Positions 1 to 64,000 of a stretch of DNA of 64,000 nt are shown here, one piece after another. The stretch comes from Candidatus Magasanikiibacteriota bacterium. GTDB taxonomy: Bacteria > Patescibacteriota > Patescibacteriia > Magasanikbacterales > UBA922. The stretch lies in the NCBI GenBank assembly GCA_041665025.1, contig JBAYJP010000002.1, positions 64,691 through 128,690 of the forward strand, in the 5' to 3' direction. The position numbers were made by a program, and so were the translations under genes. The notes beneath the pieces were generated by a model. The model had not been told where the DNA came from. It worked only from the letters and a program-made list of their open reading frames with translations, and did no database searches. Every line of letters begins with the position of its first letter. Positions within the stretch are counted from its first letter, which is position 1.

Positions 1-39
1 GTGAATTTAAAAAGACTGGGACAAATGGTTAATAGAAAA

Positions 40-70
40 AACCAAACCCGCCTAAAGCGGGTTTTTTGAT
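40..70 (+). terminator. rho-independent terminator hairpin
   Basis: 'AAACCCGCctaaaGCGGGTTTTTT' stem-loop plus T-tract at the window start, before the first ACGTG-repeat array. Confidence 0.5.
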
Positions 71-77
71 ACTCCAA

Positions 78-171
78 AACGTGATACAATACACCACATA
101 ACATGACACACGTATCACGTAACAATTGATAAATGATACGTGTTATGTGATATGTGTTACGTGCTACGTGA
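78..171. repeat. ACGTG-family heptamer palindrome array (R1)
   Basis: Left arm 'cacgtatcacgtaaca' and right arm 'gatacgtgttatgtgatatgtgttacgtgctacgtg' are imperfect inverted copies built from G[ATC]TA[CT]GT heptamers around 'aattgataaatg'. Confidence 0.8.
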
Positions 172-173
172 TT

Positions 174-965
174 ATGAAATACACCCAACTCTTCAAAACA
201 TTCCTTCAACGCCATCTCGCATATAGAGCCAGAGTAACTATCTGGGCTTTTGTTGATTTGATAAATTTCCTTATTTTTCCCTTTTTGTGGTTGTCTATTT
301 ACGGAGACCGAATGAGTATTGCCGGTTATTCACGCGCTGATATTGTTACCTACTATATTGTTATCATGTTTATTAGTCTCGGATTTAGTTCGCATATTTT
401 AAAACAAATAAGAACCGACATTTTGAATGGCGAAATCAATGGCTTGTTACTAAAGCCAATATCCTATCTATATTATCGTTTTATTCACGAGTTAAGTTAT
501 AAATGCATTGTATTATTAGTCGCAGTACTCTTTTTTATAGGTGCGGATATCCTGGCACCTTCATATATTGAATTCCCGCATTCGTGGCTTTATATTTTAT
601 CATTTTTTCTATCCCTTGCATGTTCATACGTACTTTCACACGCCACACAAATGATTGTGGGTCTATCCTCGTTTTGGCTTGGCGAGAATTTTGGACCTGA
701 TCGATTGCGTCATATTTTGGAAAAAATTTTTTCTGGCGAGCTGGCTCCGTTGATATTTCTTCCCGGAATCCTTCAGACTGTCGCCGTATATTTACCATTC
801 AAATATCTTTCCTATTTCCCCTCACAACTATATTTGGAACAAATAACACTCCCTGATGCCCTCAACAATTTTTTCGTGCTTGGAATTTGGATAATAGTGA
901 GTTGGTCTATTGTATGGATTATGTGGAAACGAGGGCTAAAGAGGTATGAAGGAGTAGGAATATGA
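174..965 (+). CDS. ABC-2 family transporter permease, type A (module 1)
   Basis: ~263 aa polytopic membrane protein. Paralogous to 1828..2619 and 3475..4266 (all end in K[RK]G[LV][KR]..EG[VI]G). Start moved to MKYTQLF because ORF-track residues MINDTCYVICVTCYVI are translation of the repeat. 4-nt overlap with next gene. Confidence 0.7.
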   Translation: MKYTQLFKTFLQRHLAYRARVTIWAFVDLINFLIFPFLWLSIYGDRMSIAGYSRADIVTYYIVIMFISLGFSSHILKQIRTDILNGEINGLLLKPISYLYYRFIHELSYKCIVLLVAVLFFIGADILAPSYIEFPHSWLYILSFFLSLACSYVLSHATQMIVGLSSFWLGENFGPDRLRHILEKIFSGELAPLIFLPGILQTVAVYLPFKYLSYFPSQLYLEQITLPDALNNFFVLGIWIIVSWSIVWIMWKRGLKRYEGVGI

Positions 966-1750
966 AAAAATATTTCCGCATCTACAAAGTATTTGTTGAA
1001 AACGGCATTTCGTTTCTGGTCCAGTACCGCCACGATACGCTATTCAACCTATTCATGCATCTCGTATGGATGGGTATGATGTTTTTGATTGTCGAAATTT
1101 TATTTGGTCAGACAAACGCTATAGCAGGATGGTCAAAACAAGAAGTGTATATGCTCACGCTCATATGGACTTTGATAGGAGAAACATATATTACTTTTTT
1201 TGGAGGCAATTTACCTGAAATCCCCGATACAATCACCGATGGAAAACTGGATAATCTCATAACCAAGCCCGTGAATACATTATTTTTGGTAAGCACAAAA
1301 TTTTTTCTTGTACGAGCAACATATCGCGTATGCACAGAATTAATATTAATTGGCTGGTTGGTATGGCAATTTGATTTTGCTCATTCTCTCTCCGCTATTC
1401 TATCTTGTATTCTTCTTACTCTGTGCGGAGTTATGATATATTATGCGTCATTTTTGATAGCAAATACATTCAGTTTCTGGCTATTACGTATAGACAATAT
1501 CAATGACGCGGTAGATACAATAAGCACATTTGGCCGCTACCCCGTAAGTGTATTTCCTCTTACTATCCGAGCGTCCATATTCGTCTTTGCTCCGATCGTC
1601 TTTGCATCCTATGCTCCGGTTGCTGTTCTCACAGGCAAATGGCCATTGTACACGTCGTTGTTTATTATTGCCTTTACGATTATACTATGCGTTATTGCCG
1701 TTAAATTCTGGAATTTCGCGATTAAGAGGTATACGAGTGCGTCCAGCTAG
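962..1750 (+). CDS. ABC-2 family transporter permease, type B (module 1)
   Basis: 262 aa membrane protein. Paralogous to 2621..3412 and 4268..5056 (all end in [KR].Y[TS]SASS). Translationally coupled to the type-A gene. Confidence 0.7.
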   Translation: MKKYFRIYKVFVENGISFLVQYRHDTLFNLFMHLVWMGMMFLIVEILFGQTNAIAGWSKQEVYMLTLIWTLIGETYITFFGGNLPEIPDTITDGKLDNLITKPVNTLFLVSTKFFLVRATYRVCTELILIGWLVWQFDFAHSLSAILSCILLTLCGVMIYYASFLIANTFSFWLLRIDNINDAVDTISTFGRYPVSVFPLTIRASIFVFAPIVFASYAPVAVLTGKWPLYTSLFIIAFTIILCVIAVKFWNFAIKRYTSASS

Positions 1751-1823
1751 ACACGTAACAGGTATCACATAGCACCTAACAAATAAACTTCTTGTTATGT
1801 GTTACGTGTTATTTGATACGTGA
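1751..1823. repeat. ACGTG-family heptamer palindrome (R2)
   Basis: 'acacgtaacaggtatcacatagcacc...gttatgtgttacgtgttatttgatacgtg' with inverted arms, between permease modules 1 and 2. Confidence 0.8.
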
Positions 1824-1827
1824 ATAT

Positions 1828-2619
1828 ATGGGTAAATACCTTGCTGAATTCAAGTTCAATATACAAGCATCATTCGCTTATCGCGGTGTAATAATATTAT
1901 GGATCATAGTAACGTTTCTTCAGGTTGCGGTGCTTCCATTTGTCTGGCTTTCCGTATATGGAACTCAAGATAGTATCGTAGGTTTTAGCAAAAGCATGAT
2001 GATAACCTACTTTGTCCTCATACCATGTATAGACGTGCTCGTGCAAAGTTGGGCTGACTTTGAGATAAAAGATGATATAAAAGAAGGCAGATTGAATACC
2101 TTCCTTATTAAACCTATCAATTACTTGCTTCGCGTGTTCTGGGTGGAAAATGGATGGAAAGTCTCACGCCCATTTATTGTCATATTGATTGTGCTGCTTC
2201 TATATCCCTTTATACACACGTATTTTCAACTCTCATTGCACGCACGCCTCGTGTGGATCTTACCGGCAATCATTGCGTCGAGATTCCTCAATTTTCTTAT
2301 TTCAAGCATTATTGGCATGGCAGCTTTCTGGACAGTACGAAGCAATTGGGCTTTACAAATCTGGTGGGCACTGCAAACATTAGCTGCAGGATATGTCGCC
2401 CCGCTTAGTTTTTATCCGCCAAATATCCAAAAAATTATTTCATATACTCCCTTCCCCATGTTGCTTCAAACGCCTATCAATATTATTCTTGATAACATTT
2501 CAACAGAACAAATTGTGAGACAACTATTATTAGCTTCTCTATGGATTATCATACTATTAATAATATCAAATTTTCTATGGAAAAAAGGGGTAAGAAAAAC
2601 AGAAGGTATAGGTATGTAA
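1828..2619 (+). CDS. ABC-2 family transporter permease, type A (module 2)
   Basis: Paralog of 174..965. Start set at MGKYLAEFK (parallels MGKYSTTFK of module 3). ORF-track prefix MLCVTCYLIREY derives from the repeat. Confidence 0.7.
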   Translation: MGKYLAEFKFNIQASFAYRGVIILWIIVTFLQVAVLPFVWLSVYGTQDSIVGFSKSMMITYFVLIPCIDVLVQSWADFEIKDDIKEGRLNTFLIKPINYLLRVFWVENGWKVSRPFIVILIVLLLYPFIHTYFQLSLHARLVWILPAIIASRFLNFLISSIIGMAAFWTVRSNWALQIWWALQTLAAGYVAPLSFYPPNIQKIISYTPFPMLLQTPINIILDNISTEQIVRQLLLASLWIIILLIISNFLWKKGVRKTEGIGM

Positions 2620-2620
2620 T

Positions 2621-3412
2621 ATGAAAAACAAATACCTCAAAATTCTCTCACGCACGTTCTCAAACAGTATTTCAGAATTTTTTATGTATCGCGCGGATTT
2701 TTTCTTTCGAATCTTTATGGGATTGCTGTGGAGTACCACGAGCCTTGTCATTGTTGAACTTATTTTCTACCATACCCCGAGCCTGGACGGTTGGTCTCAA
2801 TCAGATATTTTACTTCTGTATATAACGCTCAATCTTGCATTTGTAGTACAGGATGTATTGACAAACTCAATATTTGAACTGAGTAGCCATATTGCCGAAG
2901 GAAGGTTTGATTTTATCATTATTAAACCAATAGATTCACAGTTCTTTGCAATGTTCAATAGGCCAGATCCCGGAGCGTTACTCTTTTTTTTCACATACAA
3001 TATTCCACTCATATATGGACTCTACCTACACTCTGACTCACCCATACATTGGTTATATTTTCCTTTATATATACTGCTGATTTTGGCTTCAAATATATTG
3101 TGGATGCTCATGCGTACTATTATCATGACATTAAATTTCTGGTGGCAGAGGCTTGATAATATTGGCCAAATTTTAAATTCCATGCAAGAAATAGGCAGAT
3201 ATCCCATATCAATTTACCCTCGACCGCTAAAAATTATTTTCTACACCATATTCCCTATCGCCTTCTCAGGTGTTGTACCCGCGGAGGTCTTGCGTGGAAA
3301 TATATCATGGGTCTCTCTAATTGGAATGTTTATTGTGCTCTGTATCCTATCTCTATTTTCCCGTTTTCTTTGGAAAAAAGCTATTAGAAATTATACGAGT
3401 GCGTCCAGCTAG
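2621..3412 (+). CDS. ABC-2 family transporter permease, type B (module 2)
   Basis: 263 aa. Shares QxLxxxxxIGRYPxSIYP and C-terminal NYTSASS with the other type-B paralogs. Confidence 0.7.
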   Translation: MKNKYLKILSRTFSNSISEFFMYRADFFFRIFMGLLWSTTSLVIVELIFYHTPSLDGWSQSDILLLYITLNLAFVVQDVLTNSIFELSSHIAEGRFDFIIIKPIDSQFFAMFNRPDPGALLFFFTYNIPLIYGLYLHSDSPIHWLYFPLYILLILASNILWMLMRTIIMTLNFWWQRLDNIGQILNSMQEIGRYPISIYPRPLKIIFYTIFPIAFSGVVPAEVLRGNISWVSLIGMFIVLCILSLFSRFLWKKAIRNYTSASS

Positions 3413-3470
3413 ACACGTAACACATAACAAACGAACTTTTTGTTATGTGTTACGTGTTATTTGATACGTG
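3413..3470. repeat. ACGTG-family heptamer palindrome (R3)
   Basis: Near-perfect 19-bp hairpin 'acacgtaacacataacaaa / tttgttatgtgttacgtgt', followed by 'tatttgatacgtg'. Confidence 0.8.
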
Positions 3471-3474
3471 ATGT

Positions 3475-4266
3475 ATGGGTAAATATTCCACCACATTCAA
3501 AAATTCCCTATCCGTCTTTATACAGTACCGGTTGAATTTGGGTTTAATTTTAGTGAGTCAATTAGTAAGTCTCAGCGGCTTAGTTTTTTTGTGGCTCTCC
3601 ATATATTCATCGGGTCAACAGATGGGAAACTATGGACTGCAAGAGATTATTACCTACTATGTACTCGTCACGCTCATCGCAACGATTATTGGGGATGGCA
3701 TTGGGATGGCATTTGATGTTGTGGAAGATATAAACCGGGGAGAAATAATACACTACCTGCTTAAACCTTTTTCTTATGTAAAATATCGATTTTTAACGCT
3801 CGTCGGAGCTATTACTATCAATCTTATGTTTATGGCGCCTCTTATAATTATAGGTGGGTACCTCATGCGGCAGTCTTTTTCCTTTCCCAGTGCAAGCGGT
3901 TGGGTATATTTTTGTATTACCCTGTCTTTTGCAATATTATTTGAATTTCTCATTTTTATGCTAGCTTCACTATCTTCTTTTTGGGTAGTCCGAGGAAGCA
4001 GTTTTATATATGCCACGATACTAATCACTGGATTATTTGATGGATCCCTCATTCCACTCGACTTATTTCCTTACTGGGCATATCACATTACAAGCTATCT
4101 GCCATTTCAATTCATAATTTTTACACCCATCCAAGCTTTTCTGGAAAATATCTATAGCCCAGCAAAATTATTTTCTGTAGCAATGGTATGGATTATTATT
4201 CTGCTTTTACTATTACTATGGGTATGGAAAAGAGGCGTAAAAAAATTAGAAGGGGTAGGAAGATAA
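3475..4266 (+). CDS. ABC-2 family transporter permease, type A (module 3)
   Basis: 263 aa paralog. C-terminal KRGVKKLEGVGR. Confidence 0.7.
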   Translation: MGKYSTTFKNSLSVFIQYRLNLGLILVSQLVSLSGLVFLWLSIYSSGQQMGNYGLQEIITYYVLVTLIATIIGDGIGMAFDVVEDINRGEIIHYLLKPFSYVKYRFLTLVGAITINLMFMAPLIIIGGYLMRQSFSFPSASGWVYFCITLSFAILFEFLIFMLASLSSFWVVRGSSFIYATILITGLFDGSLIPLDLFPYWAYHITSYLPFQFIIFTPIQAFLENIYSPAKLFSVAMVWIIILLLLLLWVWKRGVKKLEGVGR

Positions 4267-4267
4267 T

Positions 4268-5056
4268 ATGTTAAAATATTTTCGATTATACAAAATATTT
4301 TTCAAAATCAATTTCATGAAAGACATGACATACCGGGGCAACTTCTTTTTTGGCTGTACCCTCACTATTTTTGAGTCTGTCATATCATTTTTAATAATAA
4401 CGATTATCTACAGCCACATACGGAGCATCTCTGGCTGGAGTTATGAGGATACACTAGTACTTACGGGTATAAACATGCTTTCAATTAGCTTTGGATGGCT
4501 TTTCTACAGAGGAGGTTTGAGTGACCTAGACAGAGTAGTCAATCGGGGTGACTTTGATTGGATGCTTGTAAAGCCAATAGATACACAATTTTTATCTACC
4601 GTTAATAGAATAGACATCGAGGATGGATCCCGTTCGTTAGTAGGATTTGCGATCATTGTTTATGGCATGACAGGAACAAAATTGTTCGATGTCTGGTATC
4701 TATTTCCTTTATGTATTATTACATTTTTATGTGGGCAAGTAGTGTTATACGCAGTTTTTTTAATTTTTAAAACCGTAACATTCAAATCTATACAAGGCTG
4801 GGCGACAAATGGCATTGCACATCGATTTCAACAACTCGCACAATACCCTACTGATATTTACAAAGGAATAGTGCGCGTCATATATACATACATGTTGCCT
4901 TTGATCTTTGTCGCAACAGTTCCTGCAAAAATACTTACCGGAAAATTTACGTGGCAACTATGTGCAGGTTCTCTCATTGCAGCAATACTCAGCTTTATCA
5001 TCTCACGAACAATCTGGAAATTTGCAGTGAAAAAATATAGTAGTGCATCATCTTAG
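4268..5056 (+). CDS. ABC-2 family transporter permease, type B (module 3)
   Basis: 262 aa paralog. C-terminal KKYSSASS. Confidence 0.7.
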   Translation: MLKYFRLYKIFFKINFMKDMTYRGNFFFGCTLTIFESVISFLIITIIYSHIRSISGWSYEDTLVLTGINMLSISFGWLFYRGGLSDLDRVVNRGDFDWMLVKPIDTQFLSTVNRIDIEDGSRSLVGFAIIVYGMTGTKLFDVWYLFPLCIITFLCGQVVLYAVFLIFKTVTFKSIQGWATNGIAHRFQQLAQYPTDIYKGIVRVIYTYMLPLIFVATVPAKILTGKFTWQLCAGSLIAAILSFIISRTIWKFAVKKYSSASS

Positions 5057-5136
5057 CACGTAGCACGTACCACATACCAAAACCGATTGATATGTGATAC
5101 GTGTTATGTGATACGTGTTATGTGCTATGTGTTATG
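5055..5136. repeat. ACGTG-family heptamer palindrome (R4)
   Basis: 'agcacgtagcacgtaccacatacc ... atatgtgatacgtgttatgtgatacgtgttatgtgctatgtgttatgg'. Confidence 0.8.
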
Positions 5137-5187
5137 GAAAATTTACTAAAAAACGCTAAAATGCTATAATTCACCTCGTCATAACTA

Positions 5188-6183
5188 ATGTATATGCCTA
5201 TTATCAGCGTAAACAACCTCTCCAAAACCTACGAGTACTACAAAAAGCAGGCGGGTTTATGGAATTCAGTGAAAAGTTTGTTTCATCGTGAAAAGCTCTT
5301 TACAGAAGCGGTGAAACAAGTTAACGTCACTATAGAGGAGGGAGAATTGGTTGGGTTCTTAGGCCCCAATGGTGCAGGAAAGACAACAACGCTCAAAATG
5401 CTCTCTGGCATTCTTTATCCAACATCAGGAGAAGCAACCGTGCTTGGATATACACCGTGGAAACGCCAAAAAGAATTTCAAAAGCAATTTGCCCTTGTCA
5501 TGGGACAAAAAAATCAGTTATGGTGGGATTTGCCAGCCATGGAAAGTTTTATTTTGAACAAAGAAATATACGAGGTGCCCGATGCTGAGTTCAAAGAAAC
5601 GCTCGATGAATTAACTGAACTGCTTGATATCAAAGACATCTTGGATGTCCAGGTACGCAAACTTTCACTGGGCCAACGGATGAAATGCGAACTGGTCACC
5701 GCGCTCCTCCACTCCCCAAAAGTATTATTTTTGGATGAGCCTACAATTGGACTCGATGTCGTTTCTCAAAACAATATCCGACAATTTTTGAAAAAATATA
5801 ACACGACCAAAAAAACAACGATTATCCTCACTTCCCACTACATGGAAGATGTGGAAGCACTGTGCAAGAGAGTTGTTATTATCAATCATGGACAGGTCAT
5901 GTATGATGGCGATCTACATGAATTGATTAATACCTATGTTGACCACAAAGTGCTCGAGGTAACATTTACTGAAGACGTGACGCGAAAGACATTTGAAAAA
6001 ATGGGGCGCATAAAAGAATACACGGAAAGGCGTATTGTCCTTGAAGTGCCAAAAGCTGAAGCAAAAAAAGTCGCGACCAAAATGCTTTCCAAATTGCCTA
6101 TTGATGATATACTTATCAATGAACCTAATATCGACGACGTGATACGCACCATCTTCCAACGCGAAAAACCACACAGCACATAG
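5188..6183 (+). CDS. ABC transporter ATP-binding protein (partner of the ABC-2 permeases)
   Basis: Walker A GPNGAGKTT, ABC signature LSLGQRMK, Walker B LFLDEPT, H-loop TSHYMED. Start could be the MPIIS ATG at 5194. Confidence 0.85.
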   Translation: MYMPIISVNNLSKTYEYYKKQAGLWNSVKSLFHREKLFTEAVKQVNVTIEEGELVGFLGPNGAGKTTTLKMLSGILYPTSGEATVLGYTPWKRQKEFQKQFALVMGQKNQLWWDLPAMESFILNKEIYEVPDAEFKETLDELTELLDIKDILDVQVRKLSLGQRMKCELVTALLHSPKVLFLDEPTIGLDVVSQNNIRQFLKKYNTTKKTTIILTSHYMEDVEALCKRVVIINHGQVMYDGDLHELINTYVDHKVLEVTFTEDVTRKTFEKMGRIKEYTERRIVLEVPKAEAKKVATKMLSKLPIDDILINEPNIDDVIRTIFQREKPHST

Positions 6184-6272
6184 CACATATCACGTAACAC
6201 ATAGCATATATCACATAACAAAACACCATGGTCCAATTGTCTGATGTGTGATATGTGTTACATGTTACGTGA
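6173..6272. repeat. ACGTG-family heptamer palindrome (R5)
   Basis: 'cacagcacatagcacatatcacgtaacacatagcatatatcacataaca ... gatgtgtgatatgtgttacatgttacgtg', closing the transporter block. Confidence 0.8.
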
Positions 6273-6336
6273 AAAAAAATAGACAAACCTCAATCATATT
6301 ATTATCTTACGCGTTACTCAATTAACCAACAACGCT

Positions 6337-7401
6337 ATGCCCCAAGAAACATCCATAAGCTTTACCAGGATGAAATCCATCTTCTTTTTTACGCTTATTA
6401 TCATACTCTCAATTACCATGCTGTATATTTTTCGTCCTTTTATATATCCCCTTTTTTGGGCGGCTGTTGTTGCAATAATGTTTTATCCTGCCTACTTAAA
6501 ATTAGTAAAACTTTTAAAACGTGAGGGTCTTGCTTCTATACTCACCGTTTTAACAGTTCTTCTCACTATTTTTATACCTCTCATCCTTATATTAATTTTA
6601 CTATTCAATGAATCACTCAAACTGTACAATGCGGTGACAGAAACCGGCATATTTACCGAGCCGGAAAAAGTTTCAACCTGGCTATCACAAACATTTTTGG
6701 CTCCTTATGTCGAATATATACGCAACCAATGGACGGAGTACGCTGCTTCTTTCGCACGGACGCTGAGTAATTTCCTATTTTTAGGTCTCAAAAGTCTTGC
6801 ATCAAATTCTTTTAGGTTTATCTTCATGTCGTTCATCATGTTTTACACATTATTCTATTTTCTCAAAGATGGAAAACGAATGCTTAGACGCCTTATGCAT
6901 CTTTCACCCCTTGGCGACACGTACGAAAATATGCTCTATGAAAAATTTACATCAACTGCTCGCGCAACATTAAAAAGCACACTCATTGTTGGAGGCATAC
7001 AAGGCACACTTGGTGGTTTAGTTTTTTGGATAACAGGGGTCGAAGGTGCATTTGTCTGGGGAGTCATAATGGTCGCTCTTTCTCTTATTCCAGCGATCGG
7101 TCCTTCAATAATCTGGCTTCCCACAGGAATTATTATGCTGGCTATTGGAAACATTTGGCAGGGGCTGACCATTCTTCTTTTTGGTATCTTGGTAATAAGT
7201 ACTATAGACAATTTCTTACGTCCTAAACTTGTTGGTAGAGACACACAGATGCACCCCCTCATCGTACTCCTTTCGACTTTGGGCGGCCTTGTACTGTTTG
7301 GTATTTCAGGATTTGTAATCGGACCTGTCATTGCTGCGCTCTACTTGTCGGTCATATCAATATATGACCACTATTACAGCAGCCAACTACAAAAAAATTA
7401 A
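6337..7401 (+). CDS. AI-2E family transporter (PerM/UPF0118-like permease)
   Basis: 354 aa, about 8 TM. Motif region 'GGIQGTLGGLVFWITGVEGAFVWGVIMVALSLIPAIGPSIIWLPTG...IDNFLRPKLVG' is typical of the AI-2E/UPF0118 family. Confidence 0.7.
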   Translation: MPQETSISFTRMKSIFFFTLIIILSITMLYIFRPFIYPLFWAAVVAIMFYPAYLKLVKLLKREGLASILTVLTVLLTIFIPLILILILLFNESLKLYNAVTETGIFTEPEKVSTWLSQTFLAPYVEYIRNQWTEYAASFARTLSNFLFLGLKSLASNSFRFIFMSFIMFYTLFYFLKDGKRMLRRLMHLSPLGDTYENMLYEKFTSTARATLKSTLIVGGIQGTLGGLVFWITGVEGAFVWGVIMVALSLIPAIGPSIIWLPTGIIMLAIGNIWQGLTILLFGILVISTIDNFLRPKLVGRDTQMHPLIVLLSTLGGLVLFGISGFVIGPVIAALYLSVISIYDHYYSSQLQKN

Positions 7402-7412
7402 GTACGTGCACA

Positions 7413-7450
7413 AAAAACCCTGTACCATTTGTGCAGGGTTTTTGTTTTTT
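7413..7450. terminator. bidirectional intrinsic terminator
   Basis: 'AAAAAACCCTGtaccatttgtgCAGGGTTTTTGTTTTTT' between convergent 6337..7401(+) and rpsA(-). Near-identical module to the terminator at 12821. Confidence 0.6.
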
Positions 7451-7464
7451 CAATTTTACACTAT

Positions 7465-8675
7465 CTAATTATTTTTCTCATCTTCTGGTTCTGTTTTTTC
7501 TTGCTGAGCTTCTGCCACGACTTCATCTTTCTTACTGTCTTCTTTTTTTTCGTCTTTTTTCTCTTCTTTCTTTTTTCCCGTTCCTTCGAGTCGCAGTCCA
7601 AGACGATGTTCAGCTGGTTCCATAGAAATTATTTCAAAATTTCTATTTTCACCGACTTTAAACTGGGACAAAACGATCTTTGGATCAGTTGTACGCTTGT
7701 CAGAAAGATCAGAAATGTGAGCCAAACCATGAATCTCGTCATCAAGCTTTACCATAAGTCCAAATGGCTCTACTTTGTGGATTTCACCTCCAATTATCTG
7801 GCCTACTTTGTATTTTTCTTTCACCTTTTTCCATGGATCATCGACAAGACGTTTGAGAGACAAATAAATTTTGGACTTATTGAGATCAATAATCTGAGCT
7901 TTTACTTTGTCTCCAACTTTCAAAATGTCTTTTGGATGTCCAATGCGTTGCCATACAATTTCTGAGATATGTACCAAGCCTTCTAAACCTTCTCCAAACT
8001 TGATAAACGCCCCAAATGGAGTAAGCGCACTCACCTGTCCTTCAATTACATCGCCTATTTTGTATGAATCAAGGATATTTTTTTGTTCTTCTTCCCACAC
8101 TTCTTTTTCAGAAAAAATAAGTTTTTCATCATCCATGTTTGCATCAAGCACTTTGACGCGGATGTTTTTCCCGACAAATTTGCGGAGGTGTTCCAAAATT
8201 CTATTTTTGTCTCCACCCTGAACACGAGGATAATTGTCTGGGTTGAGCTGAGACACCGGCATAAAACCCATAAGGGCATCTGCCGCAATCATAAGTCCAC
8301 CTTTGTTTGCCTGAACCACTTTTGCGGTGATTACGACACCGTCTTTGACATATTTTGCCATGCGATCCCAGACCAAACGATGGCCTGCAACGCGGAACGA
8401 AAGTTCCATTTCTCCATTTTCATTCTCGTCTTCGACAACAGTCGACTCGACCTCATCGCCGATTTTGATATCTGAAAATTCTTTTGATTCAGCATATAAT
8501 TCTGAACCACGGACAACACCGACGATAATCCCGCCAATGTCGACGCGTACTTCTCCTTTATCTATAGAAATGATTTTACCTTTGACCAAGTCGCCAACTT
8601 TTGGAATATTGGCAAAATAGTCTTTGAGCAAATCACCAAAATTTTGGTTTGCTGTCATAGTATATGCGTACATTT
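7465..8675 (-). CDS. rpsA: 30S ribosomal protein S1
   Basis: Multiple tandem S1 RNA-binding repeats plus a Lys/Glu-rich C-terminal tail. Start trimmed to MYAYTMTANQ; the longer ORF-track N-terminus has no S1 homology. Confidence 0.85.
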
Positions 8676-8976
8676 TTGTACGCCCTATGTTAACCCGAAA
8701 CATATTCGAGTCCCTTGGCATAAGCCGAGGAGTAATTAAAAAAGCCCGATAACTATACCAGCTGATTTCAAAAAAGTCAAGCATCGTGTACAAAATCGTA
8801 ATAAAAACAAAATTTTGCTTATTTAAGCGTTTTTTAAAACTATTTTTACTTAACTTTAGACACAACCTTCTGTTGCGAATTATATGTGAATCAGGTATAA
8901 TAATCACGTTCATAGTTCAAAAATCGTAAGCCAGGATTGTTTTGACTTTTGATTTTTGATTTTTAACTTTCAATAT

Positions 8977-9591
8977 ATGCATATTTCTTGGCTCGGCTCC
9001 ACTGCCATACGTATCCAGACGAAACCATTTGATAAGGATATTGTGATTGTTATTGATCCCTATCGCCCTGAACATGGCACATTCCCTCGCAGTCTTACTC
9101 CCGACATTGCGTTGTTTACGCATGGAGAAAAAGACAGTATTACACTGTCTGGCGAACCCTTTGTACTCTCTATGCCAGGGGAAGTAGACACCAAAGGCGT
9201 GCTCATTACCGCCGTAGAAGGGCATGAGCCCGGGCAGACGATGTTGCGCATAGATTCAGAGCAACTGTGTGTGGGGCATATCGGACTTATCAATAAGCCC
9301 CTAACCTCACGCCAACTTGAACTCTTTTCAAATATTGATATTTTATGTGTCCCAGTCGGGCAAGGAGAAGGATTTGATGCCGAAGCCGCAGTAAAGCTTA
9401 TCAATGAAATCGAACCGCGCATTGTCATCCCTATGGCTTTCAAATCTGACAATGACCCTCAAGCAAAACCAGTCGAACTGTTCCTCAAAGAAATAGGCGC
9501 ACAGCAAGTAACGCCTGAAACAAAAGCTATTGTTAAAAAGAAGGATTTGCCGGAAGAAGAAACCAAAGTCATAGTACTACAGAAAGAGTAA
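8977..9591 (+). CDS. MBL-fold (UPF0173-like) metal-dependent hydrolase homolog, degenerate
   Basis: N-terminus 'MHISWLGSTAIRIQ' resembles UPF0173/MBL proteins ('MKITWLGHS.FLIE'), but the canonical HxHxDH is replaced by 'FTHGEKDS'. ORF-track start is a TTG; first ATG at 8977. Confidence 0.4.
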   Translation: MHISWLGSTAIRIQTKPFDKDIVIVIDPYRPEHGTFPRSLTPDIALFTHGEKDSITLSGEPFVLSMPGEVDTKGVLITAVEGHEPGQTMLRIDSEQLCVGHIGLINKPLTSRQLELFSNIDILCVPVGQGEGFDAEAAVKLINEIEPRIVIPMAFKSDNDPQAKPVELFLKEIGAQQVTPETKAIVKKKDLPEEETKVIVLQKE

Positions 9592-9632
9592 TCATTAATA
9601 ATTTTATCAGATACAAAAGATCCAAATTAGTA

Positions 9633-9720
9633 TAACTCAAAAGTCAAAAATTAAATCTCAAAACTAGAACTTAAAACTAAAATCTTATTTTGACTTTTGA
9701 ACTTTGAGTTTTCAATTTTA
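9633..9720. repeat. 'TTTGAGTTTTGA' palindromic intergenic element (family 2)
   Basis: 'actcaaaagtcaaaaattaaatctcaaaactag...ttttgacttttgaactttgagttttcaatttt', inverted arms of CAAAACT/TTTGAGT-type heptamers. A partial copy lies at 8925..8962. Confidence 0.7.
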
Positions 9721-9725
9721 AACGT

Positions 9726-10301
9726 ATGCCTGTCAGCAAACTAAAAAAATCCACAACTAAGCGTGGACCGAAGAAAAAAAATCAAAAAACAAAGGCTATT
9801 GAAGAAGCAGTAAAAAATATTCCAAGCATGATCATGAACGAAACATACAACCGCAGTAAAGCCGAGGCTACTACGGTGATTTATCCTGATACAGCCCAAG
9901 AAACCCGCCGCATCCCAAATCCAACAGAGAAACGTGCTGTTGCGCCAATATACGAACCTCCCAAAGGAAGCCACGCGTGGCTATGGACAGGAGTGGTCGT
10001 ATTTGTCGCCGTTATACTCACGATGTGGATATTAAACATGGGAACATTATTTTATCAATCAAAACAAGATCAAGACCCTGCTGAAAGAATTATTGAGACA
10101 AGCAGACAGGATTTACGATCAATCATGGAAACACTGGGGCAAAAAGAAAAAAATAATATACCCGTAACAACTACTACTTCTGAAATAAATCTCGATGAAA
10201 TAGAAAAAATGTTAGAAAAAACAGTTAATGAACTGCCACGCGCAACAACATCCACGTCATCAACTGAATACGGAAGAAATTCGGTACATAGAGAATTATA
10301 A
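9726..10301 (+). CDS. hypothetical protein (basic N-terminus, single TM)
   Basis: 191 aa. Lys-rich N-terminus, one hydrophobic helix (WLWTGVVVFVAVILTMWIL), no recognisable domain. Confidence 0.4.
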   Translation: MPVSKLKKSTTKRGPKKKNQKTKAIEEAVKNIPSMIMNETYNRSKAEATTVIYPDTAQETRRIPNPTEKRAVAPIYEPPKGSHAWLWTGVVVFVAVILTMWILNMGTLFYQSKQDQDPAERIIETSRQDLRSIMETLGQKEKNNIPVTTTTSEINLDEIEKMLEKTVNELPRATTSTSSTEYGRNSVHREL

Positions 10302-10315
10302 TATAATGTAAGCTT

Positions 10316-12805
10316 ATGAAAATTGTTTCAAAAAAAGAAGAAGGGGAAGAAACAAAATTTGAAGGAAGGGTAGAGCCTGTCAATCTCGTAGACGAAATGC
10401 AAACGTCATATCTTGACTACGCCATGAGTGTCATTGTTTCACGTGCTTTGCCAGATGTGCGCGATGGCTTGAAGCCTGTGCACCGCAGAATTCTCTATGC
10501 GATGTGGGATATTGGCCTCAAACATACTTCAAAATTTAGAAAGTCTGCTCACGTGGTCGGTGAAGTGATGGCCAAATACCACCCTCATGGAGACAGTGCT
10601 ATTTATGATTCTCTCGTACGCATGGCCCAAGATTTCAACATGCGCCACATGCTTGTGCACGGTCAAGGTAACTTTGGTTCTATGGATGGAGATAGCGCGG
10701 CTGCCATGCGTTATACCGAAGCAAAACTACATGCGATAGCCGAAGAAATGCTTTTAGATATAGAAAAGAAAACTGTAGACTTTTCACCCACATACGATGG
10801 CTCACACCGTGAACCGCGTGTATTGCCAAGCAAGCTCCCCAATCTTTTACTCAACGGCAGTATGGGTATTGCAGTTGGTATGGCAACCAATATTCCTCCT
10901 CATAATTTGGGAGAATTATGCGACGGTGTCACCCACCTCATAGACAATCCAAAAGCAACCGTTGAAGACCTCATGACATATATCAAAGGGCCTGACTTCC
11001 CCACCGGTGGTATTATTTATAATGCAAAAGATATTGAGGTTGCCTATGCCACAGGACGAGGCGGCATCCTTATGCGCGCGCGCACTGACATACAAGAGGA
11101 TAAGACTGGCTATTTCAAAATAATCGTGAGCGAGGTTCCCTATCAAGTAAACAAAGCAGTGTTGATTGAAAAAATTGCCACATTAGTTCAAGAAAAAAAA
11201 TTAGAAGATATTAGAGATCTGCGCGACGAGTCAAATAAAGACGGCGTGCGTATTGTTATTGAACTCAAAAAAGACGCCTATCCCAAAAAAGTTTTGAACC
11301 GTTTGTTCAAACTCACCGAACTCCAGACAACATTCCATGTCAATTTGCTCGCACTTGTCGATGGGCTCCAGCCTCGTGTCTTGAACATCAAAACAGTACT
11401 CGAGGAACATATCAAACATCGTCAAGAAATTATCCGCCGGCGCACTGAATTTGATTTGGATAAGGCAAAAGAACGCGCACATATTTTGGAAGGTTTGAAA
11501 AAAGCGTTAGACAAAATTGATTTAGTTATTGCAACCATTCGCAAATCAAAAGACAAAGAAGAGGCAAAACTAAACCTCATGAAAAAATTTGATTTTACCG
11601 AACGCCAGACCGTCGCTATTCTTGAGATGAGATTGCAACAACTTGCCAACCTTGAACGCCAGAAGATTGAAGATGAGCTAAAAAAGATGAAAGAGCTCAT
11701 AAAGGAATACGAAGCAATTCTTGCAAGTCCTAAAAAAATACTCGGTCTTATCAAAGACGAAATACAAGATATCAAATCAAAATTTGCCGATGAAAGACGC
11801 ACCCAAATTGTCGCTCATGGTGTTAAAGAATTTAGTATAGAAGACCTCGTGCCAAATGAACCGACACTTGTCATTACTACGCGTGACGGCTACATCAAAC
11901 GCTTGCCTCCTGATACATTCAAAACTCAAAGCCGTGGAGGCAAAGGTGTTATGGGATTGACTACCAAAGAAGAAGACGTGGTAGATGAGATTATTTCGAC
12001 CAACACGCATGACAATATTTTGTTCTTTACCACTCGTGGACGCGTATTCCAACTCCGTGCATATGACATGCCCGTTGCGTCACGCACATCCAAAGGACAG
12101 GCTTTGGTAAATTTCTTGCAACTCGCTCCAAACGAAAAAGTGAGTGCTATGCTCTCTGTAAGCGACATGAGTAAATATAAATACCTTATCATGCTCACGA
12201 CCAAAGGCACTATAAAAAAGACCGCTCTTGAGGATTTCTCCAATGTGCGCCGCTCAGGACTTATTGCACTCAAGCTCAAAGAAGACGACATGCTCGAATG
12301 GGTACGCCCTACAAGCGGCAGTAATGACATTATGGTCATAACAGCCCAAGGACAGTCCATCCGCTTCAAGGAAGCCAATGTACGGCCTATGGGACGTACG
12401 GCAAGTGGAGTGCGTGGCATGAGACTCAAGTCAAATGACCACGTCGTAGGCATGGATGCAGTCTCATCTGACTTGGTAAAACGAAAAGTCCTTGAACTCC
12501 TGGTCATTTCTGAACATGGGCTTGGCAAACGCACCAATCTAAATGAATACAAAATTCAAGGTCGTGGCGGTAGTGGTGTAAAAACAATGGCAGTAACCCA
12601 AAAAACAGGAAAAATTATTAGCGCGCACATTATCAATAATACTGAAAATAATGACCTCATGATTATTTCAGTAAATGGCCAGGTCGTACGCACACCGCTC
12701 AAATCAATTTCAGTGCTCGGTCGTGCAACCCAAGGCGTACGGGTGATGCGATTTAAAGAAGAGAATGATAAAGTTGCCAGTATTGCAGTGCTTCTGGGAG
12801 AATAA
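10316..12805 (+). CDS. gyrA: DNA gyrase subunit A
   Basis: 829 aa. N-terminal breakage-reunion domain (AAMRYTEAKL, active-site Tyr region) and C-terminal beta-pinwheel repeats (QGRGGKGV, RTASGVRGM, QGRGGSGV). Confidence 0.95.
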   Translation: MKIVSKKEEGEETKFEGRVEPVNLVDEMQTSYLDYAMSVIVSRALPDVRDGLKPVHRRILYAMWDIGLKHTSKFRKSAHVVGEVMAKYHPHGDSAIYDSLVRMAQDFNMRHMLVHGQGNFGSMDGDSAAAMRYTEAKLHAIAEEMLLDIEKKTVDFSPTYDGSHREPRVLPSKLPNLLLNGSMGIAVGMATNIPPHNLGELCDGVTHLIDNPKATVEDLMTYIKGPDFPTGGIIYNAKDIEVAYATGRGGILMRARTDIQEDKTGYFKIIVSEVPYQVNKAVLIEKIATLVQEKKLEDIRDLRDESNKDGVRIVIELKKDAYPKKVLNRLFKLTELQTTFHVNLLALVDGLQPRVLNIKTVLEEHIKHRQEIIRRRTEFDLDKAKERAHILEGLKKALDKIDLVIATIRKSKDKEEAKLNLMKKFDFTERQTVAILEMRLQQLANLERQKIEDELKKMKELIKEYEAILASPKKILGLIKDEIQDIKSKFADERRTQIVAHGVKEFSIEDLVPNEPTLVITTRDGYIKRLPPDTFKTQSRGGKGVMGLTTKEEDVVDEIISTNTHDNILFFTTRGRVFQLRAYDMPVASRTSKGQALVNFLQLAPNEKVSAMLSVSDMSKYKYLIMLTTKGTIKKTALEDFSNVRRSGLIALKLKEDDMLEWVRPTSGSNDIMVITAQGQSIRFKEANVRPMGRTASGVRGMRLKSNDHVVGMDAVSSDLVKRKVLELLVISEHGLGKRTNLNEYKIQGRGGSGVKTMAVTQKTGKIISAHIINNTENNDLMIISVNGQVVRTPLKSISVLGRATQGVRVMRFKEENDKVASIAVLLGE

Positions 12806-12820
12806 GAATAATGAAAAAAT

Positions 12821-12860
12821 AAAAAACCCTGTGCCAGAACGGTACAGGGTTTTTGTTTTA
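12821..12860. terminator. bidirectional intrinsic terminator
   Basis: 'AAAAAACCCTGTgccagaacggtACAGGGTTTTTGTTTT' between convergent gyrA(+) and ruvA(-). Confidence 0.65.
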
Positions 12861-12937
12861 AAAAAATTTCAAATCAGGCGGAGATACCGTTTGCTTCAAC
12901 AGTACGGATTTCAAGAAGTTCTCCCATATATGTATTA

Positions 12938-13513
12938 TTACTTTGATAATAATTTCAAACTTTCTCTAAGCAAAACTCCCGCATCTTTTCCTTCAGAATC
13001 TAAATTATTTACCACTCTACGAGCTTCTTCTCTACTATAACCCATATTCACTAATGCCTCAACTACTTCACCCAAAACGCCACTCGCCTGTTCCCTGTTC
13101 CCTGTTCCCTGTTCCCTGATCTTTGATTTCAAATCCACAACTATCCTCTCTGCTGTCTTTTTTCCAATTCCACTCACACCCGTCAAATAAGCCACATCTC
13201 CCCTGCCAATCGCAGATTGAATATGTTCAAGACTTCCGAGACCCATGATATTCATGGCAGTACGCGGCCCAACACCATTGACTGAAATGAGAAGTTCAAA
13301 AAATTCTTTTTCTTCTAACGTCTTAAACCCAAATAATTCCATGGCATTTTCTGAAACTTTTAAATATGTATAGACTGTTACTTCTTGCCCATTTTTTAAT
13401 TCAACAAAAAAAGGCGCGGATACATGTACTTCATATCCAACGCCTGATTGTGTAAACAAAACAATGATATTATTTCTTTGAAAAATTATTGTACCAAAAA
13501 GTGCAGAGATCAT
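12938..13513 (-). CDS. ruvA: Holliday junction DNA helicase subunit RuvA
   Basis: 191 aa. OB-fold N-domain, twin helix-hairpin-helix (ELLISVNGVGPRTAMNIM / LTGVSGIGKKTAERIV) and C-terminal RuvB-interaction domain. Contains an in-frame (ccctgtt)x4 microsatellite in the domain II-III linker (13081-13110, encoding GTGNREQ). Confidence 0.9.
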   Translation of the reverse strand: MISALFGTIIFQRNNIIVLFTQSGVGYEVHVSAPFFVELKNGQEVTVYTYLKVSENAMELFGFKTLEEKEFFELLISVNGVGPRTAMNIMGLGSLEHIQSAIGRGDVAYLTGVSGIGKKTAERIVVDLKSKIREQGTGNREQASGVLGEVVEALVNMGYSREEARRVVNNLDSEGKDAGVLLRESLKLLSK

Positions 13514-13539
13514 GTTACTACGATTAAAAAACCGGAATA

Positions 13540-14349
13540 CTACATTCTTGCCTCTCGACGATTTTGTGACGACTGCAAATCTCCAGCCCTCCTACGCAGA
13601 TCTTCGACCTTAGATAGCAGGGCCCCACCATCCGCCAGACGGACTTTGCTCGAACCCATGTTAGCTCTTAGACCATTTGCAACAACATTTAGTCGTTCAG
13701 TTTGAACTTGAGCCAAGTCATTGAACGACCCATCAATTCCCTGTGCTTCAATTGCACTTCTATCTGTATCCTGTAAAATATCTATTTCTTTCCCAATAGC
13801 CCGAAGTTCTTTAAAAATCAATTCATAGTCAGGACCTTTCGCTTGTGCTTCTATATCTTCAATCTGTTCTACTACTCGCTCTAAATCACGCTGTGTTGGC
13901 ACCATTTCTAAATTAACAGAATTTGAATCTCCCATCGCATACCCTTGGTTGAAAAGTTCTTTTGCATTTGCAAATCTCTCGCGATACAAAGTAAGGATAT
14001 TTTCGAGTGCTGGTTTAACCCTTCGCACCACCATAGAGACATACAATGGCAAATTTGGGGAGTTTAACAATTCTTGAACTGACCCAACATAGTCTCTCAC
14101 AGCATGAACATTTTCTGTACTTGAGAACTCGTTGCTTTCCTTTGCTATATGCTGAAGTTCTTCCAAACCAGAATTTACAATGTTGTAAAAGCGAACATCC
14201 ATTTCTTGGTCAAGCTCATCACCAGTAAGAGTCTCGCTTCTATCCCGTCTCTGTAATTCTTTCCTCTTTTTTTCATCCAGCTTAGCTCGCTCTGCATGTC
14301 CTGATTGAAAGTTAGATGCTGCTTCATAACGCTCAGAAATTTCAGACAT
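13540..14349 (-). CDS. hypothetical coiled-coil protein
   Basis: 269 aa, charged and heptad-rich, no recognisable motif. Confidence 0.4.
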   Translation of the reverse strand: MSEISERYEAASNFQSGHAERAKLDEKKRKELQRRDRSETLTGDELDQEMDVRFYNIVNSGLEELQHIAKESNEFSSTENVHAVRDYVGSVQELLNSPNLPLYVSMVVRRVKPALENILTLYRERFANAKELFNQGYAMGDSNSVNLEMVPTQRDLERVVEQIEDIEAQAKGPDYELIFKELRAIGKEIDILQDTDRSAIEAQGIDGSFNDLAQVQTERLNVVANGLRANMGSSKVRLADGGALLSKVEDLRRRAGDLQSSQNRREARM

Positions 14350-14489
14350 ATTTTTTGAAGATTAAATCTTTAAATCCACATGAGGGTAAAAAATACATGA
14401 ACTTCATATCCAACGCCACAAAGGGTTAATAGAGAAATTTTATTATTATTTTTTGAGACAATTGTACCTTTCAGAAAGGGGAACATACG

Positions 14490-14882
14490 TTATGCAGCCA
14501 TTTTTTTCTTAGATGCAACTGCTCTATTCAAATCGTCTTTAAATCGAACAAGTGTCTCTCTCCTTACTCCTGCACCAGGGATATCTCTGCTTTCTTGCAA
14601 CACTTCCCTAATACGCTGTGCTTCCAAAACCAATTTTTGTACCATTTTGGGATCTGCTCCTTCTAATGCTTGTCCCAATCCTTCTATCAGTCCATTCCAA
14701 TATATTAAACTACCTGACTCTCTATCGTTTCCTGGCAACAGGTACTCCTGACCTGCTCGTATAAAACTCAAATCTTCTTGTGCTTGATGAGCTAAAAAAT
14801 TTAAATCAGCGCCTATGGATTGTCTTGATTCAATACGCGATGTCATAATAATATAGTTAAAAATAACAAACAAATATACCAC
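14490..14882 (-). CDS. hypothetical protein
   Basis: 130 aa ORF co-oriented with neighbours; no recognisable domain. Confidence 0.35.
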   Translation of the reverse strand: MVYLFVIFNYIIMTSRIESRQSIGADLNFLAHQAQEDLSFIRAGQEYLLPGNDRESGSLIYWNGLIEGLGQALEGADPKMVQKLVLEAQRIREVLQESRDIPGAGVRRETLVRFKDDLNRAVASKKKMAA

Positions 14883-14906
14883 AAATTACCCTTTTTGTCA
14901 ATGTAT

Positions 14907-15335
14907 TCACCTACGTGAACTTGATGTATATTTTTCGTGTAAGCTATGTGCTTCTTGTCTAACTTGTTCCAAGCGACTAGTGGGTATACCATAACGTACG
15001 AACAAACTATGGGGGTTACTCTTCTGGTCGTTTAGGATATCAACTTCATAGTCCATCAAAAGCGAAGTAATAAGTATATCTATCTTCATCAAAACTTCTT
15101 CTATACCCCACTTACTACCTATCTCGGTTGCTTTTTTATAATATCTTTTCAGAAACTCAATGCTATCGCACACTTGAGCTAAAACTCTTACTCGTTCGGA
15201 TTTACGAATATCAAATTCTCTAAGATCAATATTCATCTGGAGAGATTCAATGCGCTCTTTGGTCATGAGAAAAAATTCTTGTATTTTATTTTCTTGAGCA
15301 TCTCTTAGTGCTTCATCCGAAAGTCTTTCGCCCAT
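14907..15335 (-). CDS. hypothetical protein
   Basis: 142 aa ORF, 5-nt gap to the U32 peptidase gene; no recognisable domain. Confidence 0.35.
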   Translation of the reverse strand: MGERLSDEALRDAQENKIQEFFLMTKERIESLQMNIDLREFDIRKSERVRVLAQVCDSIEFLKRYYKKATEIGSKWGIEEVLMKIDILITSLLMDYEVDILNDQKSNPHSLFVRYGIPTSRLEQVRQEAHSLHEKYTSSSRR

Positions 15336-15340
15336 ATTAT

Positions 15341-16654
15341 TTATTTCTTCTTAAACAAAATACTAAATGGCTTAACTTCTTTTTTTAATTCAAATATATA
15401 CGTTCCATTAGCTCCACCATGGCAACTGTCTACTGTTTGTCCATGTACAGTATATATGTTTTGTATGGTAATCTGCAAGTCTTTTGCGTCTGGCTGAAGA
15501 ATATGGATCTTATCACCAACTACAACCGTATTGTGGGGTTTAAAAGTAATTTTAAATATCTTTTTTTCTTTTTCACATGCTAGCACTTGACCCACAAATT
15601 GCTCCTCTCCACCTACATGGCTATTTTCTGTATTTTGTTCAACTGTGTCTCGGCCAAACAAAAATCCAGCGGTATACCCGCGGTGAATGAGGTTTTCTAA
15701 ATATTGTTTTTTAATTAATTTTAATTTCTTCTTATCTGAAATTCCATCCACTGCTTGTCGATATGCCTTAATAACGCTTGAGAGATACGCCACACTTTTT
15801 GCCCTGCCTTCAATTTTGAAACTTGTTATGCCAGCATCAATTAATTCAGGTATATGTTCAATAAGACACAGATCTTTTGAATTGAAGATGTATGTCCCAT
15901 GCATATCTTCTTCCACAGGTATTTTCATACCCGGACGATTTGGCTCTTCAACTTCAACCGCTAAAACATCTCCGAAGCCCACTCGTTTGCTCCCCCTCAT
16001 AGGGGGAGCTGTCTCCGCAGAGACAGAGGGGGTATCTATGTTGTATTTCCAACGACACGGCTGTGCACAATCACCTAAATTTGCACTTCGTCCGGTAAGC
16101 CATGCCGAGAGCATACACCTCCCAGAATAACTCATACACATGGCTCCGTGCACAAAATACTCAAGTTCACATTTTGGAACTCGCTTATGAATTTCTTTTA
16201 TTTCTTTTAGCGTTACTTCCCTGCCTAAGATAACGCGAGAAACGCCTTGCTCATACCAAAATTTTACCGCCTGCCAATTCGTCGCATTTGCTTGAGTAGA
16301 AAGATGAATTGAAATATTTGGTGCGTATTGTTTGACCATTTGTATTACACCTGGGTCAGACACGATAAGTCCATCGGGTTTCCACTGATTTAGTTTTTTC
16401 AAATATGCAGGCAATTGTTTAATATGTTCATTATGCGCGTAAATATTTGCCGTTACATATATTTTTTTTTCCATTGCATGTGCGTATTCGATTGCTTCGC
16501 GCACTTGGTCCAACGTAAATGAATTGATACGTACACGCAAACTAAAATCGGGGATGCCTAAATACACGGCATCAGCTCCATAGGCAAACGCGTATTTCAT
16601 TTTTTCAAAATCACCCGCTGGAGCGAGTAATTCTTTACTTTGCTTTTTAAGCAT
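15341..16654 (-). CDS. peptidase U32 family protein
   Basis: Canonical U32 signature 'ELEYFVHGAMCMSYSGRCMLSAW...GDCAQPCRW' plus N-terminal TIM-barrel 'LLAPAGDFEKMKYAFAYGADAVYLG'. Confidence 0.85.
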   Translation of the reverse strand: MLKKQSKELLAPAGDFEKMKYAFAYGADAVYLGIPDFSLRVRINSFTLDQVREAIEYAHAMEKKIYVTANIYAHNEHIKQLPAYLKKLNQWKPDGLIVSDPGVIQMVKQYAPNISIHLSTQANATNWQAVKFWYEQGVSRVILGREVTLKEIKEIHKRVPKCELEYFVHGAMCMSYSGRCMLSAWLTGRSANLGDCAQPCRWKYNIDTPSVSAETAPPMRGSKRVGFGDVLAVEVEEPNRPGMKIPVEEDMHGTYIFNSKDLCLIEHIPELIDAGITSFKIEGRAKSVAYLSSVIKAYRQAVDGISDKKKLKLIKKQYLENLIHRGYTAGFLFGRDTVEQNTENSHVGGEEQFVGQVLACEKEKKIFKITFKPHNTVVVGDKIHILQPDAKDLQITIQNIYTVHGQTVDSCHGGANGTYIFELKKEVKPFSILFKKK

Positions 16655-16663
16655 ACCTATGTG

Positions 16664-18184
16664 CTACTTATGTTTCAAAAAATATTCCACAATAGTTTGT
16701 ACCCCAAATCCATTTGCTCCAGCGCGAATCCATGGTTTTCCTTTTCCGTCATAAATAGCACCAGCCAAGTCAATATGCGCCCATGGGTAGAAAGGATTTT
16801 CGTCTTTATCTTGTGTAAAAAACTCCAAAAATGCAGCACCGATGCTTGCCTGTCCATACTTATCAGCACCATTTCCTGCCGCGTTTCTGATATCTGCGAT
16901 TTCACTTTTGTTTACTTCTTTGAACTCTTCACCGAGTGGTAATCTCCATAGTTGTTCACCACATTCCTGCGAAGATGAAAGGAGGCGCTCAACTATTTTC
17001 TCTTCTTGACTAAAAAGCCCAGAACGTTCGAGGCCAACCGCAACCATACAACCACCCGTAAGTGTAGCTAAATCAATAACCTCTTTCGGATTATATTTAT
17101 TTGCATAGCAAAGGGCATCTGCCAAAATCAATCTGCCCTCGGCATCAGTATTTTTTATTTCAACGCTTTTTCCATTATACGCAGTCAAAATATCATCTGG
17201 TCTAAATGCTGAACCGCCTGGCATATTCTCGGCTGCAGGGATAAGGGCGACGATATTTTTCTTGATCTTTAATGACGCAGACACATACATAATACCCAAT
17301 ACTGCTGCGGCGCCCAGCATATCATATTTCATATCTACCAAATAATCCCGCGGCTTAAGGCTCAAACCCCCTGAATCATAGGTCACGCCTTTTCCAACTA
17401 GCACAGTAGGTTTCTCTGTTGCTTTTGAAGCTCCCTTATATTCCACCACAATAAATTTTGGTTCTTCCTGCGAGCCTTTTGCAACACCGAGCAATAAACC
17501 CATTCCCATTTTTTCTAAATTTTTTTTTGAAAAAATCGTGACATTGAGAGAGCCAAACTTCTTGGTATGCGACTGGGCTTCCTTGGCCAAATAACTTGGC
17601 GTCATAATTGTAGGAGGATGATTTCCCAAATGGCGCGCCAAATTGACGCCTTCACCAATAACACGACCGAGCTCAATACCTGCTTCAAACAATTTTTGTT
17701 CAGACGATTTTACATCCAAAATACATTCAATATGTGTCACGAGGGAGACTCGGCTTTCTTTGTCGGTCTTGTGTTCATCATACGCATACGAAGCAATCTC
17801 TACAGCCACAGCAGTTTCCTTGCCTACACGTTTTTTATCCCATTTTTTCGTGATTTCCACAGGCACAACCACTGCAATGTTCTGATTTTTCTTATTCTGT
17901 GCATATACTATGGCAGCGCCAATCACTTCCTTATATCGCTTTATGGTTATGTCTCTTTCTCTGCCCATACCAACAAATAAAACTTTTTTCACCATACTAT
18001 GAGAACCATAAACAAGCGTCATTTCTAATTTTTTGCCCGTTAGATCACCCTCAATCAAATTCTCAACTGCTCTATCAAGCGTCACTCCATAAAATTGAAC
18101 GCCTTTATTTTTTTTATCCTCAAATAAAGGAACGACGAGGATGCTTGACCTTCGAGGCTCAGACAAATAACTATATGAAATCAT
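16664..18184 (-). CDS. pepA: leucyl aminopeptidase (M17 family)
   Basis: M17 signature 'NTDAEGRLILADAL' and metal-binding residues in 'VGKGVTYDSGG'. Confidence 0.9.
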   Translation of the reverse strand: MISYSYLSEPRRSSILVVPLFEDKKNKGVQFYGVTLDRAVENLIEGDLTGKKLEMTLVYGSHSMVKKVLFVGMGRERDITIKRYKEVIGAAIVYAQNKKNQNIAVVVPVEITKKWDKKRVGKETAVAVEIASYAYDEHKTDKESRVSLVTHIECILDVKSSEQKLFEAGIELGRVIGEGVNLARHLGNHPPTIMTPSYLAKEAQSHTKKFGSLNVTIFSKKNLEKMGMGLLLGVAKGSQEEPKFIVVEYKGASKATEKPTVLVGKGVTYDSGGLSLKPRDYLVDMKYDMLGAAAVLGIMYVSASLKIKKNIVALIPAAENMPGGSAFRPDDILTAYNGKSVEIKNTDAEGRLILADALCYANKYNPKEVIDLATLTGGCMVAVGLERSGLFSQEEKIVERLLSSSQECGEQLWRLPLGEEFKEVNKSEIADIRNAAGNGADKYGQASIGAAFLEFFTQDKDENPFYPWAHIDLAGAIYDGKGKPWIRAGANGFGVQTIVEYFLKHK

Positions 18185-18289
18185 ATAAAAAACATTAATG
18201 TGTAAGTTTTTTGATTGTAACGTGTTTTATTCTCAAAGTCAATAAAACCCACCGTCGGTGGATTTTATTGTACATAACTTTTATAAATA

Positions 18290-19219
18290 TTAAATCCTTT
18301 CAATTTTTTTGCCCGTAAAATCTGTAAACTCGCTCCTATCCACTTTCCAAAAATTCAAAGCAACCGGCACTTTGCCAGATCCTCCGGGCGTGTCTATAAC
18401 ATACATAGGACATGCAAGCCCACTAAGACGTGAACGCAATTCTGTCATCATCTGCACTTCTTTATCAAAATCTACAATAAAATGCTCTGCGCCACGAACT
18501 AAATCGCATCTATAAAAATAATATGGTTTTACGCCTATTTCGACGAGACCGCTAAATAAATCATACAACACTCCAACTGAGTCATTTACGCCTGCCAAAG
18601 ATACAGTCTGGGACAAAAGCATGGTAGAAACTTTTTGTAATTTCTTTATTGCTTTCAGTGTCTGTGGTGTTATCTCGGCTGGATGTTCAAAATGAACCAT
18701 GAGATATAATGGCTGTGTTTTTACTACTTTAAGCGCATCAATTACCTTCTGATTTACCATTGAGGGATTAGAGGCGTGAAGCCGGGTGCCCACGCGAATA
18801 ATTTTAATCTGTGGCAAGGCAGAAAATTTTTCTAGTGCTTTCTTCAGCAAACCTGGGACAGTCAAGGGGTCGCCACCGGAAAAAACAAGTTCTCGTATTT
18901 CTGGATGTTTTTTCACATAGGTAACCATCTTATTTAGATCTCTTCCATTGATGACACCTTTTTGGATATCTGATACCTTTCTTCTGCGTGTACAAAAACG
19001 GCAATACGCTGCACAGTTCATGGTTAATAAAACCAGCGCTCGATTTCCATACTTATGGACAAGCCCACGCGTTACTGTGTGTTCTTCTTCCATCAATGGA
19101 TCTACCATGGTTAATTCTTCGTCCTTTTCCTCTTTATCTGAAGGGACGAATTGATTGTATATCGCGGGACAAACCTTGGTGAGTTTTTTTAGATATGGTG
19201 ATAATCGAGTTGCGAGCAT
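18290..19219 (-). CDS. KamA-family radical SAM protein (lysine 2,3-aminomutase / EpmB-like), short form
   Basis: 'CAAYCRFCTRRRK' matches the KamA/EpmB CxxxCRFCxRR radical-SAM motif. 309 aa, shorter than canonical KamA. Confidence 0.65.
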   Translation of the reverse strand: MLATRLSPYLKKLTKVCPAIYNQFVPSDKEEKDEELTMVDPLMEEEHTVTRGLVHKYGNRALVLLTMNCAAYCRFCTRRRKVSDIQKGVINGRDLNKMVTYVKKHPEIRELVFSGGDPLTVPGLLKKALEKFSALPQIKIIRVGTRLHASNPSMVNQKVIDALKVVKTQPLYLMVHFEHPAEITPQTLKAIKKLQKVSTMLLSQTVSLAGVNDSVGVLYDLFSGLVEIGVKPYYFYRCDLVRGAEHFIVDFDKEVQMMTELRSRLSGLACPMYVIDTPGGSGKVPVALNFWKVDRSEFTDFTGKKIERI

Positions 19220-19234
19220 ATTAAAAATAATTAA

Positions 19235-19825
19235 TCAATTTAATTTTAAAATATCCAATATAATTTTTTTATGCTTATCTTTATTTTCGATACAATCTTT
19301 TTTAATTTTGGAAAAATAATTCTGTATTGTTTTATTATCCTCTTCAACTAATTTCAGTGCTTCCCAAACTGATATACCCGACTGACCCATAAGACAGTCC
19401 GCTTCTTCGCCAGGCTCATATACTACTTCCCCTTTCTCATCAACCCAAAAAGGATATATCTTACAAACTAACGGCCTATTATCTCTTAATGTACAGCCGT
19501 GCCCATCGCTAAGAAAAATACAGTCGCCATTTTTATTTTTCTTTATATTAGTTTTAAAAAAATTCTTACCAATTTTAATTAAGCTATTTTTCCACCACGC
19601 TTCATCATCATGCATGCTTTCAAGCTTATATTCGCCAGCAATCACAAAATCTTGAATTTGATATCCGAGGGAAGTTATTGTATTAATATCTTCAATCATC
19701 AGCGGAAATTTCAGCCATCCTTCACAACATGAAACTTTATTTATTTTTTTACATTCAAGACATTTGTTAAATGTGATAGTATCTGCCATACATACCTGCT
19801 TAAAATTATCGACCTGGATATTCAA
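19235..19825 (-). CDS. Cys-rich protein, YkgJ/UPF0153-like putative Zn/Fe-S binding
   Basis: 'FNKCLECKKINKVSCCEGW' clustered cysteines plus further Cys/His downstream. Overlaps the next gene by 20 nt (operon). Confidence 0.3.
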   Translation of the reverse strand: MNIQVDNFKQVCMADTITFNKCLECKKINKVSCCEGWLKFPLMIEDINTITSLGYQIQDFVIAGEYKLESMHDDEAWWKNSLIKIGKNFFKTNIKKNKNGDCIFLSDGHGCTLRDNRPLVCKIYPFWVDEKGEVVYEPGEEADCLMGQSGISVWEALKLVEEDNKTIQNYFSKIKKDCIENKDKHKKIILDILKLN

Positions 19826-20837
19826 TATTATAACGTTTACATGAGGATTTTAAAATTTCCTCAATCATTTGTTCGTAGCTCATTCCTGAACTTTTCGCAG
19901 CCCTCACAAAACGTGAATTCCCTTCAATATGAGGCGTTATTCCTGGCGGACAATTCACTTCAATAAAATATGGTTCTCCATCCACATCTAGTCGGATATC
20001 AAATCGTGCCCAATCTAGCATTTGTAACTTCTCAAAGGCCATAAAACATAGATCACCTATTTTCTTCTCTAACTCTACATCGATGTTTGCAGGACAAACC
20101 AACGGATCTTTTCCTTTGGCTGGATCATCGTACACCCATTTTGATTCGTAATGTTCAAACTTAGGCATATTTTCTGGCAGGTCATCAAATGTGATTTCAA
20201 CAATAGACAATATTTTTGGCGGATTTCCTAACATCCCCACCGTGAATTCCCTCCCCGGTAAATATTCCTCCACAATAACTGGCTGTCTAAATTCTTCTAG
20301 TAATTTCCTTACAACTTTTTTTAAAGAAAAAGAGTCATTAACAAGGTTGCTACTTTTAATACCCTTGCTTGAGCCCTCGCCTAAGGGTTTTGCAAGAGCA
20401 GGATAAAAATCAACGCCCCCATTTTCAATTTCTCCTAAATTTCTAAATACTTTCCACCTAGGAGTCTTGATACCATAAAATCCCAAGATCTCTTTAGCAA
20501 CTGATTTATTTAAACCAACTGCATAACTCAAAGGTTTAGGGCCCGTATACGGGATGCCAAGCATTTCAAGCATCGCAGGAATTTGCGCTTCCCGATCTGC
20601 TCCATGTATACCTTCAGCAATATTAAATACAATATCTATGGTTCCTTTCAAATCTTTCAATTTCAAATATGCATTTTCGTCTGCCTCCACATGAAAGACC
20701 TTATGACCCAACGCCTCAAGTGCCTTAGTAATTCCTTCAATGGTGATTGGCTCATCAAATTCAGCTTCTTTTATATACTGAGGGTCATTGATGTCGGGTT
20801 TAACATGGCGAATATTGTAAGTTAATCCGATGTTCAT
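19806..20837 (-). CDS. ATP-grasp ligase, D-alanine--D-alanine ligase family (paralog 1)
   Basis: Ddl-like N-domain ('EAEFDEPITIEGITKALEALGHKV...FNIAEGIHGADREAQIPAMLEMLGIPYTGP') and ATP-grasp core. Confidence 0.75.
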   Translation of the reverse strand: MNIGLTYNIRHVKPDINDPQYIKEAEFDEPITIEGITKALEALGHKVFHVEADENAYLKLKDLKGTIDIVFNIAEGIHGADREAQIPAMLEMLGIPYTGPKPLSYAVGLNKSVAKEILGFYGIKTPRWKVFRNLGEIENGGVDFYPALAKPLGEGSSKGIKSSNLVNDSFSLKKVVRKLLEEFRQPVIVEEYLPGREFTVGMLGNPPKILSIVEITFDDLPENMPKFEHYESKWVYDDPAKGKDPLVCPANIDVELEKKIGDLCFMAFEKLQMLDWARFDIRLDVDGEPYFIEVNCPPGITPHIEGNSRFVRAAKSSGMSYEQMIEEILKSSCKRYNIEYPGR

Positions 20838-20847
20838 AATTAATATC

Positions 20848-21657
20848 TTATACCGTATCTATGTTATTACTAATCGAAAAGTCATTATCTTCTGTTCTTT
20901 GTTCATCTCTTTGATTGAAAGAATCGTCGAGTTTTTTCCAATCCAAAACCCATACTGTATCTTCTTTTTCTGAATCTTCATCATAATTAATCTGCCCTAC
21001 TCTCACAAAACCACATCTTTCCAACACGCGCTCGGAGTCCACATTCTCTGGGTCAGTGTAAGCTGTTATGGTTAAGTTGGGCTTTAATTCAGGTACTATA
21101 CCTTCGCCCCCACGAGATGGATCAAAACTTCTGCCTAACGTCTGACAAATTTGTCTAACGCCGCTAGATACAAGTCCTCGCTCCTCTTTTTTATCATATC
21201 TCCTCGTGTCGTGTAGACGGGCGTAACTTAATTCCATAACTAGATTTTGTTCGGGTATTTTTACCATTTCTTTTGTGGTCATCTCTTCGATTCTTCTCCC
21301 ATCTTCAGGAAGCATTTGCACCCAGCCCTCTATTTCGCCTTCACTTTCACGGCCACTTACACCATACAGCAATCTATCATTTCCATGTCCTTCAATAAGA
21401 TCTTTTATTTCATCGTCGGTCATTGGATCACCTATCATAAATTCTAAAGCTTTTGGGTTAACATCAGTTTCATGATACCTGTCTATATCTTCTTGTCTCA
21501 TTGCATTTAGAGGACGAATCCTTGCTCTTTCACCTTCGCCAAATGTCCATACACCTGTATCCTCAATTGTTTTCCCAGGTTCAGCGTCGATGTGGTTCCT
21601 TCCTCCTTCTGGGGCGTGCCATTGTCCTAACTCCTTTAGTCCTCTTTCATTTTCCAT
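20848..21657 (-). CDS. GNAT family N-acetyltransferase (RimJ/RimL-like)
   Basis: 'LLYGVSGRESEGEIEGWVQML...ELSYARL' and 'ITAYTDPENVDSERVLERCGFVRVG' match the GNAT A/B motifs; acidic tails. Confidence 0.55.
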   Translation of the reverse strand: MENERGLKELGQWHAPEGGRNHIDAEPGKTIEDTGVWTFGEGERARIRPLNAMRQEDIDRYHETDVNPKALEFMIGDPMTDDEIKDLIEGHGNDRLLYGVSGRESEGEIEGWVQMLPEDGRRIEEMTTKEMVKIPEQNLVMELSYARLHDTRRYDKKEERGLVSSGVRQICQTLGRSFDPSRGGEGIVPELKPNLTITAYTDPENVDSERVLERCGFVRVGQINYDEDSEKEDTVWVLDWKKLDDSFNQRDEQRTEDNDFSISNNIDTV

Positions 21658-21678
21658 ATCATTAATTTAAAACTTTTG

Positions 21679-22680
21679 TTACATGCGTTCACACGCAGAA
21701 TCAATGATCTTCCGTATAAGTTCTTCGTAAGAAATCCCAACTGCTGTACATGCCATAGGTAAATCTGAATGTGTAGGATTCAACCCTGCGAGCGGATTTA
21801 TTTCAAGAAATTGTAACCTTCCATCTCTATCCATTTTTATATCCACTCTCCCGGCGTCCCGACACTCCAAGGCTTGATAGGCTTTTACCGCAATATCAAA
21901 GGCATCCTTGACGATTTCTTGGTCAGTGACAAGTTCATATTTTACTAGTTCTTCACACAATTCTTTGTTTACAAACGAGTAGACATCCTTTTCAGCGTTC
22001 TCAAGCAATTTTATTTCTAGCACTGAGATAGCTCGCGCTTTTTCTCCTGTTCCCCATACGCCGACTGTAAATTCCCTTCCAGGTAAAAATTCTTCTACTA
22101 AGACGGGCTGTTTGTATGTAGATAACAACTCTTGTGTCACTTTCGTCAACTCATCCTGATTATGTACAATGGAATGAGGGTTTACACCCTTACCCGTGCC
22201 CTCACTATTTGGCTTTACAAAGAGAGGAAAAAGTAATAAAAGTGTGTCGAGTTTCTGTAGATCTTCATACGACTTTATCGTATAAAAACCTGGCGTTTTT
22301 ATTCCCGCATCTCGTATTATTCTTTTGGCAACAGATTTATCTAAACTTACAGCCAACGTAAGAGGATCACTAAATGTGTAAGGAATATGGTAGGCTTCCA
22401 ACACAGCAGGAATTTGAGCTTCTCTATTTCTTCCATTCTCACCTTCGGCTATGTTAAACACAAGATCCCAACATCTACCATCGACAAGTTTTTTTTGAAG
22501 TTCAAAAAAATTCCCAATCCGCTCAACGGTATGACCAAGTTTTTCTATAGTATTAAACAAAGCGTCTATAGTAGCCGGGCTATCAAATTCAGCCTCTTCA
22601 AGAGAGCTGATATCTTTTTGATCTTCTTCCACAACAGAGGAACGTAAATTAAATGTCAAACCAATATGCATATAAGACAT
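21679..22680 (-). CDS. ATP-grasp ligase, D-alanine--D-alanine ligase family (paralog 2)
   Basis: 'EAEFDSPATIDALFNTIEKLGHTV...FNIAEGENGRNREAQIPAVLEAYHIPYTFS'; same architecture as paralog 1. Confidence 0.75.
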   Translation of the reverse strand: MSYMHIGLTFNLRSSVVEEDQKDISSLEEAEFDSPATIDALFNTIEKLGHTVERIGNFFELQKKLVDGRCWDLVFNIAEGENGRNREAQIPAVLEAYHIPYTFSDPLTLAVSLDKSVAKRIIRDAGIKTPGFYTIKSYEDLQKLDTLLLLFPLFVKPNSEGTGKGVNPHSIVHNQDELTKVTQELLSTYKQPVLVEEFLPGREFTVGVWGTGEKARAISVLEIKLLENAEKDVYSFVNKELCEELVKYELVTDQEIVKDAFDIAVKAYQALECRDAGRVDIKMDRDGRLQFLEINPLAGLNPTHSDLPMACTAVGISYEELIRKIIDSACERM

Positions 22681-23729
22681 TATGTGACCCTTGTCTTTAA
22701 TCTATATGATAAGTTATTCAGTATGGTCTTTAATGTATCTTCAAAAGATATACCATACAAATTCAAAACATTACTAATAGCACAGTTACACTCAAGAGAT
22801 CCAAAAGCAGGGTTTGCATTAGAATCTATAATATAATATTTTCCGTTTCTCACATCCTCGCGAATATCAAACTTGGCATAGTCATTCATCTTCAACACAC
22901 AAAAAGCTTTCTGAATTTCCATTTCAAACTGGGTCCCTTTGATGTCTTCTCTTTTTTTATATTCAAATATGTCTTCATCCCCCCACTTGCCAATATGCGT
23001 ATCAATAACATACTTGCCCTGGCGTGTAAATTTTTTTTCTGTCACGTACACATGCATCTTATCTTCGGAGGCATTGTCCTCCAATACCATAGCAGTCAGT
23101 TCTTTTCCTTCAATATATTCTTCCACTATAACCGACTGGTGATATATAGACATCAATTTTTTCACCCTCTTCTGTAAATGCACCACGTCTTCGCTAATCG
23201 CTGACTCATCTATTTCTATGCTGCCATGAATCCCATTAAGTTTCGAAATCAATGGAAAATTCAACGTGTCGTGCAAAACAAAATCCTCTTTTTCAACAAG
23301 CTGATACGGGGGGATAGATATGTCATATTTTTCTAAAATAATATGCGATAGAAACCTATTACGATCATATATTAATCCCTCTGTTCCTGTACCTAAATAA
23401 GGTATACCCAATATGTCTAATACCGCCGGAAGACCAGGCCCAAAATCCTCTCTTCCATGGATAGTATCAGCCAAATTCAAGACGAATAGTGGATTATTTT
23501 TTGTGAGATAATCTATCATCTTATCGTCAGCGGGGACCGTGTCGACTGCAAATCCCAAATTCTCAAAATATGGAACTATTTTCCGAGCGTCATCACGCAA
23601 ATATGATTCTGCTACGTATTCAGCTTCGGTATTAAAGTATTCTCTTTTTGCCTCAGTATAAAGAATTACTACTTTTTTAGGTAAAAAAAAATTGTTTCCT
23701 TCTCTAATCATATTTTTGTCCTTTGACAC
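22680..23729 (-). CDS. ATP-grasp ligase, Ddl-like (divergent paralog 3)
   Basis: 'LNLADTIHGREDFGPGLPAVLDILGIPYLGTGTEGL' plus C-terminal ATP-grasp fold. 1-nt overlap with paralog 2. Confidence 0.65.
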   Translation of the reverse strand: MSKDKNMIREGNNFFLPKKVVILYTEAKREYFNTEAEYVAESYLRDDARKIVPYFENLGFAVDTVPADDKMIDYLTKNNPLFVLNLADTIHGREDFGPGLPAVLDILGIPYLGTGTEGLIYDRNRFLSHIILEKYDISIPPYQLVEKEDFVLHDTLNFPLISKLNGIHGSIEIDESAISEDVVHLQKRVKKLMSIYHQSVIVEEYIEGKELTAMVLEDNASEDKMHVYVTEKKFTRQGKYVIDTHIGKWGDEDIFEYKKREDIKGTQFEMEIQKAFCVLKMNDYAKFDIREDVRNGKYYIIDSNANPAFGSLECNCAISNVLNLYGISFEDTLKTILNNLSYRLKTRVT

Positions 23730-23960
23730 AGAAAATTATTTTGCCAACTAAAAAACCCAGACGGCTTTTGTCGTTTGGGTTATGTCAAATAAATAATTGT
23801 TTATCTTAGGAAAAGGATCCAAATCTTGTGACCTTTCAAGGTCCATAAATACATATAATGGCTCTCGCCAATTTACCACACTGCGTGGAGCAGGCAGTAG
23901 AAGAACGGTTTCGTTCTCTCAAATTGTACCACCACCATACGTGGTGTCAATAGATTTTTG

Positions 23961-26927
23961 CTACTTTTCCACAGAAAGGCTAAGAGACATTCCATCCAGC
24001 TTGACTTCAATTCCGCCAGCATGTTTTTTCAAATCTGTCGCAAGCGTTCCTTTTTTTATTTCATCGCCATATTCCTTAAACACTGTGTTTAGAAGTTCAT
24101 CAGACGTCTCATAGCCTACCACAACCGAGTCTTGAATAGTTAACTTTTGTTCTTTGCGCATTTGATTGATGGTGCGGACAATTTCTCGGACAAGGCCTTC
24201 TTTTTTAAGCTCACCATTAATCTCTGTATTCAACGCAACCTTTAAACTACCGTCTTCTTTCATTATCCAATTTTTTTCTAAATCTACAGCTTCACTTATT
24301 TCCTTTATATTTAATTCTTCAGAAATAATAACCTTCAATTCGTTTGAAAATTGAAAATTAAAAATTGAAAATTGTGAAAGTGGCTGTCGTACTTTTATAC
24401 CTGCTTCAGCACGTAACGCAAGACCCATCTCAACAACCTTCCTCACCTGTGCCATATCAATTATAACTTGATCATCTATCATTTTTTCATCAACCTCTGG
24501 CCACTTTTCTAAATGCACACTTTCACAATCAGTTCCTTGTTCGTTGTTCCTTGTTCCTTGGTACACTTTTTCTGCAATAAAAGGTGTAAATGGAGCCATT
24601 ACTTTGGACAAAGTTAGAAGCACTTCGCGCAAAACTGATGTCGCAACTTCCACGTCTTCGGAATTGTCGCCTTTGAAACGATCACGTGAGCGACGAACAT
24701 ACCAAGTTGACAGTTCATTAATAAATTCAAGAATTGGTCTACTTGCTGCAGTCATATTATAACCTTCCATGGCAACTGTCACATCTTTAACTAGTATCTG
24801 CAATTTGGCGAGAATCCATTTGTCCAATACACTCAAAGATTTCGAATTTCGAATCCTTAGACCCGGACTTAGGGTTTCGAATTTCGAATTTTTCGATCCG
24901 TACATCTCATAAAAAGCTACAACATTCCATAAGGTGTTATTCAATTTGTTAAAAATGTCTTTAACCTCGCGATCATTAAAATATAAATTATCTGCCTGCA
25001 TCACTACACTACTCATAAGATAATAACGCAAAGCATCTACGCCATATTCTTCAATTATTTTCCATGGATCAGTATAATTCATTTTTGACTTAGACAATTT
25101 TTCTCCTTTTTCATTCAAGATAGTACCCGTACATACCACATTTTCAAAACTAACATTATCAAACAATAAAACGGCCATGACATGCATGTAATAAAACCAC
25201 GCGCGCGTTTGAGCGATGTATTCTGCGATATACTGGCCTGGGAATCTTTTTTTGAAGGTCTCAACATTTTCAAATGGATAATGAAATTCAGCAAAAGGCA
25301 TAGACGCTGATTCTACCCAACAATCTATGACTTCTGGAATGCGTGTCATTTCTCCTCCACATTTCTCGCATTTCAGCTTGATTTTGTCCACGTTGTGCTT
25401 GTGCAAATCTAATTCTTCGACTTTGTCTGTTTTATAGACTTCATCAAAATTAATTGCTTTTTCTTTTAGCTCTTGTACACTCCCAATACATACCGTTCCG
25501 TCACATTCTTTATTATTACATTTCCAAAATGGCAAGGGGGTTGCCCAAAAACGATTACGGGAAATATTCCAGTCTGGCGCGGTTTCCAAAATATTCAAAA
25601 ACCGTCCGTGCTTAAGATTGTCTGGGAACCAATTAACTTTTTCGTTAAATTCAATAATTCTTTTTTTCTTGTCTTGGATATTTATAAACCATGCAGAAAT
25701 AGCGTTGTAAAAAAGTTGTGTATCACAACGCCAGCAATGTGGGTATGAGTGTGTATGACTCTGTCGTGCAAACAACAATCCGCGATTTTCCAAATCATCT
25801 TTAATCGCTTTCTCTGCTTTTTTGAAATATTGACCTCGTATAAACTCCGGAGATAATTCATTGAAATGTCCTTTGTCATCAAGCAAGGGAACCACCGGCA
25901 AACCAATTTTCAACCCTAAGTTATAATCGTCCTCACCATATACAACAGCGGTATGTACCACGCCAGTTCCTTCTTCAGTCGTCACAAAATCCGCGCTAGT
26001 CACATACCACGCTTTTTTGCCCGTTTCGTGAATAGCGGGAATATCAAATAATGGTTCGTATTCCAAACCTACTAAATTTCCACCCAATACCTGCTGTACT
26101 ACTTCAAACTCCTTTCCTTCAACATAATTCATCAATCTATCCTTGGCAATAATATAGTGATCTTCTCCCAATTTTACGAGGCTATATTCAATTTTTTCTC
26201 CTACTGCCAATGCCACATTTCCCGGCAATGTCCACGGCGTAGTCGTCCATGCTAGAATATATGTATTTTCCGGCAACTCAATCTTTTGATCTTTTGATCT
26301 TTTGATCTTAAATTTCGCGGTTACCGTCTCTTCTTTAATATCCTTATAACTATCGTCCATCGCAATTTCTGCTTTTGAAACCGGCGTTTCACAGTGCGGA
26401 CAATACATAAGTACTTTTCTGCCTTCGTAAATCAAACCTTTATCCCAAATTGTTTTGAGAGACCACCATACGGATTCCATGTACACAGGATCCATGGTCT
26501 TGTACGCATTATCAAACTCAACCCAGCGGCCAATTCTATTGACCATTTTTTTCCACTCCTTTGTGTACATGAGAACTTTTGATTGACATGCTTCATTAAA
26601 TTTATCCACACCCAAATTTTCTTCAATCTGTTTTTTTCCTGAAACTTTCAATTCTTTTTCGACCAAATTTTCAATTGGTAACCCATGACAATCCCACCCC
26701 CAACGCCTTCGCACACGATAACCTTTCATAGTCCAGTAGCGAGGGACTACATCTTTAATTACTGAACTCAAGATATGCCCGTAATGAGGCAAGCCTGTCG
26801 CAAACGGAGGTCCATCATAAAATACATACGGATTATTTTCCGGACGTTCACTCACTGATTTTTCAAAACACTGGTGCTCGTCCCAGTACTTCAAAATTTC
26901 TTGTTCGTTTTGGTTGGCATTGTACAT
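23961..26927 (-). CDS. ileS: isoleucine--tRNA ligase (type 2, archaeal/eukaryote-like)
   Basis: HIGH region 'YDGPPFATGLPHYGHIL', KMSKS 'LSKSKMNY', 988 aa. Contains several in-frame heptamer microsatellites (24346-24372, 24536-24556, 24838-24895, 26282-26312). Confidence 0.9.
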   Translation of the reverse strand: MYNANQNEQEILKYWDEHQCFEKSVSERPENNPYVFYDGPPFATGLPHYGHILSSVIKDVVPRYWTMKGYRVRRRWGWDCHGLPIENLVEKELKVSGKKQIEENLGVDKFNEACQSKVLMYTKEWKKMVNRIGRWVEFDNAYKTMDPVYMESVWWSLKTIWDKGLIYEGRKVLMYCPHCETPVSKAEIAMDDSYKDIKEETVTAKFKIKRSKDQKIELPENTYILAWTTTPWTLPGNVALAVGEKIEYSLVKLGEDHYIIAKDRLMNYVEGKEFEVVQQVLGGNLVGLEYEPLFDIPAIHETGKKAWYVTSADFVTTEEGTGVVHTAVVYGEDDYNLGLKIGLPVVPLLDDKGHFNELSPEFIRGQYFKKAEKAIKDDLENRGLLFARQSHTHSYPHCWRCDTQLFYNAISAWFINIQDKKKRIIEFNEKVNWFPDNLKHGRFLNILETAPDWNISRNRFWATPLPFWKCNNKECDGTVCIGSVQELKEKAINFDEVYKTDKVEELDLHKHNVDKIKLKCEKCGGEMTRIPEVIDCWVESASMPFAEFHYPFENVETFKKRFPGQYIAEYIAQTRAWFYYMHVMAVLLFDNVSFENVVCTGTILNEKGEKLSKSKMNYTDPWKIIEEYGVDALRYYLMSSVVMQADNLYFNDREVKDIFNKLNNTLWNVVAFYEMYGSKNSKFETLSPGLRIRNSKSLSVLDKWILAKLQILVKDVTVAMEGYNMTAASRPILEFINELSTWYVRRSRDRFKGDNSEDVEVATSVLREVLLTLSKVMAPFTPFIAEKVYQGTRNNEQGTDCESVHLEKWPEVDEKMIDDQVIIDMAQVRKVVEMGLALRAEAGIKVRQPLSQFSIFNFQFSNELKVIISEELNIKEISEAVDLEKNWIMKEDGSLKVALNTEINGELKKEGLVREIVRTINQMRKEQKLTIQDSVVVGYETSDELLNTVFKEYGDEIKKGTLATDLKKHAGGIEVKLDGMSLSLSVEK

Positions 26928-26951
26928 ATTTAAAAAATTATAAGATAATAG

Positions 26952-27027
26952 ATGTACGAAATACGAAAACTGCGAAAGGTGCGAAAAATATATTTCGAAT
27001 ATTTCGTAGTTTTCGTATTTCGTACAT
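26952..27027. repeat. 76-nt near-perfect hairpin (TTCGAAT/GTACGAAATACG heptamer arms)
   Basis: 'atgtacgaaatacgaaaactgcgaaa ... tttcgtagttttcgtatttcgtacat' with one mismatch, about 25 nt upstream of the ileS ATG. Confidence 0.8.
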
Positions 27028-27029
27028 AA

Positions 27030-27200
27030 ATAAAAAACACGCTTTCACACGTGCCAAGAGTCGCGTGGTCCAAAGGACTTTACGCGACGGTACCATCTTG
27101 AGCTTTAACTTGATTACAGCTTTTACGGGCTTACCCGTGGAGTTCTACTCATCTTTCAGACTTTCTTCTCCAGGCTTGCCGCTGATAACGGCTTAACGCT
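27030..27200 (-). promoter_or_regulatory. structured ileS leader with intrinsic terminator (possible T-box-like attenuator)
   Basis: Locally GC-rich. Minus-strand RNA reads '..GAUGGUACCGUCGCGUAAAGUCCUUUGGACCACGCGAC..' (T-box-like 'GGUACCG..CGCG') then 'GCACGUGUGAAAGCGUGUUUUUUAUUU' (hairpin + U-tract) before the CDS. An AUC-containing loop 'GCCGUUAUCAGCGGC' lies further 5'. Confidence 0.35.
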
Positions 27201-27217
27201 TTTGTGATTATATTGAA

Positions 27218-27245
27218 ATTATACTAAATAATAACAAAAAGTCAA
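27218..27245 (-). promoter_or_regulatory. sigma70-like promoter for ileS leader
   Basis: Minus strand TTGACT-16nt-TATAAT. Confidence 0.5.
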
Positions 27246-27248
27246 CAG

Positions 27249-27277
27249 TTGAGCCAAACAAAACATCATGATACAAT
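27249..27277 (+). promoter_or_regulatory. sigma70-like promoter for rpiB
   Basis: TTGAGC-17nt-TACAAT, about 30 nt upstream of the rpiB ATG; divergent from the ileS promoter. Confidence 0.45.
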
Positions 27278-27306
27278 ACTCACGTCATACACTCTAAGCC
27301 AACCAT

Positions 27307-27759
27307 ATGTACACCAACCCCCTTTTCATCGCCTCTGATCACGGCGGTTATCAACTCAAAAAACGAGTTATACGTTATATTGAAAATGAACTCAAAGGTA
27401 AGGTCGAAGATCTTGGACCACATGAACATGTTGAAACTGATGACTATCCAGACTACGTCATACCGCTTGCGCATAAAGTCGTTGAAACACAAGGACGCGG
27501 TATTGTAATATGTCGCAATGGAGTTGGGGTTTGTATTGCCGTAAATAAAGTGAAAGGAATAAAATGTGGTATTGGGTATAATATTGCTGCAGCAGAAAGT
27601 ATGATGAAGGATGATAACACAAATATTATTTCCCTTGCTGCGGATCATCTGTCCGAAGATCACGCCATGGCAGTGGTAAAAAAATGGTTAGAGACTGAGT
27701 TTAGTGGAGAAGAAAGACACGTCCGGAGATTGAAAAAGGTTGAAGAAATAGAGAAATAA
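27307..27759 (+). CDS. rpiB: ribose-5-phosphate isomerase B
   Basis: 150 aa RpiB/LacAB family: 'FIASDHGGYQLK', 'GIVICRNGVGVCIAVNKVKGI'. Confidence 0.85.
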   Translation: MYTNPLFIASDHGGYQLKKRVIRYIENELKGKVEDLGPHEHVETDDYPDYVIPLAHKVVETQGRGIVICRNGVGVCIAVNKVKGIKCGIGYNIAAAESMMKDDNTNIISLAADHLSEDHAMAVVKKWLETEFSGEERHVRRLKKVEEIEK

Positions 27760-27761
27760 AA

Positions 27762-27866
27762 ATTCAAAACGCAAAACTCAAAAATCAAAATTTGCAACTA
27801 AAAACTAATAAACTTTAAGTTTTAAGTTTACATTTTGAGTTCTGAGTTTTGAACTTTGAGTTATTT
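27762..27866. repeat. 'TTTGAGTTTTGA' palindromic intergenic element (family 2)
   Basis: 'aattcaaaacgcaaaactcaaaaatcaaaatttgcaactaaaaacta...ttttgagttctgagttttgaactttgagtta', near-identical to the copy at 28548. Confidence 0.8.
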
Positions 27867-27867
27867 T

Positions 27868-28515
27868 ATGCAAATCATCCCCTCAATCCTCGTTCAATCT
27901 AAAGAAGAATTTCTTCGTGAAATAAAGTCTGTCCAAAAATCAGTAGATATGGTTCAGCTTGATATCGCTGATGGAATTTTTGTACCACACACAACGTGGA
28001 TGGATCCAGATATAGTAAAAAAGAATGCAAAAATTGATGTGGAACTTCATCTCATGGTTAGTGAACCTCTGAAAGAATTAAAAAAATGGGCCACAGTCGA
28101 ACAAGTACAGCGCATTTACGTACATTTTGAATCCGAAGAAAACTTGAAAAATATTATGCCCACACTCCATGCGTATGGATGGGATATTGGTATCGCATTA
28201 AATCCAGACACACCAACAAGTGTACTTGATCCATATATAAAAGAAATCAAAGCAGTGATGTTTATGGGAGTAACTCCGGGAAAACAGGGACAAAAACTGA
28301 TTCCTGAAGTGCTAGAGAAGATGGTTGATTTTATTTCCAAAAATCCAAACATATTTACCGCAATCGACGGAGCTGTAAATGAAGAAACGCTGACAGATAT
28401 TGTAAAAACGGGTGTTAAAGCTATTTGCCCAGGGAGTGCAATATTTAAAAATGAGAGAGAACCGAGGGAGAACGTAAAAAGAATGGGGGAAATAATTAAC
28501 AGGTTGACAGTTTAA
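27868..28515 (+). CDS. rpe: ribulose-phosphate 3-epimerase
   Basis: RPE family ('QLDIADGIFVPH', 'HLMVSEP', 'MGVTPGKQGQ'). ORF-track TTG start lies inside the repeat; first ATG (MQIIPS) used. Confidence 0.8.
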   Translation: MQIIPSILVQSKEEFLREIKSVQKSVDMVQLDIADGIFVPHTTWMDPDIVKKNAKIDVELHLMVSEPLKELKKWATVEQVQRIYVHFESEENLKNIMPTLHAYGWDIGIALNPDTPTSVLDPYIKEIKAVMFMGVTPGKQGQKLIPEVLEKMVDFISKNPNIFTAIDGAVNEETLTDIVKTGVKAICPGSAIFKNEREPRENVKRMGEIINRLTV

Positions 28516-28547
28516 TTAGCTCGGGATACAATTTCTGCACTCTGTGA

Positions 28548-28656
28548 AAATTCAAAACGCAAACCTCAAAAGTCAAAACTATAGCTAAAAACTAACAAGC
28601 TTTACGTTTTGATTTTACATTTTGATCTTTGAGTTTTGAATTTTGAGTTATCTAAT
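28548..28656. repeat. 'TTTGAGTTTTGA' palindromic intergenic element (family 2)
   Basis: 'aattcaaaacgcaaacctcaaaagtcaaaactatagctaaaaacta...ttttgatctttgagttttgaattttgagtta'. Confidence 0.8.
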
Positions 28657-29631
28657 ATGAAAAATAACGACATTCTCGACCTGGTCATCATTGGTGCCGC
28701 CGCTGCTGGTTCAGCAGCTGCTGTCTATGCTGCACGCAGAAATCTTAATTTTGTTGTGGTTACGAAAGATATTGGGGGTGAAGTGGCACTATCTGGCGAA
28801 GTAGAAAATTGGCCTGGTACCGTGCATACGACTGGCTTTAAACTCGCACAAGATTTTCATGAGCACATGAAATCATACAATGTACCCATAGAAGAAGGAT
28901 ACGAGGTTGTAAGTATACAAGCAGTAAAAAATTACCATATAGTAACAACGAAAAATAGCCTGGGCGAAAAAAAAACATATACCGCAAAAGCAGTTATTAT
29001 CTCAAGTGGAATCCATCCGCGCCTTTTGAATATTCCTGGCGAAAAAGAATACTACGGCAGAGGTGTAACATATTGTACCGTATGCGATGGTCCCCTATAT
29101 AGAGGAAAAGTGACTGCAACAGTGGGCGGTGGAAATTCTGCTCTCGAGTCAGCACTCATGATGGCTGGTATTGCCACAAAAGTATATTTGATAACCAAAT
29201 ATCCAAATACCAAAGAAAATAACTGGGGATTCCCAAAAGGGGAAAATATTTTGATTGAAAAAATAAAAGAACATGCAAATATAGAAGTGATATACAACGC
29301 AAATACAAAAGAAATAGTAAACGATGGAAGTTTTGTGAGTGGGCTGATATATGAAGATACCGATTCAAAAGAAGAAAAGAGAATTGATATCCAGGGAGTG
29401 ATGGTACACGTCGGACAAATCCCTAATTCAAATTTTGTATTATGCGGATCAAAAAATACGATCGGTGAGATAGAAGTAGATACCAAGTGCAAGACAAATT
29501 GCCCGGGTATTTTTGCTGCCGGAGATGTTACCAATGTTCCATTTAAACAAATTGCCATTGCCGCAGGACATGGAGTAACGGCAGCCTTGAGTGCAATAGA
29601 GTATATAAATAAGTGGAAAGAAGAAGTGTAA
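28657..29631 (+). CDS. trxB: thioredoxin-disulfide reductase-like FAD-dependent oxidoreductase
   Basis: FAD motif 'DLVIIGAAAAGSAAAVYAARR', redox CxxC 'CTVCDG', NAD(P) motif 'TVGGGNSALE'. Start set at MKNNDILD; the upstream ATG lies in the repeat. Confidence 0.75.
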   Translation: MKNNDILDLVIIGAAAAGSAAAVYAARRNLNFVVVTKDIGGEVALSGEVENWPGTVHTTGFKLAQDFHEHMKSYNVPIEEGYEVVSIQAVKNYHIVTTKNSLGEKKTYTAKAVIISSGIHPRLLNIPGEKEYYGRGVTYCTVCDGPLYRGKVTATVGGGNSALESALMMAGIATKVYLITKYPNTKENNWGFPKGENILIEKIKEHANIEVIYNANTKEIVNDGSFVSGLIYEDTDSKEEKRIDIQGVMVHVGQIPNSNFVLCGSKNTIGEIEVDTKCKTNCPGIFAAGDVTNVPFKQIAIAAGHGVTAALSAIEYINKWKEEV

Positions 29632-29702
29632 ATAAAGATTACCCGCCCAAGGCGGGTCCGCCAGGGGGCGGAAAAGATTGTAAAATTACAAGATTACGAA
29701 TA

Positions 29703-29730
29703 AAAACGAGCAAGACTCGTTTTTATTATA
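29703..29730 (+). terminator. intrinsic terminator after trxB
   Basis: 'AAAAACGAGcaagaCTCGTTTTTATTAT', preceded by GC hairpins 'CCCGCCcaagGCGGG' and 'CCGCCagggGGCGG'. Confidence 0.55.
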
Positions 29731-29832
29731 TCAATTTACATAATCTTTCAATCTTAGGCTCGCAGGGCCATAATCTTCAGTCTTTTGTGTTATTTTGCTA
29801 TAATCAGCTTATATTATTGCTGACTTCGCATA

Positions 29833-31466
29833 TGAAAATAAACAAAACTACAGCTTACCACCTCTCGTTTATCATGCTTGTCTTTCTAGCGCAATTCTTA
29901 TTTATAAATCCTATTGGCGAATTTGCTTTGAATGATGACTGGGTTCATACAGAAATAGCCAAACACCTGGTCGATACCGGAGAATTTCGTATGTCTCCAT
30001 ACGCGGGGCCCACGTTTTATATACCTATTCTGTATGGTGCAGCCCTTATCAAAATCTTTGGCTTTTCTTTTTCAATGCTTCGAATTTCAACACTCATTTT
30101 AAGTCTGTTCTCAATATTAATCTTTTACTTTTTACTGAACAAAACAAACAACAAACCACATATTAACCTGCTCATTACTCTTGCACTCTGGCTCAACCCA
30201 ATTTTTTACAATCTGTCATTCACCTTCATGACTGATATTCCTGCATTATTTTTATTCATTGCAAGTATATTTTTATATTACATCGGATTTGAAAAAAAGA
30301 ACGCGTGGTATTTATTTTTTGGTTCACTCGTCTCAGTTGTCGGGTTTTATACGCGGCAAACAAACATATTGCCTATGGTTGCTGCTGGACTCTATGTCAT
30401 CCTGAATCCCGATGTAATCTGGATGAAAAATCTTTCTTACCACAAAATTCCTTTGACACATCTTGTATTATCTTTCGGCGTTCCATCTCTACTATGGCTC
30501 TCCATGTATATCTTCTTGCAAAAAAATAACCTGCTTCCTCAAGGCGCTTCCCTTCACTATGTATACAAACTAAATGAACTTTTAACACACACGTTGTGGT
30601 GGTTGTGGTATAGCCTCGTATATCTCGGTTTATTTGCCTTGCCATTTGCTGCCGGATACGTACTCAAACATCCTTTCAAGCGAATCAAAAATACCAAACT
30701 GCTCATTCTTACAAGTATTCCGGTTATTGTTGCTCTTGTCATTTTCAAAATTAAACATGTCCGTCTGCCATATGTCATGAATATAATTACTGAATACGGA
30801 CTTGGGCCTATGTACAATGTTATCAACGGTCAATTCAAACCTATGTTTCATGGTTGGGTATGGCTTTTGGTTACCTGTGCTGCGACTGGAGCTGGCGGAT
30901 GGCTCATTTACATATTTTTACGAGCAAAAAAATTTCATGAATCACCTTTTGGGTATATATACACGACAGGTATAGTATTTTTAATCCCTATTTTATTATT
31001 TCATAGTTTTGACCGATATTACTTAGCGCTATTTGTCATTGTAGGAATCATTATTGCAAAGCAACTTACATTTAAAAATTTCTACGCGCCAGCTACATTA
31101 CTTGTGTTAACCATATATGCAGTGTTTAGCATAAGCCAAACGCAATTTTATTTAAACTGGAATAAGGCACGATGGGAAATGGCATCCCACGCTCTCGCGG
31201 TTTCCCAACTCCAACCGCATACTATTGACGGCGGATATGAATGGAATGGCTGGCACGCGTATTGGTCTGCATGGTCTGCTCGATATGAACAAGGAACTCT
31301 CCAGGGACCATGGACAGCTCCGTGGTGGATCAAATATCTTTTTGTAAATAATACCGAAGACTATATTGTCAGCTTTTCTCCTCTGAAGCCATATTCAGTA
31401 ATTCAGACAAAACAAATTCCCGGGTGGAATCCCAATAACACCTTATATCTCCTTAAAAAACCGTAG
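29833..31466 (+). CDS. ArnT/PMT-like (GT39/GT83) membrane glycosyltransferase
   Basis: Polytopic protein whose N-terminal region ('GEFALNDDWVHTEIAKHLVDTGEF...YAGPTFYIPILYGA...FMTDIPALFLFIASIFLYY') is typical of ArnT/dolichyl-phosphate-mannose transferases. Start placed at MKINKTT after the trxB terminator and a TATAAT box; the ORF-track 5' extension overlaps trxB. Confidence 0.55.
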
Positions 31467-31519
31467 ACTGGAACGACGTAGAGTGGTATAATCGGTATAT
31501 AATTTAGCTACTTAAACAT

Positions 31520-31828
31520 ATGCTTCTCCAAAATCTCATTCCCTATGTACCCTCGTCTCTCACCGTGACAATCATATATGTAGTCGCCATGCTTGGACTC
31601 ATCTTAATTATATATGGCATTTTTCTCGAACGAGAACGACGCCAGGACATTGTCATCATGCTTGGCGCGCTTTGTTTGCTTGATTACGCAATATATATCA
31701 AAAATACGATATTTATTATTGCTATGGCTGGCATTGCCGTAGCGTCACTTATAGAGCTTATTGAGATACTTGCAGGGATACACAAACATTCACAAACTGA
31801 TCTGAAAGAATATAAAAACTTAAAATAG
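31520..31828 (+). CDS. small membrane protein, hypothetical
   Basis: 102 aa with three hydrophobic helices. Confidence 0.4.
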   Translation: MLLQNLIPYVPSSLTVTIIYVVAMLGLILIIYGIFLERERRQDIVIMLGALCLLDYAIYIKNTIFIIAMAGIAVASLIELIEILAGIHKHSQTDLKEYKNLK

Positions 31829-31831
31829 ACT

Positions 31832-32800
31832 ATGTTTGATCTTATCACCATTGGTGACGCCACCATGGACACATTTCTTGCTATAGATGATGCAACACTC
31901 AGTTGCGACCTCAATCGCGAACACTGCAAACTATGCATCAACTACGCAGACAAACTTCCTATTACCCATACAGGACAATCGGTGGGTGGTAATGCAGCCA
32001 ATGTGGCAGTAGCGTGCCAAAAACTCGGATTTAATACTGCGCTCGTAACTGAACTTGGCGATGATATCAATGGCCTCATTATAAAAGAAGAACTCGAAAA
32101 TAGCGGCGTACACACTAAATTAGTAAAAGTACACAAAGGAAAAGAAACCCGTTATTCTGTGGTATTACATTACAAAAGTGAACGAACTATTTTGTCGTAT
32201 CATGTAAAACGCGCATATTCTTTGCCAAAACTACCACAAACAAAATGGATATACTATTCCTCCTTGGGTTCTTCATTTGAAAAACTTCAGGAAAAACTGG
32301 TTGCGTATGTGAAAAGACATCCGGAAACTAAACTTGCCACAAATCCAGGCTCATACCAGATAAAATTTGGCCTGCAAACATACAAAAAAATACTTCCTTT
32401 GACAGAATTGCTATTTGTAAACAAAGAAGAAGCAACAAAACTCGTAGGTCAGCGCGATTCAATACAAAAAACCATGCACGCGTTACATCTACTTGGACCA
32501 CGGATAGTAGCACTCACAGATGGAACCAAAGGCTCATATGCATCTGACACAAAGACGCTCTATTTCATGGAGCCGTTCCCTGCTAAAGCAATAGCACGTA
32601 CGGGTGCGGGCGATGCATATGCAAGTGGATTTTTGTCTGCAATTTTATCTGAAGAAACAATAAAAACTGCCATACAATGGGGCAGTGCAAATGCGGGTGG
32701 TGTTATTCAAAAGTTCGGTGCACAAAAAGGATTACTCACCAAAAATCAAATCAAACAATATATAAAAAAACATTCGCGTGTTGTACCGCGAGTTATATAA
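31832..32800 (+). CDS. PfkB-family carbohydrate kinase (ribokinase-like)
   Basis: 'LITIGDATMDTFL' N-terminal fold and PfkB signature 2 'GAGDAYASGFL'. Confidence 0.75.
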   Translation: MFDLITIGDATMDTFLAIDDATLSCDLNREHCKLCINYADKLPITHTGQSVGGNAANVAVACQKLGFNTALVTELGDDINGLIIKEELENSGVHTKLVKVHKGKETRYSVVLHYKSERTILSYHVKRAYSLPKLPQTKWIYYSSLGSSFEKLQEKLVAYVKRHPETKLATNPGSYQIKFGLQTYKKILPLTELLFVNKEEATKLVGQRDSIQKTMHALHLLGPRIVALTDGTKGSYASDTKTLYFMEPFPAKAIARTGAGDAYASGFLSAILSEETIKTAIQWGSANAGGVIQKFGAQKGLLTKNQIKQYIKKHSRVVPRVI

Positions 32801-32835
32801 AAATGTATAAACTAAAACGGCCCATAATGGCCGTT

Positions 32836-33204
32836 TTAAAATTCTTTAGTTAACATGTCCAAATCCCTTTCTAGACCACTCTTTTCGATATCCAATTTCC
32901 TTTCTAATTCTTCCGATGGCAATTTTGCACGTTTTCTAGCACCAATTTCATCTTCTTCTTCATCAGTATCATGTGAGTATTTCCCCTGAGGACGTAAATC
33001 ATTAAATTTCATCAATCCAAAATTCCTCTCCTGCGCACGCAATGCATTGAGCTGATCGTGCATCGTGCGTATCACCTCTGCCTCGTCGACTTTCCCTTGT
33101 ACAAAAAGTTCTCCTCCATACTTAACCAATATATCCCGACGTATTACTATCCTTCGCTCCCTGTCTACCTCTAAAAACTTTTGACTTTTTTCTTCCGTAC
33201 TCAT
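32836..33204 (-). CDS. hypothetical protein
   Basis: 122 aa charged protein; 4-nt overlap with the upstream gene. Confidence 0.35.
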   Translation of the reverse strand: MSTEEKSQKFLEVDRERRIVIRRDILVKYGGELFVQGKVDEAEVIRTMHDQLNALRAQERNFGLMKFNDLRPQGKYSHDTDEEEDEIGARKRAKLPSEELERKLDIEKSGLERDLDMLTKEF

Positions 33205-33893
33205 AGTATTTTCTTTTCATCTTTCTTCCCCTGATAATAACCTTTCAAATTTTTCACTTCATTGATATCCACTCTCGGACCAAGCAAGGAAAAACCATGA
33301 TCAAATGAATTGACATGACTATATATATCTTGTTTTAGGTTATCATGCCCTATTTCATCGGCAAATTTCTTCACATCTTCAACAACAGTATTTATCTCTT
33401 CTATCATCTTGCCATACTTATCTATTGCCGCCTCATACATAGGACGGTCATGAGACAACGCGGCTTGTGTGGCATGACGTCTAATATCATGTTTTAGATC
33501 AATGAGTAGCCCTACGAGCTCCTGACGTTCCCCAACGCCTAAAAAATCGCTTCCAGAGCCCCTATATACATCCTGGTATGTCCCACCCATTTCTTTAAAA
33601 ATCTGAAGTTTCCTTTTCAAACCTGTAGAAGCACGCTGATGCAATAATTCCTGGCCAAGCTTATCAGTATAATGCTTGTGAACATCTTCAAACGCGCGCA
33701 TATAGGGCCAAATCTTTTTGCCAACCTCAGCCATTATCTGTTCAACTTCTTCCAATGCAATATCATGCTGGTTGCGTACACCCTCCAGACGTTTTTCAAA
33801 CAACTCAAGAATTTCACTCGGTATCAGAGGTGGCAAATGATCATGCATGCGTTCAAAAATATAGAGTGTGTGTTGTACGGCGGGGATGTGCAT
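33201..33893 (-). CDS. hypothetical protein
   Basis: 230 aa, His-rich segments, no confident domain. Confidence 0.35.
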   Translation of the reverse strand: MHIPAVQHTLYIFERMHDHLPPLIPSEILELFEKRLEGVRNQHDIALEEVEQIMAEVGKKIWPYMRAFEDVHKHYTDKLGQELLHQRASTGLKRKLQIFKEMGGTYQDVYRGSGSDFLGVGERQELVGLLIDLKHDIRRHATQAALSHDRPMYEAAIDKYGKMIEEINTVVEDVKKFADEIGHDNLKQDIYSHVNSFDHGFSLLGPRVDINEVKNLKGYYQGKKDEKKIL

Positions 33894-33904
33894 ACAGACA
33901 AAGA

Positions 33905-33950
33905 TTAAAAGATTGTAAGATTAGAAGATTATATCGATTTGTTATCACTC
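33905..33950. repeat. 'AAGATTAAAAGATT' heptamer repeat arm (family 4, left arm)
   Basis: 'aagattaaaagattgtaagattagaagatt', inverted partner at 34300..34352. Confidence 0.75.
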
Positions 33951-34303
33951 TTCAGACTGTTAATAAATAAATTCAAGTCTTTTGCCAAATCACAGTATTT
34001 TGTATTTAAATCCACAAAAATATCTTCTGCTATATATTTACGTCCAGATGCAACGGCTAAATGACTCCTTGTTTCTGTAATTTCTGCCCGTGCAATATAT
34101 AGAGTACGAATTTTATCTGCATAATAATATCTTCCATGTGCCTCGGCTATGTTGGCAACTATGGAATTAGCGGATCGACGAATTTGAGAAGTCAGTGCAT
34201 ACAATTCAGTTGGCGGAAATTCATCAGTTGCATCATATATCTTCATCAGTAAAGTATACCCGTTTTTCCAAATATCCAATTGATAAAAATCTTTATATCC
34301 CAT
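33929..34303 (-). CDS. four-helix-bundle protein (23S rRNA intervening-sequence protein family, TIGR02436-like)
   Basis: 'GYKDFYQLDIWKNGYTLLMKIYDATDEFPPTELYALTSQIRRSANSIVANIAEAHGR' matches the family consensus. Confidence 0.75.
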   Translation of the reverse strand: MGYKDFYQLDIWKNGYTLLMKIYDATDEFPPTELYALTSQIRRSANSIVANIAEAHGRYYYADKIRTLYIARAEITETRSHLAVASGRKYIAEDIFVDLNTKYCDLAKDLNLFINSLKSDNKSI

Positions 34304-34352
34304 AATCTTTTCGCCAAAATCTTCTAATCTTACAATCTTTTAATCTTCACAC
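34300..34352. repeat. 'AATCTTTTAATCTT' heptamer repeat arm (family 4, right arm)
   Basis: 'aatcttttcgccaaaatcttctaatcttacaatcttttaatcttc', reverse complement of the left arm; together they bracket the four-helix-bundle gene. Confidence 0.75.
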
Positions 34353-34393
34353 GAAGATAGTATACCAAACCCTTCACACTACTCCAAACTTTT

Positions 34394-35092
34394 CTAACGG
34401 TCTTTAAACGCCATATACTCTTTCCACCTCAGATACAACTCCCTCGTTGCATGCAAATCACCTGCACAATACTGCGCAATTTCTTTGTATTTTCCCTGTT
34501 CAAACATGGGCTTTACATCATGACCAGTGACACCGTGAGATTTGGGAGATTCTATGCCAAATGCTTTGCAATAAAAATCAAGATTAAACTTGCGCGTGCT
34601 GCTGTAATACGTGAGATGTTCAAGCAAATCTACATGTACATCCGAACTATACCGATAGGGCATGAGATTTTTACTTGGTTTAACCTTATGTATGGCAGAA
34701 CGCATCATAAGCACGGGGCAATCAAATCCACGCCCGTTAAACGTAACAAACTTATTGGCATACGAAATCGCTTTCCAAAATTTTTCTAGAATTTCTCTTT
34801 CTGTCCCTGGGACATACTTTATATTTCCATCTTCCCATTCAACGACTTCCTGTTCACGTGATTGGAAATAAACCGCTCCTTTCTGCGTTTCAACAGACAG
34901 CATGCCTATTGCCACGATTTCATTCGTCGGCGCCCACAGTGCCATTTGATCCTTTATCTTTTCTCTTTCTTCCTCATCTTCAGCAAACTTCAAAAGATAC
35001 TGCTGCTGGGCTTCATCAAGGGAATCAAAAACTTTCGGAATTGTCTCGATGTCGAAGATGATGGTGTTCATAAAATTAAACTCAAAATTCAA
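34394..35092 (-). CDS. RNase H-like 3'-5' exonuclease (DnaQ/PolB-exo superfamily)
   Basis: Exo motifs I 'IFDIETIP', II 'FNGRGFDCPVL', III 'YCAGDLHATRELY'. Confidence 0.6.
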   Translation of the reverse strand: MNFEFNFMNTIIFDIETIPKVFDSLDEAQQQYLLKFAEDEEEREKIKDQMALWAPTNEIVAIGMLSVETQKGAVYFQSREQEVVEWEDGNIKYVPGTEREILEKFWKAISYANKFVTFNGRGFDCPVLMMRSAIHKVKPSKNLMPYRYSSDVHVDLLEHLTYYSSTRKFNLDFYCKAFGIESPKSHGVTGHDVKPMFEQGKYKEIAQYCAGDLHATRELYLRWKEYMAFKDR

Positions 35093-35184
35093 AGTTCAAA
35101 ACTCAAAACTACATTTTAAAACTTTAAAATTTGTGAATAGTTTTGGGTTAAAAATTTGATTTTTGACCTTTGAGTTTTGAGCTT
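35078..35184. repeat. 'TTTGAGTTTTGA' palindromic intergenic element (family 2)
   Basis: 'aactcaaaattcaaagttcaaaactcaaaac...ttttgacctttgagttttgagctt'. The right arm encodes the last ~11 codons of the SpoU methyltransferase. Confidence 0.75.
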
Positions 35185-35642
35185 ATGAGATACATCGCAA
35201 TCCCCGCGGCAACACTCACATTCAAACTCTCTTTCTTTCCATACATCGGTATATGCACGACTTTATCGCATAGTTTCAAAATATTTTCAGCGATTCCATC
35301 AACTTCATTACCCACCACTAGGGCGATATCACTGTCAATCTTCCAATCTTTTAGTCTTTCAATCTTCTCGCTCGTTTCATTCTTCTCCAACCCCACAATC
35401 ATAACTCCTTTCTTTTTTAAAGAAATAATCAATCGTTTTAAATCTTTCCTTTGTTCCCACGGCATCCATGTCTCTGCACCGAGCGAAACCTTGTCTATCT
35501 GTGGTCGAGGAGGACAAGGAGTATACCCAACTAAAAAAATCTTTGTAACCCCACATGCGTCGGCAGTTCGAAACATGGCCCCCACATTATGGCACGAGCG
35601 GATATCGGGTAAAATGAGATAAAATTGTCTTTGTTTATTCAT
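35148..35642 (-). CDS. SpoU/TrmH-family (SPOUT) RNA 2'-O-methyltransferase
   Basis: 'LILPDIRSCHNVGAMFRTADACGV' and 'VGNEVDGIAENI' motifs of TrmH/TrmL class. Confidence 0.75.
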   Translation of the reverse strand: MNKQRQFYLILPDIRSCHNVGAMFRTADACGVTKIFLVGYTPCPPRPQIDKVSLGAETWMPWEQRKDLKRLIISLKKKGVMIVGLEKNETSEKIERLKDWKIDSDIALVVGNEVDGIAENILKLCDKVVHIPMYGKKESLNVSVAAGIAMYLISSKLKGQKSNF

Positions 35643-35749
35643 AATCTCTCTCAGTGTAATCCTTATGAATCTGCGTAATCAGTGTTTAAAATCAGTGGTA
35701 TTATAACAAAACAGCCCGGCTTTTGGAACGGACTGTTCAATGTAATGAT

Positions 35750-36745
35750 TTACTGGGTATCAACAGCATTCTGAGTAGTTTCGACCCGTTGTTTTACCGT
35801 GTCTCTCAGTTCTCGCACCTTTTCAAGCGCTCTAGTTTCTGGTTGAGTTTTACGTTCTTCAATCTTTTGTATTATTTTGCGTGTAGAAGTATTTGAATCC
35901 GCTTTTTCTTTAAAATCACTCCTTACTTCTTCCATCTTTTGTTTTCTTTCTTGCCACAACTGGTCTAATTTTTCCTTTGCCTGCTCATCACCATTTTTGG
36001 CTGCATCCAAAAGTTCTTTCTTTTGTTCTTGAAATTGTTTAACCCCCTGTGTATGCTCTTCGACACGATTTTGCACCTGTTGTAAATGTTCGCGAACCTG
36101 CTCAGGTATTTTTTCATTATTAATAGCATTCAAAAAACGCTGCCCATCCTTGAGGCCCTTTTCACGAAGCTCGCGCAATTTGTTCATTTGTTCGTCAGTC
36201 AATTTCCCCTCAAATTTCTCTTCTAGTGTATCCATTACCTGCTCACGGCTGATTTGGTGGATTCCAATATTCTTCATCAATCGCTGAACTCGTTCATCAG
36301 GATTTTGTAAAAATTTGTCTTTATGTTCTTCAACTCGGCTCATGAGATCCTGAGAGCGTTCAACCATTTTTTGCGCTTTTGCCTGAACCTCTTGTTTGTC
36401 TGATTTTTGAGCTATAAGTTCGGCCAACTTCATGCGTTCTTCGGCGTATTTTAGACGAAGCTCATCTTTTTTAACCGGGTCAAATGTAGTAACAATTTTT
36501 ACACGTTCTTTTATCCCGCGCCACCACAAACCAAAAGTGGTAGGCAATTGAGTAGGCATGTCTATGTTCACTCCTTCCAGACTTTCAAGCGAATCTGGCT
36601 GACTCGCAGAAGCTGTAAGTAGTGGTTGACTTGTTTGTATCGAACTTAAATCACCTAAACTCTCTTCCAACGCGAAGACAGGGGTTAAAAAACAAAGTGA
36701 TAAAACGCAGGCTAGACCCATGCGCATGACAACCTTTTTTTTCAT
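35750..36745 (-). CDS. secreted coiled-coil protein with LTxxQ-like motif (possible Spy/CpxP-like)
   Basis: Signal peptide 'MKKKVVMRMGLACVLSLCFLTPVFA', long charged helices, 'LTDEQMNKLRELREKG'. Confidence 0.3.
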   Translation of the reverse strand: MKKKVVMRMGLACVLSLCFLTPVFALEESLGDLSSIQTSQPLLTASASQPDSLESLEGVNIDMPTQLPTTFGLWWRGIKERVKIVTTFDPVKKDELRLKYAEERMKLAELIAQKSDKQEVQAKAQKMVERSQDLMSRVEEHKDKFLQNPDERVQRLMKNIGIHQISREQVMDTLEEKFEGKLTDEQMNKLRELREKGLKDGQRFLNAINNEKIPEQVREHLQQVQNRVEEHTQGVKQFQEQKKELLDAAKNGDEQAKEKLDQLWQERKQKMEEVRSDFKEKADSNTSTRKIIQKIEERKTQPETRALEKVRELRDTVKQRVETTQNAVDTQ

Positions 36746-37032
36746 ATCTTGTATAGATTACTAATTTATCCTATTGAAACCTTTGGCACAAATAAAAAAA
36801 CAGCTACTGCAATGGCAATACCTGCTACTAAATAAAGATAGACCCACGAAAAATCCGCCTGCTGTACGCCGAAATCCCCTTGTTTGTGTTGCATATGTGT
36901 TTTTTAATATTAACTCTACTGACCGTGATCAATTAGGCCAATAAAATCAATATTATGTATACAGTATAGCAGAAAAAAGTACGTTTGTCAATAGATTTTT
37001 TATTGATTTTTAATAAAAAGTGTCGTACAATA

Positions 37033-37107
37033 TACACGTACCACGTATCACATAACACATATCAAATATTTAAATTGATACGTGATACGTGCTATGTGAT
37101 ACGTGAA
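37033..37107. repeat. ACGTG-family heptamer palindrome (R6)
   Basis: 'acacgtaccacgtatcacataacacatatcaaatatttaaattgatacgtgatacgtgctatgtgatacgtg', ending 3 nt before the recombinase ATG. Confidence 0.8.
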
Positions 37108-37110
37108 CAT

Positions 37111-38136
37111 ATGGCGACAACTCTCAAACAATATCTCACCGAATTTCTTGAACACCTGGAAATCGAAAAAAACCGCAGCCCAAAAACACTGCAGAATTAT
37201 GATTTTTATTTAAGACGTTTTATAGAATGGTTTGGAGACAAACATCCTGAAAAAATAACTGGCGAGGATGTACGTCAATACCGACTTTGGCTCAATAGGC
37301 TCTGCGATGTACACGGAGAACCACTGAAAAAAAATACCCAAAACTACCATCTCATTGCTTTGCGTTCATTTCTGAAATACTTGGCCAAACGCGATGTAAA
37401 GACACTGCCCCCTGAAAAAATAGAACTAATGAAAATGCCTGATCGTGAGGTTAGTTTTCTTGAAGGTGGGGATTTGAATCGTATTCTAGAAGCGCCGTTC
37501 AAACACTTGAGCACGAAAGCACTTGCCTGCCCGCCAAATGGGAGGGAGCACGAAAGCACAAAGACAAAAATACCGCCCACACTCCTCATAGCCCATCGCG
37601 ACAAAGCGATTTTGGAGTTGTTATTCTCGACGGGTTTGCGCGTGTCTGAGCTCGCCAAGTTAAAAAAGGAAGATGTAAATTTAAACCGAGACGAATTTAC
37701 CGTAACGGGAAAAGGACGAAAAACTCGTGTTGTATTTTTATCAGAACAAGCGCGATATGCTATAAAAAAATATATAGAAATCCGCGGAGATCTAAATCCG
37801 TATTTATTTATTTCTCACGACAAACGCACGGGACCTAACAAAAAAATAAAAAATGGTAAGATGGCTGATGACGACCAACCATTGACACCTCGTTCTATTG
37901 AACGGACGGTGCAAAAATATGCCCGAGAAGCAGGGATTACCAAGCATGTCTCGCCACATACCCTGCGACACTCTTTTGCTACAGATTTACTCCAAAATGG
38001 AGCCGACATCCGCAGTGTACAAGCAATGCTTGGACACTCGTCTATTACGACAACTCAAATTTATACGCATATAACAGACAAAGAACTTAGAAATATCCAT
38101 AAGAAATTCCATGGCAAACACAGAGCTGATGATTGA
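37111..38136 (+). CDS. site-specific tyrosine recombinase (XerC/XerD / phage-integrase family)
   Basis: N-terminal SAM-like domain ('LEHLEIEKNRSPKTLQNYDFYLRRF') and catalytic 'HTLRHSFATDLLQNGADIRSVQAMLGHSSITTTQIYTHI' (R..H..R..Y). Start at MATTLKQ; the ORF-track prefix is repeat read-through. Confidence 0.8.
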   Translation: MATTLKQYLTEFLEHLEIEKNRSPKTLQNYDFYLRRFIEWFGDKHPEKITGEDVRQYRLWLNRLCDVHGEPLKKNTQNYHLIALRSFLKYLAKRDVKTLPPEKIELMKMPDREVSFLEGGDLNRILEAPFKHLSTKALACPPNGREHESTKTKIPPTLLIAHRDKAILELLFSTGLRVSELAKLKKEDVNLNRDEFTVTGKGRKTRVVFLSEQARYAIKKYIEIRGDLNPYLFISHDKRTGPNKKIKNGKMADDDQPLTPRSIERTVQKYAREAGITKHVSPHTLRHSFATDLLQNGADIRSVQAMLGHSSITTTQIYTHITDKELRNIHKKFHGKHRADD

Positions 38137-38161
38137 CAATTGGGCTAAAAAGCGATAAAAT
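38133..38161 (+). promoter_or_regulatory. sigma70-like promoter for tRNA-Arg
   Basis: TTGACA-17nt-TAAAAT; the -35 lies inside the last codons of the recombinase gene. Confidence 0.5.
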
Positions 38162-38181
38162 TTGCATATTAATTATGCCTT

Positions 38182-38253
38182 GCGCTCGTAGTTCAATGGA
38201 TAGAATAGAAGCCTTCTAAGCTTTAGATCAAGGTTCGATTCCTTGCGGGCGCA
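38182..38253 (+). tRNA. tRNA-Arg (anticodon TCT)
   Basis: Cloverleaf: acceptor GCGCTCG/CGGGCGC, D-arm GTTC..GAAT, anticodon stem GAAGC/GCTTT with loop CTTCTAA, T-arm CAAGG-TTCGATT-CCTTG. No encoded CCA. Confidence 0.8.
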
Positions 38254-38340
38254 CTATAATATGGTATGATAGAATAGTTGTTTCCTAATTAAGTAATAAT
38301 TTTATAAAAAATAGCAACCTTTATTCTTAACCTTTCACAT

Positions 38341-39078
38341 ATGTGGGGAACACTCTTGGGAATTGTAGTCGTTGTGCTTCTCATTAGCATACGACAAGTC
38401 AACCAATACCAACGTGGCGTCAAATTTCAACTGGGTAAATTTACCAAAATGGTACAACCTGGATGGCGTTTAGTCTTGCCCATTATCCAAAGCATGACAA
38501 AAGTAGACATTCGTACCAAAGCAGTAGATATGCCTTTGCAAGAAGCACTTACCAAGGATAATGTATCTGCAAAAATTAACGCGGTCATTTACTACAAAAT
38601 TGTAGATGTTGCAAAAGCAATTTTGGAAGTAGAAAATTTCTGGTTTGCCGTTAGTCAGCTCGCCCAGACAACCATGAGAAATGTGGTCGGTGAACTTGAG
38701 CTCGATGAACTCTTGGCAAATCGTGATGCGGCCGCACGACGCATCCAACAAATTCTTGAGAAGACAACACAATCGTGGGGTATACAGGTAGAAAGCGTGG
38801 AACTCAAAGATATTGTATTGCCTGACAACATGCAACGCGTCATTGCCAAACAAGCTGAGGCAGAACGTGAAAAACGTGCAGTTATTATCAAAGCAAGTGG
38901 TGAATATATCGCAGCGGAAAATATTGCAAAGGCTGCTCAAGTACTTTCTGGCACTCCTGGAGCCCTTCATTTGCGCACGCTAAGCACTATAAACGATTTG
39001 AGCTCTGACCAGTCAAATACCGTGATATTTGCAATTCCTCTTGAGGTTTTGCGCGCGTTTGAACGGATGGGAAAATAA
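38341..39078 (+). CDS. SPFH/Band-7 domain protein (stomatin/prohibitin-like)
   Basis: N-terminal TM then SPFH core ('VDIRTKAVDMPLQEALTKDNVSAKINAVIYYKIVD...VVGELELDELLANRDAAARRIQ'). Confidence 0.8.
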   Translation: MWGTLLGIVVVVLLISIRQVNQYQRGVKFQLGKFTKMVQPGWRLVLPIIQSMTKVDIRTKAVDMPLQEALTKDNVSAKINAVIYYKIVDVAKAILEVENFWFAVSQLAQTTMRNVVGELELDELLANRDAAARRIQQILEKTTQSWGIQVESVELKDIVLPDNMQRVIAKQAEAEREKRAVIIKASGEYIAAENIAKAAQVLSGTPGALHLRTLSTINDLSSDQSNTVIFAIPLEVLRAFERMGK

Positions 39079-39132
39079 ACACAGAATACACGCCTGCCTG
39101 CCGGCAGACAGGAATTAAAATGAATTAGACTG

Positions 39133-39162
39133 AAATCCGCCTACTGCAAAGGCGGATTTTTA
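39133..39162 (+). terminator. intrinsic terminator
   Basis: 'AAATCCGCCtactgcaaaGGCGGATTTTT' after the SPFH gene, preceded by palindrome 'cctgcctgccggcagacagg'. Confidence 0.6.
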
Positions 39163-39196
39163 CTTGTGAAATCTTTTAAAATCAGTGTAATCAATG

Positions 39197-39225
39197 TTGA
39201 CAAATGTGAAATATCCCAGTATACT
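39197..39225 (+). promoter_or_regulatory. sigma70 promoter for tRNA-His
   Basis: Consensus TTGACA-17nt-TATACT about 45 nt upstream of the tRNA. Confidence 0.6.
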
Positions 39226-39270
39226 TTCTCCGTTAAAAGTCAGACTCAAGGTAAATTTTAAAAAAAGAGG

Positions 39271-39343
39271 TTCTCTCAGGGGTGGCTATGGTATAACGGT
39301 TATTACTTCGGTTTGTGGTACCGACAATACGGGTTCAATTCCC
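39271..39343 (+). tRNA. tRNA-His (anticodon GTG) with extra 5' G(-1)
   Basis: Anticodon stem TCGGT/ACCGA with loop TTGTGGT, T-arm ACGGG-TTCAATT-CCCGT, acceptor GTGGCTA/TAGCCAC, discriminator C. D-arm parse is ambiguous by 1 nt. Confidence 0.7.
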
Positions 39344-39491
39344 GTTAGCCACCCCCAAGGGAATCTCCCGACAAAAAGCCTACAATAGGCTTTTTTATTT
39401 ACCTGTTTAAAAGTGATATAATGAGGGTACCAATCATTTTTGCATAGGGAATTCACTCTGTTTATTGCTCCCCTATGCCAAAATTTAATAT

Positions 39492-40607
39492 ATGAAAACG
39501 ACAAAACTTCTTATTATTTCTTTATCAGCAGGCTCTGGACATGTACAAGCGGCCAAAGCAATAAAAGAAACAGCAGATACCTACCCACAGGTAGTCTGTG
39601 AACATATCGACATGGCCGGCTATATCACAAGAGTATTCAAGGCATCGGCTATCTCCTCATACCACGTTATTATTGAACATTTTCCAAAACTTTGGAAATC
39701 ATTTTTTGATATTACAGACAATGAAAATTTTCTCAATGCATATTACACCATTACAAAATATTTAAAACTTATTAATTCTTTCCCTCTATACAAAAAAATA
39801 CAACAATTTAATCCTGACTATATCTTGTGCTCTCATTTCCTGGCCGCTGATGTACTACTCAACACAACATCGAGCAACAGACCCCGTGTACCTGTATCTG
39901 TTCTCGTGACAGATTATGGACTCCACCCCTTGTGGGCAGTATCGGGCGTGTCGCATTATTTTGTAGCAACCTCGTCAATCGAACAAACCCTAAAAAAAAA
40001 CCACCACGTACCAAAATCTCATATCACCGTAAGTGGTATTCCTGTCTACCGCTCATTTTATGAAAATTCCAAAAAAGAAGATCTACGGACCAGATATCAT
40101 TTACCATTAAAAAACCAGACCATACTCCTACTGTCCGGAGGGCAAGGGTTGATGGAAACTGATACATTGGCAAAAAAAATATTTTCATATTCAAAACCTG
40201 TTACCCTTATTGCCATCGCAGGAAAAAATGAAGAACTGCGGCAAAATCTGCTTAGACTTTCTGCACCTCCCCATATCAATTACCGTGTCATTGGATGGAC
40301 ACATGATATGGCGTCATACATAAAGTTGTCTGATGTCGTGATAAGCAAACCCGGCGGATTGACCACAACCGAATGCATGATCTCGGGAGTACCACTTATC
40401 GCAGTTAATCCTATTCCTGGGCAAGAAGAATTTAATGTCGAATTTATACAACAAAAAAACCTTGGCGCGCTTGCCAAGGATAGTGAAAGCCTCTTGAAAT
40501 TATTGCATCATTTTCTTGAAAAGAAAGAGCCTCTCGAGTCCGAAAAAATCCAGCCTGCTTCAGATATAATACTCAAAAAAATTATTACCGCACCCACGGC
40601 GCATTGA
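39492..40607 (+). CDS. GT28-family glycosyltransferase (MGDG synthase / UgtP-like diacylglycerol glycosyltransferase)
   Basis: N-terminal 'LLIISLSAGSGHVQAAKAIKE' and 'VLVTDYGLHPLWAVSGVSHYFVAT', hallmarks of the MGDG-synthase/UgtP family. Confidence 0.6.
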   Translation: MKTTKLLIISLSAGSGHVQAAKAIKETADTYPQVVCEHIDMAGYITRVFKASAISSYHVIIEHFPKLWKSFFDITDNENFLNAYYTITKYLKLINSFPLYKKIQQFNPDYILCSHFLAADVLLNTTSSNRPRVPVSVLVTDYGLHPLWAVSGVSHYFVATSSIEQTLKKNHHVPKSHITVSGIPVYRSFYENSKKEDLRTRYHLPLKNQTILLLSGGQGLMETDTLAKKIFSYSKPVTLIAIAGKNEELRQNLLRLSAPPHINYRVIGWTHDMASYIKLSDVVISKPGGLTTTECMISGVPLIAVNPIPGQEEFNVEFIQQKNLGALAKDSESLLKLLHHFLEKKEPLESEKIQPASDIILKKIITAPTAH

Positions 40608-41145
40608 CTTCCGGAGGTGTAGTGCTCTGTTCAAGCGGATCTCGCTGATAGAATTGCTCCTGACTTGGAAGCACATCAAACTCAAAAAATGAACCATAGG
40701 GATTTTCATTTCCTTTTCCATACAAATACCACACAAACCCAGCAATACTATACGAGGTAAGCATAATAAATACGCCCAAAACTCCATAAAATATTATTTG
40801 CTTTCCCTTTTTTATTTTTTCTTCTTCTCCGCTTGAGGTCATGACCAAATATCCTCCGTATATCGTGTACACAGTGGCAAGTGTTCCTACAATACTCAAA
40901 AATATTTTGATTATCTGCGCCACAATCAGACGCGGATCGCGAGGAGAACCCAAATTTGCACCCTGCTCTCCGGCAAATGCGTCCAATTGCCTGAACATAT
41001 CTGAACCTGCGTATGGCACGGTCCCATTTTTTTGTTCATCTGTCCCTTCTGCGTATGTAAATTGGGCAATGAAAAAAATTCCTGTAATTATTCCACTCAG
41101 GAGAATTAGAGATGCTATTTTTTTTCTATGTGTTAGCTTCAACAT
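40585..41145 (-). CDS. VirB2/TrbC-like 'T4SS-pilin' family protein (paralog P1, with C-terminal extension)
   Basis: N-terminal TM, then TM-'IYGGYLVMTSSGEEEKIKKGKQII'-TM core shared by the whole array, plus an extra ~50-aa tail. Confidence 0.6.
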   Translation of the reverse strand: MLKLTHRKKIASLILLSGIITGIFFIAQFTYAEGTDEQKNGTVPYAGSDMFRQLDAFAGEQGANLGSPRDPRLIVAQIIKIFLSIVGTLATVYTIYGGYLVMTSSGEEEKIKKGKQIIFYGVLGVFIMLTSYSIAGFVWYLYGKGNENPYGSFFEFDVLPSQEQFYQRDPLEQSTTPPEVNAPWVR

Positions 41146-41151
41146 AGTATA

Positions 41152-41601
41152 TTACTCAAAAAACTGAGGTTGCGAGGCAGACGGAATAATTCCTGATGCC
41201 TGCGTTATTCTGCTCATCACAAAATTGGTAATACTGTATGCCGACAAAATCACCAAAATCCCTATGACTGCTCCCTGCATGGTTTTGCGTGCTTTGGAAA
41301 TTTTTTCTTCTTCACCATGTGAAGTAATAAACCAATATCCTGAAATAAAAAACAGAAATACAAATACAGTACCAAGCAACCCAAGTCCTATTCGAACAAA
41401 CCGCATGGCTGTCAGACGAGGATCCACCGCTCCCTCTCCATAGCCAGCTTGCAGGGTACCTGCCTGAAGCTGTCGAATTACCTCGTTTGTCGTATCTTCA
41501 TTCACCGACTGGGCAAAAACGTTTGAATACACAGAAAAAATGCCCACAAAACAGATGAGAAAGACAAAGGCCAAGATGTATAATTTTCTATAATATTTCA
41601 T
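41152..41601 (-). CDS. VirB2/TrbC-like 'T4SS-pilin' family protein (P2)
   Basis: Signal/TM N-terminus, core 'FFISGYWFITSHGEEEKISKARKTMQGAVIGILVILSAYSITNFV'. Confidence 0.65.
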   Translation of the reverse strand: MKYYRKLYILAFVFLICFVGIFSVYSNVFAQSVNEDTTNEVIRQLQAGTLQAGYGEGAVDPRLTAMRFVRIGLGLLGTVFVFLFFISGYWFITSHGEEEKISKARKTMQGAVIGILVILSAYSITNFVMSRITQASGIIPSASQPQFFE

Positions 41602-41610
41602 AGCATGCTT

Positions 41611-42021
41611 TTATTCTATACCTGCACCCGGGGCTGTCTGTGGCGTAGTGCCTGCCAATATGCGCGGTACGATAAATGCCGTGATACTATATGCGGCCAA
41701 TACAATGATAAGTCCAATTATCGCCGCTTTGATAATCTCTTTTGATTTGTCTATTTGTGCTTCTTCTCCACGGGCAACCATCCACAAATACCCTCCATAT
41801 ATCATAAGCACGGTAAACAAGACGCCCATGATTGAAAGAGCGATGCTAATAATAGTACCAATATTGGCTGCCAAGGTCGTATCATTTGTCTCAGGATTAA
41901 ACCCGGCTTCAGCTCCGGCGTTTTTTACATAACTATTTATCCCGAAATCAAGGGCAAGAGACATTGAGGGGACTGCAAGCAACACAAGGGCAAAAATAAA
42001 TGTAATTATCTTTTTGAACAT
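41611..42021 (-). CDS. VirB2/TrbC-like 'T4SS-pilin' family protein (P3)
   Basis: Core 'MIYGGYLWMVARGEEAQIDKSKEIIKAAIIGLIIVLAAYSITAFIV'. Confidence 0.7.
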   Translation of the reverse strand: MFKKIITFIFALVLLAVPSMSLALDFGINSYVKNAGAEAGFNPETNDTTLAANIGTIISIALSIMGVLFTVLMIYGGYLWMVARGEEAQIDKSKEIIKAAIIGLIIVLAAYSITAFIVPRILAGTTPQTAPGAGIE

Positions 42022-42029
42022 ACTATGCT

Positions 42030-42140
42030 TAAAGATTAAAAGATTGCAAGATTAAAAGATTGAAAGATTAAAAGATTTTGAAATACTGTAATTTGGTATC
42101 CAATCACAATCTTATAATCTTTCAATCTTTTAGTCTTTCT
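42030..42140. repeat. family-4 heptamer inverted repeat pair ('AAGATTAAAAGATT' / 'AATCTTTCAATCTT'), no gene enclosed
   Basis: 'aaagattaaaagattgcaagattaaaagattgaaagattaaaagatt...aatcacaatcttataatctttcaatcttttagtcttt'. Confidence 0.75.
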
Positions 42141-42205
42141 CTTTTGTATCTATGACCTTAAAACTAAGGACGACGTCTGGAAGATATCACCCCCCATGCA
42201 ACGCG

Positions 42206-42586
42206 CTACGTCACCCCAAACTTACTCGTCACAAATATGGTGATCGCGTAGGCACTCACCGTAATAAACAACCCAATAATGGCCGCATAAATAATATTTC
42301 GTGCGCTTTCAATTTTGCTCTCTTCACCGCGCGCAGTCATCCATAGTACGCCCGCATACACCATAAGTGCCAAAAAGATAATACCTACCAAACTCAAAAC
42401 ACCCTTTATCAATCCGCCTACCAATAATCCAATATCACTTTGTGTAGTACCTGCTTTACCAGCAACAGTGGTCAAATTTGGACCTGAACTCTTTACACCT
42501 TGCGCAACTACAGATGAAACCAATGCCGTACACATGAATACACTGAGTAAGATAACTGAAATTATTTTTTTGAACATACACTTCAA
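42206..42586 (-). CDS. VirB2/TrbC-like 'T4SS-pilin' family protein (P4)
   Basis: Core 'MVYAGVLWMTARGEESKIESARNIIYAAIIGLFITVSAYAITIFV'. Confidence 0.7.
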   Translation of the reverse strand: MKCMFKKIISVILLSVFMCTALVSSVVAQGVKSSGPNLTTVAGKAGTTQSDIGLLVGGLIKGVLSLVGIIFLALMVYAGVLWMTARGEESKIESARNIIYAAIIGLFITVSAYAITIFVTSKFGVT

Positions 42587-42609
42587 TTATTCTATAATAT
42601 TTTTTATTT

Positions 42610-43296
42610 TCAACGATTTTCCTTGCACTGTTCGGCTTCCTGTCCTTCAAAAAATTGCCATGTCCCTTCCCCCTCTGGTCCATATAGACAATCATCTATT
42701 CCTTCTCTGACAGCTTCACCAAAATACTTGCAATCCGCATATGTTGTTATGCGCCATGCCTTAGTTTCAACACCCAAAAGAAGTTCCTCGGAACACGCGC
42801 CTGACTCTCCTCCGCTCGCCTTCACCCAGTCATAACAGCATCCTGTTGGTTCATTGCCTACTTGGCTTGGGTTATCGGTAATCGAAAGACCTCCACCTGC
42901 CTGGTTATCTATAATTCTCTGCTGGACAAATGTGGTAATCGCATACGAACTTACCAAAATAATCATACCTATGGTCGAAGCAATAAGTGTTTTCCGCGCT
43001 TTGTCCACTTTGTCTTCTTCTCCACGCGCAGTCATCCACATAAGACCCGCATATACCATAAGGCCAAAAAATATAATTCCCGCTATACTCAGCGCATATT
43101 TTATTAACGTACCAATGTATGTGCCAACATCGCCCTGGTCAATGCCTGACTTTTGCACTACGGTGCTTAGTGCCGAGTCTGCGTCGCTCAAGGTTTTTTT
43201 GGCATAAATTTTTTGTTGCCCATACCCCAAAACTCCCGTCAACACCAATATTAACATTACAATAATTTTATAACGAAAAAAATACATACTCTCCAT
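42610..43296 (-). CDS. VirB2/TrbC-like 'T4SS-pilin' family protein with Cys-rich C-terminal ectodomain (P5)
   Basis: Core 'MVYAGLMWMTARGEEDKVDKARKTLIASTIGMIILVSSYAITTFV' followed by a ~90-aa Cys-rich tail (CCYDW..C..C..C..C). Confidence 0.65.
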   Translation of the reverse strand: MESMYFFRYKIIVMLILVLTGVLGYGQQKIYAKKTLSDADSALSTVVQKSGIDQGDVGTYIGTLIKYALSIAGIIFFGLMVYAGLMWMTARGEEDKVDKARKTLIASTIGMIILVSSYAITTFVQQRIIDNQAGGGLSITDNPSQVGNEPTGCCYDWVKASGGESGACSEELLLGVETKAWRITTYADCKYFGEAVREGIDDCLYGPEGEGTWQFFEGQEAEQCKENR

Positions 43297-43299
43297 AAT

Positions 43300-44142
43300 T
43301 TAGTTACACTGATCTGTAGCGCCACAAATATCAGTGCCGTCTAGCATACAGGTAGTCCATACTACAATTTCTCCAGGTAGATCACATTCAGGTGGTTTGT
43401 CTGTTACACAATTTGAACCGGCACATGCTATTCTTATTTCTTCTTCGGTTCCTCCAGTAGTAGCCCCTCCTACACAAGCACAATAAGTTGTTCCCTCAGA
43501 TGCAGTACAGAAATCTGGAGCTGTACAAGGAGGAGGAGTACTACCACTTGGTGTACAACATTTATCATCTCCGGGGCATCCTCCTGCCGTAGTCTCAGAA
43601 TAAGCGTCCCATGCCTTACATTTTGTTGCATCGCCCCAATTAGTCGCACCTGCTGCTGTCTGAGATTGGCAAGTAAACGTGACCCAACCTGGTGGTTGAG
43701 TAAACACTGCTTTTAATCCTTCTGTTTTTCCACACAAACTTGCGGTTGGGGTTGTCCCTCCACCACCACCATCGCCCGTACCGCCTACACTCTTAAACAC
43801 AAAATTCGTAATGGCGTATGCTGACATGACGATAATAATACCAATAATCGCGGCAAACACGGTATTCAAAGCTTTTTTTGCTTGTTCTTCATTTCCTCTG
43901 TCTGTCATCCACAATATCCCGCCGTAAATCATGAGTACAAAAAAGACAACCGAGACCATGGATAATGCCGTGCCTATCACATTACCTATAATTTCTGGAA
44001 GATTGCCCTTTTTCAAATTTGCAGCACCTGCGGCAGTGTCTAGGCCATAATTACTATCTTGGGCAAAAACACCAACAGCGGACATAATTCCTACTGAGAT
44101 AATAATTCCCAAAAACAGATAGAGGAATTTTTTGGACAACAT
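43300..44142 (-). CDS. VirB2/TrbC-like 'T4SS-pilin' family protein with Gly linker and Cys-rich tail (P6)
   Basis: Core 'MIYGGILWMTDRGNEEQAKKALNTVFAAIIGIIIVMSAYAITNFV', linker 'GGTGDGGGGGTTPT', 16-Cys C-terminal domain. Confidence 0.65.
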   Translation of the reverse strand: MLSKKFLYLFLGIIISVGIMSAVGVFAQDSNYGLDTAAGAANLKKGNLPEIIGNVIGTALSMVSVVFFVLMIYGGILWMTDRGNEEQAKKALNTVFAAIIGIIIVMSAYAITNFVFKSVGGTGDGGGGGTTPTASLCGKTEGLKAVFTQPPGWVTFTCQSQTAAGATNWGDATKCKAWDAYSETTAGGCPGDDKCCTPSGSTPPPCTAPDFCTASEGTTYCACVGGATTGGTEEEIRIACAGSNCVTDKPPECDLPGEIVVWTTCMLDGTDICGATDQCN

Positions 44143-44149
44143 ATAGTAA

Positions 44150-44200
44150 AATTATTCTAATTGTTCTAATTATACTAATTATTCTAAATAAAACTTAATA
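44150..44200. repeat. 'TAATTAGAATAATT' heptamer repeat arm (family 3)
   Basis: 'aattattctaattgttctaattatactaattattctaaa', inverted partner at 44598..44655; together they bracket the four-helix-bundle gene. Confidence 0.75.
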
Positions 44201-44202
44201 AA

Positions 44203-44592
44203 CTAACTATTTTTATTTTTAACCTTGTGATAAATTGCATTAAATATCAGATGCAATTGGCGAGCTTCATCCCACAAAACTCTAGCTTCATTTTTTAGAT
44301 CTTCATCTCCAAAGCTCACAGCAAGCATTCTCAAAAAATGTTTTACCTCTCGAGTTTCTTTTTTACAAATACCTATTTTATGCACGAAATCTTTAGATGA
44401 TTCTGCATCGTCTGCCTCGCAATAATTCGCCCCTATACTCGTACCTGCCGCAACAAATTGTGGTATCAGCCGCTCTGTCACTTTATTTACTAAAATTTTC
44501 TTAGCAAATTTGACAACATGTTCTCCAAACTTCGCTGTTCTCTCTTCGAGGTCATATTTTCTTAATGTTGTGCCTGTTTCCTCCTTATTCAT
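44203..44592 (-). CDS. four-helix-bundle protein (23S rRNA intervening-sequence protein family)
   Basis: 129 aa. 'LIPQFVAAGTSIGANYCEADDAESSKDFVHKIGICKKETREVKHFLRML' matches the family's conserved 'S.GANI.EA......DF.....IA.KE..E..YWL'-type core. Second copy of the type at 33929. Confidence 0.6.
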   Translation of the reverse strand: MNKEETGTTLRKYDLEERTAKFGEHVVKFAKKILVNKVTERLIPQFVAAGTSIGANYCEADDAESSKDFVHKIGICKKETREVKHFLRMLAVSFGDEDLKNEARVLWDEARQLHLIFNAIYHKVKNKNS

Positions 44593-44597
44593 TCCTT

Positions 44598-44655
44598 AGG
44601 TTAATTAGAACAATTAGTATAATTAGAATAATTTACGTAATTAGGTGAATTCAAA
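44598..44655. repeat. 'TTAGAATAATTAG' heptamer repeat arm (family 3, inverted)
   Basis: 'ttaggttaattagaacaattagtataattagaataatttacgtaattaggtgaattc'. Confidence 0.75.
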
Positions 44656-44662
44656 ATATTTT

Positions 44663-45082
44663 CTACGAACTCCACCCGCTTTGTAACTCTGTTGCATCCA
44701 TGAGATTCTCTAAGACAAAATTTGAAATTGCAAAAGCCATAAGTATAATGACTATACCAATAACGGCCGCAAAAATAATTTTGCGGGCTTCTCCAGCCTT
44801 TTCTTCATTTCCGCCGGCAGTCATCCAGAGGAAACCTGCATAAATAATAAGGACAGTAGCAATAATACCCAATAATCCAAGCGACGCATTGATAATTTTG
44901 GCAGTCAGAATGCGCGGATCGCGAGCACTAAGTCCTGTATCTGCAACACAACCAAGTCCCAATGGATCGGTAGGATCATCACACTCGTCTACCATCTGGG
45001 CAGAAACCAAAAGTGGGCTTTGCAAAAAACCTACAGCTAAAACAAAACAAAGGATAATGAAAGACAATACCTTTTTGGACAT
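44663..45082 (-). CDS. VirB2/TrbC-like 'T4SS-pilin' family protein (P7)
   Basis: Core 'IIYAGFLWMTAGGNEEKAGEARKIIFAAVIGIVIILMAFAISNFV'. Start trimmed to MSKKVLSF because the ORF-track N-terminus is translation of the family-3 repeat. Confidence 0.65.
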   Translation of the reverse strand: MSKKVLSFIILCFVLAVGFLQSPLLVSAQMVDECDDPTDPLGLGCVADTGLSARDPRILTAKIINASLGLLGIIATVLIIYAGFLWMTAGGNEEKAGEARKIIFAAVIGIVIILMAFAISNFVLENLMDATELQSGWSS

Positions 45083-45094
45083 ATGAAAATGAAT

Positions 45095-45200
45095 TATTCT
45101 AATTAACCTAATTGTTCTAATTATTCTAAACAATTTCTAATATGGTTTTTAATTTAGGGGTTTGTTTAGAATAATTAGTATAATTAGAATAATTTTTGTA
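45095..45200. repeat. family-3 heptamer inverted repeat pair
   Basis: 'aattattctaattaacctaattgttctaattattctaaa' ... 'tttagaataattagtataattagaataatt', a ~40-bp-arm hairpin with a 25-nt loop. Confidence 0.8.
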
Positions 45201-45259
45201 TGGATATTCAAAATCTGAGGGCAAGGAGCATTTTTTCCCCTTGCCCTCTATAATCCAGA

Positions 45260-45703
45260 TTATAAAGTATATGTTGTGTCACTAGTCGTACCCGTAGCTC
45301 TACCAAGCTGTATCAAAGCAAACCGAGCAATTGCCCATGCTGCCAAGATTACTGCCATACCAATAATTCCCGAGAAGATCCATTTGCGAGCTTCTCCCAC
45401 TTTTTCTTCATTTCCGCCAGCAGTCATCCATTTGAATCCGCCGATAAGGACAATAACAACTGCGATAATACCGAGCATGCTCAAAGCAATGTTGATAATT
45501 TTGGTCGCAGTAACACGTAAATCTGCCTTTCCTAAGGCAATCCCGGTGCTATCTGCATCTCCGTCTTGAATTACATCAATTCCAAATGGATCGTCTCCAC
45601 TAGCTGCTCCAACAAAAGATGGTGAAAGCACTAAACCAAACACTGCGATTGCAAGTATGGTTAAAACTGTTCTGTATTTTGTCAATTTGTACAATAAGTT
45701 CAT
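45260..45703 (-). CDS. VirB2/TrbC-like 'T4SS-pilin' family protein (P8)
   Basis: Core 'LIGGFKWMTAGGNEEKVGEARKWIFSGIIGMAVILAAWAIARF'. Start set at MNLLYKL, preceded by GGAGGTGA (one of the few SD-like sites). Confidence 0.65.
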   Translation of the reverse strand: MNLLYKLTKYRTVLTILAIAVFGLVLSPSFVGAASGDDPFGIDVIQDGDADSTGIALGKADLRVTATKIINIALSMLGIIAVVIVLIGGFKWMTAGGNEEKVGEARKWIFSGIIGMAVILAAWAIARFALIQLGRATGTTSDTTYTL

Positions 45704-45762
45704 GTGTCTCACCTCCCTTCTAAAAGAAGGATTATTTTTTATTAATCCAATAAATTTATAGT

Positions 45763-46728
45763 TTATTGACTCACAGCAGCGCCTCTTACTGTCTTTTCTG
45801 TTGTCCATTCACAAGTGTCAAATTCAGGAAATCCAGCCCGTGATTGTTCACATTCACCTTGCGTATTAAATTCAACACGCACTTCCCAATTTCCCCTCGA
45901 TTCATTTTGAAAACCACAATAACAATTTTTTATTTGTTCAACGCATTCTTCTCGTATTTCATATTCTGTTCCTGTACAAGGACCCCCACCACCTGGGATA
46001 CATTGATTGTCTATCAAACAAAACGTAGTTTGTTGGACAGGGGCTGTATACCCCACGCCAAGCCCTTTTAAAATTAAATCAATTATAGCATAACTGCTAA
46101 AAATAACAACAATTCCCAACACTGCCCAGGTGATTGCCATGGTGCCTTTTTTTATTTGTTCTGCATTGCCAGCAGAAGTAAGCCACATGAAACCTCCATA
46201 CACGACAACAAGCAGAGTGACAGCCCCCAAAATTCCCATTCCAACTCGTATGGCCCCGCCAAAAACTTCCAAAGCATTATTTGCGTTTACTGGATTTGTA
46301 AGAGACACACAACCAGGGGGAGTACATGGTCCGCCATATTGCTGTATAAGAGAATTTCTCAAAGATTCTGGATCAATCGGACTTCCCGCACTACCTCCAC
46401 CTCCAGCAGCAGCACCATCTCCAGCAGCAGCACCATCTCCAGCAGCAGCAGCACCATCTCCAGCAGCACCACCACCAACCTGTTCAATACAAAGTCCTTC
46501 TTTACATGCTGAACCAGCCACACATTCTATATCTCCTTCCTCTTCACCACAAGACCCGCCTTCAAAAATACATATGCTACCAGTGTCACCATCAACACAG
46601 CTAAAATTTGGTAATGTACAACTTTCATCACTAAGACAAGTCCTGTCTTCAGATCTCACAATTTCTCTATAACTAAAAATTGTTGCGACTGTCATTACTA
46701 TAATCGCTGTTTTCAAAAAAAATTTCAT
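45763..46728 (-). CDS. VirB2/TrbC-like 'T4SS-pilin' family protein with Cys-rich N-domain and Gly/Ala repeat (P9)
   Basis: Core 'VVYGGFMWLTSAGNAEQIKKGTMAITWAVLGIVVIFSSYAI'. N-terminal Cys-rich domain, 'GDGAAAAGDGAAAGDGAAAGGGGS' encoded by a 15-nt tandem DNA repeat, second Cys-rich module C-terminal. Confidence 0.65.
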   Translation of the reverse strand: MKFFLKTAIIVMTVATIFSYREIVRSEDRTCLSDESCTLPNFSCVDGDTGSICIFEGGSCGEEEGDIECVAGSACKEGLCIEQVGGGAAGDGAAAAGDGAAAGDGAAAGGGGSAGSPIDPESLRNSLIQQYGGPCTPPGCVSLTNPVNANNALEVFGGAIRVGMGILGAVTLLVVVYGGFMWLTSAGNAEQIKKGTMAITWAVLGIVVIFSSYAIIDLILKGLGVGYTAPVQQTTFCLIDNQCIPGGGGPCTGTEYEIREECVEQIKNCYCGFQNESRGNWEVRVEFNTQGECEQSRAGFPEFDTCEWTTEKTVRGAAVSQ

Positions 46729-46745
46729 AAGTTCATAAGCTATAA

Positions 46746-47963
46746 TTAAAATCTAAAATCAGATTTTACTTGCAACATCTTCAATAAGAAATCAACCAAA
46801 ATATACGCGCTAAACGTGACAACAAGACCCATAGTTGCCGACGTAAGCATGCTTTTGCCTTTTTCAACTTTTTCGCTATTGCCAAAAGACAACACCCACG
46901 TAAATCCTCCATAGACAAACATAACAAATGCAAATCCTGCAGCACCTCCCATAAATATTTTCCCCGCGTTTATCATAAGTTGAAGCAGATCATTAATATT
47001 TCTGCACTGTCCACTATATGCACAATCCGGCAAGAGTCCTGATGCGTCTTCGGGGACGGGATATTGTTGAGAAATAGATTGTTCAACTGCAACGCTGTCA
47101 ATAGGTTTGCATTCTCCTCCCTCTTTTCCAGTAACAGTGCTCCAAGCACAGGTGTCTTTTAATTTTTCACGTTCACAAATGCTTTTGGGAAATTTTGTAC
47201 ACAAACTACCATCTCTAGCAGACACACAACTTGATTCATTCCAAATACACAATACATTGGAATCACAGTCAGTTTTTTCAAAACCAGAACAAGCTAATTT
47301 GGATATGGTGATTGAAAAATCTTTCAAGCCATATTTTGCTGGTGTACCACTCGTATATGCAAGAAAAGAAAATTTTACTTCTTTTGGCAACGAAACATCA
47401 GATATACTTCCCAAATATTCAGTTGGATTAAAACTAAAAACTATATTCGCAGGATTCCCGCTTGCCTGCAAAGGTCCAGTATAACCCGATATTTTATCAC
47501 AATTGAGACACAAAAGTGTAAAATTATATGAACCACTTTTTGTAGCTTTCACCATAACATTATTTAACATCTCACCAGGCGTGACTTCAGTTGACCCTAC
47601 ATATGTTATTATGGAACTATCTGGAGCTCCACTTAAATTCATGACTGACTGGATACATCTGGGTTCCTGGGTACATCCCACTTCTCTGCCCTTCAAAGGT
47701 GTGTTACATATTCGACCTGGATTTGGAGTATTCGGATCAAGAACCTCGCAAGGTCCTGTATGCATATAATCGGCCCTACACGAACCTTCAGGTTTAGGGC
47801 TACAAGAGACTGCTGTTTCCCCTAAATATCCCGCACAACATCTGCCACTCAAGTCTGCTGCAAAAATAAAATTTGGATTTAACAAATAAATGGATAAACC
47901 CAAAGTAAGAAAAAAAAATATCACTTTTTTTATTTTTGATGCACTTACAAGTAATTTTTTCAT
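46746..47963 (-). CDS. VirB2/TrbC-like 'T4SS-pilin' family protein with large Cys-rich ectodomain (P10)
   Basis: 405 aa: signal peptide, ~330-aa Cys-rich domain, then core 'FVYGGFTWVLSFGNSEKVEKGKSMLTSATMGLVVTFSAYILVDFLLK'. Confidence 0.6.
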   Translation of the reverse strand: MKKLLVSASKIKKVIFFFLTLGLSIYLLNPNFIFAADLSGRCCAGYLGETAVSCSPKPEGSCRADYMHTGPCEVLDPNTPNPGRICNTPLKGREVGCTQEPRCIQSVMNLSGAPDSSIITYVGSTEVTPGEMLNNVMVKATKSGSYNFTLLCLNCDKISGYTGPLQASGNPANIVFSFNPTEYLGSISDVSLPKEVKFSFLAYTSGTPAKYGLKDFSITISKLACSGFEKTDCDSNVLCIWNESSCVSARDGSLCTKFPKSICEREKLKDTCAWSTVTGKEGGECKPIDSVAVEQSISQQYPVPEDASGLLPDCAYSGQCRNINDLLQLMINAGKIFMGGAAGFAFVMFVYGGFTWVLSFGNSEKVEKGKSMLTSATMGLVVTFSAYILVDFLLKMLQVKSDFRF

Positions 47964-47972
47964 ATACCTTTC

Positions 47973-49346
47973 TTACATCGTCTGCTGTACGCGTGCAGCA
48001 GTATTAATAATTAATTTTCTATCTCTGTCAATTGGTTCTTCTCTATCTCCATACGGCTTTAGAAGTTCACTTACCAAAGTCTTCATCGCATCACGCGCAG
48101 TATCTATATCACGGCCCGTATACCAATTTTCTGCATACAACGCTTGGGTCGCAAACGGTTCCATATTTTCATCTTTTTGCTGTTCAGTAATTTGAGTACG
48201 CAAAGGACTCGGCCTAAACATGGCATCGGTATATATCTTCACATTTGCAGGTGATGTAATATAACGCACAAAATCCCACGCTTCGTTTTGGTGCTTTGAC
48301 TTGAGAGCGACTGATTCAACCCAATAATTTGCAACATTGCGCGGGCTGTCTGGATTGAGCTGAAACACCGGCAATATTTTCATATTCATTTGTGGAGCGC
48401 GCGCTTTTATGCGCGGATAGTCGTATGCGTATCCAAAATAAAATACGACTTTACCCCGTACAAATGCGTCTAATGCATTTTCCATTTTTTCATTCCACGA
48501 ATAAACTTTTTTGGTAGGACGGGCAAAGTCAGTATAAAAATCCAACGCGCGAAATGTCGGATGCGTCCTATCTGAAAGGTCAACACCATCGGCAAAACGA
48601 ACATATCCACCCTGTGACATGTCTACTCCGCTTTGAAGCATAAATAATGATAGAATATCGAAACTAGCATCAATATTATTGCCTGTTCCGAGCGCTGCGC
48701 CGGACTGCACAATATCTCCACGTGAATTAAATTTGGTTGTTTTTTCTATAATTTTTACAAATTCATCCCATGTCTTGGGCGCTTCAGAAATTCCTGCGCG
48801 ATCAAGCAAATCTTGATTATAATACACACCCAAAGAATCCATGGCTATAGGCAAGCCATATATTTTGTTATCAAAAACGACATCCTGATACACGGTCTTC
48901 ACATATCCATCTTTTACTTCTTTTACGGAAGGCAGTGGTATGGTATCAATAATAACTTCTTTTTCATCAGTATATTTATTTGTGACAACTATCCGTGCCA
49001 TTTTCACTGATGCGGGCATAGGAGCCAAACGATTTTTTTGTTTCTTAAGCCACTGTACATGCATCGACACGATATCTGGCCCTACGTCATCAGCAAGAGC
49101 AGTCGTAAATAATCGATCAAATTCTTCATAACGCACTTGGCGTATATTAATTTTTACATAGGGACGAGCTTTTTCATATTCAGCAGCCATTTTTTGCAAT
49201 TGGGATACGTCATCAAAGATAGTCCAATATTCAAGCTGGACGCGTTTGAGCGCGGCCTGTTGTTCGGCATTGAGACCCTTACAACCCAAGCCAGTCGTAA
49301 GAAGCAAAATTGTGAGTATAAAAATAGATATTAGCCTCTTGTACAT
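47973..49346 (-). CDS. extracellular solute-binding lipoprotein (ABC transporter SBP, family 1, sugar-type)
   Basis: Lipobox 'LLLTTGLGCKG' and SBP_bac_1-like fold. Inserted inside the pilin array. Confidence 0.65.
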   Translation of the reverse strand: MYKRLISIFILTILLLTTGLGCKGLNAEQQAALKRVQLEYWTIFDDVSQLQKMAAEYEKARPYVKINIRQVRYEEFDRLFTTALADDVGPDIVSMHVQWLKKQKNRLAPMPASVKMARIVVTNKYTDEKEVIIDTIPLPSVKEVKDGYVKTVYQDVVFDNKIYGLPIAMDSLGVYYNQDLLDRAGISEAPKTWDEFVKIIEKTTKFNSRGDIVQSGAALGTGNNIDASFDILSLFMLQSGVDMSQGGYVRFADGVDLSDRTHPTFRALDFYTDFARPTKKVYSWNEKMENALDAFVRGKVVFYFGYAYDYPRIKARAPQMNMKILPVFQLNPDSPRNVANYWVESVALKSKHQNEAWDFVRYITSPANVKIYTDAMFRPSPLRTQITEQQKDENMEPFATQALYAENWYTGRDIDTARDAMKTLVSELLKPYGDREEPIDRDRKLIINTAARVQQTM

Positions 49347-49349
49347 AAT

Positions 49350-49470
49350 TTATTTTAAAAACAATTATTCTAATTAACCTAATTGTTCTAATTATTCTAA
49401 AAATAACTGGCTCTACTTCCCTATTAACTACCTTTTTTTAGATTCAACAATATTTTAGAATAATTAGTAC
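49350..49470. repeat. family-3 heptamer inverted repeat pair
   Basis: 'aattattctaattaacctaattgttctaattattctaaaaa ... ttttagaataattagtacaattaaaataatt'. Confidence 0.8.
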
Positions 49471-49552
49471 AATTAAAATAATTTGGGAACAACAAACTGA
49501 AAACAAATTTCATTATAAAATACACCTTAATTCTTTGCGGTTGATATCCGTA

Positions 49553-50410
49553 CTATCTAAAAGCTTCAAACACAATATCTACCACTGCATAACTTGCAAA
49601 TATAAGCACAATGCCAAGCGAGGACCAAATAAATATTTGCATTGCCTTAGCACCTTTTTCTGCGTTACCACCCGCAGTCATCCAGAGCACACCGCCATAT
49701 ACAATCATAGCTAGTGCAATAGATCCCATGATGCCCATTGCGGCTTTGATAACTCTGCCTATGAGTTCTGGCAAATAAATATCTCCTAATGTATTGAGAA
49801 CCGAGACATCGGGGATAATAAGACCAGCTTCCTCCTCACCCTGTGTAGGTGTTGTAGGTACGGCTGTCGAAGAATCATATTTATCTGCTTTAGGCATGCA
49901 TGACACAAGCAAATTTACTACGGGCGAACCGACAAAACTCTGCCTAATATTAAAATTACAATCTGACAGTACGCGCGCCTCTGAAAAAGCTGGTGGTAAA
50001 GTTATATCACTTGATATTTTTCCATTTAGTATCTGAGATAAGGTAAATTGGTAACGAACCTGAACTGAAGTCGCAGCATCTACTCTGAATCCTTCTCCAT
50101 CTACCTGTAATCGACATGCACAAGAATTATCCGAATCACTACCTATAATCGCAAGGCCATCTGAAACAGTTACCATATTAGGAGTCTGGCCAACTTTGAG
50201 ACAAATACCCTGATGACACCTTCTCCCTCCCGGACATGGAGCGCCCGGATCACACAGTGCTGTTTCACAGTTCATGTCGTCTGTGCATATTTCGTCACTG
50301 CCGCAGTCATTATCGTTTATACAATCTGCCTTGGCCTCTGCAGGAAAAAAATTAAGCACGGTCTGAAACATGATAAGAAGTACCACAAAAATATATTTCT
50401 TATACCTCAT
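49553..50410 (-). CDS. VirB2/TrbC-like 'T4SS-pilin' family protein with Cys-rich N-domain (P11)
   Basis: Signal peptide, Cys-rich N-domain (CINDNDCGSDEICTDDMNCETALC..), core 'MIVYGGVLWMTAGGNAEKGAKAMQIFIWSSLGIVLIFASYAVVDIV'. Confidence 0.65.
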   Translation of the reverse strand: MRYKKYIFVVLLIMFQTVLNFFPAEAKADCINDNDCGSDEICTDDMNCETALCDPGAPCPGGRRCHQGICLKVGQTPNMVTVSDGLAIIGSDSDNSCACRLQVDGEGFRVDAATSVQVRYQFTLSQILNGKISSDITLPPAFSEARVLSDCNFNIRQSFVGSPVVNLLVSCMPKADKYDSSTAVPTTPTQGEEEAGLIIPDVSVLNTLGDIYLPELIGRVIKAAMGIMGSIALAMIVYGGVLWMTAGGNAEKGAKAMQIFIWSSLGIVLIFASYAVVDIVFEAFR

Positions 50411-50429
50411 ATGTCCTGAAAGAAAAAAT

Positions 50430-51281
50430 TTATTTTTTTGAAAAATATAATGCTGTCTTCAACAAACTCTCGGGGGTCCCTGTATCAAAATACTTGCCCT
50501 CATATTCATACGCATACATTGTTTCATTGTGCGCCATCGCGTTCACGGCATCAGCCACCCATATCTCTCCGGCTCTACTCTTTTTTGTTTTTTCCAAATA
50601 AGACCAAATCTTTGGAGTAAAGATGTAGCGCATACCACCCACAATAAAACCTTCGGGTGAAACCTCTTCTATGGAGGGTTTTTCCTTAATGCAGTCTACT
50701 TCAAAAGCATACTTTGATAATTTTGAATTTTGAATTTTGAATTTTGAATTCTTTGTATAAACATTTCCATACTTCGTCATCGCTTGTTTATCTTTCAACC
50801 GCTGTACCCCAATAACTGGCACGCCTGTCGCTTCGAAAACCTCTTTTACTTGTTTTACCGCAGGAATTTTTGAATCGATAATGCTATCACCATCTGAAAA
50901 TGCAAATGGTCTATTGCCACAAAGTTTTTTGGCGCACAACAATGCATGGCCATTACCAAGCGGTTTGTTTTGATACGTATAAAAAAATCTTACCTTTTTT
51001 GTAAGATCAATAAGAGACTGTATGCGATCAAGCTTATTTTGTTTTTTGAGTGTGGCTTCTAATTTTTTATCACGCGTGAAATGATCTTTTATTGCTTGCT
51101 TTGTCGGACTCGTAACCAATATGATATCTCGTATACCGCTCTGCGCCATCTCTTCTACAATATACTGAATAACCGGCTTATCAAGCACAGGCAACATCTC
51201 TTTTGGTACAGCTTTTGTCGCCGGCAAAAAACGGGTTCCAAGCCCTGCGACTGTGATGACTCCCGTACGGACGCTTTGCAT
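50430..51281 (-). CDS. galU: UTP--glucose-1-phosphate uridylyltransferase-like sugar nucleotidyltransferase
   Basis: 'GVITVAGLGTRFLPATKAVPKEMLPVLDKPVIQYIVEE'. Contains an in-frame (ttttgaa)x4 microsatellite at 50712-50750. Confidence 0.75.
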   Translation of the reverse strand: MQSVRTGVITVAGLGTRFLPATKAVPKEMLPVLDKPVIQYIVEEMAQSGIRDIILVTSPTKQAIKDHFTRDKKLEATLKKQNKLDRIQSLIDLTKKVRFFYTYQNKPLGNGHALLCAKKLCGNRPFAFSDGDSIIDSKIPAVKQVKEVFEATGVPVIGVQRLKDKQAMTKYGNVYTKNSKFKIQNSKLSKYAFEVDCIKEKPSIEEVSPEGFIVGGMRYIFTPKIWSYLEKTKKSRAGEIWVADAVNAMAHNETMYAYEYEGKYFDTGTPESLLKTALYFSKK

Positions 51282-51410
51282 ATATTCTATGATTTTAATA
51301 CATCAGCAGTATAACAAATATTTTATGTTTATGCTACATTTTTGGGGCGATAGGTTAAGAAACCAGACTCCGGAAAATAATCTCCGGTTTCCTAGCCTAT
51401 CGCCCATCAC

Positions 51411-52793
51411 TCACTCAATTTCTTCCCAAGAAATTAACTCATACATCGTCCCTACGGGGAAACCAGGTGGTGGATAATATTTCAAATTGCCATCATACAC
51501 ATGATTGGTGTCGTGAAAACCAGAAATCACATTACCCCACCCGTTCACGTATTTCCATCCTCCTCCTTCATACGAAATTTGGGACCCAAAAAAAGTTAGA
51601 GAATCTTTGAGCCCATTGAGGTTTTCATCTGGATCATAGTACGGAGTATATATTGAACCAAACTGAGATAAGGCCGCGGCATTCACTTCCATTGTCCGCG
51701 AAGCCTCGTAAGGAACCACGATATCTCCCTGGGCCATGAGCCCGACAACGTCATCGCCGCCTTTTTCCGCATACGTTAAATTATTATTTATATACAATGT
51801 TTTGTATGGTTCTTGTACAGGAAACTTTCCCACGCCAATAGTGACACGCCCATTTACCGTTCCTTGAACCCATACATTATCTTCAAAAAACATGGCTCCA
51901 TTTGAGGGGATAGCCAGTCTCTCAAAAAATTGGCGATTCCCTACATCAAAACAATACGTATTTCCATCCCAATACCATCCTCCCCATCTCCTGCGCCATC
52001 TACCCTCGCCCTTATAGCAATCGCGGCTTGTCACTTTGTATAGATCAAATTGATTGCCGTCAAAAATTATTTGCCAACCCTCTGTACCAGATGATCCGCG
52101 ACGGATTCCTCCATTGTTTGATGCAGTGCGTATGTCATCGAGATCTCCAGTAACTGAATAAAAGTCAATGATAGGAACAGGAAAATCCCAAAAGGTCTTT
52201 GGTCCTCCACCACCCTGGATATCTCCATGTGCCCTCACCCACGAATCTGTTGTCCCATCAAAACGAATATTTCCATTTGAATGAACGATGCCATGAACCA
52301 CGGTCGTAAAACTAAAACTCATATCTGCATTTTCCAAAAATGCATAATCAGTCATAGCAGGAAATCCCACTCGTACCTGCAGTGTCCGTGAGGCATTGGG
52401 TTCCTGTACAGTCCAACCAGTTGAACGCACTGTGACAACAGAACTCCCGGCAAGTGGTTCATCAATATCTAAAGAAAAATATCCTACCAGATTTCCGTCT
52501 TTGTCATGATATTCATGTACATAAGGGCCAGGCTGGCCAGTGCCATCCGTATATTCATCATTATCATGCGCCAAATGCCAACGATAATAATTCACACCGG
52601 CTTCGGCAATATGCAAAGCCATATCACGCCGATAAAGTTTCGTTGATGCGCGATGTTCAAATAATGCATAGCCAGACACGCCCAAAATAATAATCGTGAA
52701 TGCGATAGAACCGAAAATCATCGCGAAGATGAGCATTGAACCACGGGCGTATTTTCTGTGTAGTTTTGCAGTAATATACTTATTTTTTTTCAT
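51411..52793 (-). CDS. type IV pilus minor-pilin/PilX-like protein (large pseudopilin)
   Basis: Basic leader then hydrophobic helix 'GSMLIFAMIFGSIAFTIIILGVSGYAL...ALHIAEAGVNY', typical of PilX N-terminus. Large beta-rich ectodomain. Start trimmed to MKKNKY. Confidence 0.45.
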   Translation of the reverse strand: MKKNKYITAKLHRKYARGSMLIFAMIFGSIAFTIIILGVSGYALFEHRASTKLYRRDMALHIAEAGVNYYRWHLAHDNDEYTDGTGQPGPYVHEYHDKDGNLVGYFSLDIDEPLAGSSVVTVRSTGWTVQEPNASRTLQVRVGFPAMTDYAFLENADMSFSFTTVVHGIVHSNGNIRFDGTTDSWVRAHGDIQGGGGPKTFWDFPVPIIDFYSVTGDLDDIRTASNNGGIRRGSSGTEGWQIIFDGNQFDLYKVTSRDCYKGEGRWRRRWGGWYWDGNTYCFDVGNRQFFERLAIPSNGAMFFEDNVWVQGTVNGRVTIGVGKFPVQEPYKTLYINNNLTYAEKGGDDVVGLMAQGDIVVPYEASRTMEVNAAALSQFGSIYTPYYDPDENLNGLKDSLTFFGSQISYEGGGWKYVNGWGNVISGFHDTNHVYDGNLKYYPPPGFPVGTMYELISWEEIE

Positions 52794-52837
52794 AACAATA
52801 TTTATTGGTATTGGGTTAGGAAACCAGAAACCTTGCG

Positions 52838-53455
52838 TCAATTTGTCTTTAGATTGCGTACCTGGACCATACTCTCCACATGCAGAGGAACTGGAGTCGC
52901 AGTTGGATCTTTTTCGAGCTCAAGCTGAACTTTGATAAGATGGACATGGGTTACATCAACCGGTTGAGGCAAAGAATTCTCAATCCCTGTGTATGATTCA
53001 TTAAAGTAGGTGAAAATAGGTATTCCTTGCACTTGATTTTTTACATTGTGAGCCAGCTCAATTACTGTCTCGACTCCAGAATATGACAATGGACTACCTG
53101 ATGGCTTTATGACTCCTTGTTTTAGAGTCGTTCCATCAAGCCAAAAGCGTACACGTTCGCGAAAACTATCTTCATCAATATTTGCATAAAAAATTAACTC
53201 ATTCGCACCAGCTATCACAATAGGATATGAACCTATACTCGATTCTTCTGCTTTGCGTGCCTCATTTACCACCTGAAACATCACTTTTCTTCCTTCACTC
53301 TGAGTAGTGAGCTGTTCCCACATGACATCATTTGATCGTAAACTGGTAATCAAAAGCCATACAGCGCCAGTCGTAATAATCGAAAAAATACCAATCACTA
53401 CAGCGAGTTCAAGCAGTGTTGTACCCTGATTATCATGTTTTACTTTAGATAACAT
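52838..53455 (-). CDS. type IV pilin-like protein (class III signal peptide)
   Basis: Prepilin motif 'NQG|TTLLELAVVIGIFSII' with Glu at +5; 4-nt overlap with the upstream gene. Confidence 0.65.
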   Translation of the reverse strand: MLSKVKHDNQGTTLLELAVVIGIFSIITTGAVWLLITSLRSNDVMWEQLTTQSEGRKVMFQVVNEARKAEESSIGSYPIVIAGANELIFYANIDEDSFRERVRFWLDGTTLKQGVIKPSGSPLSYSGVETVIELAHNVKNQVQGIPIFTYFNESYTGIENSLPQPVDVTHVHLIKVQLELEKDPTATPVPLHVESMVQVRNLKTN

Positions 53456-53456
53456 A

Positions 53457-53486
53457 CTGATACGTGATATGTGATACGTGTTATAT
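53457..53486. repeat. ACGTG-family heptamer array (R7, half site)
   Basis: 'ctgatacgtgatatgtgatacgtgttatat' between two prepilin-like genes. Confidence 0.75.
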
Positions 53487-55262
53487 CGCCACCAAATCTA
53501 CAATAACAACTTGATCTCCATCCACAGGCACAGTGGTCGTAAATGTTTGATACCCTTCGTGTGTAATTTCTACCGTATACTCTCCCTCTAGAAGATTTCC
53601 AAAATATGACTGTCCGGGAGGAGTACATTCATTTGTATATACAATAGAAACATCGGACAATGTTGGTGTCACGGTCGCATCATCTGTGTGCAAATATACT
53701 TTATAACGCACATATTGATTCCCTTCGTGTATCTCGTGAATCGTTTGGCTATCTTGCGTATAAAATGTGGATGCTGTTCCGTCTGGACCCACATACTCCC
53801 ATGTTTCAGATGTGCTCGATGCACTACTCGCTATTTGAAATCTAAGTCCATCTACACCTACTTCTGGTGTCTGACCCAATGGATTCCATTCCAATGTTAC
53901 GTAATGCGCCTGCGTACCCACATCAATGACAGAAGATTCAAGAACCCCATTACTTATATAGTTTTCTCCAATTTTTCTCAATACTACATCTCCTGCAGTT
54001 TCACTCACATCCACATTATTGTCATCTGACCAATATCTGGTATTGTCCAAAAAATCGAGCTGTCCTGCACCGCCAGACCAATCGGTTTGGGCAATGCTCC
54101 CTACTCCTGTTGATTTGGTGACATCATATACATCAAAACTCGCACGCACCTGTGCATTGGCAACAGGTAAACCATCATCATTGACCATTACCAAAAGAGA
54201 ACGCAAGGTATTTGGTGCAATGACTAGCTGAACAGGTTGAGTAACTCCGGGATTAAGTGCAAATGGAACATCGGGAATAGTGCCAACGAGATCATATCCA
54301 GACACAGAAAATCCATAACTATCCCATTGTAATGACGAAAATGAATAAGCGCCCGATCCATTTGTTGTATACGTGCCATCCACTTGATAAATATCTGGAT
54401 TTGTCCCCATGAGATGAGTCCCACGCACAGCAAATGACACAGATGATATGGGCTGACACTGAGTATTTACCGCCTCAATATCTATGTGCGATATATAATC
54501 AATAGAAAAACTAATTTCAGTGACATCTTGAGCTTGTACTGAAGCGGGAGGTTTTGTAGGGTGAGGATTGATATCCGATGGCAAGGTAGTTCCATCGATA
54601 GTAAAACCCGGTTTGGTGACGGTAATGGTATATGCATCTGTCCCTTCTGCCACATCAACAATACGCAACATTCCGTCGTTATCTGTAACATCTTCAAAAT
54701 CATATGTGGGAGTTGTAGATGTAGAAACAATATGCACAGTGGCTCCGACAACTGGCTGAGCTTGTGCGTCAAATACCTCTATGTATAATGCACCATGCGT
54801 TGGGTCGCCTTCCAACAATTTTGGCGCGACATATGTCTGTACGGTGAGCGGTTGATTTTGTCCGCATTGTGTACATACAATAGCAATATCAACTAGTTTA
54901 TAATCCGCAGGAGCCGTGTCATTTGGCGTACCGCCAATAACTCCGTCAAAGGGATCATCAATATTGCGAATAGTACGTGTTATCAAAAAATCAATACCAT
55001 TACGTGTCATCGTCACATTTCTTTGTAATAAACCGGATGGACTTCCATTTACAATACCCACATCATAAAAAGATAGGTTACGAACAAGCTCAATTTGTTC
55101 ATTAAGCACAGCTGTCTCAATAATTCTCACGCGTGACTGATATATAATTTTGAAAATAAGCTGTATGCCGCCATACACCCCCATCGCAAACATTACAAAA
55201 ATAGCAATGGCGATGACGGCCTCTAATAATGAGAAAGCTTTTTTGTTTAAACAAATGGACAT
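53481..55262 (-). CDS. large type IV pilin-like protein (prepilin N-terminus plus ~550-aa beta-rich ectodomain)
   Basis: 'KKA|FSLLEAVIAIAIFVMF' class-III signal (Glu+5), then long Thr/Val/Gly-rich Ig/carboxypeptidase-regulatory-like repeats. Start trimmed to MSICLNKK. Confidence 0.6.
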   Translation of the reverse strand: MSICLNKKAFSLLEAVIAIAIFVMFAMGVYGGIQLIFKIIYQSRVRIIETAVLNEQIELVRNLSFYDVGIVNGSPSGLLQRNVTMTRNGIDFLITRTIRNIDDPFDGVIGGTPNDTAPADYKLVDIAIVCTQCGQNQPLTVQTYVAPKLLEGDPTHGALYIEVFDAQAQPVVGATVHIVSTSTTPTYDFEDVTDNDGMLRIVDVAEGTDAYTITVTKPGFTIDGTTLPSDINPHPTKPPASVQAQDVTEISFSIDYISHIDIEAVNTQCQPISSVSFAVRGTHLMGTNPDIYQVDGTYTTNGSGAYSFSSLQWDSYGFSVSGYDLVGTIPDVPFALNPGVTQPVQLVIAPNTLRSLLVMVNDDGLPVANAQVRASFDVYDVTKSTGVGSIAQTDWSGGAGQLDFLDNTRYWSDDNNVDVSETAGDVVLRKIGENYISNGVLESSVIDVGTQAHYVTLEWNPLGQTPEVGVDGLRFQIASSASSTSETWEYVGPDGTASTFYTQDSQTIHEIHEGNQYVRYKVYLHTDDATVTPTLSDVSIVYTNECTPPGQSYFGNLLEGEYTVEITHEGYQTFTTTVPVDGDQVVIVDLVAI

Positions 55263-55297
55263 GTGACAGGCTATTTTATTGCACCTACTAATGTAAC

Positions 55298-55372
55298 TAA
55301 ATTCACCTAATAAAATTCCAAATAACAAAAATTTTAATTTGACTTTTTGATTTTTTATTAGGTGAATTCTAC
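55298..55372. repeat. 16-bp perfect inverted repeat hairpin ('aattcacctaataaaa'/'ttttattaggtgaatt')
   Basis: Arms enclose a ~40-nt loop. Shares the 'taggtgaattc' word with the family-3 element at 44640. Confidence 0.7.
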
Positions 55373-55385
55373 AATAAAAAAATTA

Positions 55386-55859
55386 TCATTCACCAAGCTC
55401 GGTAATTATTCTCTCTACCAATTCCTTAGATTTTGCTCTCAATTCTGCATCGCTCAACCCCGCTCCTCCACCTTTCCGTATTTCTTCTACCTGTGTATTA
55501 ATTAATTCTTCTTTCATTTTCAAAAGTTCATCTTTGTGTACAATAATTTTTTTCTTCAATGTTTCAATTTGTTTTTTATCTTGCTCGACCGAAGATACTG
55601 ATCCGTCTGTTTGTAGTTGGAGCTGTTGTCGAAGAGCCTGAATCGCAACCAAAACCTGTTGCATGTGCAACATAATATTTTGAACTTGCTGTTTTCCGCT
55701 TTTGACTTCTTTTACCAAAAAATCAGCTCGCTCCATGGTCGCGGCGGCCTGCGCTTCCGGATCCATTTCTTTTTCTTTTGATTCGCGAACTTCTACCGCG
55801 CGCTCCTGAGCTTCACGTGAACGGCGACGGATTTCAGATTGTTCAACTTCGAGAGACAT
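55386..55859 (-). CDS. hypothetical coiled-coil protein
   Basis: About 157 aa charged helical protein. Start trimmed to MSLEVEQ because the ORF-track prefix MLRDMCYVF is repeat read-through. Confidence 0.4.
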   Translation of the reverse strand: MSLEVEQSEIRRRSREAQERAVEVRESKEKEMDPEAQAAATMERADFLVKEVKSGKQQVQNIMLHMQQVLVAIQALRQQLQLQTDGSVSSVEQDKKQIETLKKKIIVHKDELLKMKEELINTQVEEIRKGGGAGLSDAELRAKSKELVERIITELGE

Positions 55860-55860
55860 A

Positions 55861-55912
55861 AACACGTAACACATATCACGTAACACATATCAATTGTTTT
55901 GTGTTACGTATG
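55861..55912. repeat. ACGTG-family heptamer palindrome (R8)
   Basis: 'aacacgtaacacatatcacgtaacacatatcaattgttttgtgttacgtatg'. Confidence 0.8.
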
Positions 55913-55941
55913 TTTTTTATTATGTAACAAGTATACCATTT

Positions 55942-56709
55942 TTAATCTACTACTTCTAATTTCTTCGCCCCAACCCATGACAAATAATACGCCTGCCGCA
56001 TTGCGTCGGCAATTGCCTTGCTTTCAATAAGTACAGAATTGTTTTCCACAAAATTCATAAAGACAACTTTGTTGGCATATATGTTGACCTCTATGCCAGG
56101 CCAAAATATATTTCGCGGGACCACAACAGTTTCAGATAATTCTTGTTCATCATGTGGCTTGTTTCGCGTATGCCACACTGATCCTTCGCCGGCAATTCTT
56201 TTTGCATGCATATTCAACTTCACACGATTATTTATATAGTCCTTATCGAGTCCATATTTATCAAAATCAAAATACAAATCTGTATTCCACATCAATATCT
56301 CATCTGGCTTAACTTCGAGTGTATCATCAAACGCTTTTCGTATTGCGCCTTTCCCTTCGTAAAAATATATTTTTGGTTTCGTTTCACTCGTATTGTACAT
56401 GGCTTCAAAACGGGGTAATTCTTTTTCAACCTGCGTCTTCAAATCAGTTATTATGGTCAAAAGTTTTTCTGGAGGGTCAGCGACGAATTTATTTTTCCCT
56501 TGTTCCGTGGTCTTTCCCATCACACCGCGATCAATAAGCGCATTGAGTATGAAATAAACAGTGGTTCTCGGCAATCCTGCTTCATTTGCAAGTTTACTTG
56601 CTGTTGACGGCCCTGATTCTAGAGCAGACAAATACACCTTTGCCTCATTTTTTGAAAATCCTATTTGGGTCAAAAGACGGTCTAACTGCATATTTTTAGA
56701 GTTATACAT
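55942..56709 (-). CDS. TrmB-family transcriptional regulator
   Basis: N-terminal winged-HTH 'LTQIGFSKNEAKVYLSALESGPSTASKLANEAGLPRTTVYFILNALIDRGVM' typical of TrmB, plus C-terminal effector domain. Confidence 0.6.
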   Translation of the reverse strand: MYNSKNMQLDRLLTQIGFSKNEAKVYLSALESGPSTASKLANEAGLPRTTVYFILNALIDRGVMGKTTEQGKNKFVADPPEKLLTIITDLKTQVEKELPRFEAMYNTSETKPKIYFYEGKGAIRKAFDDTLEVKPDEILMWNTDLYFDFDKYGLDKDYINNRVKLNMHAKRIAGEGSVWHTRNKPHDEQELSETVVVPRNIFWPGIEVNIYANKVVFMNFVENNSVLIESKAIADAMRQAYYLSWVGAKKLEVVD

Positions 56710-56906
56710 AAAAAGTGTCTAACACATTGTAGTCAATATATAACTTTTTTTTAGCTTAGTCAAGAGAAAAAATATGTGTTATCAAAATTTACTCGTCAAA
56801 CTGTCTAAAATCATTGACATATAAGCAATTCTATGATAATGTAGCTAGTCTCATGAACGAAGCTCGTTCTGAGAGACTGTAAGCTCATCGTCTGGGAGGT
56901 AAAGAT

Positions 56907-57179
56907 ATGGAACTACGCATGGAACTACACTGTAGAAGAAAAGCGAACAAAAAAAACGCTCGAATCACGAAAATTTCATTCCCATGCCCCAACTGCGGGC
57001 ACAACAACTGCCCTCGTAGAAACGTTCGTGAGGCGATTGAACTCTGGTTTCGAGACCGGTTGCCCCCGTGCAAGAAGTGTCACGTGCCTCTGAAAAAAGA
57101 TAATTTCCTATTTCCAGAAGAGACGACAAGGCACCTTCAGAAACTGAAGGAAAAAAGTGGCACCAAGTCAATTGAATGA
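56907..57179 (+). CDS. small zinc-ribbon protein, hypothetical
   Basis: 'CPNCGHNNCPRRN...CKKCHV' two Cys pairs. Confidence 0.4.
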   Translation: MELRMELHCRRKANKKNARITKISFPCPNCGHNNCPRRNVREAIELWFRDRLPPCKKCHVPLKKDNFLFPEETTRHLQKLKEKSGTKSIE

Positions 57180-57233
57180 CGATGAGTCTCAGGGAGGAAA
57201 GGAGGGACTCAACTCTCGTACGAGTGAGAACAA

Positions 57234-57268
57234 AAAACCACAGCATTCCGGCTGATGGTTTTTTGTTT
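57234..57268 (+). terminator. intrinsic terminator
   Basis: 'AAAAAACCACAGCattccgGCTGATGGTTTTTTGTTTT' imperfect stem plus T-tract. Confidence 0.45.
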
Positions 57269-57363
57269 TAAAAATATTTCAATACCTCAATATCAAAATA
57301 TCCCAATATCTATAATCTTTAATCTTGAATCAAAAAACACCACCCTATCCGGATGGTGTTATT

Positions 57364-57393
57364 TATTACGTGATATGTGTTTCGTGCTACGTG
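57364..57393. repeat. ACGTG-family heptamer array (R9)
   Basis: 'tattacgtgatatgtgtttcgtgctacgtg' immediately downstream of rpsR. Confidence 0.75.
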
Positions 57394-57398
57394 ACAAA

Positions 57399-57632
57399 TT
57401 ATTTTGGTACAAACGCCAATAACCCTGCGATACGAGCTTGTTTGATAGCGCGTGCAATAAGCCGCTGATGCTTTGCACACAAACCACTTCGTCTGCGTGG
57501 CTGGATCTTCATATATGAAGATGTGAACCGACGCAATGTTTCATTGTCTTTGTAATCAATTGCTTTGTCCTTGTGCACGCAGAAAAAACATTGTTTTGGT
57601 TTTCTACTTTTCACGATTTTCTGTTGTTGCAT
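57399..57632 (-). CDS. rpsR: 30S ribosomal protein S18
   Basis: 'CFFCVHKDKAIDYKDNETLRRFTSSYMKIQPRRRSGLCAKHQRLIARAIKQARIAGLL'. Confidence 0.9.
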   Translation of the reverse strand: MQQQKIVKSRKPKQCFFCVHKDKAIDYKDNETLRRFTSSYMKIQPRRRSGLCAKHQRLIARAIKQARIAGLLAFVPK

Positions 57633-57647
57633 ACATTATTCAATAAT

Positions 57648-58088
57648 TTAAAATGGTATATCCTCTACTTTGATCTCTTCATCGCTTACATGTGAAGTTG
57701 GTTGGGATGACGATCCTGATGGAGGCGGAGGCACATCACTACCTTGTGCAGAAGAAGAACGAGGAGCATCAAGCATAATAAGATTTTCTGCTATGATTTC
57801 TGTCCGGTATCTCTTCACACCGTCCTGACCAGTCCAATCGCGTGTTTCAATACGTCCTTCTACATACACACGTCGTCCTTTGCTCAAGTATTGTCCGGCA
57901 ATATCTGCCAATTTACCCCACAATACGCAATTGTGATATTCAACACGTTCTTGGCGTACGCCGGTGTTATCTGTCCAGACACGATTTGTCGCAATGCCAA
58001 TAGTTGCAACGCTTTGTCCAGAAGGAGTTGTCCGAACTTCTGGGTCTCGAGTTAAACGACCGAGAATCGTAGCGCGATTGAGATCCAT
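57648..58088 (-). CDS. ssb: single-stranded DNA-binding protein
   Basis: OB-fold 'LNRATILGRLTRDPEVRTTPSG..VATIGIATNRVW' and acidic C-terminal tail ending 'DIPF'. Confidence 0.9.
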   Translation of the reverse strand: MDLNRATILGRLTRDPEVRTTPSGQSVATIGIATNRVWTDNTGVRQERVEYHNCVLWGKLADIAGQYLSKGRRVYVEGRIETRDWTGQDGVKRYRTEIIAENLIMLDAPRSSSAQGSDVPPPPSGSSSQPTSHVSDEEIKVEDIPF

Positions 58089-58090
58089 AT

Positions 58091-58180
58091 GACGTAAGTT
58101 AACTAAGTAACTAAGTTATCTAAGTAAAAGAGTAATTGTTAATCTTTCAATCTTGAAATCTTTTAATCTTCAATCTTGGC
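58091..58180. repeat. composite heptamer repeats ('TAAGTTAACTAAG' plus family-4 'AATCTTTCAATCTT')
   Basis: 'taagttaactaagtaactaagttatctaagtaaaag...ttaatctttcaatcttgaaatcttttaatcttcaatctt' fill the rpsF-ssb spacer. Confidence 0.7.
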
Positions 58181-58254
58181 TCTTCAGACCTGTGGTTGCA
58201 AGATGTAAGGTTAATTAACTCAGATGTTCGGATTAATTATATTCGTTTACTATT

Positions 58255-58908
58255 TTACACCTTATCAATATCTTGCTGCAAGATCTCATCGAGCTTCTGG
58301 TCGATATCATCTATACTTAAGGAAACTTTTTTCTTTTCCTCTTTCTTACGCGTTCGTGTTGCTGTTTTTACTGGCTCTACTGTTTCCTCTTTCTTTTCAG
58401 GCTCGACTGGAGCAGAAACGGGAACATCTTCTTTAACCTCGACAACAGGTACTTCTTCTTTTTTGTCTGCTACTTCTACTTTTGTCTCTTCAACTCTCTC
58501 GTGTCTAACTTCTGGAACAGAGGGAGAAACAAAAGTTCCACCCAAAATAGCATTCTCTTTTGCCAAACGAGCATTGCTTGGTGCGGTTGGGTCTTGTGCC
58601 AATTTATAGGATACCACATGTGCAGGATCATACAAACGTACGACAACACGAAGCAACCCACCGAGAAGCCGTACTTTTCTCTCTATATCTTGAATATTTT
58701 CTGGTTCAAGGCCAAAACGAAAGATGTGGAAATATCCGTATCTAATGTTTTTTATTGGATATGCCAGACGGCTTTTCCCCATGTCTTCCATGGCTATGTT
58801 TTCTGCATTATTTGCCTGAAGAATTTTGTCTACCTCAGCAACGGTTGGAGCTACTTCAGCTTCAGCCAATGTGCCTGGCAAAACGCAAAACATTTCATAA
58901 TGATTCAT
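58255..58908 (-). CDS. rpsF: 30S ribosomal protein S6 with long charged C-terminal extension
   Basis: N-terminal ~100 aa 'MNHYEMFCVLPG...YGYFHIFRFGLE' is S6; 110-aa Glu/Lys/Val/Pro-rich tail. Confidence 0.85.
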   Translation of the reverse strand: MNHYEMFCVLPGTLAEAEVAPTVAEVDKILQANNAENIAMEDMGKSRLAYPIKNIRYGYFHIFRFGLEPENIQDIERKVRLLGGLLRVVVRLYDPAHVVSYKLAQDPTAPSNARLAKENAILGGTFVSPSVPEVRHERVEETKVEVADKKEEVPVVEVKEDVPVSAPVEPEKKEETVEPVKTATRTRKKEEKKKVSLSIDDIDQKLDEILQQDIDKV

Positions 58909-59099
58909 AACAATCTCCCTAAAAAAATTAATCCCATGGCATTTTGGCAGATCGACTCATGCCAACCACGGAATTTTTATAATAAATTAGCGTTTAATGT
59001 GTTTTCTGGTACACATATATTAACGCCATTAACCACCAAAGGTGCGCTTACTATAGCAATAGAATAGAAAAATGTCAAGCTAAATATGCTCCCTACCAA

Positions 59100-59561
59100 C
59101 TATAGCTCAACTGGGCTGCTACCTGTCGCTTGACCCAGAGAACGCAACAAAAAAATCACCATGCTATTTGATAGGAGTATTATAATAAGTCCGATTATTG
59201 CATTGAAGAGAACACGTCGAGCTTTTTTCGTGCGTTCTTCATCTCCTCCCGAAGTCATCCAGAGCAGACCACTATATATTATAAGTAAAACAAGCAAAAT
59301 ACCCAAAAATCCGAGAGCAATATTAATGAGGCGTATGACGATAGTACGCAAGTCAGCTGAACCCAAATTAATAAACTCATCAATACTCCTAATACCAAGC
59401 AAATCATCCAAACCATACGCATCTGACGCTTCAACGGTAGTCGTAGTAACCTGAGCCTCCGTGGTCGAAGTAGCTACGTCTGGTGGCGCCTGTGCAAGTA
59501 CAAAAGTTGCATACCCAGAGAAAAAGGATAGCGTAGTTAGAATATATGCAAAAATTTTCAT
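59100..59561 (-). CDS. VirB2/TrbC-like 'T4SS-pilin' family protein (lone paralog P12)
   Basis: Core 'IIYSGLLWMTSGGDEERTKKARRVLFNAIIGLIIILLSNSMVIFLL'. Confidence 0.65.
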   Translation of the reverse strand: MKIFAYILTTLSFFSGYATFVLAQAPPDVATSTTEAQVTTTTVEASDAYGLDDLLGIRSIDEFINLGSADLRTIVIRLINIALGFLGILLVLLIIYSGLLWMTSGGDEERTKKARRVLFNAIIGLIIILLSNSMVIFLLRSLGQATGSSPVEL

Positions 59562-59640
59562 AGTATATAATTTTAGTATTATATCATCTATAGTAGCACG
59601 TAAACAAAAATATCAACAATTTACTGTTGATATTAAAGCT

Positions 59641-59718
59641 TGGTCGGGGTGATAGGACTTGAACCTACGGCCTCATCGTCCCAAACGACGCGCTCTAGCC
59701 AACTGAGCTACACCCCGC
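59641..59718 (-). tRNA. tRNA-Pro (anticodon TGG), CCA encoded
   Basis: Minus-strand cloverleaf GCGGGGT-GT-AGCTC..GAGC-CGTCG-TTTGGGA-CGATG-AGGCC-GTAGG-TTCAAGT-CCTAT-CACCCCG-A-CCA. Confidence 0.85.
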
Positions 59719-60387
59719 TTTTAAACCATCTATAAAACCAATTATTGTATGAAATAAATCAACACGATAGACACGGACATGAACAGTTCCATTCGTTAAG
59801 TACCTCTTCTGCTTCCCTCTGCTGGCGCTACTTCTCACTATTGAAGTTGCAATAAATTGAGTAGCAGGAACACCTATTATTTTCTGCCAATATTCAAGTG
59901 CCTTTTTCCTTTGTTTTTGTGAATGTACTGCCAATTGTATTCTAAAATCTTTTTCTTTTACATGGCAAATCTCCCTAAAAAATCTCATCATCATCCGTAT
60001 CATGTCTGGATCTGAATTGGTAAAATCAACACATTTCCAAAGACTTCCTTCAGCTCCTTTTTTGTATCCTTCTCCCCAATACAAAGCAATCCCCATCATA
60101 AACAAATCCCTCTGAGAAATCTTTCCAATCTGTTTTGCAAAATATTCTCTGATTTGTTGAGCTTTTTGTTTTGCGTGTGTGGTCTGATCTTTATTCCTTC
60201 GAATAAGGGCCCGTACACTCTTTTGCCTTCCCTTTTTTTGTATTTTTTCTTGAGCAGAATGAGATAAAACAATGTCTGAGAGCCAAAAAGATAGTGTACT
60301 TTTGGGAACAGACGTCGCACGAGAAATTTCAGTATAGCTTCTGCCTCTCTTTCTGAGTTGTATTGCAATTGATTTATCTGTTCTCAT
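59695..60387 (-). CDS. HTH-domain protein with LAGLIDADG-like motifs (possible free-standing homing-endonuclease-like gene)
   Basis: N-terminal HTH 'SYTEISRATSVPKSTLSFWL'; 'LFMMGIALYWGEGYK' and C-terminal 'IIGFIDGLKAG' resemble LAGLIDADG blocks. Lies between tRNA-Phe(intron) and tRNA-Pro; the 3' end overlaps tRNA-Pro by ~24 nt, so the stop or extent is uncertain. Confidence 0.3.
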   Translation of the reverse strand: MRTDKSIAIQLRKRGRSYTEISRATSVPKSTLSFWLSDIVLSHSAQEKIQKKGRQKSVRALIRRNKDQTTHAKQKAQQIREYFAKQIGKISQRDLFMMGIALYWGEGYKKGAEGSLWKCVDFTNSDPDMIRMMMRFFREICHVKEKDFRIQLAVHSQKQRKKALEYWQKIIGVPATQFIATSIVRSSASRGKQKRYLTNGTVHVRVYRVDLFHTIIGFIDGLKAGCSSVG

Positions 60388-60436
60388 ATAATTGAACCTA
60401 CGGCACGTTGACGAAATTAGTATACCGTAGGTTCAA
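60381..60436. repeat. 14-bp perfect-stem hairpin
   Basis: 'aattgaacctacgg cacgttgacgaaattagtata ccgtaggttcaatt' between the tRNA-Phe 3' exon and the downstream ORF. Confidence 0.7.
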
Positions 60437-60448
60437 TTATACTGCAAG

Positions 60449-60744
60449 TGCCGAGGGCCAGGATTGAACTGGCGACACAAGGATTTTCCTTTTGACTTAT
60501 ATTTCTATAAGGATCGGACTATATCTTCATCCCGATTAAATCGGGAGTTGGGCGCTTATGCATGATTATTGTTGATACTCACACGCTAGTCTCTACACCT
60601 TTTCTGGGAGTCTAATCGCCAGAACTTGGCTCGGGATTGCCTTTTTAATAAGGTTTCCCCGAATTCACCCAAATTTCTCATTCTAAATTACTTTAGAAGG
60701 GACCGAAAACCAGTCCTCTGCTCTACCACTGAGCTACCTCGGCA
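60449..60744 (-). tRNA. tRNA-Phe (anticodon GAA) interrupted by a ~220-nt intron in the anticodon loop
   Basis: Exon 1 (60744->60711) GCCGAGG-TA-GCTCAGTGGTAGAGC-A-GAGGA-CTG. Exon 2 (60487->60449) AAAA-TCCTT-GTGTC-GCCAG-TTCAATC-CTGGC-CCTCGGC-A. Spliced product matches bacterial tRNA-Phe nearly base for base. Confidence 0.75.
60488..60710 (-). ncRNA. group I-like self-splicing intron in tRNA-Phe
   Basis: 5' exon end GGACU can pair with intron 'GGUCC' (P1, U.G at splice site). Internal 'AGACUA'/'GAGACUAGC' and downstream 'UAGUCC' resemble P7 strands. Intron ends in G before exon 2. No ORF inside. Confidence 0.5.
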
Positions 60745-60780
60745 TTTAACGTGGTAAAACAAATTCCTTTAGTCAAGGAA

Positions 60781-60856
60781 TGGTGGACCCGAGGAGATTC
60801 GAACTCCTGACCTCATGCGTGCAAAGCAAGCGCTCTACCAACTAAGCTACGGGCCC
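60781..60856 (-). tRNA. tRNA-Ala (anticodon TGC), CCA encoded
   Basis: GGGCCCG-TA-GCTT..AGAGC-G-CTTGC-TTTGCAC-GCATG-AGGTC-AGGAG-TTCGAAT-CTCCT-CGGGTCC-A-CCA with G3.U70. Confidence 0.85.
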
Positions 60857-60919
60857 TTGTATTTAAAAACGAAAAAAGTATACCAATCTAACTAAAAAAA
60901 GTCAAGGAGTATTATATGA

Positions 60920-60952
60920 CAAAAATCGCCTTTTCAGCGATTTTTGTTTTTC
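60920..60952. terminator. bidirectional intrinsic terminator
   Basis: 'gacAAAAATCGCcttttcaGCGATTTTTgtttt' just downstream of the CPA2 antiporter gene. Confidence 0.6.
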
Positions 60953-60957
60953 CGCTT

Positions 60958-62655
60958 TTACGAATGCCCTGTTGTATACCTCAACTTCATCTCATTTTTT
61001 TGTTCAACTCTCAAATCTTTAAACGTTTTTGAACTCCACGGTTTATGCTTGAGTACATCCACAATCCACTGCCCTCCAAGCAAATGCGGCATCATCACAT
61101 AATCTGCACCAGCTTCGTACAAGTCTTCCAAATAGGTATTGTGATATAAATTTGCAATAATAAGTGGCTTGCTACTCAAGCGACGAACATGTGTAATGAG
61201 TGTTTTCTCATCATCTGGTTCGGGAATGGTTGAGATAATAAGTTTCGCTTTATCAAGTGGCAACCCGTCTAAAAATTCCACATCTGATGCATCACCAAAA
61301 AATGCTGGAATACCTCGACGTTTAAGTTTTTCTACTGATTCTGGATTGTAGTCAACAACAGCAAACGAAATTTTTTGTTCTGCCAATGCTTCGCAGACCT
61401 TCCATCCAATACGATGATACCCAAATACCCACACGGTAAATACCTCCTCCTCGTTAGGCTCTTTTTTCTGTGTTTTATCTTTTCCAAAATAATTGAGCAA
61501 AGGAATTAATTTTTGATACAATTGCTCGTTGTACGTAATCAAATATGACGAGACTACAATCGTGATCAATGCAACAATAGTTAAGACAGCAAGCTCATGG
61601 CCGTGTAAATAACCAAGCTCAGTTCCTTTGAAAACCAAAATAAAACCAAACTCGCTTACTTGCGCCGCAGTAATCCCGGCCAAAAAGGCACTCCGGCGCG
61701 TGTATTTCAATTTGCGCATGACATGATACAAAACAAATGGATCTATAATGAGAACAAACAGTGAAAGTACAAGCCCTGGCGCAAGTGCCTGCCGTACGTC
61801 TCCAAACTGGAGTTCACTACCAAGTACCACGAAGAACAACACAATAAAAAAATCACGCAATGGCCGAATACGGCTACTTATCTCGCTTTGATATACGGTT
61901 GCACCAAGGGAAATGCCCGCGATAATAGCACCAATCTCTATACTAAAACCAACCACATACACGAGGCTTGCAACGCCAAAACACCACGCAATAGTAAAAA
62001 TAAATAATAGTTCTCCCGACCGCGCAATTTTATCCATGATAAAAGGCAAAAGATATTTTGACATAATCACCACAAGACCTACCAGTACAAACCCTTTGCC
62101 AAGCGTCAGAAGCGTGGTCACATACCACGACTCGCCATACGTCTTGCTTGTGTTCAAAAATATCATGATGCCAATTGCAATAATATCCTGAACGAGGAGT
62201 ACACCAATGACATACCGACCATACACGGTCTCCAAATCTTTCTTCTCTGCCAAAAGTTTAATGACAATAATCGTGCTTGAAAATGCTACGGAAATAGAGA
62301 TAAAAAGCGATGAAATAAAACTAAAATGAAATAGTGTCATGAGCACATATCCAAGTCCTGCGGTCACCACGAATTGCAAAAATGTACCAACAAATATCGG
62401 CCTGCCCATTTTCTTTATATGTTCAACATCCAGACTCAGACCAACAATAAACAACAAAAGTACAATACCGAACTGCGCAAACGTATCAAAAAAATTTTCT
62501 GCTCCATGCACAATATCCAAAAAAAGAGGGCCGGCGACAAGACCTGCGACAATATATGCAACTACCAGCGGCTGACGCAACAAACGCATGATACACGCGA
62601 TTGAAACCGTAATGCCGAGTATAACTGAAATTTGAAGAAAAATGTTGTCAGACAT
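60958..62655 (-). CDS. monovalent cation:proton antiporter-2 (CPA2/Kef-type) with C-terminal RCK/TrkA-N domain
   Basis: About 12 TM helices then Rossmann 'VWVFGYHRIGWKVCEALAEQKISFAVVDYNPESVEKLKRRGIPAFFGDASDVEFL'. Confidence 0.8.
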   Translation of the reverse strand: MSDNIFLQISVILGITVSIACIMRLLRQPLVVAYIVAGLVAGPLFLDIVHGAENFFDTFAQFGIVLLLFIVGLSLDVEHIKKMGRPIFVGTFLQFVVTAGLGYVLMTLFHFSFISSLFISISVAFSSTIIVIKLLAEKKDLETVYGRYVIGVLLVQDIIAIGIMIFLNTSKTYGESWYVTTLLTLGKGFVLVGLVVIMSKYLLPFIMDKIARSGELLFIFTIAWCFGVASLVYVVGFSIEIGAIIAGISLGATVYQSEISSRIRPLRDFFIVLFFVVLGSELQFGDVRQALAPGLVLSLFVLIIDPFVLYHVMRKLKYTRRSAFLAGITAAQVSEFGFILVFKGTELGYLHGHELAVLTIVALITIVVSSYLITYNEQLYQKLIPLLNYFGKDKTQKKEPNEEEVFTVWVFGYHRIGWKVCEALAEQKISFAVVDYNPESVEKLKRRGIPAFFGDASDVEFLDGLPLDKAKLIISTIPEPDDEKTLITHVRRLSSKPLIIANLYHNTYLEDLYEAGADYVMMPHLLGGQWIVDVLKHKPWSSKTFKDLRVEQKNEMKLRYTTGHS

Positions 62656-62775
62656 ACTATACGATAAATGCAGAGTGACGAAAATAGTTATAAAGTTGAA
62701 AGTTGTAAAGTTATAAAGTCAATGGAAACATTGATACGTAATGCCTGTCTGCCCAAGCCTAGCACTGACGGACAG

Positions 62776-62858
62776 ATATGTTATATGTTATATGTTATAT
62801 GTTATATGTTATATGTTATGTGATATGTGTTATGTGTTACGTGCTACGTGATACGTTA
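62776..62858. repeat. ACGTG-family heptamer array preceded by (atatgtt)x5 microsatellite (R10)
   Basis: 'atatgttatatgttatatgttatatgttatatgttatgtgatatgtgttatgtgttacgtgctacgtgatacgttatc'. Confidence 0.8.
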
Positions 62859-64000
62859 TCTTACAAAAAATAATCCGACAAAACTTACTGCAATAATAAT
62901 AAGTACTGAGACCAAAAATTTAATTGAAAATTTGCGACTGCCTTGCATGAATGAAAATCCAAACTTTGAAAGCAAATTTGTTGCATTGACTAATATAAAG
63001 GTAATAAGAGCAGTCTTGAATGTAATTACTTTCCCTGCCATGTCTGCCAGGTTGATGACAATGGCATCAATGCCGGCAAATGAAGCAATAACTGAACTGA
63101 TCATAAAACCAGAATTGCCAAAGAGCACCAGACAAACCTTTGTCACGAGCTTCACACTAATCAAAATACATGCAAATTTAATTGCCGGCTTTAACGCAAA
63201 AATCTTTCTATCTCCTTCTTTTTTATCGCGCGATGCAGAACCATTTGTCTGATTTTCTTTTTTTGACAAATAAAATGCGGAAAGTATGCCCGTCGTAATT
63301 ATAATAAGTAATAGAGTTGGGGTTATAACCGCAAGCAATTGGCCATTTAGAGGTCCTACCAACAAAAATATCTGAAAAAAGCTCGCAAGATTGGCAAGCA
63401 ACGCAGCGCCGATAAGTGAATTTACCATCGGTGATTTTTTGCTTTTTTGCGCAAGTGATTGTGTGGTAGACGTAGAAGAAATAAAACCAGCGACAAAACT
63501 GGTGAGAGTAAAACTCTTTTTATTTCCTACCACCTTGCCAAGTACATACCCAAATACATCAATGCCCGTAACCAAAGCGATGATAAGCCATAATTTTCTT
63601 GGATTAAAGATTTCTAATGTTGCAAATGTTCCTAGACTCAAATCATAGCTGTTCAACAATGTCGACAAATAAGGAATATCCGTTAATAAAAACGGCTTAT
63701 TGGGCAAAAATGGCAATATCACAAGCGTAATAATCGCGTAGCTAATAAAGGACTGCAATTCTTGTTGAGAAATGCCCACCACCACCTGACGCGTATGTGT
63801 CTTGATAGACAAGATGAGCAAAACGACAATAAGCAATGCAACGACCAGTTGCAGAGCCATTAATTCTGATGTAATAAAAAAACCAATAAGAAACGCAAAA
63901 ACAACTGAAATCTCATTTGTAAGCCCTGTTCGTTTTGAAATGAGAGAGCCCAGCACATAATACGCAACAACTAACGAGCTCAGTAGAATAGAAAGAACCA
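62856..64000 (-). CDS. polytopic membrane protein (DUF4010/MgtC-family-like), 5' end beyond window
   Basis: Continuous minus-strand ORF of mostly hydrophobic helices reaching the window edge. Family assignment is tentative. Confidence 0.4.
   Translation of the reverse strand, partial: VLSILLSSLVVAYYVLGSLISKRTGLTNEISVVFAFLIGFFITSELMALQLVVALLIVVLLILSIKTHTRQVVVGISQQELQSFISYAIITLVILPFLPNKPFLLTDIPYLSTLLNSYDLSLGTFATLEIFNPRKLWLIIALVTGIDVFGYVLGKVVGNKKSFTLTSFVAGFISSTSTTQSLAQKSKKSPMVNSLIGAALLANLASFFQIFLLVGPLNGQLLAVITPTLLLIIITTGILSAFYLSKKENQTNGSASRDKKEGDRKIFALKPAIKFACILISVKLVTKVCLVLFGNSGFMISSVIASFAGIDAIVINLADMAGKVITFKTALITFILVNATNLLSKFGFSFMQGSRKFSIKFLVSVLIIIAVSFVGLFFVR

Follow-up and report, generated by a model that had tools for sequence, protein, structure and literature searches.

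The 64,000-nt stretch analyzed here (the window) comes from a contig of Candidatus Magasanikbacteria, a very small uncultured bacterium. A sequence-only reading had reported heptamer arrays at ten sites among its transporter, recombinase, and pilus genes, and this was borne out: the heptamer TGnTAyG (complement CrTAnCA; family A) occurs in tandem at all ten, and the two-unit pattern TGNTAYGTGNTAYG has 35 matches in 64 kb, against 0.04 expected and a maximum of 1 in dinucleotide-preserving shuffles. As delimited by TRF, family A arrays hold 3-7 copies per arm, with two inverted arms at seven of the ten sites and single arms at the other three (Table 1). We located an eleventh site outside the window, 6 kb upstream, with convergent genes on either side, and there the arms surround a terminator (L203 3398-3490). 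Hairpin 1 recurs unchanged in L204, an assembly made independently from a different sequencing run, and is therefore no assembly artifact.

At least five families of 7- to 9-base tandem-repeat palindromes fill gene gaps in the window, all with one common architecture. The ACGTG heptamer runs form one of them; the others have the units TTTGAn, AAGATTnn, AATTAGnnn, and TTCGAAA. Scanning the window for arrays of at least 2.9 copies at periods 4 to 12, we found 26 of period 7, nine of period 8, and eight of period 9 (43 in total), plus a single array of period 6; the remaining periods gave no arrays. Shuffles of the window yield about 0.2 arrays per period.

Table 1. Array elements of the window, with their surroundings and predicted folding.
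Element	Position	Surroundings and structure	Fold
Family A (TGnTAyG)
Hairpin 1	92-172	CA-type arm 92-125, TG-type arm 134-172; ends 1 nt before ATG (174) of ABC-2 permease gene; preceded by intrinsic terminator 44-64	MFE -29.6, z -3.0
Hairpin 2	1752-1822	flush, from stop of 962-1750 to ATG 1828	MFE -27.3, z -4.95
Hairpin 3	3414-3470	perfect stem of at least 17 bp; paralog of hairpin 2, within duplicated ABC-2 gene pair	MFE -28.4, z -6.2
Hairpin 4	5054-5136	first unit includes stop codon TAG; sigma-70-like promoter 5142-5170 begins 5 nt past the hairpin	z -5.7
Hairpin 5	6170-6273	left arm overlaps end of ABC ATPase gene; promoter-like site 6280-6308 follows	z -4.5
Hairpin 6	37033-37106	5' leader of Xer-type recombinase gene; starts 1 nt after -10 box of promoter TTGATT-17-TACAAT (37003-37031), ends 4 nt before recombinase ATG at 37111	z -5.8
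Single arm	53456-53480	entire 25-nt spacer between two prepilin-like genes	
Hairpin 8	55863-55916	between stop of TrmB-like gene (55942) and start of next gene; most likely start of the gene beside it is the third ATG, about 55862	weak, z -1.3
Single arm	57364-57395	downstream of S18 gene (rpsR); followed by intrinsic terminator, minus strand, about 57340-57363	
Long single array	62776-62856	(ATATGTT)x5.5, then (TGnTAyG)x6; abuts stop codon of MgtC/DUF4010 gene	
Family B (nTTTGAn, heptamer)
Single arm	8940-8970 (+)	6 nt before ATG 8977	
Hairpin	9647-9719	before 191-aa gene upstream of gyrA	
Hairpin	27760-27862		z -6.0
Hairpin	28547-28649	14 nt after promoter TTGACA-17-TACAAT (28504-28532)	z -5.4
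Arms	35078-35189	right arm encodes last residues and stop codon of SpoU methylase gene	
Family C (nAAGATTn, octamer)
Arms	29672-29787	intrinsic terminator 29702-29724 in loop	
Cassette	33900-34348	arms 33900-33931 and 34318-34348, flank score 30; encloses TIGR02436/PF05635 gene IVP1 (33929-34303, minus strand)	
Hairpin without ORF	42031-42139	9 nt before ATG (42021) of pilin-like gene	MFE -37.7, z -6.8
Further short arm	57308-57331		
Single arm	58141-58177		
Family D (AATTAGnnn, nonamer)
Cassette	44150-44634	arms 44150-44188 and 44601-44634, score 24; encloses TIGR02436/PF05635 gene IVP2 (44203-44592, minus strand)	
Hairpin without ORF	45092-45196		z -6.7
Hairpin without ORF	49363-49485		z -3.6
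Further arrays
TACGAAA-type heptamer hairpin	26955-27024	upstream of IleRS gene	MFE -36.9, z -9.4
TAAGTTAAC nonamer, single arm	58095-58127	6 nt before ATG of SSB gene	
AAGTTATA/AACTTTAT octamer array	62686-62719	upstream of Na+/H+ exchanger gene; unit recurs in L009, L035, L041, and L205	

In an element, 3-7 units make up the first arm, and a short loop separates it from the same array in reverse complement. Its edges lie 0-3 nt from a stop codon and 4-9 nt from the next start codon, or else abut a promoter or terminator. Although only 10% of the window is noncoding, 31 of 40 arrays (period 7-9) are intergenic, and 18 of the 40 have a start codon no more than 16 nt downstream (the typical gap being 4-9 nt), and the motif is not random relative to gene boundaries. 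Of the 184 arrays counted in relatives, 130 are intergenic, and for 36 a start codon follows within 10 nt. Several N-termini of the ORF track are indeed repeat read-through, as had been proposed, with TTG or GTG starts that fall inside arrays. Shine-Dalgarno-like 4-mers occur at six of 66 starts, which is the background level. Perfect arrays also lie inside the genes for IleRS, RuvA, and an NTP-transferase, where they encode lineage-specific loop insertions.

Across the 69 units of family A, positions 1, 2, 4, 5, and 7 are invariant at 90-100%, position 3 varies freely, and C or T occupies position 6. A similar pattern holds for families B, C, and D, and each unit comprises an invariant core of 5-6 bases plus 2-3 free positions; in this respect the units do resemble protein-binding sites, as the sequence-only reading held. 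It had missed that other unit families share the heptamer's anatomy. The order of the arms is constant within each family (the CA arm comes first in 8/8 two-armed family A elements). Whole elements can be copied, as shown by the family B hairpins at 27760-27862 and 28547-28649, which are ~80% identical with the loop included; the arms of the two ORF-less family D hairpins are identical or nearly so. Units can also be altered and then expanded: at 62776-62813, the run (ATATGTT)n consists of family A units with a G7-to-A change.

Hairpin potential is high, with 12 of 15 spacers folding at z-scores of -3 to -9.4. However, the sense and antisense folds are equally good (eight spacers favor sense and six antisense, with 31 G-U pairs on the sense strand and 39 on the antisense), and there is therefore no strand-specific RNA signature. 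In-register complementarity of the arms is ~0.80, roughly equal to a hand estimate made from the invariant cores alone. The free positions show no covariation between the two arms, and thus the stem is not optimized as a purely structural element would be.

Conservation in related genomes had been set as a test of the motif by the sequence-only reading. By that test, conservation of the motif is refuted, because the family A heptamer is absent from the gyrA loci of 80 relatives (1.3 Mb). Orthologous spacers in relatives hold hairpins built from other units: upstream of gyrA, such array hairpins are present in six of ten relatives, and the SpoU-exonuclease spacer has a different unit in a relative. 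In the xer leader of a relative the promoter is kept, with a plain 10-bp hairpin where the array would be. Arrays are scarce in L002, the nearest of the reference relatives (GyrA 85% identical), and the elements are therefore dispensable over short spans of time.

Two of the elements are cassettes that enclose a gene for a small four-helix-bundle protein (TIGR02436). All 19 TIGR02436 genes examined sit between inverted short-period arrays, with weak arms in a few cases. A flank-complementarity score of at least 14 was obtained for 10 of 18 TIGR02436 genes, compared to eight of 1225 other genes, using 110-nt flanks (12/18 using 260-nt flanks). The arm family follows the protein clade. For example, five members of one clade, which are 62-83% identical, all carry AATTAGnnn nonamer arms, and these arms are nearly identical across CPR classes (the members belong to Magasanik-, Buchanan-, Doudna-, and Jacksonbacteria and lie in five different gene contexts). 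A homolog in X. campestris lies between accB and accC with inverted GGGAATC arrays on both flanks, and these arms are the published Xanthomonas GGGAATC repeats. In the 83 kb of this genome that were covered, no four-helix-bundle gene had arms of family A or family B; family A is linked to such a gene by analogy and through two metagenome loci (L104, L166) that were preselected for carrying the motif. By this analogy, the heptamer arrays look like gene-less relatives of the TIGR02436 cassettes.

We consider it about an even bet (probability roughly 0.5) that the arrays are one family of genome-wide dispersed palindromic elements, similar to the cyanobacterial STRRs and representing the ORF-less counterparts of same-armed cassettes enclosing the TIGR02436 gene ("23S rRNA IVS protein"). 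Such a pairing would parallel the ORF-bearing and ORF-less intervening sequences of rRNA. The elements would arise and grow by replication slippage, favoring 7-9-nt steps in these genomes and leaving perfect arrays within genes too, and whole hairpins would spread through local duplication. Upon transcription, pairing of the arms, for which several registers are possible, could give a 17-40-bp stem at an mRNA 5' end, 3' end, or intercistronic junction. This stem would suit RNase III or a stability element and, in a genome without Shine-Dalgarno sites, could couple translation of neighboring genes. The invariance of the cores suggests additional recognition of the units by a sequence-specific factor. 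The leading candidate is the cognate four-helix-bundle protein; to our knowledge, no nucleic-acid sequence specificity is known for this 120-residue helical bundle.

Repeated protein-binding sites of similar size are familiar: the omega repressor binds WATCACW heptads, MetJ binds 8-bp metboxes, and ParG binds 8-bp boxes, with one dimer per unit, and omega sites (on inc18 plasmids) are contiguous heptads in direct and inverted orientation. The arrays could likewise be operator or regulon sites of a DNA-binding transcription factor, either the adjacent TrmB-like winged-helix protein or a small ribbon-helix-helix protein with one dimer per 7-9-bp unit. An invariant core with free spacer positions is typical of binding-site arrays, periods limited to 7-9 fit the one-dimer-per-unit packing of ribbon-helix-helix proteins, conservation that is equal in both orientations fits recognition of double-stranded DNA, the arms lack covariation at free positions, and arrays abut the promoters in Table 1. 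The family A unit TAnCACr, with its core TAnCAC, resembles the omega heptad, but omega sites serve three plasmid promoters, unlike the hundreds of chromosomal spacers involved here. No cognate protein was identified, nor was a ribbon-helix-helix gene identified in the window by a non-exhaustive search of small ORFs. The core also resembles the half-site TATCAC of TrmBL1, which binds TATCAC-N5-GTGATA (PMC4158304), and TATCAC/GTGATA half-sites do occur in the arrays. However, the full geometry (TGM), allowing up to two mismatches, has three matches versus 2.95 expected and none within arrays. Of the 11 sites, a single one adjoins the TrmB-like gene, downstream of its stop codon rather than in a promoter. 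Other sites occupy the 25-nt spacer of co-transcribed genes (53456-53480), the stretch between rpsR and a terminator, and a terminator-containing gap separating convergent genes (L203 3398-3490); these are not operator positions. Further, the families found in 64 kb, at least five in number, would each need a dedicated factor in a very small genome, and the motif is missing in the 80 relatives, although TrmB-like genes occur in other Patescibacteria loci. An operator set of the neighboring TrmB-like protein is not supported, and operators of any such factor appear quite improbable. The interpretation offered by the sequence-only reading is thus upheld for the boundary placement and the invariant core, and its "REP-like element family" alternative is close to the data, but its single regulon of the adjacent regulator is not supported, among other reasons because at least four other unit families have the same architecture in the window.

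It is unlikely that the elements are purely structural RNA hairpins, acting in mRNA stability, RNase III processing, termination, or translational coupling with no sequence-specific factor, and with tandem units only a by-product of stem lengthening through slippage. The stems are predicted to be long and stable, hairpins persist at orthologous positions despite replacement of their sequence, they directly adjoin stop and start codons in an organism that lacks Shine-Dalgarno sites, terminators are nested in loops (29702-29724; L203 3398-3490), and the same roles were proposed for cyanobacterial STRR hairpins (PMC2670836). Yet over 69 units five of seven positions do not vary, the free positions give regular uncompensated mismatches, and there are single arms that have no partner (8940, 53456, 57364, 58095, and 62776). 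The sense strand is also not enriched in G-U pairs, and the near-identity of nonamer arms across CPR classes goes beyond what structure demands. We likewise doubt, and slightly more strongly, that these are functionless simple-sequence repeats produced by heptamer-preferring polymerase slippage and quasi-palindrome template switching wherever selection tolerates them, which in a compact genome would be the few bases between functional elements. Repeats of this kind are the "long SSRs" of Mrazek 2007, as summarized in PMC4679880. This origin would explain perfect lineage-specific insertions of unrelated units inside genes, rapid turnover between relatives, arrays that fill the exact space among stop codons, promoters, terminators, and start codons, and the expansion of a mutated unit at 62776-62813. 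However, neutral decay would not be expected to leave position-specific invariance, distant lineages share the same few unit families, arm sequences are kept across CPR classes at 62-83% protein identity, and the association with one protein family is strict.

For dispersed STRR-like elements related to the TIGR02436 cassettes, the closest published parallels are the cyanobacterial STRRs, the Xanthomonas GGGAATC repeats, and the Beggiatoaceae TAACTGA repeats. STRR 7-bp repeats form hairpins between cyanobacterial genes (PMC2670836), and intergenic heptamers are described from Xanthomonas and Nostoc (PMC4692102). As here, these repeats (e.g., GGGGAyT and GGGAATC) are tandem 7-nt units strongly enriched between genes, often in paired, inverted, hairpin-capable arrays near the end of a neighboring ORF, and are conserved in position among relatives but variable in length and sequence (PMC2670836, PMC4692102). 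The elements described here differ in occurring in Patescibacteria, in having other units, with 8- and 9-nt families beside the heptamers, and in lying flush against stop and start codons alike. Those papers make no mention of a link to TIGR02436 genes; neither "four helix" nor "S23" occurs in the text of PMC4692102. The TAACTGA direct repeats of marine Beggiatoaceae, cyanobacteria, and Bacteroidetes (MacGregor 2015, PMC4679880) are sets of 2-6 tandem heptamers a few nucleotides upstream of start codons in Shine-Dalgarno-poor genomes, with some copies inside ORFs and no common functional theme among downstream genes, all as here. However, that system has one dominant unit and only one inverted pair among 170 sets, in contrast to the several families and usually inverted arms of the window.

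REP/REPIN sequences and MITEs are similarly short, dispersed intergenic palindromes, with whole-element copies at several loci and coexisting copies with and without a gene. REP arms are not tandem arrays, unlike the arms here, and REPs are mobilized by a RAYT (Y1) transposase, of which none was seen in 83 kb; no target-site duplications were recognized at the elements. In rRNA intervening sequences, the 23S_rRNA_IVP ORF (PF05635) lies in the loop of a long inverted-repeat stem, and versions with and without the ORF coexist, as is the case here. The cassettes differ in lying between protein-coding genes, in having arms of tandem 7-9-mers, and in that RNase III excision is only conjectured for them. 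Intervening sequences with such an ORF have been reported in CPR rRNA genes (PMC11270868).

The sequence-only reading named ten sites with degenerate ACGTG heptamers, and this observation is sound: tandem TGnTAyG units (hereafter family A) or their complement are present at all ten, with two inverted arms at seven sites and a single arm at the other three. The pattern of two such units in tandem has 35 matches in the window, against 0.04 expected. An eleventh site, whose arms enclose a terminator, occurs a short way beyond the window in a spacer that separates convergent genes (L203, a window-adjacent locus). The sequence of the first site is identical in an independent assembly (L204), which is the sole second assembly and, being 100% identical, provides no strain polymorphism to compare. 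Using TRF, we found 26 arrays of period 7, nine of period 8, and eight of period 9 in the window. A single array has period 6, and none has any of the other periods from 4 to 12; shuffled sequence yields ~0.2 arrays per period. The units belong to at least five families (A, TGnTAyG; B, nTTTGAn; C, nAAGATTn; D, AATTAGnnn; and a TTCGAAA type), plus some singletons, and every family has the same anatomy of arm, short loop, and inverted arm. We consider both this anatomy and the statistics of the arrays to be established. The window belongs to a metagenome contig of 440 kb (ERZ27249449 k141_138385) and has a G+C content of 39%. The GyrA it encodes shares 85% identity with that of Candidatus Magasanikbacteria UBA11699, and another of its proteins has an NCBI record with the latter name. 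Near one end of the window, a pair of ABC-2 permease genes (263 and 262 aa) occurs three times in tandem with a family A hairpin between each, and these hairpins were evidently duplicated along with the genes.

Features of the window and related loci (positions are those of the window unless a locus is named)
Feature	Position	Strand	Remark	Flank score
IVP1, TIGR02436/PF05635 gene	33929-34303	-	in loop of array hairpin, octamer arms	30
IVP2, TIGR02436/PF05635 gene	44203-44592	-	in loop of array hairpin, nonamer arms	24
TIGR02436 genes beyond the window	L041, L049, L057, L079, L104, L158, L161, L166, L183, L205, L209, L212-L216			
Eleventh family A site	L203 3398-3490		between convergent genes	
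ABC-2 permease pairs	174-5056		three tandem copies	
Hairpins between ABC-2 pairs	1752-1822, 3414-3470		family A	
IleRS gene internal arrays	24344-24374, 24532-24560, 24839-24891, 26281-26309			
RuvA gene internal array	13087-13118			
NTP-transferase gene internal array	50719-50750			
Expanded array	62776-62813		mutated unit ATATGTT	
Strong sigma-70-like promoters	28504-28532, 37003-37031		finish just ahead of hairpins	
Promoter-like sites	5142-5170, 6280-6308		start 5-6 nt past a hairpin	
Canonical terminator	7413-7443		separate from arrays	
Terminator	29702-29724		within array loop	
Group I intron (RF00028)	60495-60723	-	within 60430-60770	
G+C-rich stretch	~27036-27215	-	~170 nt	
Promoter TTGACT-16-TATAAT	27245-27218	-	upstream of G+C-rich stretch	
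Terminator-like hairpin	27055-27036	-	end of G+C-rich stretch	
PF18895 genes	40585-46728, 59100-59561	-		
PF18895 gene with coding repeat	45763-46728	-	repeat at 46389-46477	
Region with serine recombinase	L202 1-8300		past right end of window	

The arrays are mostly intergenic (31 of 40), though non-coding DNA makes up only 10% of the window, and they are fitted closely to the gene ends. In 18 arrays a start codon follows within 16 nt of the array end (typically after 4-9 nt), and the opposite arm begins 0-3 nt past the preceding stop codon. By hand count from a listing of spacers, an array is present in ~26 of the roughly 58 spacers that are 25 nt or longer. Strong sigma-70-like promoters finish a little ahead of two of the hairpins, which would therefore make up the mRNA 5' end, and elsewhere promoter-like sites begin shortly past a hairpin. 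Canonical terminators are separate from the arrays or, in some cases, are located within array loops (one in the window and one at L203). The array stems themselves are A+U-rich and have no U-tract, and thus do not have the G+C-rich stem and U-run of intrinsic terminators. Being wedged among promoters and terminators, the arrays thus fill the room left between functional signals. One practical consequence is that gene callers stretch N-termini too far, into the arrays; repeat-locus search tools could also take them for loci of other kinds. Considering all start codons of the window, Shine-Dalgarno-like 4-mers precede 6 of 66, which is the background level. Many genes (e.g., gyrA, IleRS, and those at 5188 and 31520) have a TATAAT-like box merely 10-20 nt upstream of the ATG, which suggests that leaders are very short or absent.

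Twelve of the 15 spacers fold into stems of 17-40 bp, with z-scores of -3 to -9.4. Arm-to-arm complementarity is 0.72-1.00 in register (~0.80 for the best register of family A) and 0.60-0.86 in registers shifted by whole units. The small excess is an effect of picking the best register, so we dropped the claim that arms are matched beyond the likeness of their units; because the best register is barely above the shifted ones, the arms are plain arrays of one unit that can pair in several registers. Among 69 family A units, T1, G2, T4, A5, and G7 are invariant at 90%-100%, position 3 is free (A26, C10, G3, T30), and position 6 holds either C (35) or T (32). Families B, C, and D likewise have an invariant core of 5-6 nt and two to three free positions. 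This pattern would not arise from neutral decay, and a purely structural stem would not have free positions left uncompensated. At both gathering and E-value thresholds the hairpins match no Rfam family, the sole match (mir-2329) being a chance hairpin with 33 bits versus a gathering score of 90.

Perfect or near-perfect tandem arrays of other 7-8-nt units are also present within the IleRS, RuvA, and NTP-transferase genes. Based on an alignment of IleRS, these intragenic arrays encode short, lineage-specific loop insertions, and the IleRS of two relatives have their own insertions at other loops. One array in the window is an expansion of a mutated unit (see table). In line with these intragenic arrays and the expanded unit, the arrays would grow by slippage; their arms may pair within transcripts, and a specific factor may read the unit cores. 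The mode of action may be that of an RNA stem, a protein-binding array, or both.

Comparison with relatives indicates that the hairpin is retained in orthologous spacers while the unit is replaced. The family A pattern is missing from 80 gyrA neighborhoods of relatives (1.3 Mb in total). Arrays of other units with periods of 7-9 are common there (n = 184; 130 intergenic, and 36 with a start codon within 10 nt past the array end). For example, the spacer upstream of the small gene before gyrA has array hairpins with other units in six of 10 relatives, and the arms in the SpoU-exonuclease spacer are TTTGAG in the window and AAACTTTAT in a relative with the same synteny. The window and a relative share the conserved promoter GTGTCGTACAAT in the xer leader, and in the relative a plain 10-bp hairpin takes the place of the ACGTG array. 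We count the turnover of arrays between relatives as a direct observation. A metagenome scan detected TGnTAyG arrays at no fewer than 120 loci, and inverted arms are present at some of these. The contigs have G+C contents of 31%-71%. As a rough estimate of chance predicts a comparable number of matches, this establishes that the unit occurs elsewhere, not that it is enriched.

Several explanations of the arrays have to be weighed. The sequence-only reading proposed a single TrmB regulon. The adjacent protein does have a TrmB winged-helix domain, although only this N-terminal domain, and half-sites of the TrmBL1 site TATCAC-N5-GTGATA (PMC4158304) are shared with family A. However, the full site (up to two mismatches) has three matches compared with 2.95 expected, and none are in arrays, and the family A site nearest to the TrmB-like gene is downstream from it. 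Since other families exist as well, sites also lie outside promoters, and relatives lack the motif, a single TrmB regulon is unsupported. A role as promoters might be considered, because TAGAAT occurs within the family D unit at a spacing that would suit a -10 box, yet the units of families A and B have no TAnnnT hexamer, and therefore the idea is not general. Selection on RNA of one strand was also rejected, as minimum free energies and G-U counts are symmetrical between sense and antisense, and G-U pairs are few. An apparent polarity rule (CA arm following the stop codon and TG arm preceding the start codon) proved trivial, as any palindrome reads alike on both strands; the sole informative part is that arm order is constant within a family.

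The alternative offered by the sequence-only reading, a REP-like family, comes close to what the data show. REP/REPIN sequences are imperfect palindromes of 20-40 bp that recur in many copies between genes. In the 83 kb of this genome that were covered, the elements are dispersed palindromes, but with tandem arrays as arms, and there is no RAYT (Y1 transposase) gene among the annotated ORFs of the window. Intergenic heptamer repeats are on record from cyanobacteria, Xanthomonas, and Beggiatoaceae, and the arrays are best filed with these (cyanobacterial STRR, Xanthomonas GGGAATC, and Beggiatoaceae TAACTGA repeats). As in STRR and heptameric SSR, tandem 7-nt units are far above chance, prefer non-coding DNA near ORF ends, and form inverted, hairpin-forming pairs, although the units differ and the hosts are heterocystous cyanobacteria and Xanthomonas rather than Candidatus Magasanikbacteria. 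TAACTGA-type repeats share with the window direct repeats located a few nucleotides before starts and a rarity of Shine-Dalgarno sequences, but have one dominant unit that is almost never inverted, whereas five or more families occur in the window and inverted pairs account for most arrays. What is new compared to all of these is that several families with units of 7-9 nt occur together, that the inverted arms abut the ends of genes, and that some versions bear an ORF, with a TIGR02436 gene inside. Such repeats have been recorded since at least 2007, with little detailed study and their function still unknown (PMC4692102). The window is an extreme case, from a streamlined candidate-phyla-radiation genome in which arrays make up nearly half of all spacers that measure 25 nt or more.

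The enclosed genes encode TIGR02436/PF05635 four-helix-bundle proteins, known as “23S rRNA IVS proteins” and related to Avd, an accessory protein of DGRs. Both window cassettes have, like an rRNA IVS, a PF05635 ORF inside the loop of a stem of inverted repeats, but an rRNA IVS is located in a 16S or 23S rRNA gene and is excised by RNase III, whereas both cassettes are between protein-coding genes. All 19 TIGR02436 genes examined (two in the window, four in gyrA loci, five in metagenome loci, four close homologues that were looked up, three members from other CPR classes, and one from X. campestris) lie between inverted 7-9-nt tandem arrays, with weak arms in a few cases. With 110-nt flanks, 10 of 18 TIGR02436 genes have a flank-complementarity score of at least 14, versus eight of 1225 other genes; with 260-nt flanks, the number is 12 of 18. 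The association of the arrays with this protein family is strict, and we regard it as shown. Further, the arm family tracks the protein clade: AATTAGnnn nonamer arms of near-identical sequence accompany five proteins (62%-83% identical) in five different gene contexts, AAGATTnn arms are common to IVP1 and its syntenic orthologue (72% identical), and remoter members have different units. ACGTG-type arms occur at two of the five metagenome loci. In X. campestris, accB and accC are separated by the gene, which has inverted GGGAATC arrays on both sides, this being the repeat analyzed previously without mention of the flanked protein (PMC4692102). In four genomes (L041, L213, L214, and L215), a conserved motif, AATGACCAA (TTGGTCATT on the other strand), adjoins the downstream nonamer arm of the IVP2-clade cassette. 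Another locus, L044, has a tandem array of AATGACC.

We suggest, with a probability of roughly one in four, that TIGR02436/PF05635 proteins and short tandem arrays are one widespread two-part system, with recognition of a clade-specific 7-9-nt unit. The gene would travel between two inverted arrays of its own unit, and ORF-less arrays between genes would be further targets or MITE-like offspring. The closest solved relatives (2GSC and 2RLD) were deposited with five chains each, and the similarity to the ~4-6 units per arm hints at one oligomer per arm. A profile search for a four-helix-bundle gene cognate to family A gave at least 8000 clusters, and among the clusters listed the window's known protein was the only one on this contig. 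If true, the idea of a two-part system would cover in a single account the arrays described here, the GGGAATC repeats of Xanthomonas, and cyanobacterial STRR. The window also provides a lead, in that a very abundant protein family that is functionally uncharacterized in the literature (PMC11270868) is tied to the arrays, which makes both puzzles testable.

Some other features of the region deserve mention. A group I intron (87.9 bits in Rfam) appears to split a tRNA gene, as its flanks read as tRNA 5' and 3' halves, with no ARAGORN call for the gene. The G+C-rich stretch between a strong sigma-70-like promoter and a terminator-like hairpin may be a small non-coding RNA, and it has no Rfam match even at an E-value of 0.05. 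About ten small genes with PF18895 (T4SS_pilin) matches occur in a run, with the nonamer and octamer hairpins scattered between them. One of these genes contains a CAG/CCA-rich coding repeat of 18-21 nt. Past the right end of the window (L202), an 8-kb region encodes a large serine recombinase (Resolvase/Recombinase/Zn_ribbon_recom), small ORFs, and a 1163-aa LTD/PKD protein. In contrast to the flanking chromosome it has zero 7-9-nt arrays, and it may be a recently integrated element.

What the first reader, a model, noticed from the sequence alone, without database searches (positions are those of the whole stretch)
40585..50410. Ten-kb array of 11 divergent VirB2/TrbC-like pilin paralogs with hypervariable Cys-rich ectodomains
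All are on the minus strand. Each protein carries the same core: hydrophobic helix, loop 'GG.LWMT..GN.E...KA...I', then a second helix. This matches the conjugative-pilin-like 'T4SS pilin' family described in CPR bacteria (established family; my assignment is by motif only). The paralogs differ greatly in added domains: sizes run from 126 to 405 aa, with Cys-rich modules N- or C-terminal, Gly linkers and a GDGAAA tandem repeat. No VirB4/VirD4/VirB6 genes are in the window, so these are not part of a local conjugation operon. Such diversification suggests a surface-display or adhesin repertoire, plausibly for host-cell attachment. One more paralog sits at 59100-59561. The array is laced with heptamer inverted-repeat elements (42030, 44150, 44598, 45095, 49350), which could drive recombination between paralogs.
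Basis: partly seen in the sequence, partly recalled or inferred. Interest (0 to 1): 0.8.

Follow-up and report, generated by a model that had tools for sequence, protein, structure and literature searches.

The report
Conserved VirB2-like pilin gene array
This stretch of a Candidatus Magasanikbacteria (Patescibacteria/CPR) genome carries eleven old, highly diverged copies of a conjugative-pilin-like membrane protein, several fused to cysteine-rich outer domains; such arrays are already described in these bacteria, so this is a large, well-preserved example rather than a new kind of system.

Summary
Eleven minus-strand genes in 40585-50410, plus one at 59100-59561, all match Pfam PF18895 (T4SS_pilin); 11 of 12 pass the curated cut-off. 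Each has a signal peptide and two hydrophobic helices joined by a short charged loop. Cysteines lie almost only in N- or C-terminal extensions.

The link to VirB2/TrbC is remote but real. Close homologues pass both Pfam models on the same residues. A profile-profile comparison gives 77% probability, and reversed or shuffled controls fail.

The window comes from a Candidatus Magasanikbacteria MAG. Pilin arrays of 2-11 genes in Patescibacteria are already published (McLean 2020, Wang 2023, Quinonero-Coronel 2025).

What I add:
- The array is not a fast-turnover cassette. Two relatives (GalU 61-64% identical) keep 11 genes in the same order, largely one-to-one.
- Only the outer domains diverge. 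The P06 tail is nearly an orphan.
- A GalU / solute-binding lipoprotein / large pilin / small pilins module recurs across Patescibacteria, away from virB4.
- The "heptamer inverted repeats" are 8-9-nt tandem-repeat hairpins. They belong to a window-wide intergenic repeat system, and nothing indicates they drive recombination.

Function (a surface filament or display platform for host contact) is inferred, not shown.

The parts
40585..41145 (-). P01, pilin paralogue, 186 aa, no Cys, conserved C-terminal tail (QFY..DPLEQ)
   Evidence: PF18895 33.7 bits. Positional orthologues in L003 and L004.
41152..41601 (-). P02, short pilin paralogue, 149 aa
   Evidence: PF18895 27.1 bits. Core hmmsearch E 5e-32.
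41611..42021 (-). P03, minimal pilin paralogue, 136 aa; the copy modelled with AlphaFold2
   Evidence: PF18895 32.5 bits. AF2 helical hairpin 48-82/87-125, pLDDT above 90 in the hairpin. 90 homologues, nearly all PF18895.
42031..42138 (.). Intergenic hairpin made of inverted tandem 8-mers (AAAGATTA), ending 9 nt before the P03 start
   Evidence: TRF. RNA fold -37.7 kcal/mol, z -7.5. The same 8-mer family occurs at five other places in the window.
42206..42577 (-). P04, short pilin paralogue, 123 aa
   Evidence: PF18895 24.2 bits, below the gathering score. In-house core HMM E 4e-31. Called as 123 aa in the ENA contig.
42610..43287 (-). P05, pilin with 96-aa C-terminal domain, 6 Cys (GCCYDWV...)
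   Evidence: PF18895 28.7 bits. C-domain conserved in L003 and L004, 36-37% identity over 98% of the length.
43300..44142 (-). P06, pilin with Gly linker and 157-aa C-terminal tail, 16 Cys
   Evidence: PF18895 32.5 bits. Tail nearly orphan in 5.8e9 clusters and 1.84e9 representatives. Orthologues are only 173-186 aa.
44148..44644 (-). Four-helix-bundle (23S_rRNA_IVP) gene 44203-44592, bracketed by 42-nt inverted arms of tandem 9-mers; an insertion absent from related arrays
   Evidence: PF05635 40.1 bits and TIGR02436 57.1 bits. Arms 44150-44191 / 44601-44642, 83% complementary. P07 and P06 orthologues lie next to each other in L003 and L004.
44663..45082 (-). P07, short pilin paralogue, 139 aa
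   Evidence: PF18895 33.8 bits. Weak TrbC hit E 0.055. NF045849 Mycoplasma-ICE pilin-like family 36.6 bits.
45092..45248 (.). Intergenic 9-mer hairpin (45092-45196) plus a GC-rich terminator-like stem-loop (45217-45248) just after the P08 stop
   Evidence: Arms 33 nt, 88% complementary; perfect 10-bp stem. RNA fold z -7.3. Sequence read.
45260..45703 (-). P08, short pilin paralogue, 147 aa
   Evidence: PF18895 38.9 bits. Core 66-67% identical to positional orthologues, against 54% to the nearest paralogue.
45763..46728 (-). P09, pilin with N-terminal Cys-rich module (10 Cys), GDGAAA repeat linker and C-terminal Cys-rich module (8 Cys)
   Evidence: PF18895 26.9 bits. TRF. One repeat unit is missing in the otherwise identical ENA contig.
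46746..47963 (-). P10, 'large pilin', 405 aa: 319-aa ectodomain (19 Cys) with an Ig-like beta-sandwich and a conserved membrane-proximal Cys module
   Evidence: PF18895 33.6 bits. Family of 26 homologues. AF2 pLDDT 71. Foldseek finds Ig-like sandwiches.
47973..49346 (-). Solute-binding lipoprotein (SBP_bac_1/8, lipobox LGC), 9 nt upstream of P10; conserved partner of pilin arrays
   Evidence: PF13416 96 bits and PF01547 92 bits. The order GalU, SBP, pilins is seen in at least 16 loci.
49363..49483 (.). Intergenic 9-mer hairpin between P11 and the SBP gene
   Evidence: RNA fold z -3.6. Relatives have different tandem repeats at the same position.
49553..50410 (-). P11, pilin with 206-aa N-terminal ectodomain, 12 Cys
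   Evidence: PF18895 38.1 bits. Only the core aligns with orthologues, 52-57% identity.
50430..51281 (-). GalU-like UTP-glucose-1-phosphate uridylyltransferase, conserved upstream neighbour of the module
   Evidence: PF00483 94 bits; TIGR01099 249.6 bits, below its cut-off of 326.8. Used as the synteny anchor.
59100..59561 (-). P12, dispersed twelfth pilin paralogue, 153 aa, next to rpsF-ssb-rpsR
   Evidence: PF18895 34.3 bits. Gene context.

Best explanation
This is a chromosomal array of twelve anciently duplicated VirB2-like (Pfam PF18895) pilin genes in a Candidatus Magasanikbacteria genome.

Topology. Each product is exported by Sec. It inserts as a two-helix hairpin with the short charged loop inside and both termini outside. 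Any N- or C-terminal extension, whether disulfide-rich or Ig-like, therefore faces the exterior.

Division of labour. The short copies (P02, P03, P04, P07, P08, P12) are candidate bulk subunits. The extended copies (P05, P06, P09, P10, P11) are candidate minor or adhesive subunits.

Assembly. Together with a conserved solute-binding lipoprotein, they most likely form a heteromeric surface filament or membrane display platform. A T4SS encoded elsewhere in the genome would assemble it, and it would serve contact with a host cell.

Evolution. Each paralogue holds a fixed position and a fixed type of extension across related genomes, which points to subfunctionalised parts rather than interchangeable variants. 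Only the exposed domains evolve fast.

What is shown: family membership, the remote VirB2 relationship, the predicted topology, synteny and orthology, and ectodomain divergence.

What is inferred: polymerisation, dependence on a T4SS, and host-contact function.
For: - Family: PF18895 hits for 12 of 12 copies, 11 at or above the gathering score.
- Pfam bridge to VirB2/TrbC: homologues P0033 and P0043 (44-46% identical to P03) pass the gathering scores of both PF18895 and PF04956 on the same residues.
- Profile bridge to VirB2/TrbC: hhalign of 91 cores against 8 annotated VirB2/TrbC proteins gives probability 76.8% and E 2e-5 over 65 columns. Both helices are in register and the G..WM..GR motif is shared. 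Reversed controls give 0.2-0.3%; 40 column shuffles reach a maximum score of 20.2, against 31.8 observed.
- Conjugation link in another monoderm: P07 scores 36.6 bits to the Mycoplasma-ICE 'pilin-like conjugal transfer protein' family.
- Structure and topology: AF2 gives a confident helical hairpin. All copies have a signal-like N-terminus and two hydrophobic helices, and Cys is confined to the extensions.
- Ectodomain: the P10 ectodomain is an Ig-like sandwich, as in adhesins.
- Orthology: collinear with L003 and L004.
- Synteny: the GalU-SBP-pilin module recurs in Kerfeldbacteria, Saccharibacteria and Kazan genomes.
- Distal T4SS in the closest relative: it encodes VirB4 twice, plus TrsD, T4CP and VirB1, far from its array (Table S3 of PMC12102498).
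- Precedent: a pilin array is essential for epibiotic growth of Southlakia epibionticum (PMC10633639; PMC12857230).
Against: - No T4SS gene lies within the window or about 8 kb beyond it. Whether this MAG has virB4 at all was not testable.
- No window protein reaches the TrbC/VirB2 gathering score; the best is 14.1 bits.
- The 91-core profile finds no solved pilin in the PDB by sequence.
- Fold searches are non-discriminating for a helical hairpin.
- Ectodomains of 150-320 aa on every subunit would be hard to pack in a VirB2-type helical filament.
- No pilus of this type has been seen in any Patescibacterium.
- The conserved neighbours (GalU, SBP, glycosyltransferases) would fit an envelope-related role equally well.
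Confidence: 0.55

Rival explanations
1. The two-helix core is only a membrane anchor. The proteins never polymerise and do not need a T4SS. They form a stable set of surface-displayed envelope proteins, with receptor, adhesin or envelope-organising roles. They would work together with the co-conserved solute-binding lipoprotein and with UDP-glucose-dependent envelope glycosylation.
For: - The array is unlinked from any T4SS gene here, and in L032 and L007.
- The GalU-SBP-pilin neighbourhood is conserved in at least 16 loci.
- Flanking genes are glycosyltransferases: MGDG_synth at 39492-40607 and PMT_2 at 29613-31466.
- Bulky ectodomains sit on 5 of 12 copies.
- The fold is a generic hairpin.
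Against: - The core is far better conserved than a mere anchor would need: near-invariant G, W and M residues and the GNEEK..KA loop persist across classes.
- There is specific profile similarity to VirB2/TrbC and to a Mycoplasma ICE pilin-like protein.
- In 1135 of 1948 assemblies such pilin genes do lie near virB4 (PMC12102498).
- Half the copies have no ectodomain to display.
Confidence: 0.27
2. The array is a fast-diversifying adhesin or antigenic-variation repertoire, whose members are shuffled by recombination at the inverted-repeat elements.
For: - Ectodomains are very different between paralogues and between orthologues.
- The P06 tail is nearly an orphan.
- One GDGAAA unit differs between two assemblies of the same population.
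- Published speculation draws an analogy with Bartonella and Anaplasma VirB2 paralogues (PMC12102498).
Against: - Number, order and extension type are conserved in genomes whose GalU is only 61-64% identical. For 9 of 11 genes the core's best match is the positional counterpart in both relatives.
- No long, near-identical DNA tracts link the paralogues; cores are 60-76% identical over 63-116 nt.
- There are no silent or truncated cassettes.
- The repeat elements sit in intergenic DNA all over the window: 22 of 33 arrays fall in the 9.8% that is intergenic, p 4e-15. They come in several sequence families and form hairpins at operon boundaries.
Confidence: 0.06
3. The genes encode small Sec-exported subunits of a secreted toxin or effector complex. 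This is the pertussis-toxin analogy proposed for the TM7x array.
For: All copies have signal peptides and are arranged in tandem. The analogy was proposed in PMC7427843.
Against: - Each mature protein keeps two strongly hydrophobic helices, with Kyte-Doolittle 19-residue means up to 3.0. That fits an integral membrane or filament protein, not a soluble toxin.
- No toxin or enzyme domain was found in Pfam or NCBIfam.
- Later work re-assigned these arrays to VirB2-like pilins (PMC10633639, PMC12102498).
Confidence: 0.03

Closest known systems
VirB2-like pilin arrays of Patescibacteria (Quinonero-Coronel et al. 2025, PMC12102498; essential six-gene array of Southlakia epibionticum, Wang et al. 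2023, PMC10633639; 'secreted protein array' of TM7x, McLean et al. 2020, PMC7427843)
   Same: - Same Pfam family (PF18895).
- Tandem copies, sometimes separated by one non-pilin gene.
- Array size within the reported range of 2-11.
- Same low identity among members. The paper reports a mean of 25% and a maximum of 54%. Here the cores average 33% with a maximum of 54%.
- Same host phylum.
   Different: - This array lies away from virB4, whereas the characterised Saccharibacteria arrays sit inside the T4SS locus.
- It belongs to the ABY1/Magasanikbacteria lineage. In the held part of the survey's Table S3, the closest relative is credited with only three VirB2 genes, although all 10 of its array proteins that I tested pass PF18895.5.
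- Five members carry large Cys-rich or Ig-like ectodomains.
- It is tied to a conserved GalU / solute-binding-lipoprotein neighbourhood that is not mentioned in those papers.
TrbC/VirB2 conjugative pilins of Gram-negative T4SS (Pfam PF04956; Agrobacterium VirB2, RP4 TrbC)
   Same: - Long signal peptide.
- Two hydrophobic helices joined by a short polar loop.
- Shared G..WM..G/R motif at the end of helix 1.
- Profile-profile similarity over both helices.
- Some close homologues pass the PF04956 threshold.
   Different: - Window proteins do not reach the PF04956 threshold.
- The loop is about 5 residues longer and rich in E and K.
- The genes are not next to virB1, virB3 or virB4.
- There are many paralogues instead of one.
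- Some copies carry ectodomains of up to 319 aa, unknown in classical VirB2.
- The host is a monoderm.
Mbov_0395-family pilin-like conjugal transfer protein of Mycoplasma ICEs (NCBIfam NF045849)
   Same: A small two-helix protein in a wall-less or monoderm lineage with an MPF-FATA-like T4SS. P07 aligns over 65 of 80 profile positions at E 2.7e-9.
   Different: The score of 36.6 bits is below the curated cut-off of 40. The Mycoplasma protein is single-copy, sits within an ICE, and has no ectodomains.
Tandem VirB2 paralogues of Bartonella, Anaplasma and Rickettsia T4SS
   Same: Several diverged VirB2 copies in tandem in a host-associated bacterium. They are proposed to vary surface exposure.
   Different: In those systems the copies are thought to serve antigenic variation or host range. 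Here the copies are stable positional orthologues across genomes, each with its own architecture.

Membership tests
Pfam PF18895 T4SS_pilin (Patescibacteria VirB2-like pilin) | Whole-protein HMM score at or above the gathering score (26.6 bits) | tested here: met
   11 of 12 copies score 26.9-38.9 bits. P04 scores 24.2 bits (E 3.7e-5).
Pfam PF18895 T4SS_pilin (Patescibacteria VirB2-like pilin) | Signal peptide followed by two hydrophobic helices joined by a short charged loop | tested here: met
   Hydropathy scan of all 12 copies. AF2 model of P03 has helices 48-82 and 87-125 with pLDDT above 90.
Pfam PF18895 T4SS_pilin (Patescibacteria VirB2-like pilin) | Occurs in Patescibacteria/CPR genomes | tested here: met
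   The source protein is named Candidatus Magasanikbacteria by NCBI. The nearest GalU locus is Magasanikbacteria GW2011_GWC2_37_14.
Patescibacteria VirB2 pilin array (as defined in PMC12102498) | Two or more pilin genes in tandem or separated by a single non-pilin gene | tested here: met
   11 genes, with two single-gene interruptions.
Patescibacteria VirB2 pilin array (as defined in PMC12102498) | Members highly divergent (reported mean 25%, maximum 54% identity) | tested here: met
   Core identity mean 33%, range 20-54%. Full-length identity to P01 is 21-35%.
Patescibacteria VirB2 pilin array (as defined in PMC12102498) | Genome also encodes the T4SS ATPase VirB4 | not testable with these tools
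   Only the window and about 8 kb beyond it could be read, and none was found. The closest relative has VirB4 at genes 246 and 802, with its VirB2 rows at genes 461 and 463.
TrbC/VirB2 conjugative pilin (Pfam PF04956) | HMM score at or above the gathering score (27.9 bits) | tested here: not met
   The best window protein, P07, scores 14.1 bits (E 0.055). Homologues P0033 and P0043 do pass, at 32.7 and 29.1 bits.
TrbC/VirB2 conjugative pilin (Pfam PF04956) | Remote homology detectable by profile-profile comparison over both helices | tested here: met
   hhalign probability 76.8%, E 2.1e-5, 65 columns. Reversed and shuffled controls fail. The support is moderate, not decisive.
TrbC/VirB2 conjugative pilin (Pfam PF04956) | Structural match to solved conjugative pilins | tested here: inconclusive
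TrbC/VirB2 conjugative pilin (Pfam PF04956) | Encoded within a T4SS operon (virB1/virB3/virB4 neighbours) | tested here: not met
   Neighbours are GalU, an SBP, a glycosyltransferase and type IV pilus-like pseudopilins.
TrbC/VirB2 conjugative pilin (Pfam PF04956) | Polymerises into an extracellular pilus assembled by a T4SS | not testable with these tools
   This needs microscopy, proteomics or genetics.
NCBIfam NF045849 Mbov_0395 pilin-like conjugal transfer protein | Score at or above the curated cut-off (40 bits) | tested here: not met
   P07 scores 36.6 bits and P03 19.4 bits.
Recombination-driven antigenic-variation cassette systems (e.g. pilE/pilS type) | Near-identical recombination tracts or silent partial copies shared by paralogues | tested here: not met
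   The longest paralogue DNA matches are 63-116 nt at 60-76% identity. The only near-identical repeats are intergenic.
Recombination-driven antigenic-variation cassette systems (e.g. pilE/pilS type) | Copy number or order turnover between related genomes | tested here: not met
   11 genes in the same order in L003 and L004.
Type IV pilins (prepilin N-methylation motif, PF07963) | N-terminal G|FxxxE prepilin motif | tested here: not met
   None of the 12 copies hits PF07963. The separate neighbours at 52838-55328 do.

The most novel reading that the evidence does not exclude
The GalU / solute-binding lipoprotein / large Ig-domain pilin / small pilins module may be a distinct surface organelle locus. 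It would be conserved across Patescibacteria and genetically separate from the T4SS-linked pilin array. In Magasanikbacteria it would have expanded to eleven fixed, non-interchangeable subunits. The lipoprotein and the large pilin would form a host-glycan or nutrient-capturing tip, on a heteromeric VirB2-type filament or membrane platform.
Probability: 0.2. Interest if true: 0.7.

Novelty: new member of a known kind. Interest (0 to 1): 0.4.

Why it matters
VirB2-like pilin arrays are among the few Patescibacteria-specific features shown to be essential for the epibiotic lifestyle, and their role is unknown.

This locus shows three things. Such an array can be large, old and positionally conserved, with each copy carrying its own type of outer domain. 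It can sit far from the T4SS ATPase. It travels with a solute-binding lipoprotein and GalU across several classes.

This argues for a multi-part structure with specialised subunits rather than antigenic variation. It also gives concrete candidates to test in tractable Saccharibacteria: the large pilin and the lipoprotein.

Finally, it suggests that published surveys under-count arrays in the ABY1 class.

Tried and rejected
- Sequence profile of 91 cores against all PDB chains. No pilin was found. The only hits were artefacts to designed 'Pizza' propellers, each single stretch being insignificant.
- Pfam and NCBIfam scans of the Cys-rich extensions. No known domain was found.
- Pairwise comparison of the P11, P09 and P10 ectodomains. 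They share no similarity outside the core.
- Search for T4SS genes. I looked at the 10 largest ORFs, at precomputed Pfam hits over the whole window and about 8 kb beyond, and at hydropathy of the unannotated ORFs. None was found.
- Search for VirB4 beside the GalU-SBP-pilin module in a Saccharibacteria genome and a Kerfeldbacteria genome. None was found.
- Intrinsic-terminator and promoter scans. Promoter-like sites were not enriched (39 observed against 33 expected). Terminator-like sites were modestly enriched (16 against 7.7).
- The idea that the IVP/bAvd-like gene marks a diversity-generating retroelement. Rejected for now: precomputed Pfam hits list no reverse transcriptase in the window.
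- Walking along the 440-kb contig to find virB4. Not possible with the look-up rules.

Full report
**1. Checking the observation**

The ORF list for 39500-51500 shows eleven minus-strand ORFs at exactly the coordinates given. Two further minus-strand genes interrupt them.

All eleven, and the extra copy at 59100-59561, match Pfam PF18895 (T4SS_pilin). E-values run from 4e-5 to 9e-10. Eleven of the twelve reach the curated gathering score of 26.6 bits. The copy at 42206-42586 scores 24.2 bits.

A hydropathy scan finds an N-terminal signal-like segment and two strongly hydrophobic helices in every copy. Cysteines are absent from eleven of the twelve cores. They are concentrated in N- or C-terminal extensions:

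| Copy | Cysteines in extensions |
|---|---|
| P05 | 6 |
| P06 | 16 |
| P09 | 10 (N) + 8 (C) |
| P10 | 19 |
| P11 | 12 |

The GDGAAA repeat in P09 is real.

Gene calls on an identical public contig correct four over-extended starts. True sizes run from 123 to 405 aa.

The interrupting genes are:
- a four-helix-bundle '23S rRNA intervening sequence protein' gene at 44203-44592;
- a family-1 solute-binding protein gene at 47973-49346, with a lipobox (LGC).

**2. Source and surroundings**

The window is part of a 440-kb contig of a Candidatus Magasanikbacteria metagenome-assembled genome.

The flanks encode:
- an MGDG-synthase-type glycosyltransferase (39492-40607, plus strand);
- a GalU-like nucleotidyltransferase (50430-51281);
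- three type IV pilus-like pseudopilin genes (51411-55328).

Precomputed Pfam hits for essentially all called genes of the window, and for about 8 kb beyond its right end, show no VirB4, VirD4, VirB6, TrsD or PrgI. The largest ORFs are IleRS, GyrA and the like. No unannotated ORF is polytopic enough to be a VirB6.

**3. Is the core really VirB2-like?**

Direct evidence is weak:
- No window protein reaches the TrbC/VirB2 (PF04956) threshold. The best is P07 at 14.1 bits.
- A profile of 91 cores finds no pilin among PDB sequences.
- Fold searches with a confident AlphaFold2 hairpin model (helices 48-82 and 87-125, pLDDT above 90) return only generic helical hairpins.

Indirect evidence is better:
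- Two database homologues, 44-46% identical to P03, pass the gathering scores of both PF18895 and PF04956 on the same residues.
- I built an alignment of eight annotated VirB2/TrbC proteins from plasmids. Comparing it with the 91-core alignment gave hhalign probability 76.8% and E 2e-5. The match covers 65 columns and both helices, and aligns the VirB2 'GISWMFGR' motif with 'GGYLWMTARG'.
- Controls fail. Reversed alignments score 0.2-0.3% probability. Forty column shuffles reach at most a score of 20.2, against 31.8 observed.
- P07 scores 36.6 bits (cut-off 40) to the Mycoplasma-ICE 'pilin-like conjugal transfer protein' family.

I conclude that the proteins are secure members of PF18895. PF18895 is a remote relative of VirB2/TrbC. 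They are not members of PF04956 in the strict sense.

**4. What is already known**

This kind of array is published.
- McLean et al. 2020 described arrays of four to six small Sec-signal proteins next to T4SS genes in Saccharibacteria.
- Wang et al. 2023 re-read them as pilins and showed they are essential in Southlakia epibionticum.
- Quinonero-Coronel et al. 2025 counted 441 arrays of 2-11 pilin genes in 383 assemblies. The genes were in tandem or separated by one non-pilin gene, with mean identity 25% and maximum 54%. Pilin genes were near virB4 in 1135 of 1948 assemblies.
- A 2025 review repeats this.

The present array sits at the top of that size range. It has the same divergence: core mean 33%, maximum 54%.

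**5. Comparative analysis: what I can add**

*An old, stable array.* I used GalU as an anchor and retrieved 34 loci. The two closest are Magasanikbacteria GW2011_GWC2_37_14 (L003) and an unnamed MAG (L004), with GalU 64% and 61% identical. Both carry eleven pilin genes downstream, in the same order, with the SBP gene at the same place.

- Using cores only, nine of eleven window genes have their best match in the positional counterpart in both relatives. For eight of them that match is clearly closer than any paralogue in the window. P02 exceeds its nearest paralogue only marginally (42 against 40).
- Examples: P08 is 66-67% identical to its orthologues against 54% to its nearest paralogue. P06 is 62-63% against 45%. 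P03 is 58-60% against 45%.
- P04 and P05 are ambiguous.

The duplications are therefore older than the split of these genomes.

*Extension type is conserved per position; sequence is not*.

| Position | Extension type |
|---|---|
| P11 | N-terminal Cys-rich domain |
| P10 | large N-terminal ectodomain |
| P09 | C-terminal Cys-rich domain |
| P06 | C-terminal Cys-rich domain |
| P05 | C-terminal 'GCC.DWV' domain |
| P01 | tail ending 'QFY..DPLEQ' |

- Sequences and lengths diverge strongly. Only the core of P11 aligns with its orthologues.
- P06 is 280 aa here against 173-186 aa in the relatives.
- P09 has a lineage-specific N-terminal module.
- The P06 tail finds only itself in a word-indexed search of 5.8 billion clusters. 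An exhaustive search of 1.84 billion representatives gives four weak partial hits, and residues 78-157 remain without any relative.
- Ectodomains of different paralogues are not similar to each other.

*The large pilin.* P10 belongs to a family of 230-466-aa proteins with the pilin core at the C-terminus. They share a conserved 'PLPDCAF.G.CR.VNDLL' motif before helix 1. Its model contains an Ig-like beta-sandwich and a small Cys-rich domain. Foldseek hits to SoxYZ, cadherin, bacterial adhesin and complement MG domains are only generic.

*A conserved module away from virB4.*
- More distant Patescibacteria (Kerfeldbacteria, Saccharibacteria, Kazan; GalU 37-45% identical) keep the order GalU, SBP, one large pilin (mostly 350-450 aa), then two to four small pilins.
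- SBP followed by pilins is seen in at least 16 loci. Pilins lie downstream of GalU in 22 of 34 loci. None occurs in the non-Patescibacteria loci.
- No VirB4 lies beside this module in a complete Saccharibacteria chromosome or in a Kerfeldbacteria contig.
- I found no paper in the searchable library that links these arrays with a solute-binding protein or GalU.

*A possible under-count in the published survey.* In the part of the survey's Table S3 held here, the L003 genome lists VirB4 at genes 246 and 802, TrsD at 801, T4CP at 385 and 941, and VirB1 at 123. It lists only three VirB2 rows (genes 461, 463, 531), none flagged as near virB4. All ten array proteins of that genome that I tested pass the current PF18895 threshold. 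The array type described here was therefore probably under-counted in ABY1. In the closest relative, the T4SS ATPase genes are hundreds of genes away from the array.

**6. The inverted-repeat elements**

They exist at the five places named. They are tandem 9-mers (consensus AATTATTCT; 14 pattern matches, all inside the array, against 0.02 expected) or 8-mers (AAAGATTA; also at five other places in the window).

- Three are inverted pairs that fold into long hairpins, with z-scores of -7.3, -3.6 and -7.5. They end 8-16 nt before the start codons of P03, P07 and the SBP gene.
- The other two are the arms of a single 42-nt inverted repeat that brackets the four-helix-bundle gene.
- The same arrangement, with 37-nt arms 92% complementary, brackets the window's other such gene at 33929-34303.
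- Across the window, 22 of 33 tandem arrays of period 7-9 lie in the 9.8% of DNA that is intergenic (p 4e-15). They fall into several sequence families.
- The relatives have different tandem repeats at the same P11/SBP boundary.
- Paralogue DNA shows no long near-identical tracts.

I therefore read the elements as part of a genome-wide intergenic hairpin system that marks operon boundaries. Its function is unknown. I do not read them as drivers of recombination between pilin genes.

With the GC-rich stem-loop after P08 (45217-45248) and the terminator-like site after P01 (40460-40479), they suggest these transcription units: [P11], [SBP-P10-P09-P08], [P07], [IVP], [P06-P05-P04], [P03-P02-P01]. 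This is inference.

**7. Mechanism**

*Shown:* family membership, predicted topology, conserved order, conserved partners, and fast-evolving outer domains.

*Inferred:*
- After Sec export and signal-peptide cleavage (AXA-type sites in eleven of twelve copies), the two helices span the membrane with the charged loop inside. Both termini are then outside. This explains why extensions are tolerated at either end, and why they alone carry cysteines.
- By analogy with VirB2, the subunits would be extracted from the membrane by a T4SS encoded elsewhere and built into a filament. The short copies would be bulk subunits. The extended copies would be minor, adhesive ones.
- The co-conserved lipoprotein, whose gene ends 9 nt before P10, may act with the large pilin.

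The main rival is that the core is only an anchor, and that the set is a T4SS-independent surface display or envelope module. I give the filament/platform-for-host-contact reading about 0.55, the anchor-only reading about 0.27, the recombining-repertoire reading about 0.06, and the secreted-toxin reading about 0.03.

**8. Verdict**

The thing itself is a large, well-preserved member of a known kind.

The useful additions are:
- the positional orthology, which argues against antigenic variation;
- the per-position ectodomain architecture;
- the GalU-SBP linkage away from virB4;
- the likely under-detection of such arrays in ABY1.

Interest is moderate, at 0.4.

Noticed in passing
whole window, e.g. 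134-172, 5088-5136, 6170-6217, 27754-27790, 28547-28649, 33900-34348, 42031-42138, 53454-53480, 58095-58177, 62686-62856: Short tandem repeats of period 7-9 nt, with 3-9 copies and several sequence families (TGATACG, AAAACTC, AAAGATTA, AATTATTCT, ATATGTT and others). They are strongly concentrated in intergenic DNA: 22 of 33 arrays lie in 9.8% of the sequence, p 4e-15. They are often inverted pairs forming long hairpins and ending a few bases before start codons. Relatives have different repeats at the same boundary. Function unknown.
   Followed up: partly
33901-34347 and 44150-44642: Both four-helix-bundle (23S_rRNA_IVP / bAvd-like) genes of the window sit exactly between 37-42-nt inverted arms made of the tandem 8- or 9-mers. 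'Empty' hairpins of the same arms occur elsewhere. The copy inside the pilin array is absent from the orthologous arrays of L003 and L004. This looks like an ORF-in-a-stem-loop cassette, reminiscent of rRNA intervening sequences, and possibly mobile.
   Followed up: partly
46397-46477 (P09 linker): The ENA assembly of the same population is identical to the window over 21.2 kb, except for one 18-nt indel. That indel is one GDGAAA unit of the P09 linker (321 against 315 aa). It is either slippage polymorphism or an assembly difference.
   Followed up: yes
126-6183: Six tandem paralogues of an ABC-2-type permease (PF06182, about 262 aa each), followed by one ABC ATPase. Several are preceded by TGATACG-type repeats. 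This is a second tandem paralogue array in the window.
   Followed up: no
51411-55328: Three type IV pilus-like genes lie directly upstream of GalU and the pilin array. Two have prepilin N-methylation motifs, and one is 615 aa with CarboxypepD_reg/PEGA domains. They are syntenic in L003 with 52-65% identity. So type IV pilus minor-pilin genes and the VirB2-like array are neighbours in this lineage.
   Followed up: partly
47973-49346: The solute-binding protein has a lipoprotein signal (LGC). No ABC permease or ATPase gene is adjacent. Its gene is followed after 9 nt by the large pilin P10.
   Followed up: partly
L003 genome (GCA_000990355.1), Table S3 of PMC12102498: The published survey lists only three VirB2 genes for this genome, in the part of the table held here. 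All ten array proteins of its 11-gene array that I tested pass PF18895.5. Arrays in ABY1 may be under-counted.
   Followed up: partly
19806-23729: Three D-Ala-D-Ala-ligase/ATP-grasp-like genes (343, 333 and 343 aa), with an acetyltransferase-like gene between them, next to IleRS.
   Followed up: no
L046:3012-8332 (about 2-7 kb beyond the right end of the window): A large serine recombinase (544 aa), followed by a 1163-aa LTD/PKD-repeat surface protein. This is possibly an integrated element.
   Followed up: no
36985-38136: A tyrosine recombinase/integrase gene lies about 2.4 kb from the end of the pilin array, preceded by ATATCAC/TGATACG repeats.
   Followed up: no

What the first reader, a model, noticed from the sequence alone, without database searches (positions are those of the whole stretch)
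51411..55328. Class-III prepilin (type IV pilus-like) triad immediately after the VirB2-like array, including a 594-aa pilin with a giant beta-rich ectodomain
Three consecutive minus-strand genes carry prepilin-type N-termini: 'NQG|TTLLE', 'KKA|FSLLEAVIAIAIF' and a PilX-like 'GSMLIFAMIFGS..ALHIAEAGV'. The largest (53481-55262) has a ~550-aa Thr/Val/Gly-rich repetitive ectodomain. Two unrelated pilin systems (T4P-type and VirB2-type) lie side by side, with an ACGTG repeat (R7) between two of the T4P genes and another (R8) plus a TrmB regulator just beyond. Together they suggest a co-regulated surface-appendage locus. No PilB/PilC/PilT ATPase or platform genes are in the window.
Basis: partly seen in the sequence, partly recalled or inferred. 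Interest (0 to 1): 0.6.

Follow-up and report, generated by a model that had tools for sequence, protein, structure and literature searches.

The report
Type IV pilus minor-pilin operon
Three adjacent genes in this ultra-small (Candidatus Magasanikbacteria) genome encode the accessory subunits that most likely start and cap its type IV pilus. This is an expected kind of gene set, and its one notable feature is a cap protein predicted to look like a DNA-binding pilus tip protein from Thermus.

Summary
Genes A (53481-55262), B (52838-53455) and C (51411-52793), all on the minus strand, each have one N-terminal hydrophobic segment. A and B carry canonical class-III signals (G/A|xxxxE). C keeps the Gly but never has Glu5, as in GspK/PilX-type tip pilins.

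The window comes from a 440-kb Candidatus Magasanikbacteria contig. It holds no pilus machinery, but pilB-pilC-pilM-pilN lies about 30 kb beyond its end on the same contig. In more distant Patescibacteria the triad sits inside the machinery operon as pilB-pilC-A-B-C-pilM-pilN.

- **Gene A:** a modular pilin, with a small pilin module followed by about 440 aa of tandem Ig-like domains. This architecture is already catalogued.
- **Gene C:** predicted with high confidence (pLDDT 91) as a pilin helix and sheet plus a beta-solenoid. Its best solved match is the Thermus competence pilin ComZ (E 3e-10).

Best reading: a GspI/J/K-like minor-pilin set that primes and caps the pilus. The ligand (DNA or host glycan) is unresolved.

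The neighbouring VirB2-like array is conserved in this lineage (46 of 56 loci) but absent from the other lineages. The "ACGTG" repeats are a genome-wide intergenic motif, so co-regulation is not supported. The prepilin peptidase and the major pilin were not located. Verdict: a new member of a known kind, of modest interest.

The parts
53481..55262 (-). Gene A: a 593-aa modular type IV (pre)pilin. Leader MSICLNKKA, then FSLLE plus a hydrophobic helix. A small pilin module (helix 9-61 and a 4-stranded sheet to about residue 145) is followed by about 440 aa of tandem Ig-like/transthyretin-like beta-sandwich domains, ending in a PEGA-like domain.
   Evidence: Pfam N_methyl, two CarboxypepD_reg stretches and PEGA. 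NCBI names the identical protein 'prepilin-type N-terminal cleavage/methylation domain-containing'. AF2 model pLDDT 85.8. Foldseek matches adhesin and pilin stalks built of Ig-like domains: 6fwv at 2e-11, PitA at 2.5e-9, SpaA. Family logo G|F(S/T)LxE with Glu5 in 50 of 50.
52838..53455 (-). Gene B: a 205-aa type IV (pre)pilin. Leader MLSKVKHDNQG, then TTLLE plus a hydrophobic helix. It occupies the GspJ/PilW-like position between A and C.
   Evidence: N_methyl at 19.5 bits in this protein and a hit in 6 of 6 orthologues (best 5.7e-9). Weak N-terminal GspJ/ComGE matches. Glu5 in 6 of 6. Detected adjacent to C in 60 of 76 loci.
51411..52793 (-). Gene C: a 460-aa PilX/GspK-type pilin without Glu5. 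Leader ends ...YARG, then SMLIF. A long N-terminal helix (3-76) and a pilin beta-sheet (91-143) are followed by a beta-solenoid (about 150-430) and a highly conserved C-terminal strand (452-459). Predicted to be ComZ-like, and the candidate tip cap.
   Evidence: AF2 pLDDT 91.3, pTM 0.82. Foldseek top hits are ComZ 6qvi at E 3e-10 and probability 1.0, followed by ice-binding-protein solenoids, the same solenoid class that the ComZ paper reports for ComZ. PilX_N hits in 13 of 61 family members. Gly at -1 in 55 of 61 and never Glu5. 2045 cluster representatives at E<=1e-3. At least 592 species-level genomes carry a relative.
51345..51405 (-). A long inverted repeat (GGGCGATAGG...CCTATCGCCC) with an inner GC hairpin followed by a T-run, directly after the stop codon of gene C. 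It is the likely operon terminator and lies before the GalU-like gene.
   Evidence: Sequence read. Terminator-like site at 51387-51370.
53456..53480 (-). The 25-nt A-B spacer, carrying tandem heptads (CACGTAT CACATAT CACGTAT).
   Evidence: The motif occurs 34 times against 2.3 expected, mostly at unrelated operons. It is largely confined to this organism's contigs.
55386..55859 (-). A 157-aa coiled-coil ORF with no signal or TM segment, directly upstream of gene A. It is a conserved neighbour in part of the lineage. Whether it belongs to the unit is uncertain.
   Evidence: Called as a 157-aa gene in the public record. No Pfam hit. A homologue lies upstream of the triad in 21 of 55 loci. About 47% identity between genomes.

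Best explanation
A, B and C are the minor pilins of this Candidatus Magasanikbacteria type IV pilus.

Inferred mechanism:
1. All three insert into the membrane through their N-terminal helix. A and B, and probably C, are trimmed after the conserved Gly/Ala by a prepilin peptidase.
2. They assemble on the PilC/PilM/PilN platform into a GspI-GspJ-GspK-like complex on which PilB then polymerises the major pilin. The complex is therefore pushed out first and ends up at the pilus tip.
3. C has no Glu5 and has a bulky beta-solenoid built into its pilin fold, so it is the cap, as proposed for GspK and Thermus ComZ.
4. A adds a roughly 440-aa stalk of Ig-like, carbohydrate-binding-like domains that projects from the tip.
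5. The tip then binds an external ligand, either DNA (as for ComZ) or host-surface glycan (as for Saccharibacteria PilX2 and the tapirins).

Shown here: the class-III signals, the predicted folds, and the genomic linkage to pilB, pilC, pilM and pilN.

Inferred: processing, heterotrimer formation, tip location and the ligand.
For: Signals:
- Canonical class-III signals in A and B, with Glu5 invariant across each family. C keeps Gly at -1 but never has Glu5.

Folds:
- The AF2 models show an N-terminal helix plus a beta-sheet pilin module in both A and C.
- The best solved match for C is the tip competence pilin ComZ, at E 3e-10 over about 570 alignment columns. ComZ is itself GspK-like with an inserted ice-binding-protein-type solenoid (PMC6561018).

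Genomic linkage:
- The gene order A-B-C matches the I-J-K / PilV-W-X order. This is established knowledge of gsp and fimU-pilVWX operons.
- In the distant relatives L084-L086, L088 and L090 the triad lies between pilC and pilM/pilN (L089 has pilB-pilC-A-B-C, and L076 and L087 are partial versions); abutting or overlapping stop and start codons were read in L084-L086 and L090.
- In Magasanikbacteria, pilN-pilM-pilC-pilB lies divergently 2-5 kb upstream, across S6-SSB-S18.
- This genome has pilB-pilC-pilM-pilN on the same contig.

Conservation and precedent:
- C is as conserved as PilC (about 60% against 62% identity) and more conserved than PilM, PilN or ribosomal protein S6. This fits a fixed structural or ligand role.
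- Saccharibacteria have analogous pilV/pilW/pilX sets, in which the large PilX lacks a PilD signal and PilX2 mediates host binding (PMC11623550).
- N_methyl+PF13620 pilins are a catalogued modular-pilin architecture, and a Magasanikbacteria protein is among the representatives shown (PMC8179133).
Against: - No prepilin peptidase (Peptidase_A24) and no major pilin were found in the roughly 105 kb of this genome I could see, or next to the triad in any of 93 loci.
- The triad is not next to the machinery in this genome. It lies about 30 kb away, across about 26 kb of probably inserted DNA.
- The window's own C protein does not reach any Pfam or NCBIfam model.
- The fold of B was not modelled.
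- There is no expression or protein-level evidence.
Confidence: 0.78

Rival explanations
1. The triad and the neighbouring VirB2-like (PF18895) array form one co-regulated surface-appendage locus. On this reading the pilin-like proteins work with the T4SS-type pilins rather than, or in addition to, the type IV pilus.
For: The order triad, GalU-like gene, PF18895, SBP, PF18895 array is conserved in 46 of 56 loci with enough downstream sequence, and in every Magasanikbacteria-type locus examined. All genes are on the same strand. VirB2 arrays are known to matter for the epibiotic life of Patescibacteria (bioRxiv 10.1101/2025.01.22.634366).
Against: In other Patescibacteria lineages the same triad sits in pilB-pilC-A-B-C-pilM-pilN with no VirB2-like gene within 10 kb. 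A terminator-like hairpin follows C. The array has its own 9-nt repeat element (13 copies against 0.35 expected), and none of those copies is near the triad. The heptad ACGTG motif at the triad is genome-wide. Synteny within a single lineage may simply be inherited and does not count as independent events.
Confidence: 0.1
2. The three proteins build only a short pseudopilus of the Com or T2SS type, which acts as a piston for DNA uptake or secretion through the wall. They are not the tip of a long adhesive pilus.
For: A and B have weak N-terminal matches to ComGE/ComGF/GspJ. The fold of C resembles the competence pilin ComZ and GspK-like pseudopilins. No major pilin was seen near the triad in 93 loci. 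C is conserved to a degree that fits a universal ligand such as DNA.
Against: PilM and PilN accompany the triad, which marks T4aP-type machinery. Long type IV pili have been imaged on Patescibacteria and genetically tied to pilin genes in Saccharibacteria, where T4P-2 was not needed for competence (PMC11623550). A 440-aa Ig-like stalk on A suits reach and adhesion. The two models also differ mainly in filament length, which sequence cannot tell.
Confidence: 0.12
3. The N-termini are plain signal-anchors. On this reading A, B and C are membrane-tethered surface proteins (an adhesin, a small partner and a beta-helix protein) that are never processed or polymerised.
For: The prepilin peptidase was not located. 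C lacks Glu5 and reaches no pilin model on its own. Saccharibacteria PilX proteins are also not predicted to be PilD substrates.
Against: The G|F(S/T)LxE motif has an invariant Glu5 across 50 A-family and 6 B-family sequences. That degree of conservation has no purpose in a mere anchor. The triad is embedded in the pilB-pilC...pilM-pilN operon. The predicted folds are pilin folds.
Confidence: 0.04

Closest known systems
ComZ, competence-associated tip pilin of Thermus thermophilus (PDB 6QVI; Salleh et al. 2019, PMC6561018)
   Same: Gene C is predicted to share the architecture: an N-terminal pilin helix, a GspK-like pilin sheet and a large ice-binding-protein-type beta-solenoid. ComZ is the top Foldseek hit at E 3e-10, and ice-binding proteins including 4NU2 come next, as the ComZ paper reports for ComZ itself. 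Like ComZ, C is encoded next to smaller partner pilins and is too bulky for the filament body.
   Different: There is no detectable sequence similarity. C is shorter (460 aa against about 550 aa). The host has no outer membrane or secretin. DNA binding and the two lysines implicated in ComZ were not examined. The point at which the solenoid is inserted into the pilin fold was not verified.
GspI-GspJ-GspK / PilV-PilW-PilX core minor pilin complexes of T2SS and T4aP
   Same: Three consecutive pilin genes are present. The last protein lacks Glu5 and carries an extra domain inside the pilin fold. The genes are tied to the assembly machinery. There are weak N-terminal GspJ matches (A and B), and one GspK match and PilX_N matches in the C family.
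   Different: No GspH/FimU-like fourth member and no PilY1 were seen. The first member (A) carries a 440-aa C-terminal stalk. Conservation is far higher than I would expect for minor pilins: C is as conserved as PilC. Complex formation was not tested.
Saccharibacteria (TM7x) pilV/pilW/pilX minor pilin sets (PMC11623550)
   Same: Both are from the same superphylum. Both are small pilin sets in which the largest member has an accessory domain and a non-canonical signal and is proposed to be the tip protein. PilX2 is needed for host binding.
   Different: The TM7x accessory domains are a jelly roll and a beta-propeller, not a beta-solenoid. Orthology to A, B or C was not tested.
Modular type IV pilins (Raynaud et al. 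2021, PMC8179133)
   Same: Gene A has the N_methyl + PF13620 (CarboxypepD_reg) architecture that the paper lists among widespread modular-pilin types, and a Candidatus Magasanikbacteria protein is among the representatives shown.
   Different: None of these Patescibacteria pilins has been studied experimentally. In relatives, A carries a variable number of domains (444 to about 1320 aa).
Tapirins of Caldicellulosiruptor (bioRxiv 10.1101/359786)
   Same: They are beta-helix proteins encoded beside a type IV pilus locus, and they bind polysaccharide. There are weak NCBIfam tapirin hits in 6 of 61 C-family members, and weak Foldseek hits to tapirin structures.
   Different: The matches are weak (best E 0.002 by sequence, 0.35 by Foldseek). 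As far as I recall, tapirins are not pilins.

Membership tests
Type IV pilins / class-III signal peptide proteins (PF07963, TIGR02532) | A short polar leader ending in Gly (or Ala), followed by about 20 hydrophobic residues with Glu at +5 | tested here: met
   A has KKA|FSLLE and B has NQG|TTLLE. Glu5 is present in 50 of 50 (A family) and 6 of 6 (B family) sequences. C has Gly at -1 in 55 of 61 but never Glu5, which is the known exception for GspK/PilX-type tip subunits. The pattern hits only A and B in about 105 kb of this genome.
Type IV pilins / class-III signal peptide proteins (PF07963, TIGR02532) | The curated model is matched above its threshold | tested here: inconclusive
   A: PF07963 at 22.1 bits against a cut-off of 21.2 (met). 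B: 19.5 bits, under the cut-off, although 6 of 6 orthologues hit with a best E of 5.7e-9. C: no hit.
Type IV pilins / class-III signal peptide proteins (PF07963, TIGR02532) | Pilin fold: a long N-terminal alpha-helix packed on an antiparallel beta-sheet | tested here: met
   AF2 models give, for A, helix 9-61 plus four strands (78-145), and for C, helix 3-76 plus four strands (91-143). These are predictions, not solved structures. B was not modelled.
Type IV pilins / class-III signal peptide proteins (PF07963, TIGR02532) | Genetic association with the PilB/PilC/PilM/PilN machinery | tested here: met
   The order pilB-pilC-A-B-C followed by pilM and/or pilN is seen in L084-L086, L088 and L090; L089 has pilB-pilC-A-B-C, and L076 and L087 are partial versions. 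The machinery lies divergently upstream in Magasanikbacteria. In this genome it is on the same contig about 30 kb away.
Type IV pilins / class-III signal peptide proteins (PF07963, TIGR02532) | Cleavage and N-methylation by a prepilin peptidase (Peptidase_A24) | not testable with these tools
   No A24-like GxGD(V/I)K motif was found in any fetched locus. The rest of the genome could not be read.
ComZ-like pilins | A GspK-like pilin domain combined with an ice-binding-protein-type triangular beta-solenoid | tested here: met
   Foldseek against 6qvi chains A, B and C gives E 3e-10 to 1e-9, probability 1.0, over about 570 columns. Ice-binding proteins (7bwx, 4nu2 and others) follow. The global TM-score is only 0.28-0.30, so this is similarity of architecture rather than a rigid superposition.
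ComZ-like pilins | [quoted passage not shown] | tested here: inconclusive
ComZ-like pilins | Sequence homology to ComZ | tested here: not met
   A profile of 61 C-family sequences finds no PDB chain at E<=1.
ComZ-like pilins | Binds dsDNA and a neighbouring small pilin (PilA2) | not testable with these tools
   This is biochemistry only. B is the adjacent candidate partner.
PilX_N (PF14341) | A match to the PilX N-terminal model | tested here: inconclusive
   13 of 61 family members match (best E 2.4e-4). The window protein does not, even at E<=1. NCBI names some orthologues 'pilus assembly PilX N-terminal domain-containing protein'.
GspI/J/K-type core minor pilin complex | Three co-encoded pilins that form a heterotrimer, with the Glu5-less subunit on top | not tested
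   Gene order and the missing Glu5 in C fit.
Modular pilins (N_methyl plus a non-pilus domain) | An N-terminal pilin motif followed by an independently recognised domain | tested here: met
   A has N_methyl, two PF13620 stretches and PEGA. PF13620 is listed among the common modular-pilin modules in PMC8179133.

The most novel reading that the evidence does not exclude
The ComZ-like beta-solenoid pilin C may be the conserved tip receptor of the Patescibacteria type IV pilus. On this reading it captures extracellular DNA, or another invariant polymer, for uptake by organisms that cannot make their own nucleotides. That would explain three observations: C evolves as slowly as the PilC platform protein, C is fixed between pilC and pilM in several lineages, and only the stalk pilin A varies in size. 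The lineage-wide linkage to the VirB2-like array would then mark a single host-contact and uptake region of the chromosome.
Probability: 0.2. Interest if true: 0.65.

Novelty: new member of a known kind. Interest (0 to 1): 0.4.

Why it matters
Type IV pili are thought to be central to how Patescibacteria attach to hosts and possibly take up DNA. Outside one Saccharibacteria model, however, their tip components are essentially uncharacterised.

This analysis defines a conserved three-gene minor-pilin module, present in at least 592 species-level genomes. It contains a predicted ComZ-like cap and a stalk pilin of variable length. That gives concrete candidates for binding assays and for genetics in tractable relatives.

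For this particular window the result is mostly confirmatory. The genes are what they look like, public annotation already labels A as a prepilin, and the proposed regulatory link to the VirB2-like array does not hold up.

Tried and rejected
- **Profile searches against PDB sequences:** nothing for C. For A and B, only the N-terminal helix matched (Geopilin, PilA).
- **Pfam and NCBIfam on the window's own C protein:** no hit. Family-wide scans gave only weak PilX_N, Bactofilin (beta-helix), tapirin and GspK signals.
- **Looking for pilB next to the triad in the closest relatives (P0012, P0006, P0010, P0035):** not present there. Those loci have dnaA, trigger factor or TrmB upstream.
- **Walking off both window ends by 10 kb:** no pilus genes. 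PilB was finally found by searching with a relative's PilB and recognising the 440,391-bp contig length.
- **Prepilin peptidase:** a motif search (GxGD[VI]K) over all 93 loci and the window found nothing credible.
- **Major pilin:** the class-III pattern found no further prepilin in about 105 kb of this genome or beside the triad in the eight relatives' loci scanned.
- **The listing of cluster members for taxonomic breadth:** nearly no names were returned.
- **Diversity-generating retroelement near the Avd-like gene at 44203-44592:** the repeat search showed only paralogous VirB2-like domains and short spacer repeats. I did not pursue this further.
- **Shared regulation by ACGTG repeats:** rejected.

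Full report
**What is in the sequence**

Three consecutive minus-strand ORFs occupy 51411-55262.

- Gene A (53481-55262, 593 aa) begins MSICLNKKA|FSLLEAVIAIAIF.
- Gene B (52838-53455, 205 aa) begins MLSKVKHDNQG|TTLLELAVVIGIF.
- Gene C is called in the public record from the ATG at 52793 (460 aa). It begins MKKNKYITAKLHRKYARG|SMLIFAMIFG and contains HIAEAG.

Each protein has exactly one strongly hydrophobic segment, at the N-terminus.

Pfam finds the N-terminal methylation motif in A (22.1 bits, cut-off 21.2) and just below threshold in B (19.5 bits). In A it also finds two CarboxypepD_reg stretches (E 1e-12) and a C-terminal PEGA domain. NCBIfam gives only weak N-terminal ComGE/GspJ/ComGF matches. 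C matches nothing on its own.

A strict class-III pattern, run on every possible start in six frames over the window and three further pieces of the same contig (about 105 kb), hits only A and B. The signals are therefore not chance matches.

**Source and families**

The window is part of a 440,391-bp contig of a Candidatus Magasanikbacteria MAG.

All three proteins belong to large, well-conserved families.
- C has 1418 relatives in the 90% clusters and 2045 cluster representatives at 50% identity (928 at E<=1e-10).
- C relatives occur in at least 592 species-representative genomes.
- A has 733 relatives, several already named 'prepilin-type N-terminal cleavage/methylation domain-containing protein'.

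Family logos:
- A: (K/R)(K/R)G|F(S/T)LxE, with Glu5 in 50 of 50 sequences.
- B: G|(F/I/T)(T/S)LLE, with Glu5 in 6 of 6.
- C: (R/K)G|(S/T)xLx(F/Y), with Gly at -1 in 55 of 61 and never Glu5.

Loss of Glu5 is the established hallmark of the GspK-type subunit that caps T2SS pseudopili.

**Machinery**

The window contains no PilB, PilC, PilM or PilN. This rests on Pfam scans of all but one ORF of 300 aa or more and on phmmer with this genome's own Pil proteins over all window ORFs.

In relatives, pilN-pilM-pilC-pilB lies divergently just upstream, across the S6-SSB-S18 genes. A search with one such PilB returned a 576-aa PilB on a contig of exactly 440,391 bp (P0333). Its locus carries pilB-pilC-pilM-pilN plus two small bitopic proteins.

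From the record coordinates, pilB lies about 30 kb beyond the window's high end. pilB and S6 are 26 kb apart here, against 229-351 bp in L022 and L031. The extra DNA carries a Peptidase_M78 gene, a large serine recombinase, a 1163-aa LTD/PKD protein, MgtC and a Na+/H+ exchanger. It is probably one or more integrated elements.

The prepilin peptidase and the major pilin were not found in what I could read.

**Synteny across 80 species-level genomes**

I built HMMs from my own alignments and searched the ORFs of loci L014-L093.

- A lies upstream of C in 66 of 67 loci with enough flank.
- B was detected adjacent to C in 60 of 76. This is probably an undercount, because the HMM was built from only 6 sequences.
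- A GalU-like gene follows within 1.5 kb in 53 of 69.
- A PF18895 array of at least 3 genes, with an embedded solute-binding protein, follows in 46 of 56.

The decisive point concerns the most distant relatives, where C is 37-43% identical. There the triad lies inside the pilus operon as pilB-pilC-A-B-C-pilM-pilN, with abutting or overlapping stops and starts. In L086, for example, the genes run 3560-5290, 5290-6522, 6522-9338, 9338-9964, 9968-11356, 11313-12416 and 12421-12960.

One genome (L077) has two tandem triads. B and C keep their size (about 200 and about 460 aa). A ranges from 444 to about 1320 aa.

**Structures**

C was modelled from 61 sequences, with pLDDT 91.3 and pTM 0.82. The model has:
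- an N-terminal helix (3-76);
- a four-stranded sheet (91-143);
- a long run of short parallel strands, interrupted by a long beta-hairpin (248-294);
- a final strand (452-459).

Foldseek against the PDB puts the three chains of Thermus thermophilus ComZ (6qvi) first, at E 3e-10 to 1e-9, probability 1.0, over about 570 columns. Ice-binding-protein solenoids follow, including 4nu2, and then weak tapirin hits.

The ComZ paper describes a GspK-like pilin domain with an ice-binding-protein-like solenoid inserted before the last strand. It reports binding to the neighbouring pilin PilA2 and to dsDNA, and proposes a tip location (PMC6561018).

The resemblance is architectural only. The global TM-score is 0.28-0.30, there is no sequence similarity, and I could not check the insertion topology.

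Family-wide scans add weak signals: PilX_N in 13 of 61, Bactofilin-type beta-helix in 18 of 61, tapirin in 6 of 61 and GspK in 1 of 61.

A was modelled with pLDDT 85.8. It has a small pilin module followed by tandem beta-sandwich domains. Its best matches are Ig-like stalks of Gram-positive pilins and adhesins: TIE 6fwv at 2e-11, PitA at 2.5e-9, and SpaA. N_methyl plus PF13620 is already listed among the widespread modular-pilin architectures, and a Magasanikbacteria protein is among the representatives shown (PMC8179133).

**Rates of change**

I compared this genome with 12 Magasanikbacteria-type genomes.

| Protein | Approximate identity |
|---|---|
| SSB | 76% |
| PilB | 67% |
| PilC | 62% |
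| C | 60% |
| S6 | 51% |
| PilM | 50% |
| A | 50% |
| B | 50% |
| PilN | 31% |

The most conserved part of C is its last 28 residues. Such slow change in an exposed pilin argues for tight structural constraints, an invariant ligand, or both.

**Interpretation**

The best-supported reading is a minor-pilin set that primes pilus assembly and stays at the tip.
- C is the Glu5-less cap.
- B is a small partner.
- A is a stalk-bearing modular pilin.

The ligand is open. ComZ points to DNA. Tapirins (bioRxiv 10.1101/359786), the PF13620 domains of A, and Saccharibacteria PilX2 (PMC11623550) point to host-surface glycans.

Patescibacteria lack an outer-membrane secretin. This is established knowledge. 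The size limit discussed for ComZ therefore does not apply to them.

**The neighbouring array and the repeats**

The window holds 12 PF18895 genes, at 40585-50410 and at 59100-59561. Such arrays are already described in Patescibacteria (bioRxiv 10.1101/2025.01.22.634366). Their adjacency to the triad is conserved in this lineage but absent from those where the triad sits in the pil operon.

The 'ACGTG' repeats are copies of a heptad motif, GTG(T/A)TACGTG. It occurs 34 times in the window against 2.3 expected, mostly between ABC-transporter genes and near an integrase. It is nearly confined to this organism's contigs.

The array has a different 9-nt repeat, TTCTAATTR, with 13 copies against 0.35 expected. 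None of those copies is near the triad. A terminator-like hairpin follows gene C.

I see no evidence for co-regulation of the two systems.

**Verdict**

The regulatory speculation is not supported. The locus is a new member of a known kind. Its most useful new point is the predicted ComZ-like cap, conserved across many Patescibacteria.

Noticed in passing
window 109-170, 1752-1808, 3414-3456, 5057-5124, 6191-6271, 37035-37105, 53471-53500, 55863-55910, 57377-57393, 62827-62850: A heptad-phased motif, GTG(T/A)TACGTG, occurs 34 times against 2.3 expected. It often appears as 2-4 tandem copies and as inverted pairs flanking a 20-40 nt spacer, and it lies almost only in intergenic spacers. It is largely confined to this organism's contigs and a few relatives. 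It could be a lineage-specific REP-like element or a regulator site.
   Followed up: partly
window 44155-44189, 44603-44628, 45097-45131, 45173-45189, 49368-49402, 49462-49478: A 9-nt-period repeat, TTCTAATTR (3-4 copies per site), has 13 matches against 0.35 expected. It is found only in spacers upstream of genes of the VirB2-like array and its embedded SBP. Two sites are 92% identical over 50 nt. It is a candidate array-specific promoter or operator.
   Followed up: partly
window 47973-49346 (-): An orphan solute-binding lipoprotein (SBP_bac_1/8, with an LGC lipobox) sits with no adjacent permease or ATPase. It occupies a conserved position inside the PF18895 array, downstream of the triad in 46 of 56 related loci.
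   Followed up: partly
window 59100-64000 and beyond (L009, L013): About 26 kb separates pilB from the S6 gene here, against 229-351 bp in relatives. The extra DNA holds a PF18895 gene, a 230-aa HTH protein, a Na+/H+ exchanger, MgtC/DUF4010, a 1163-aa LTD/PKD protein, a large serine recombinase, a Peptidase_M78 gene and TrmB. It is probably one or more integrated mobile elements.
   Followed up: partly
window 44203-44592 (-); also L012 9568-9954 and the contig of P0012: A 23S_rRNA_IVP / bAvd-like four-helix-bundle gene sits inside the VirB2-like array. In relatives, copies of the same family turn up between B and C or just after C, which suggests a small mobile or accessory gene. No reverse transcriptase or template/variable repeat pair was seen nearby.
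   Followed up: partly
window 126-5056 (+) and L010 9213-14095: Six or more tandem paralogous ABC2_membrane_6 permease genes (each about 263 aa) are followed by one ABC ATPase gene. The heptad motif lies in most of the spacers.
   Followed up: no
L077 1271-11374: One Parcubacteria-labelled genome carries two complete triads in tandem (A B C A B C). The first A protein is about 1320 aa.
   Followed up: no
window 55942-56709 (-); L013 3618-4349 and 16707-17468: Three TrmB-family regulator genes lie near pilus genes in this genome: one upstream of the triad and two flanking the pilBCMN operon. TrmB upstream of the triad recurs in only a few relatives (L014, L041, L050, L067).
   Followed up: no
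window 46384-46486: An in-frame, low-complexity tandem repeat (GCAGCAGCACCATCTCCA-like units) lies inside the 321-aa PF18895 gene at 45763-46728.
   Followed up: no
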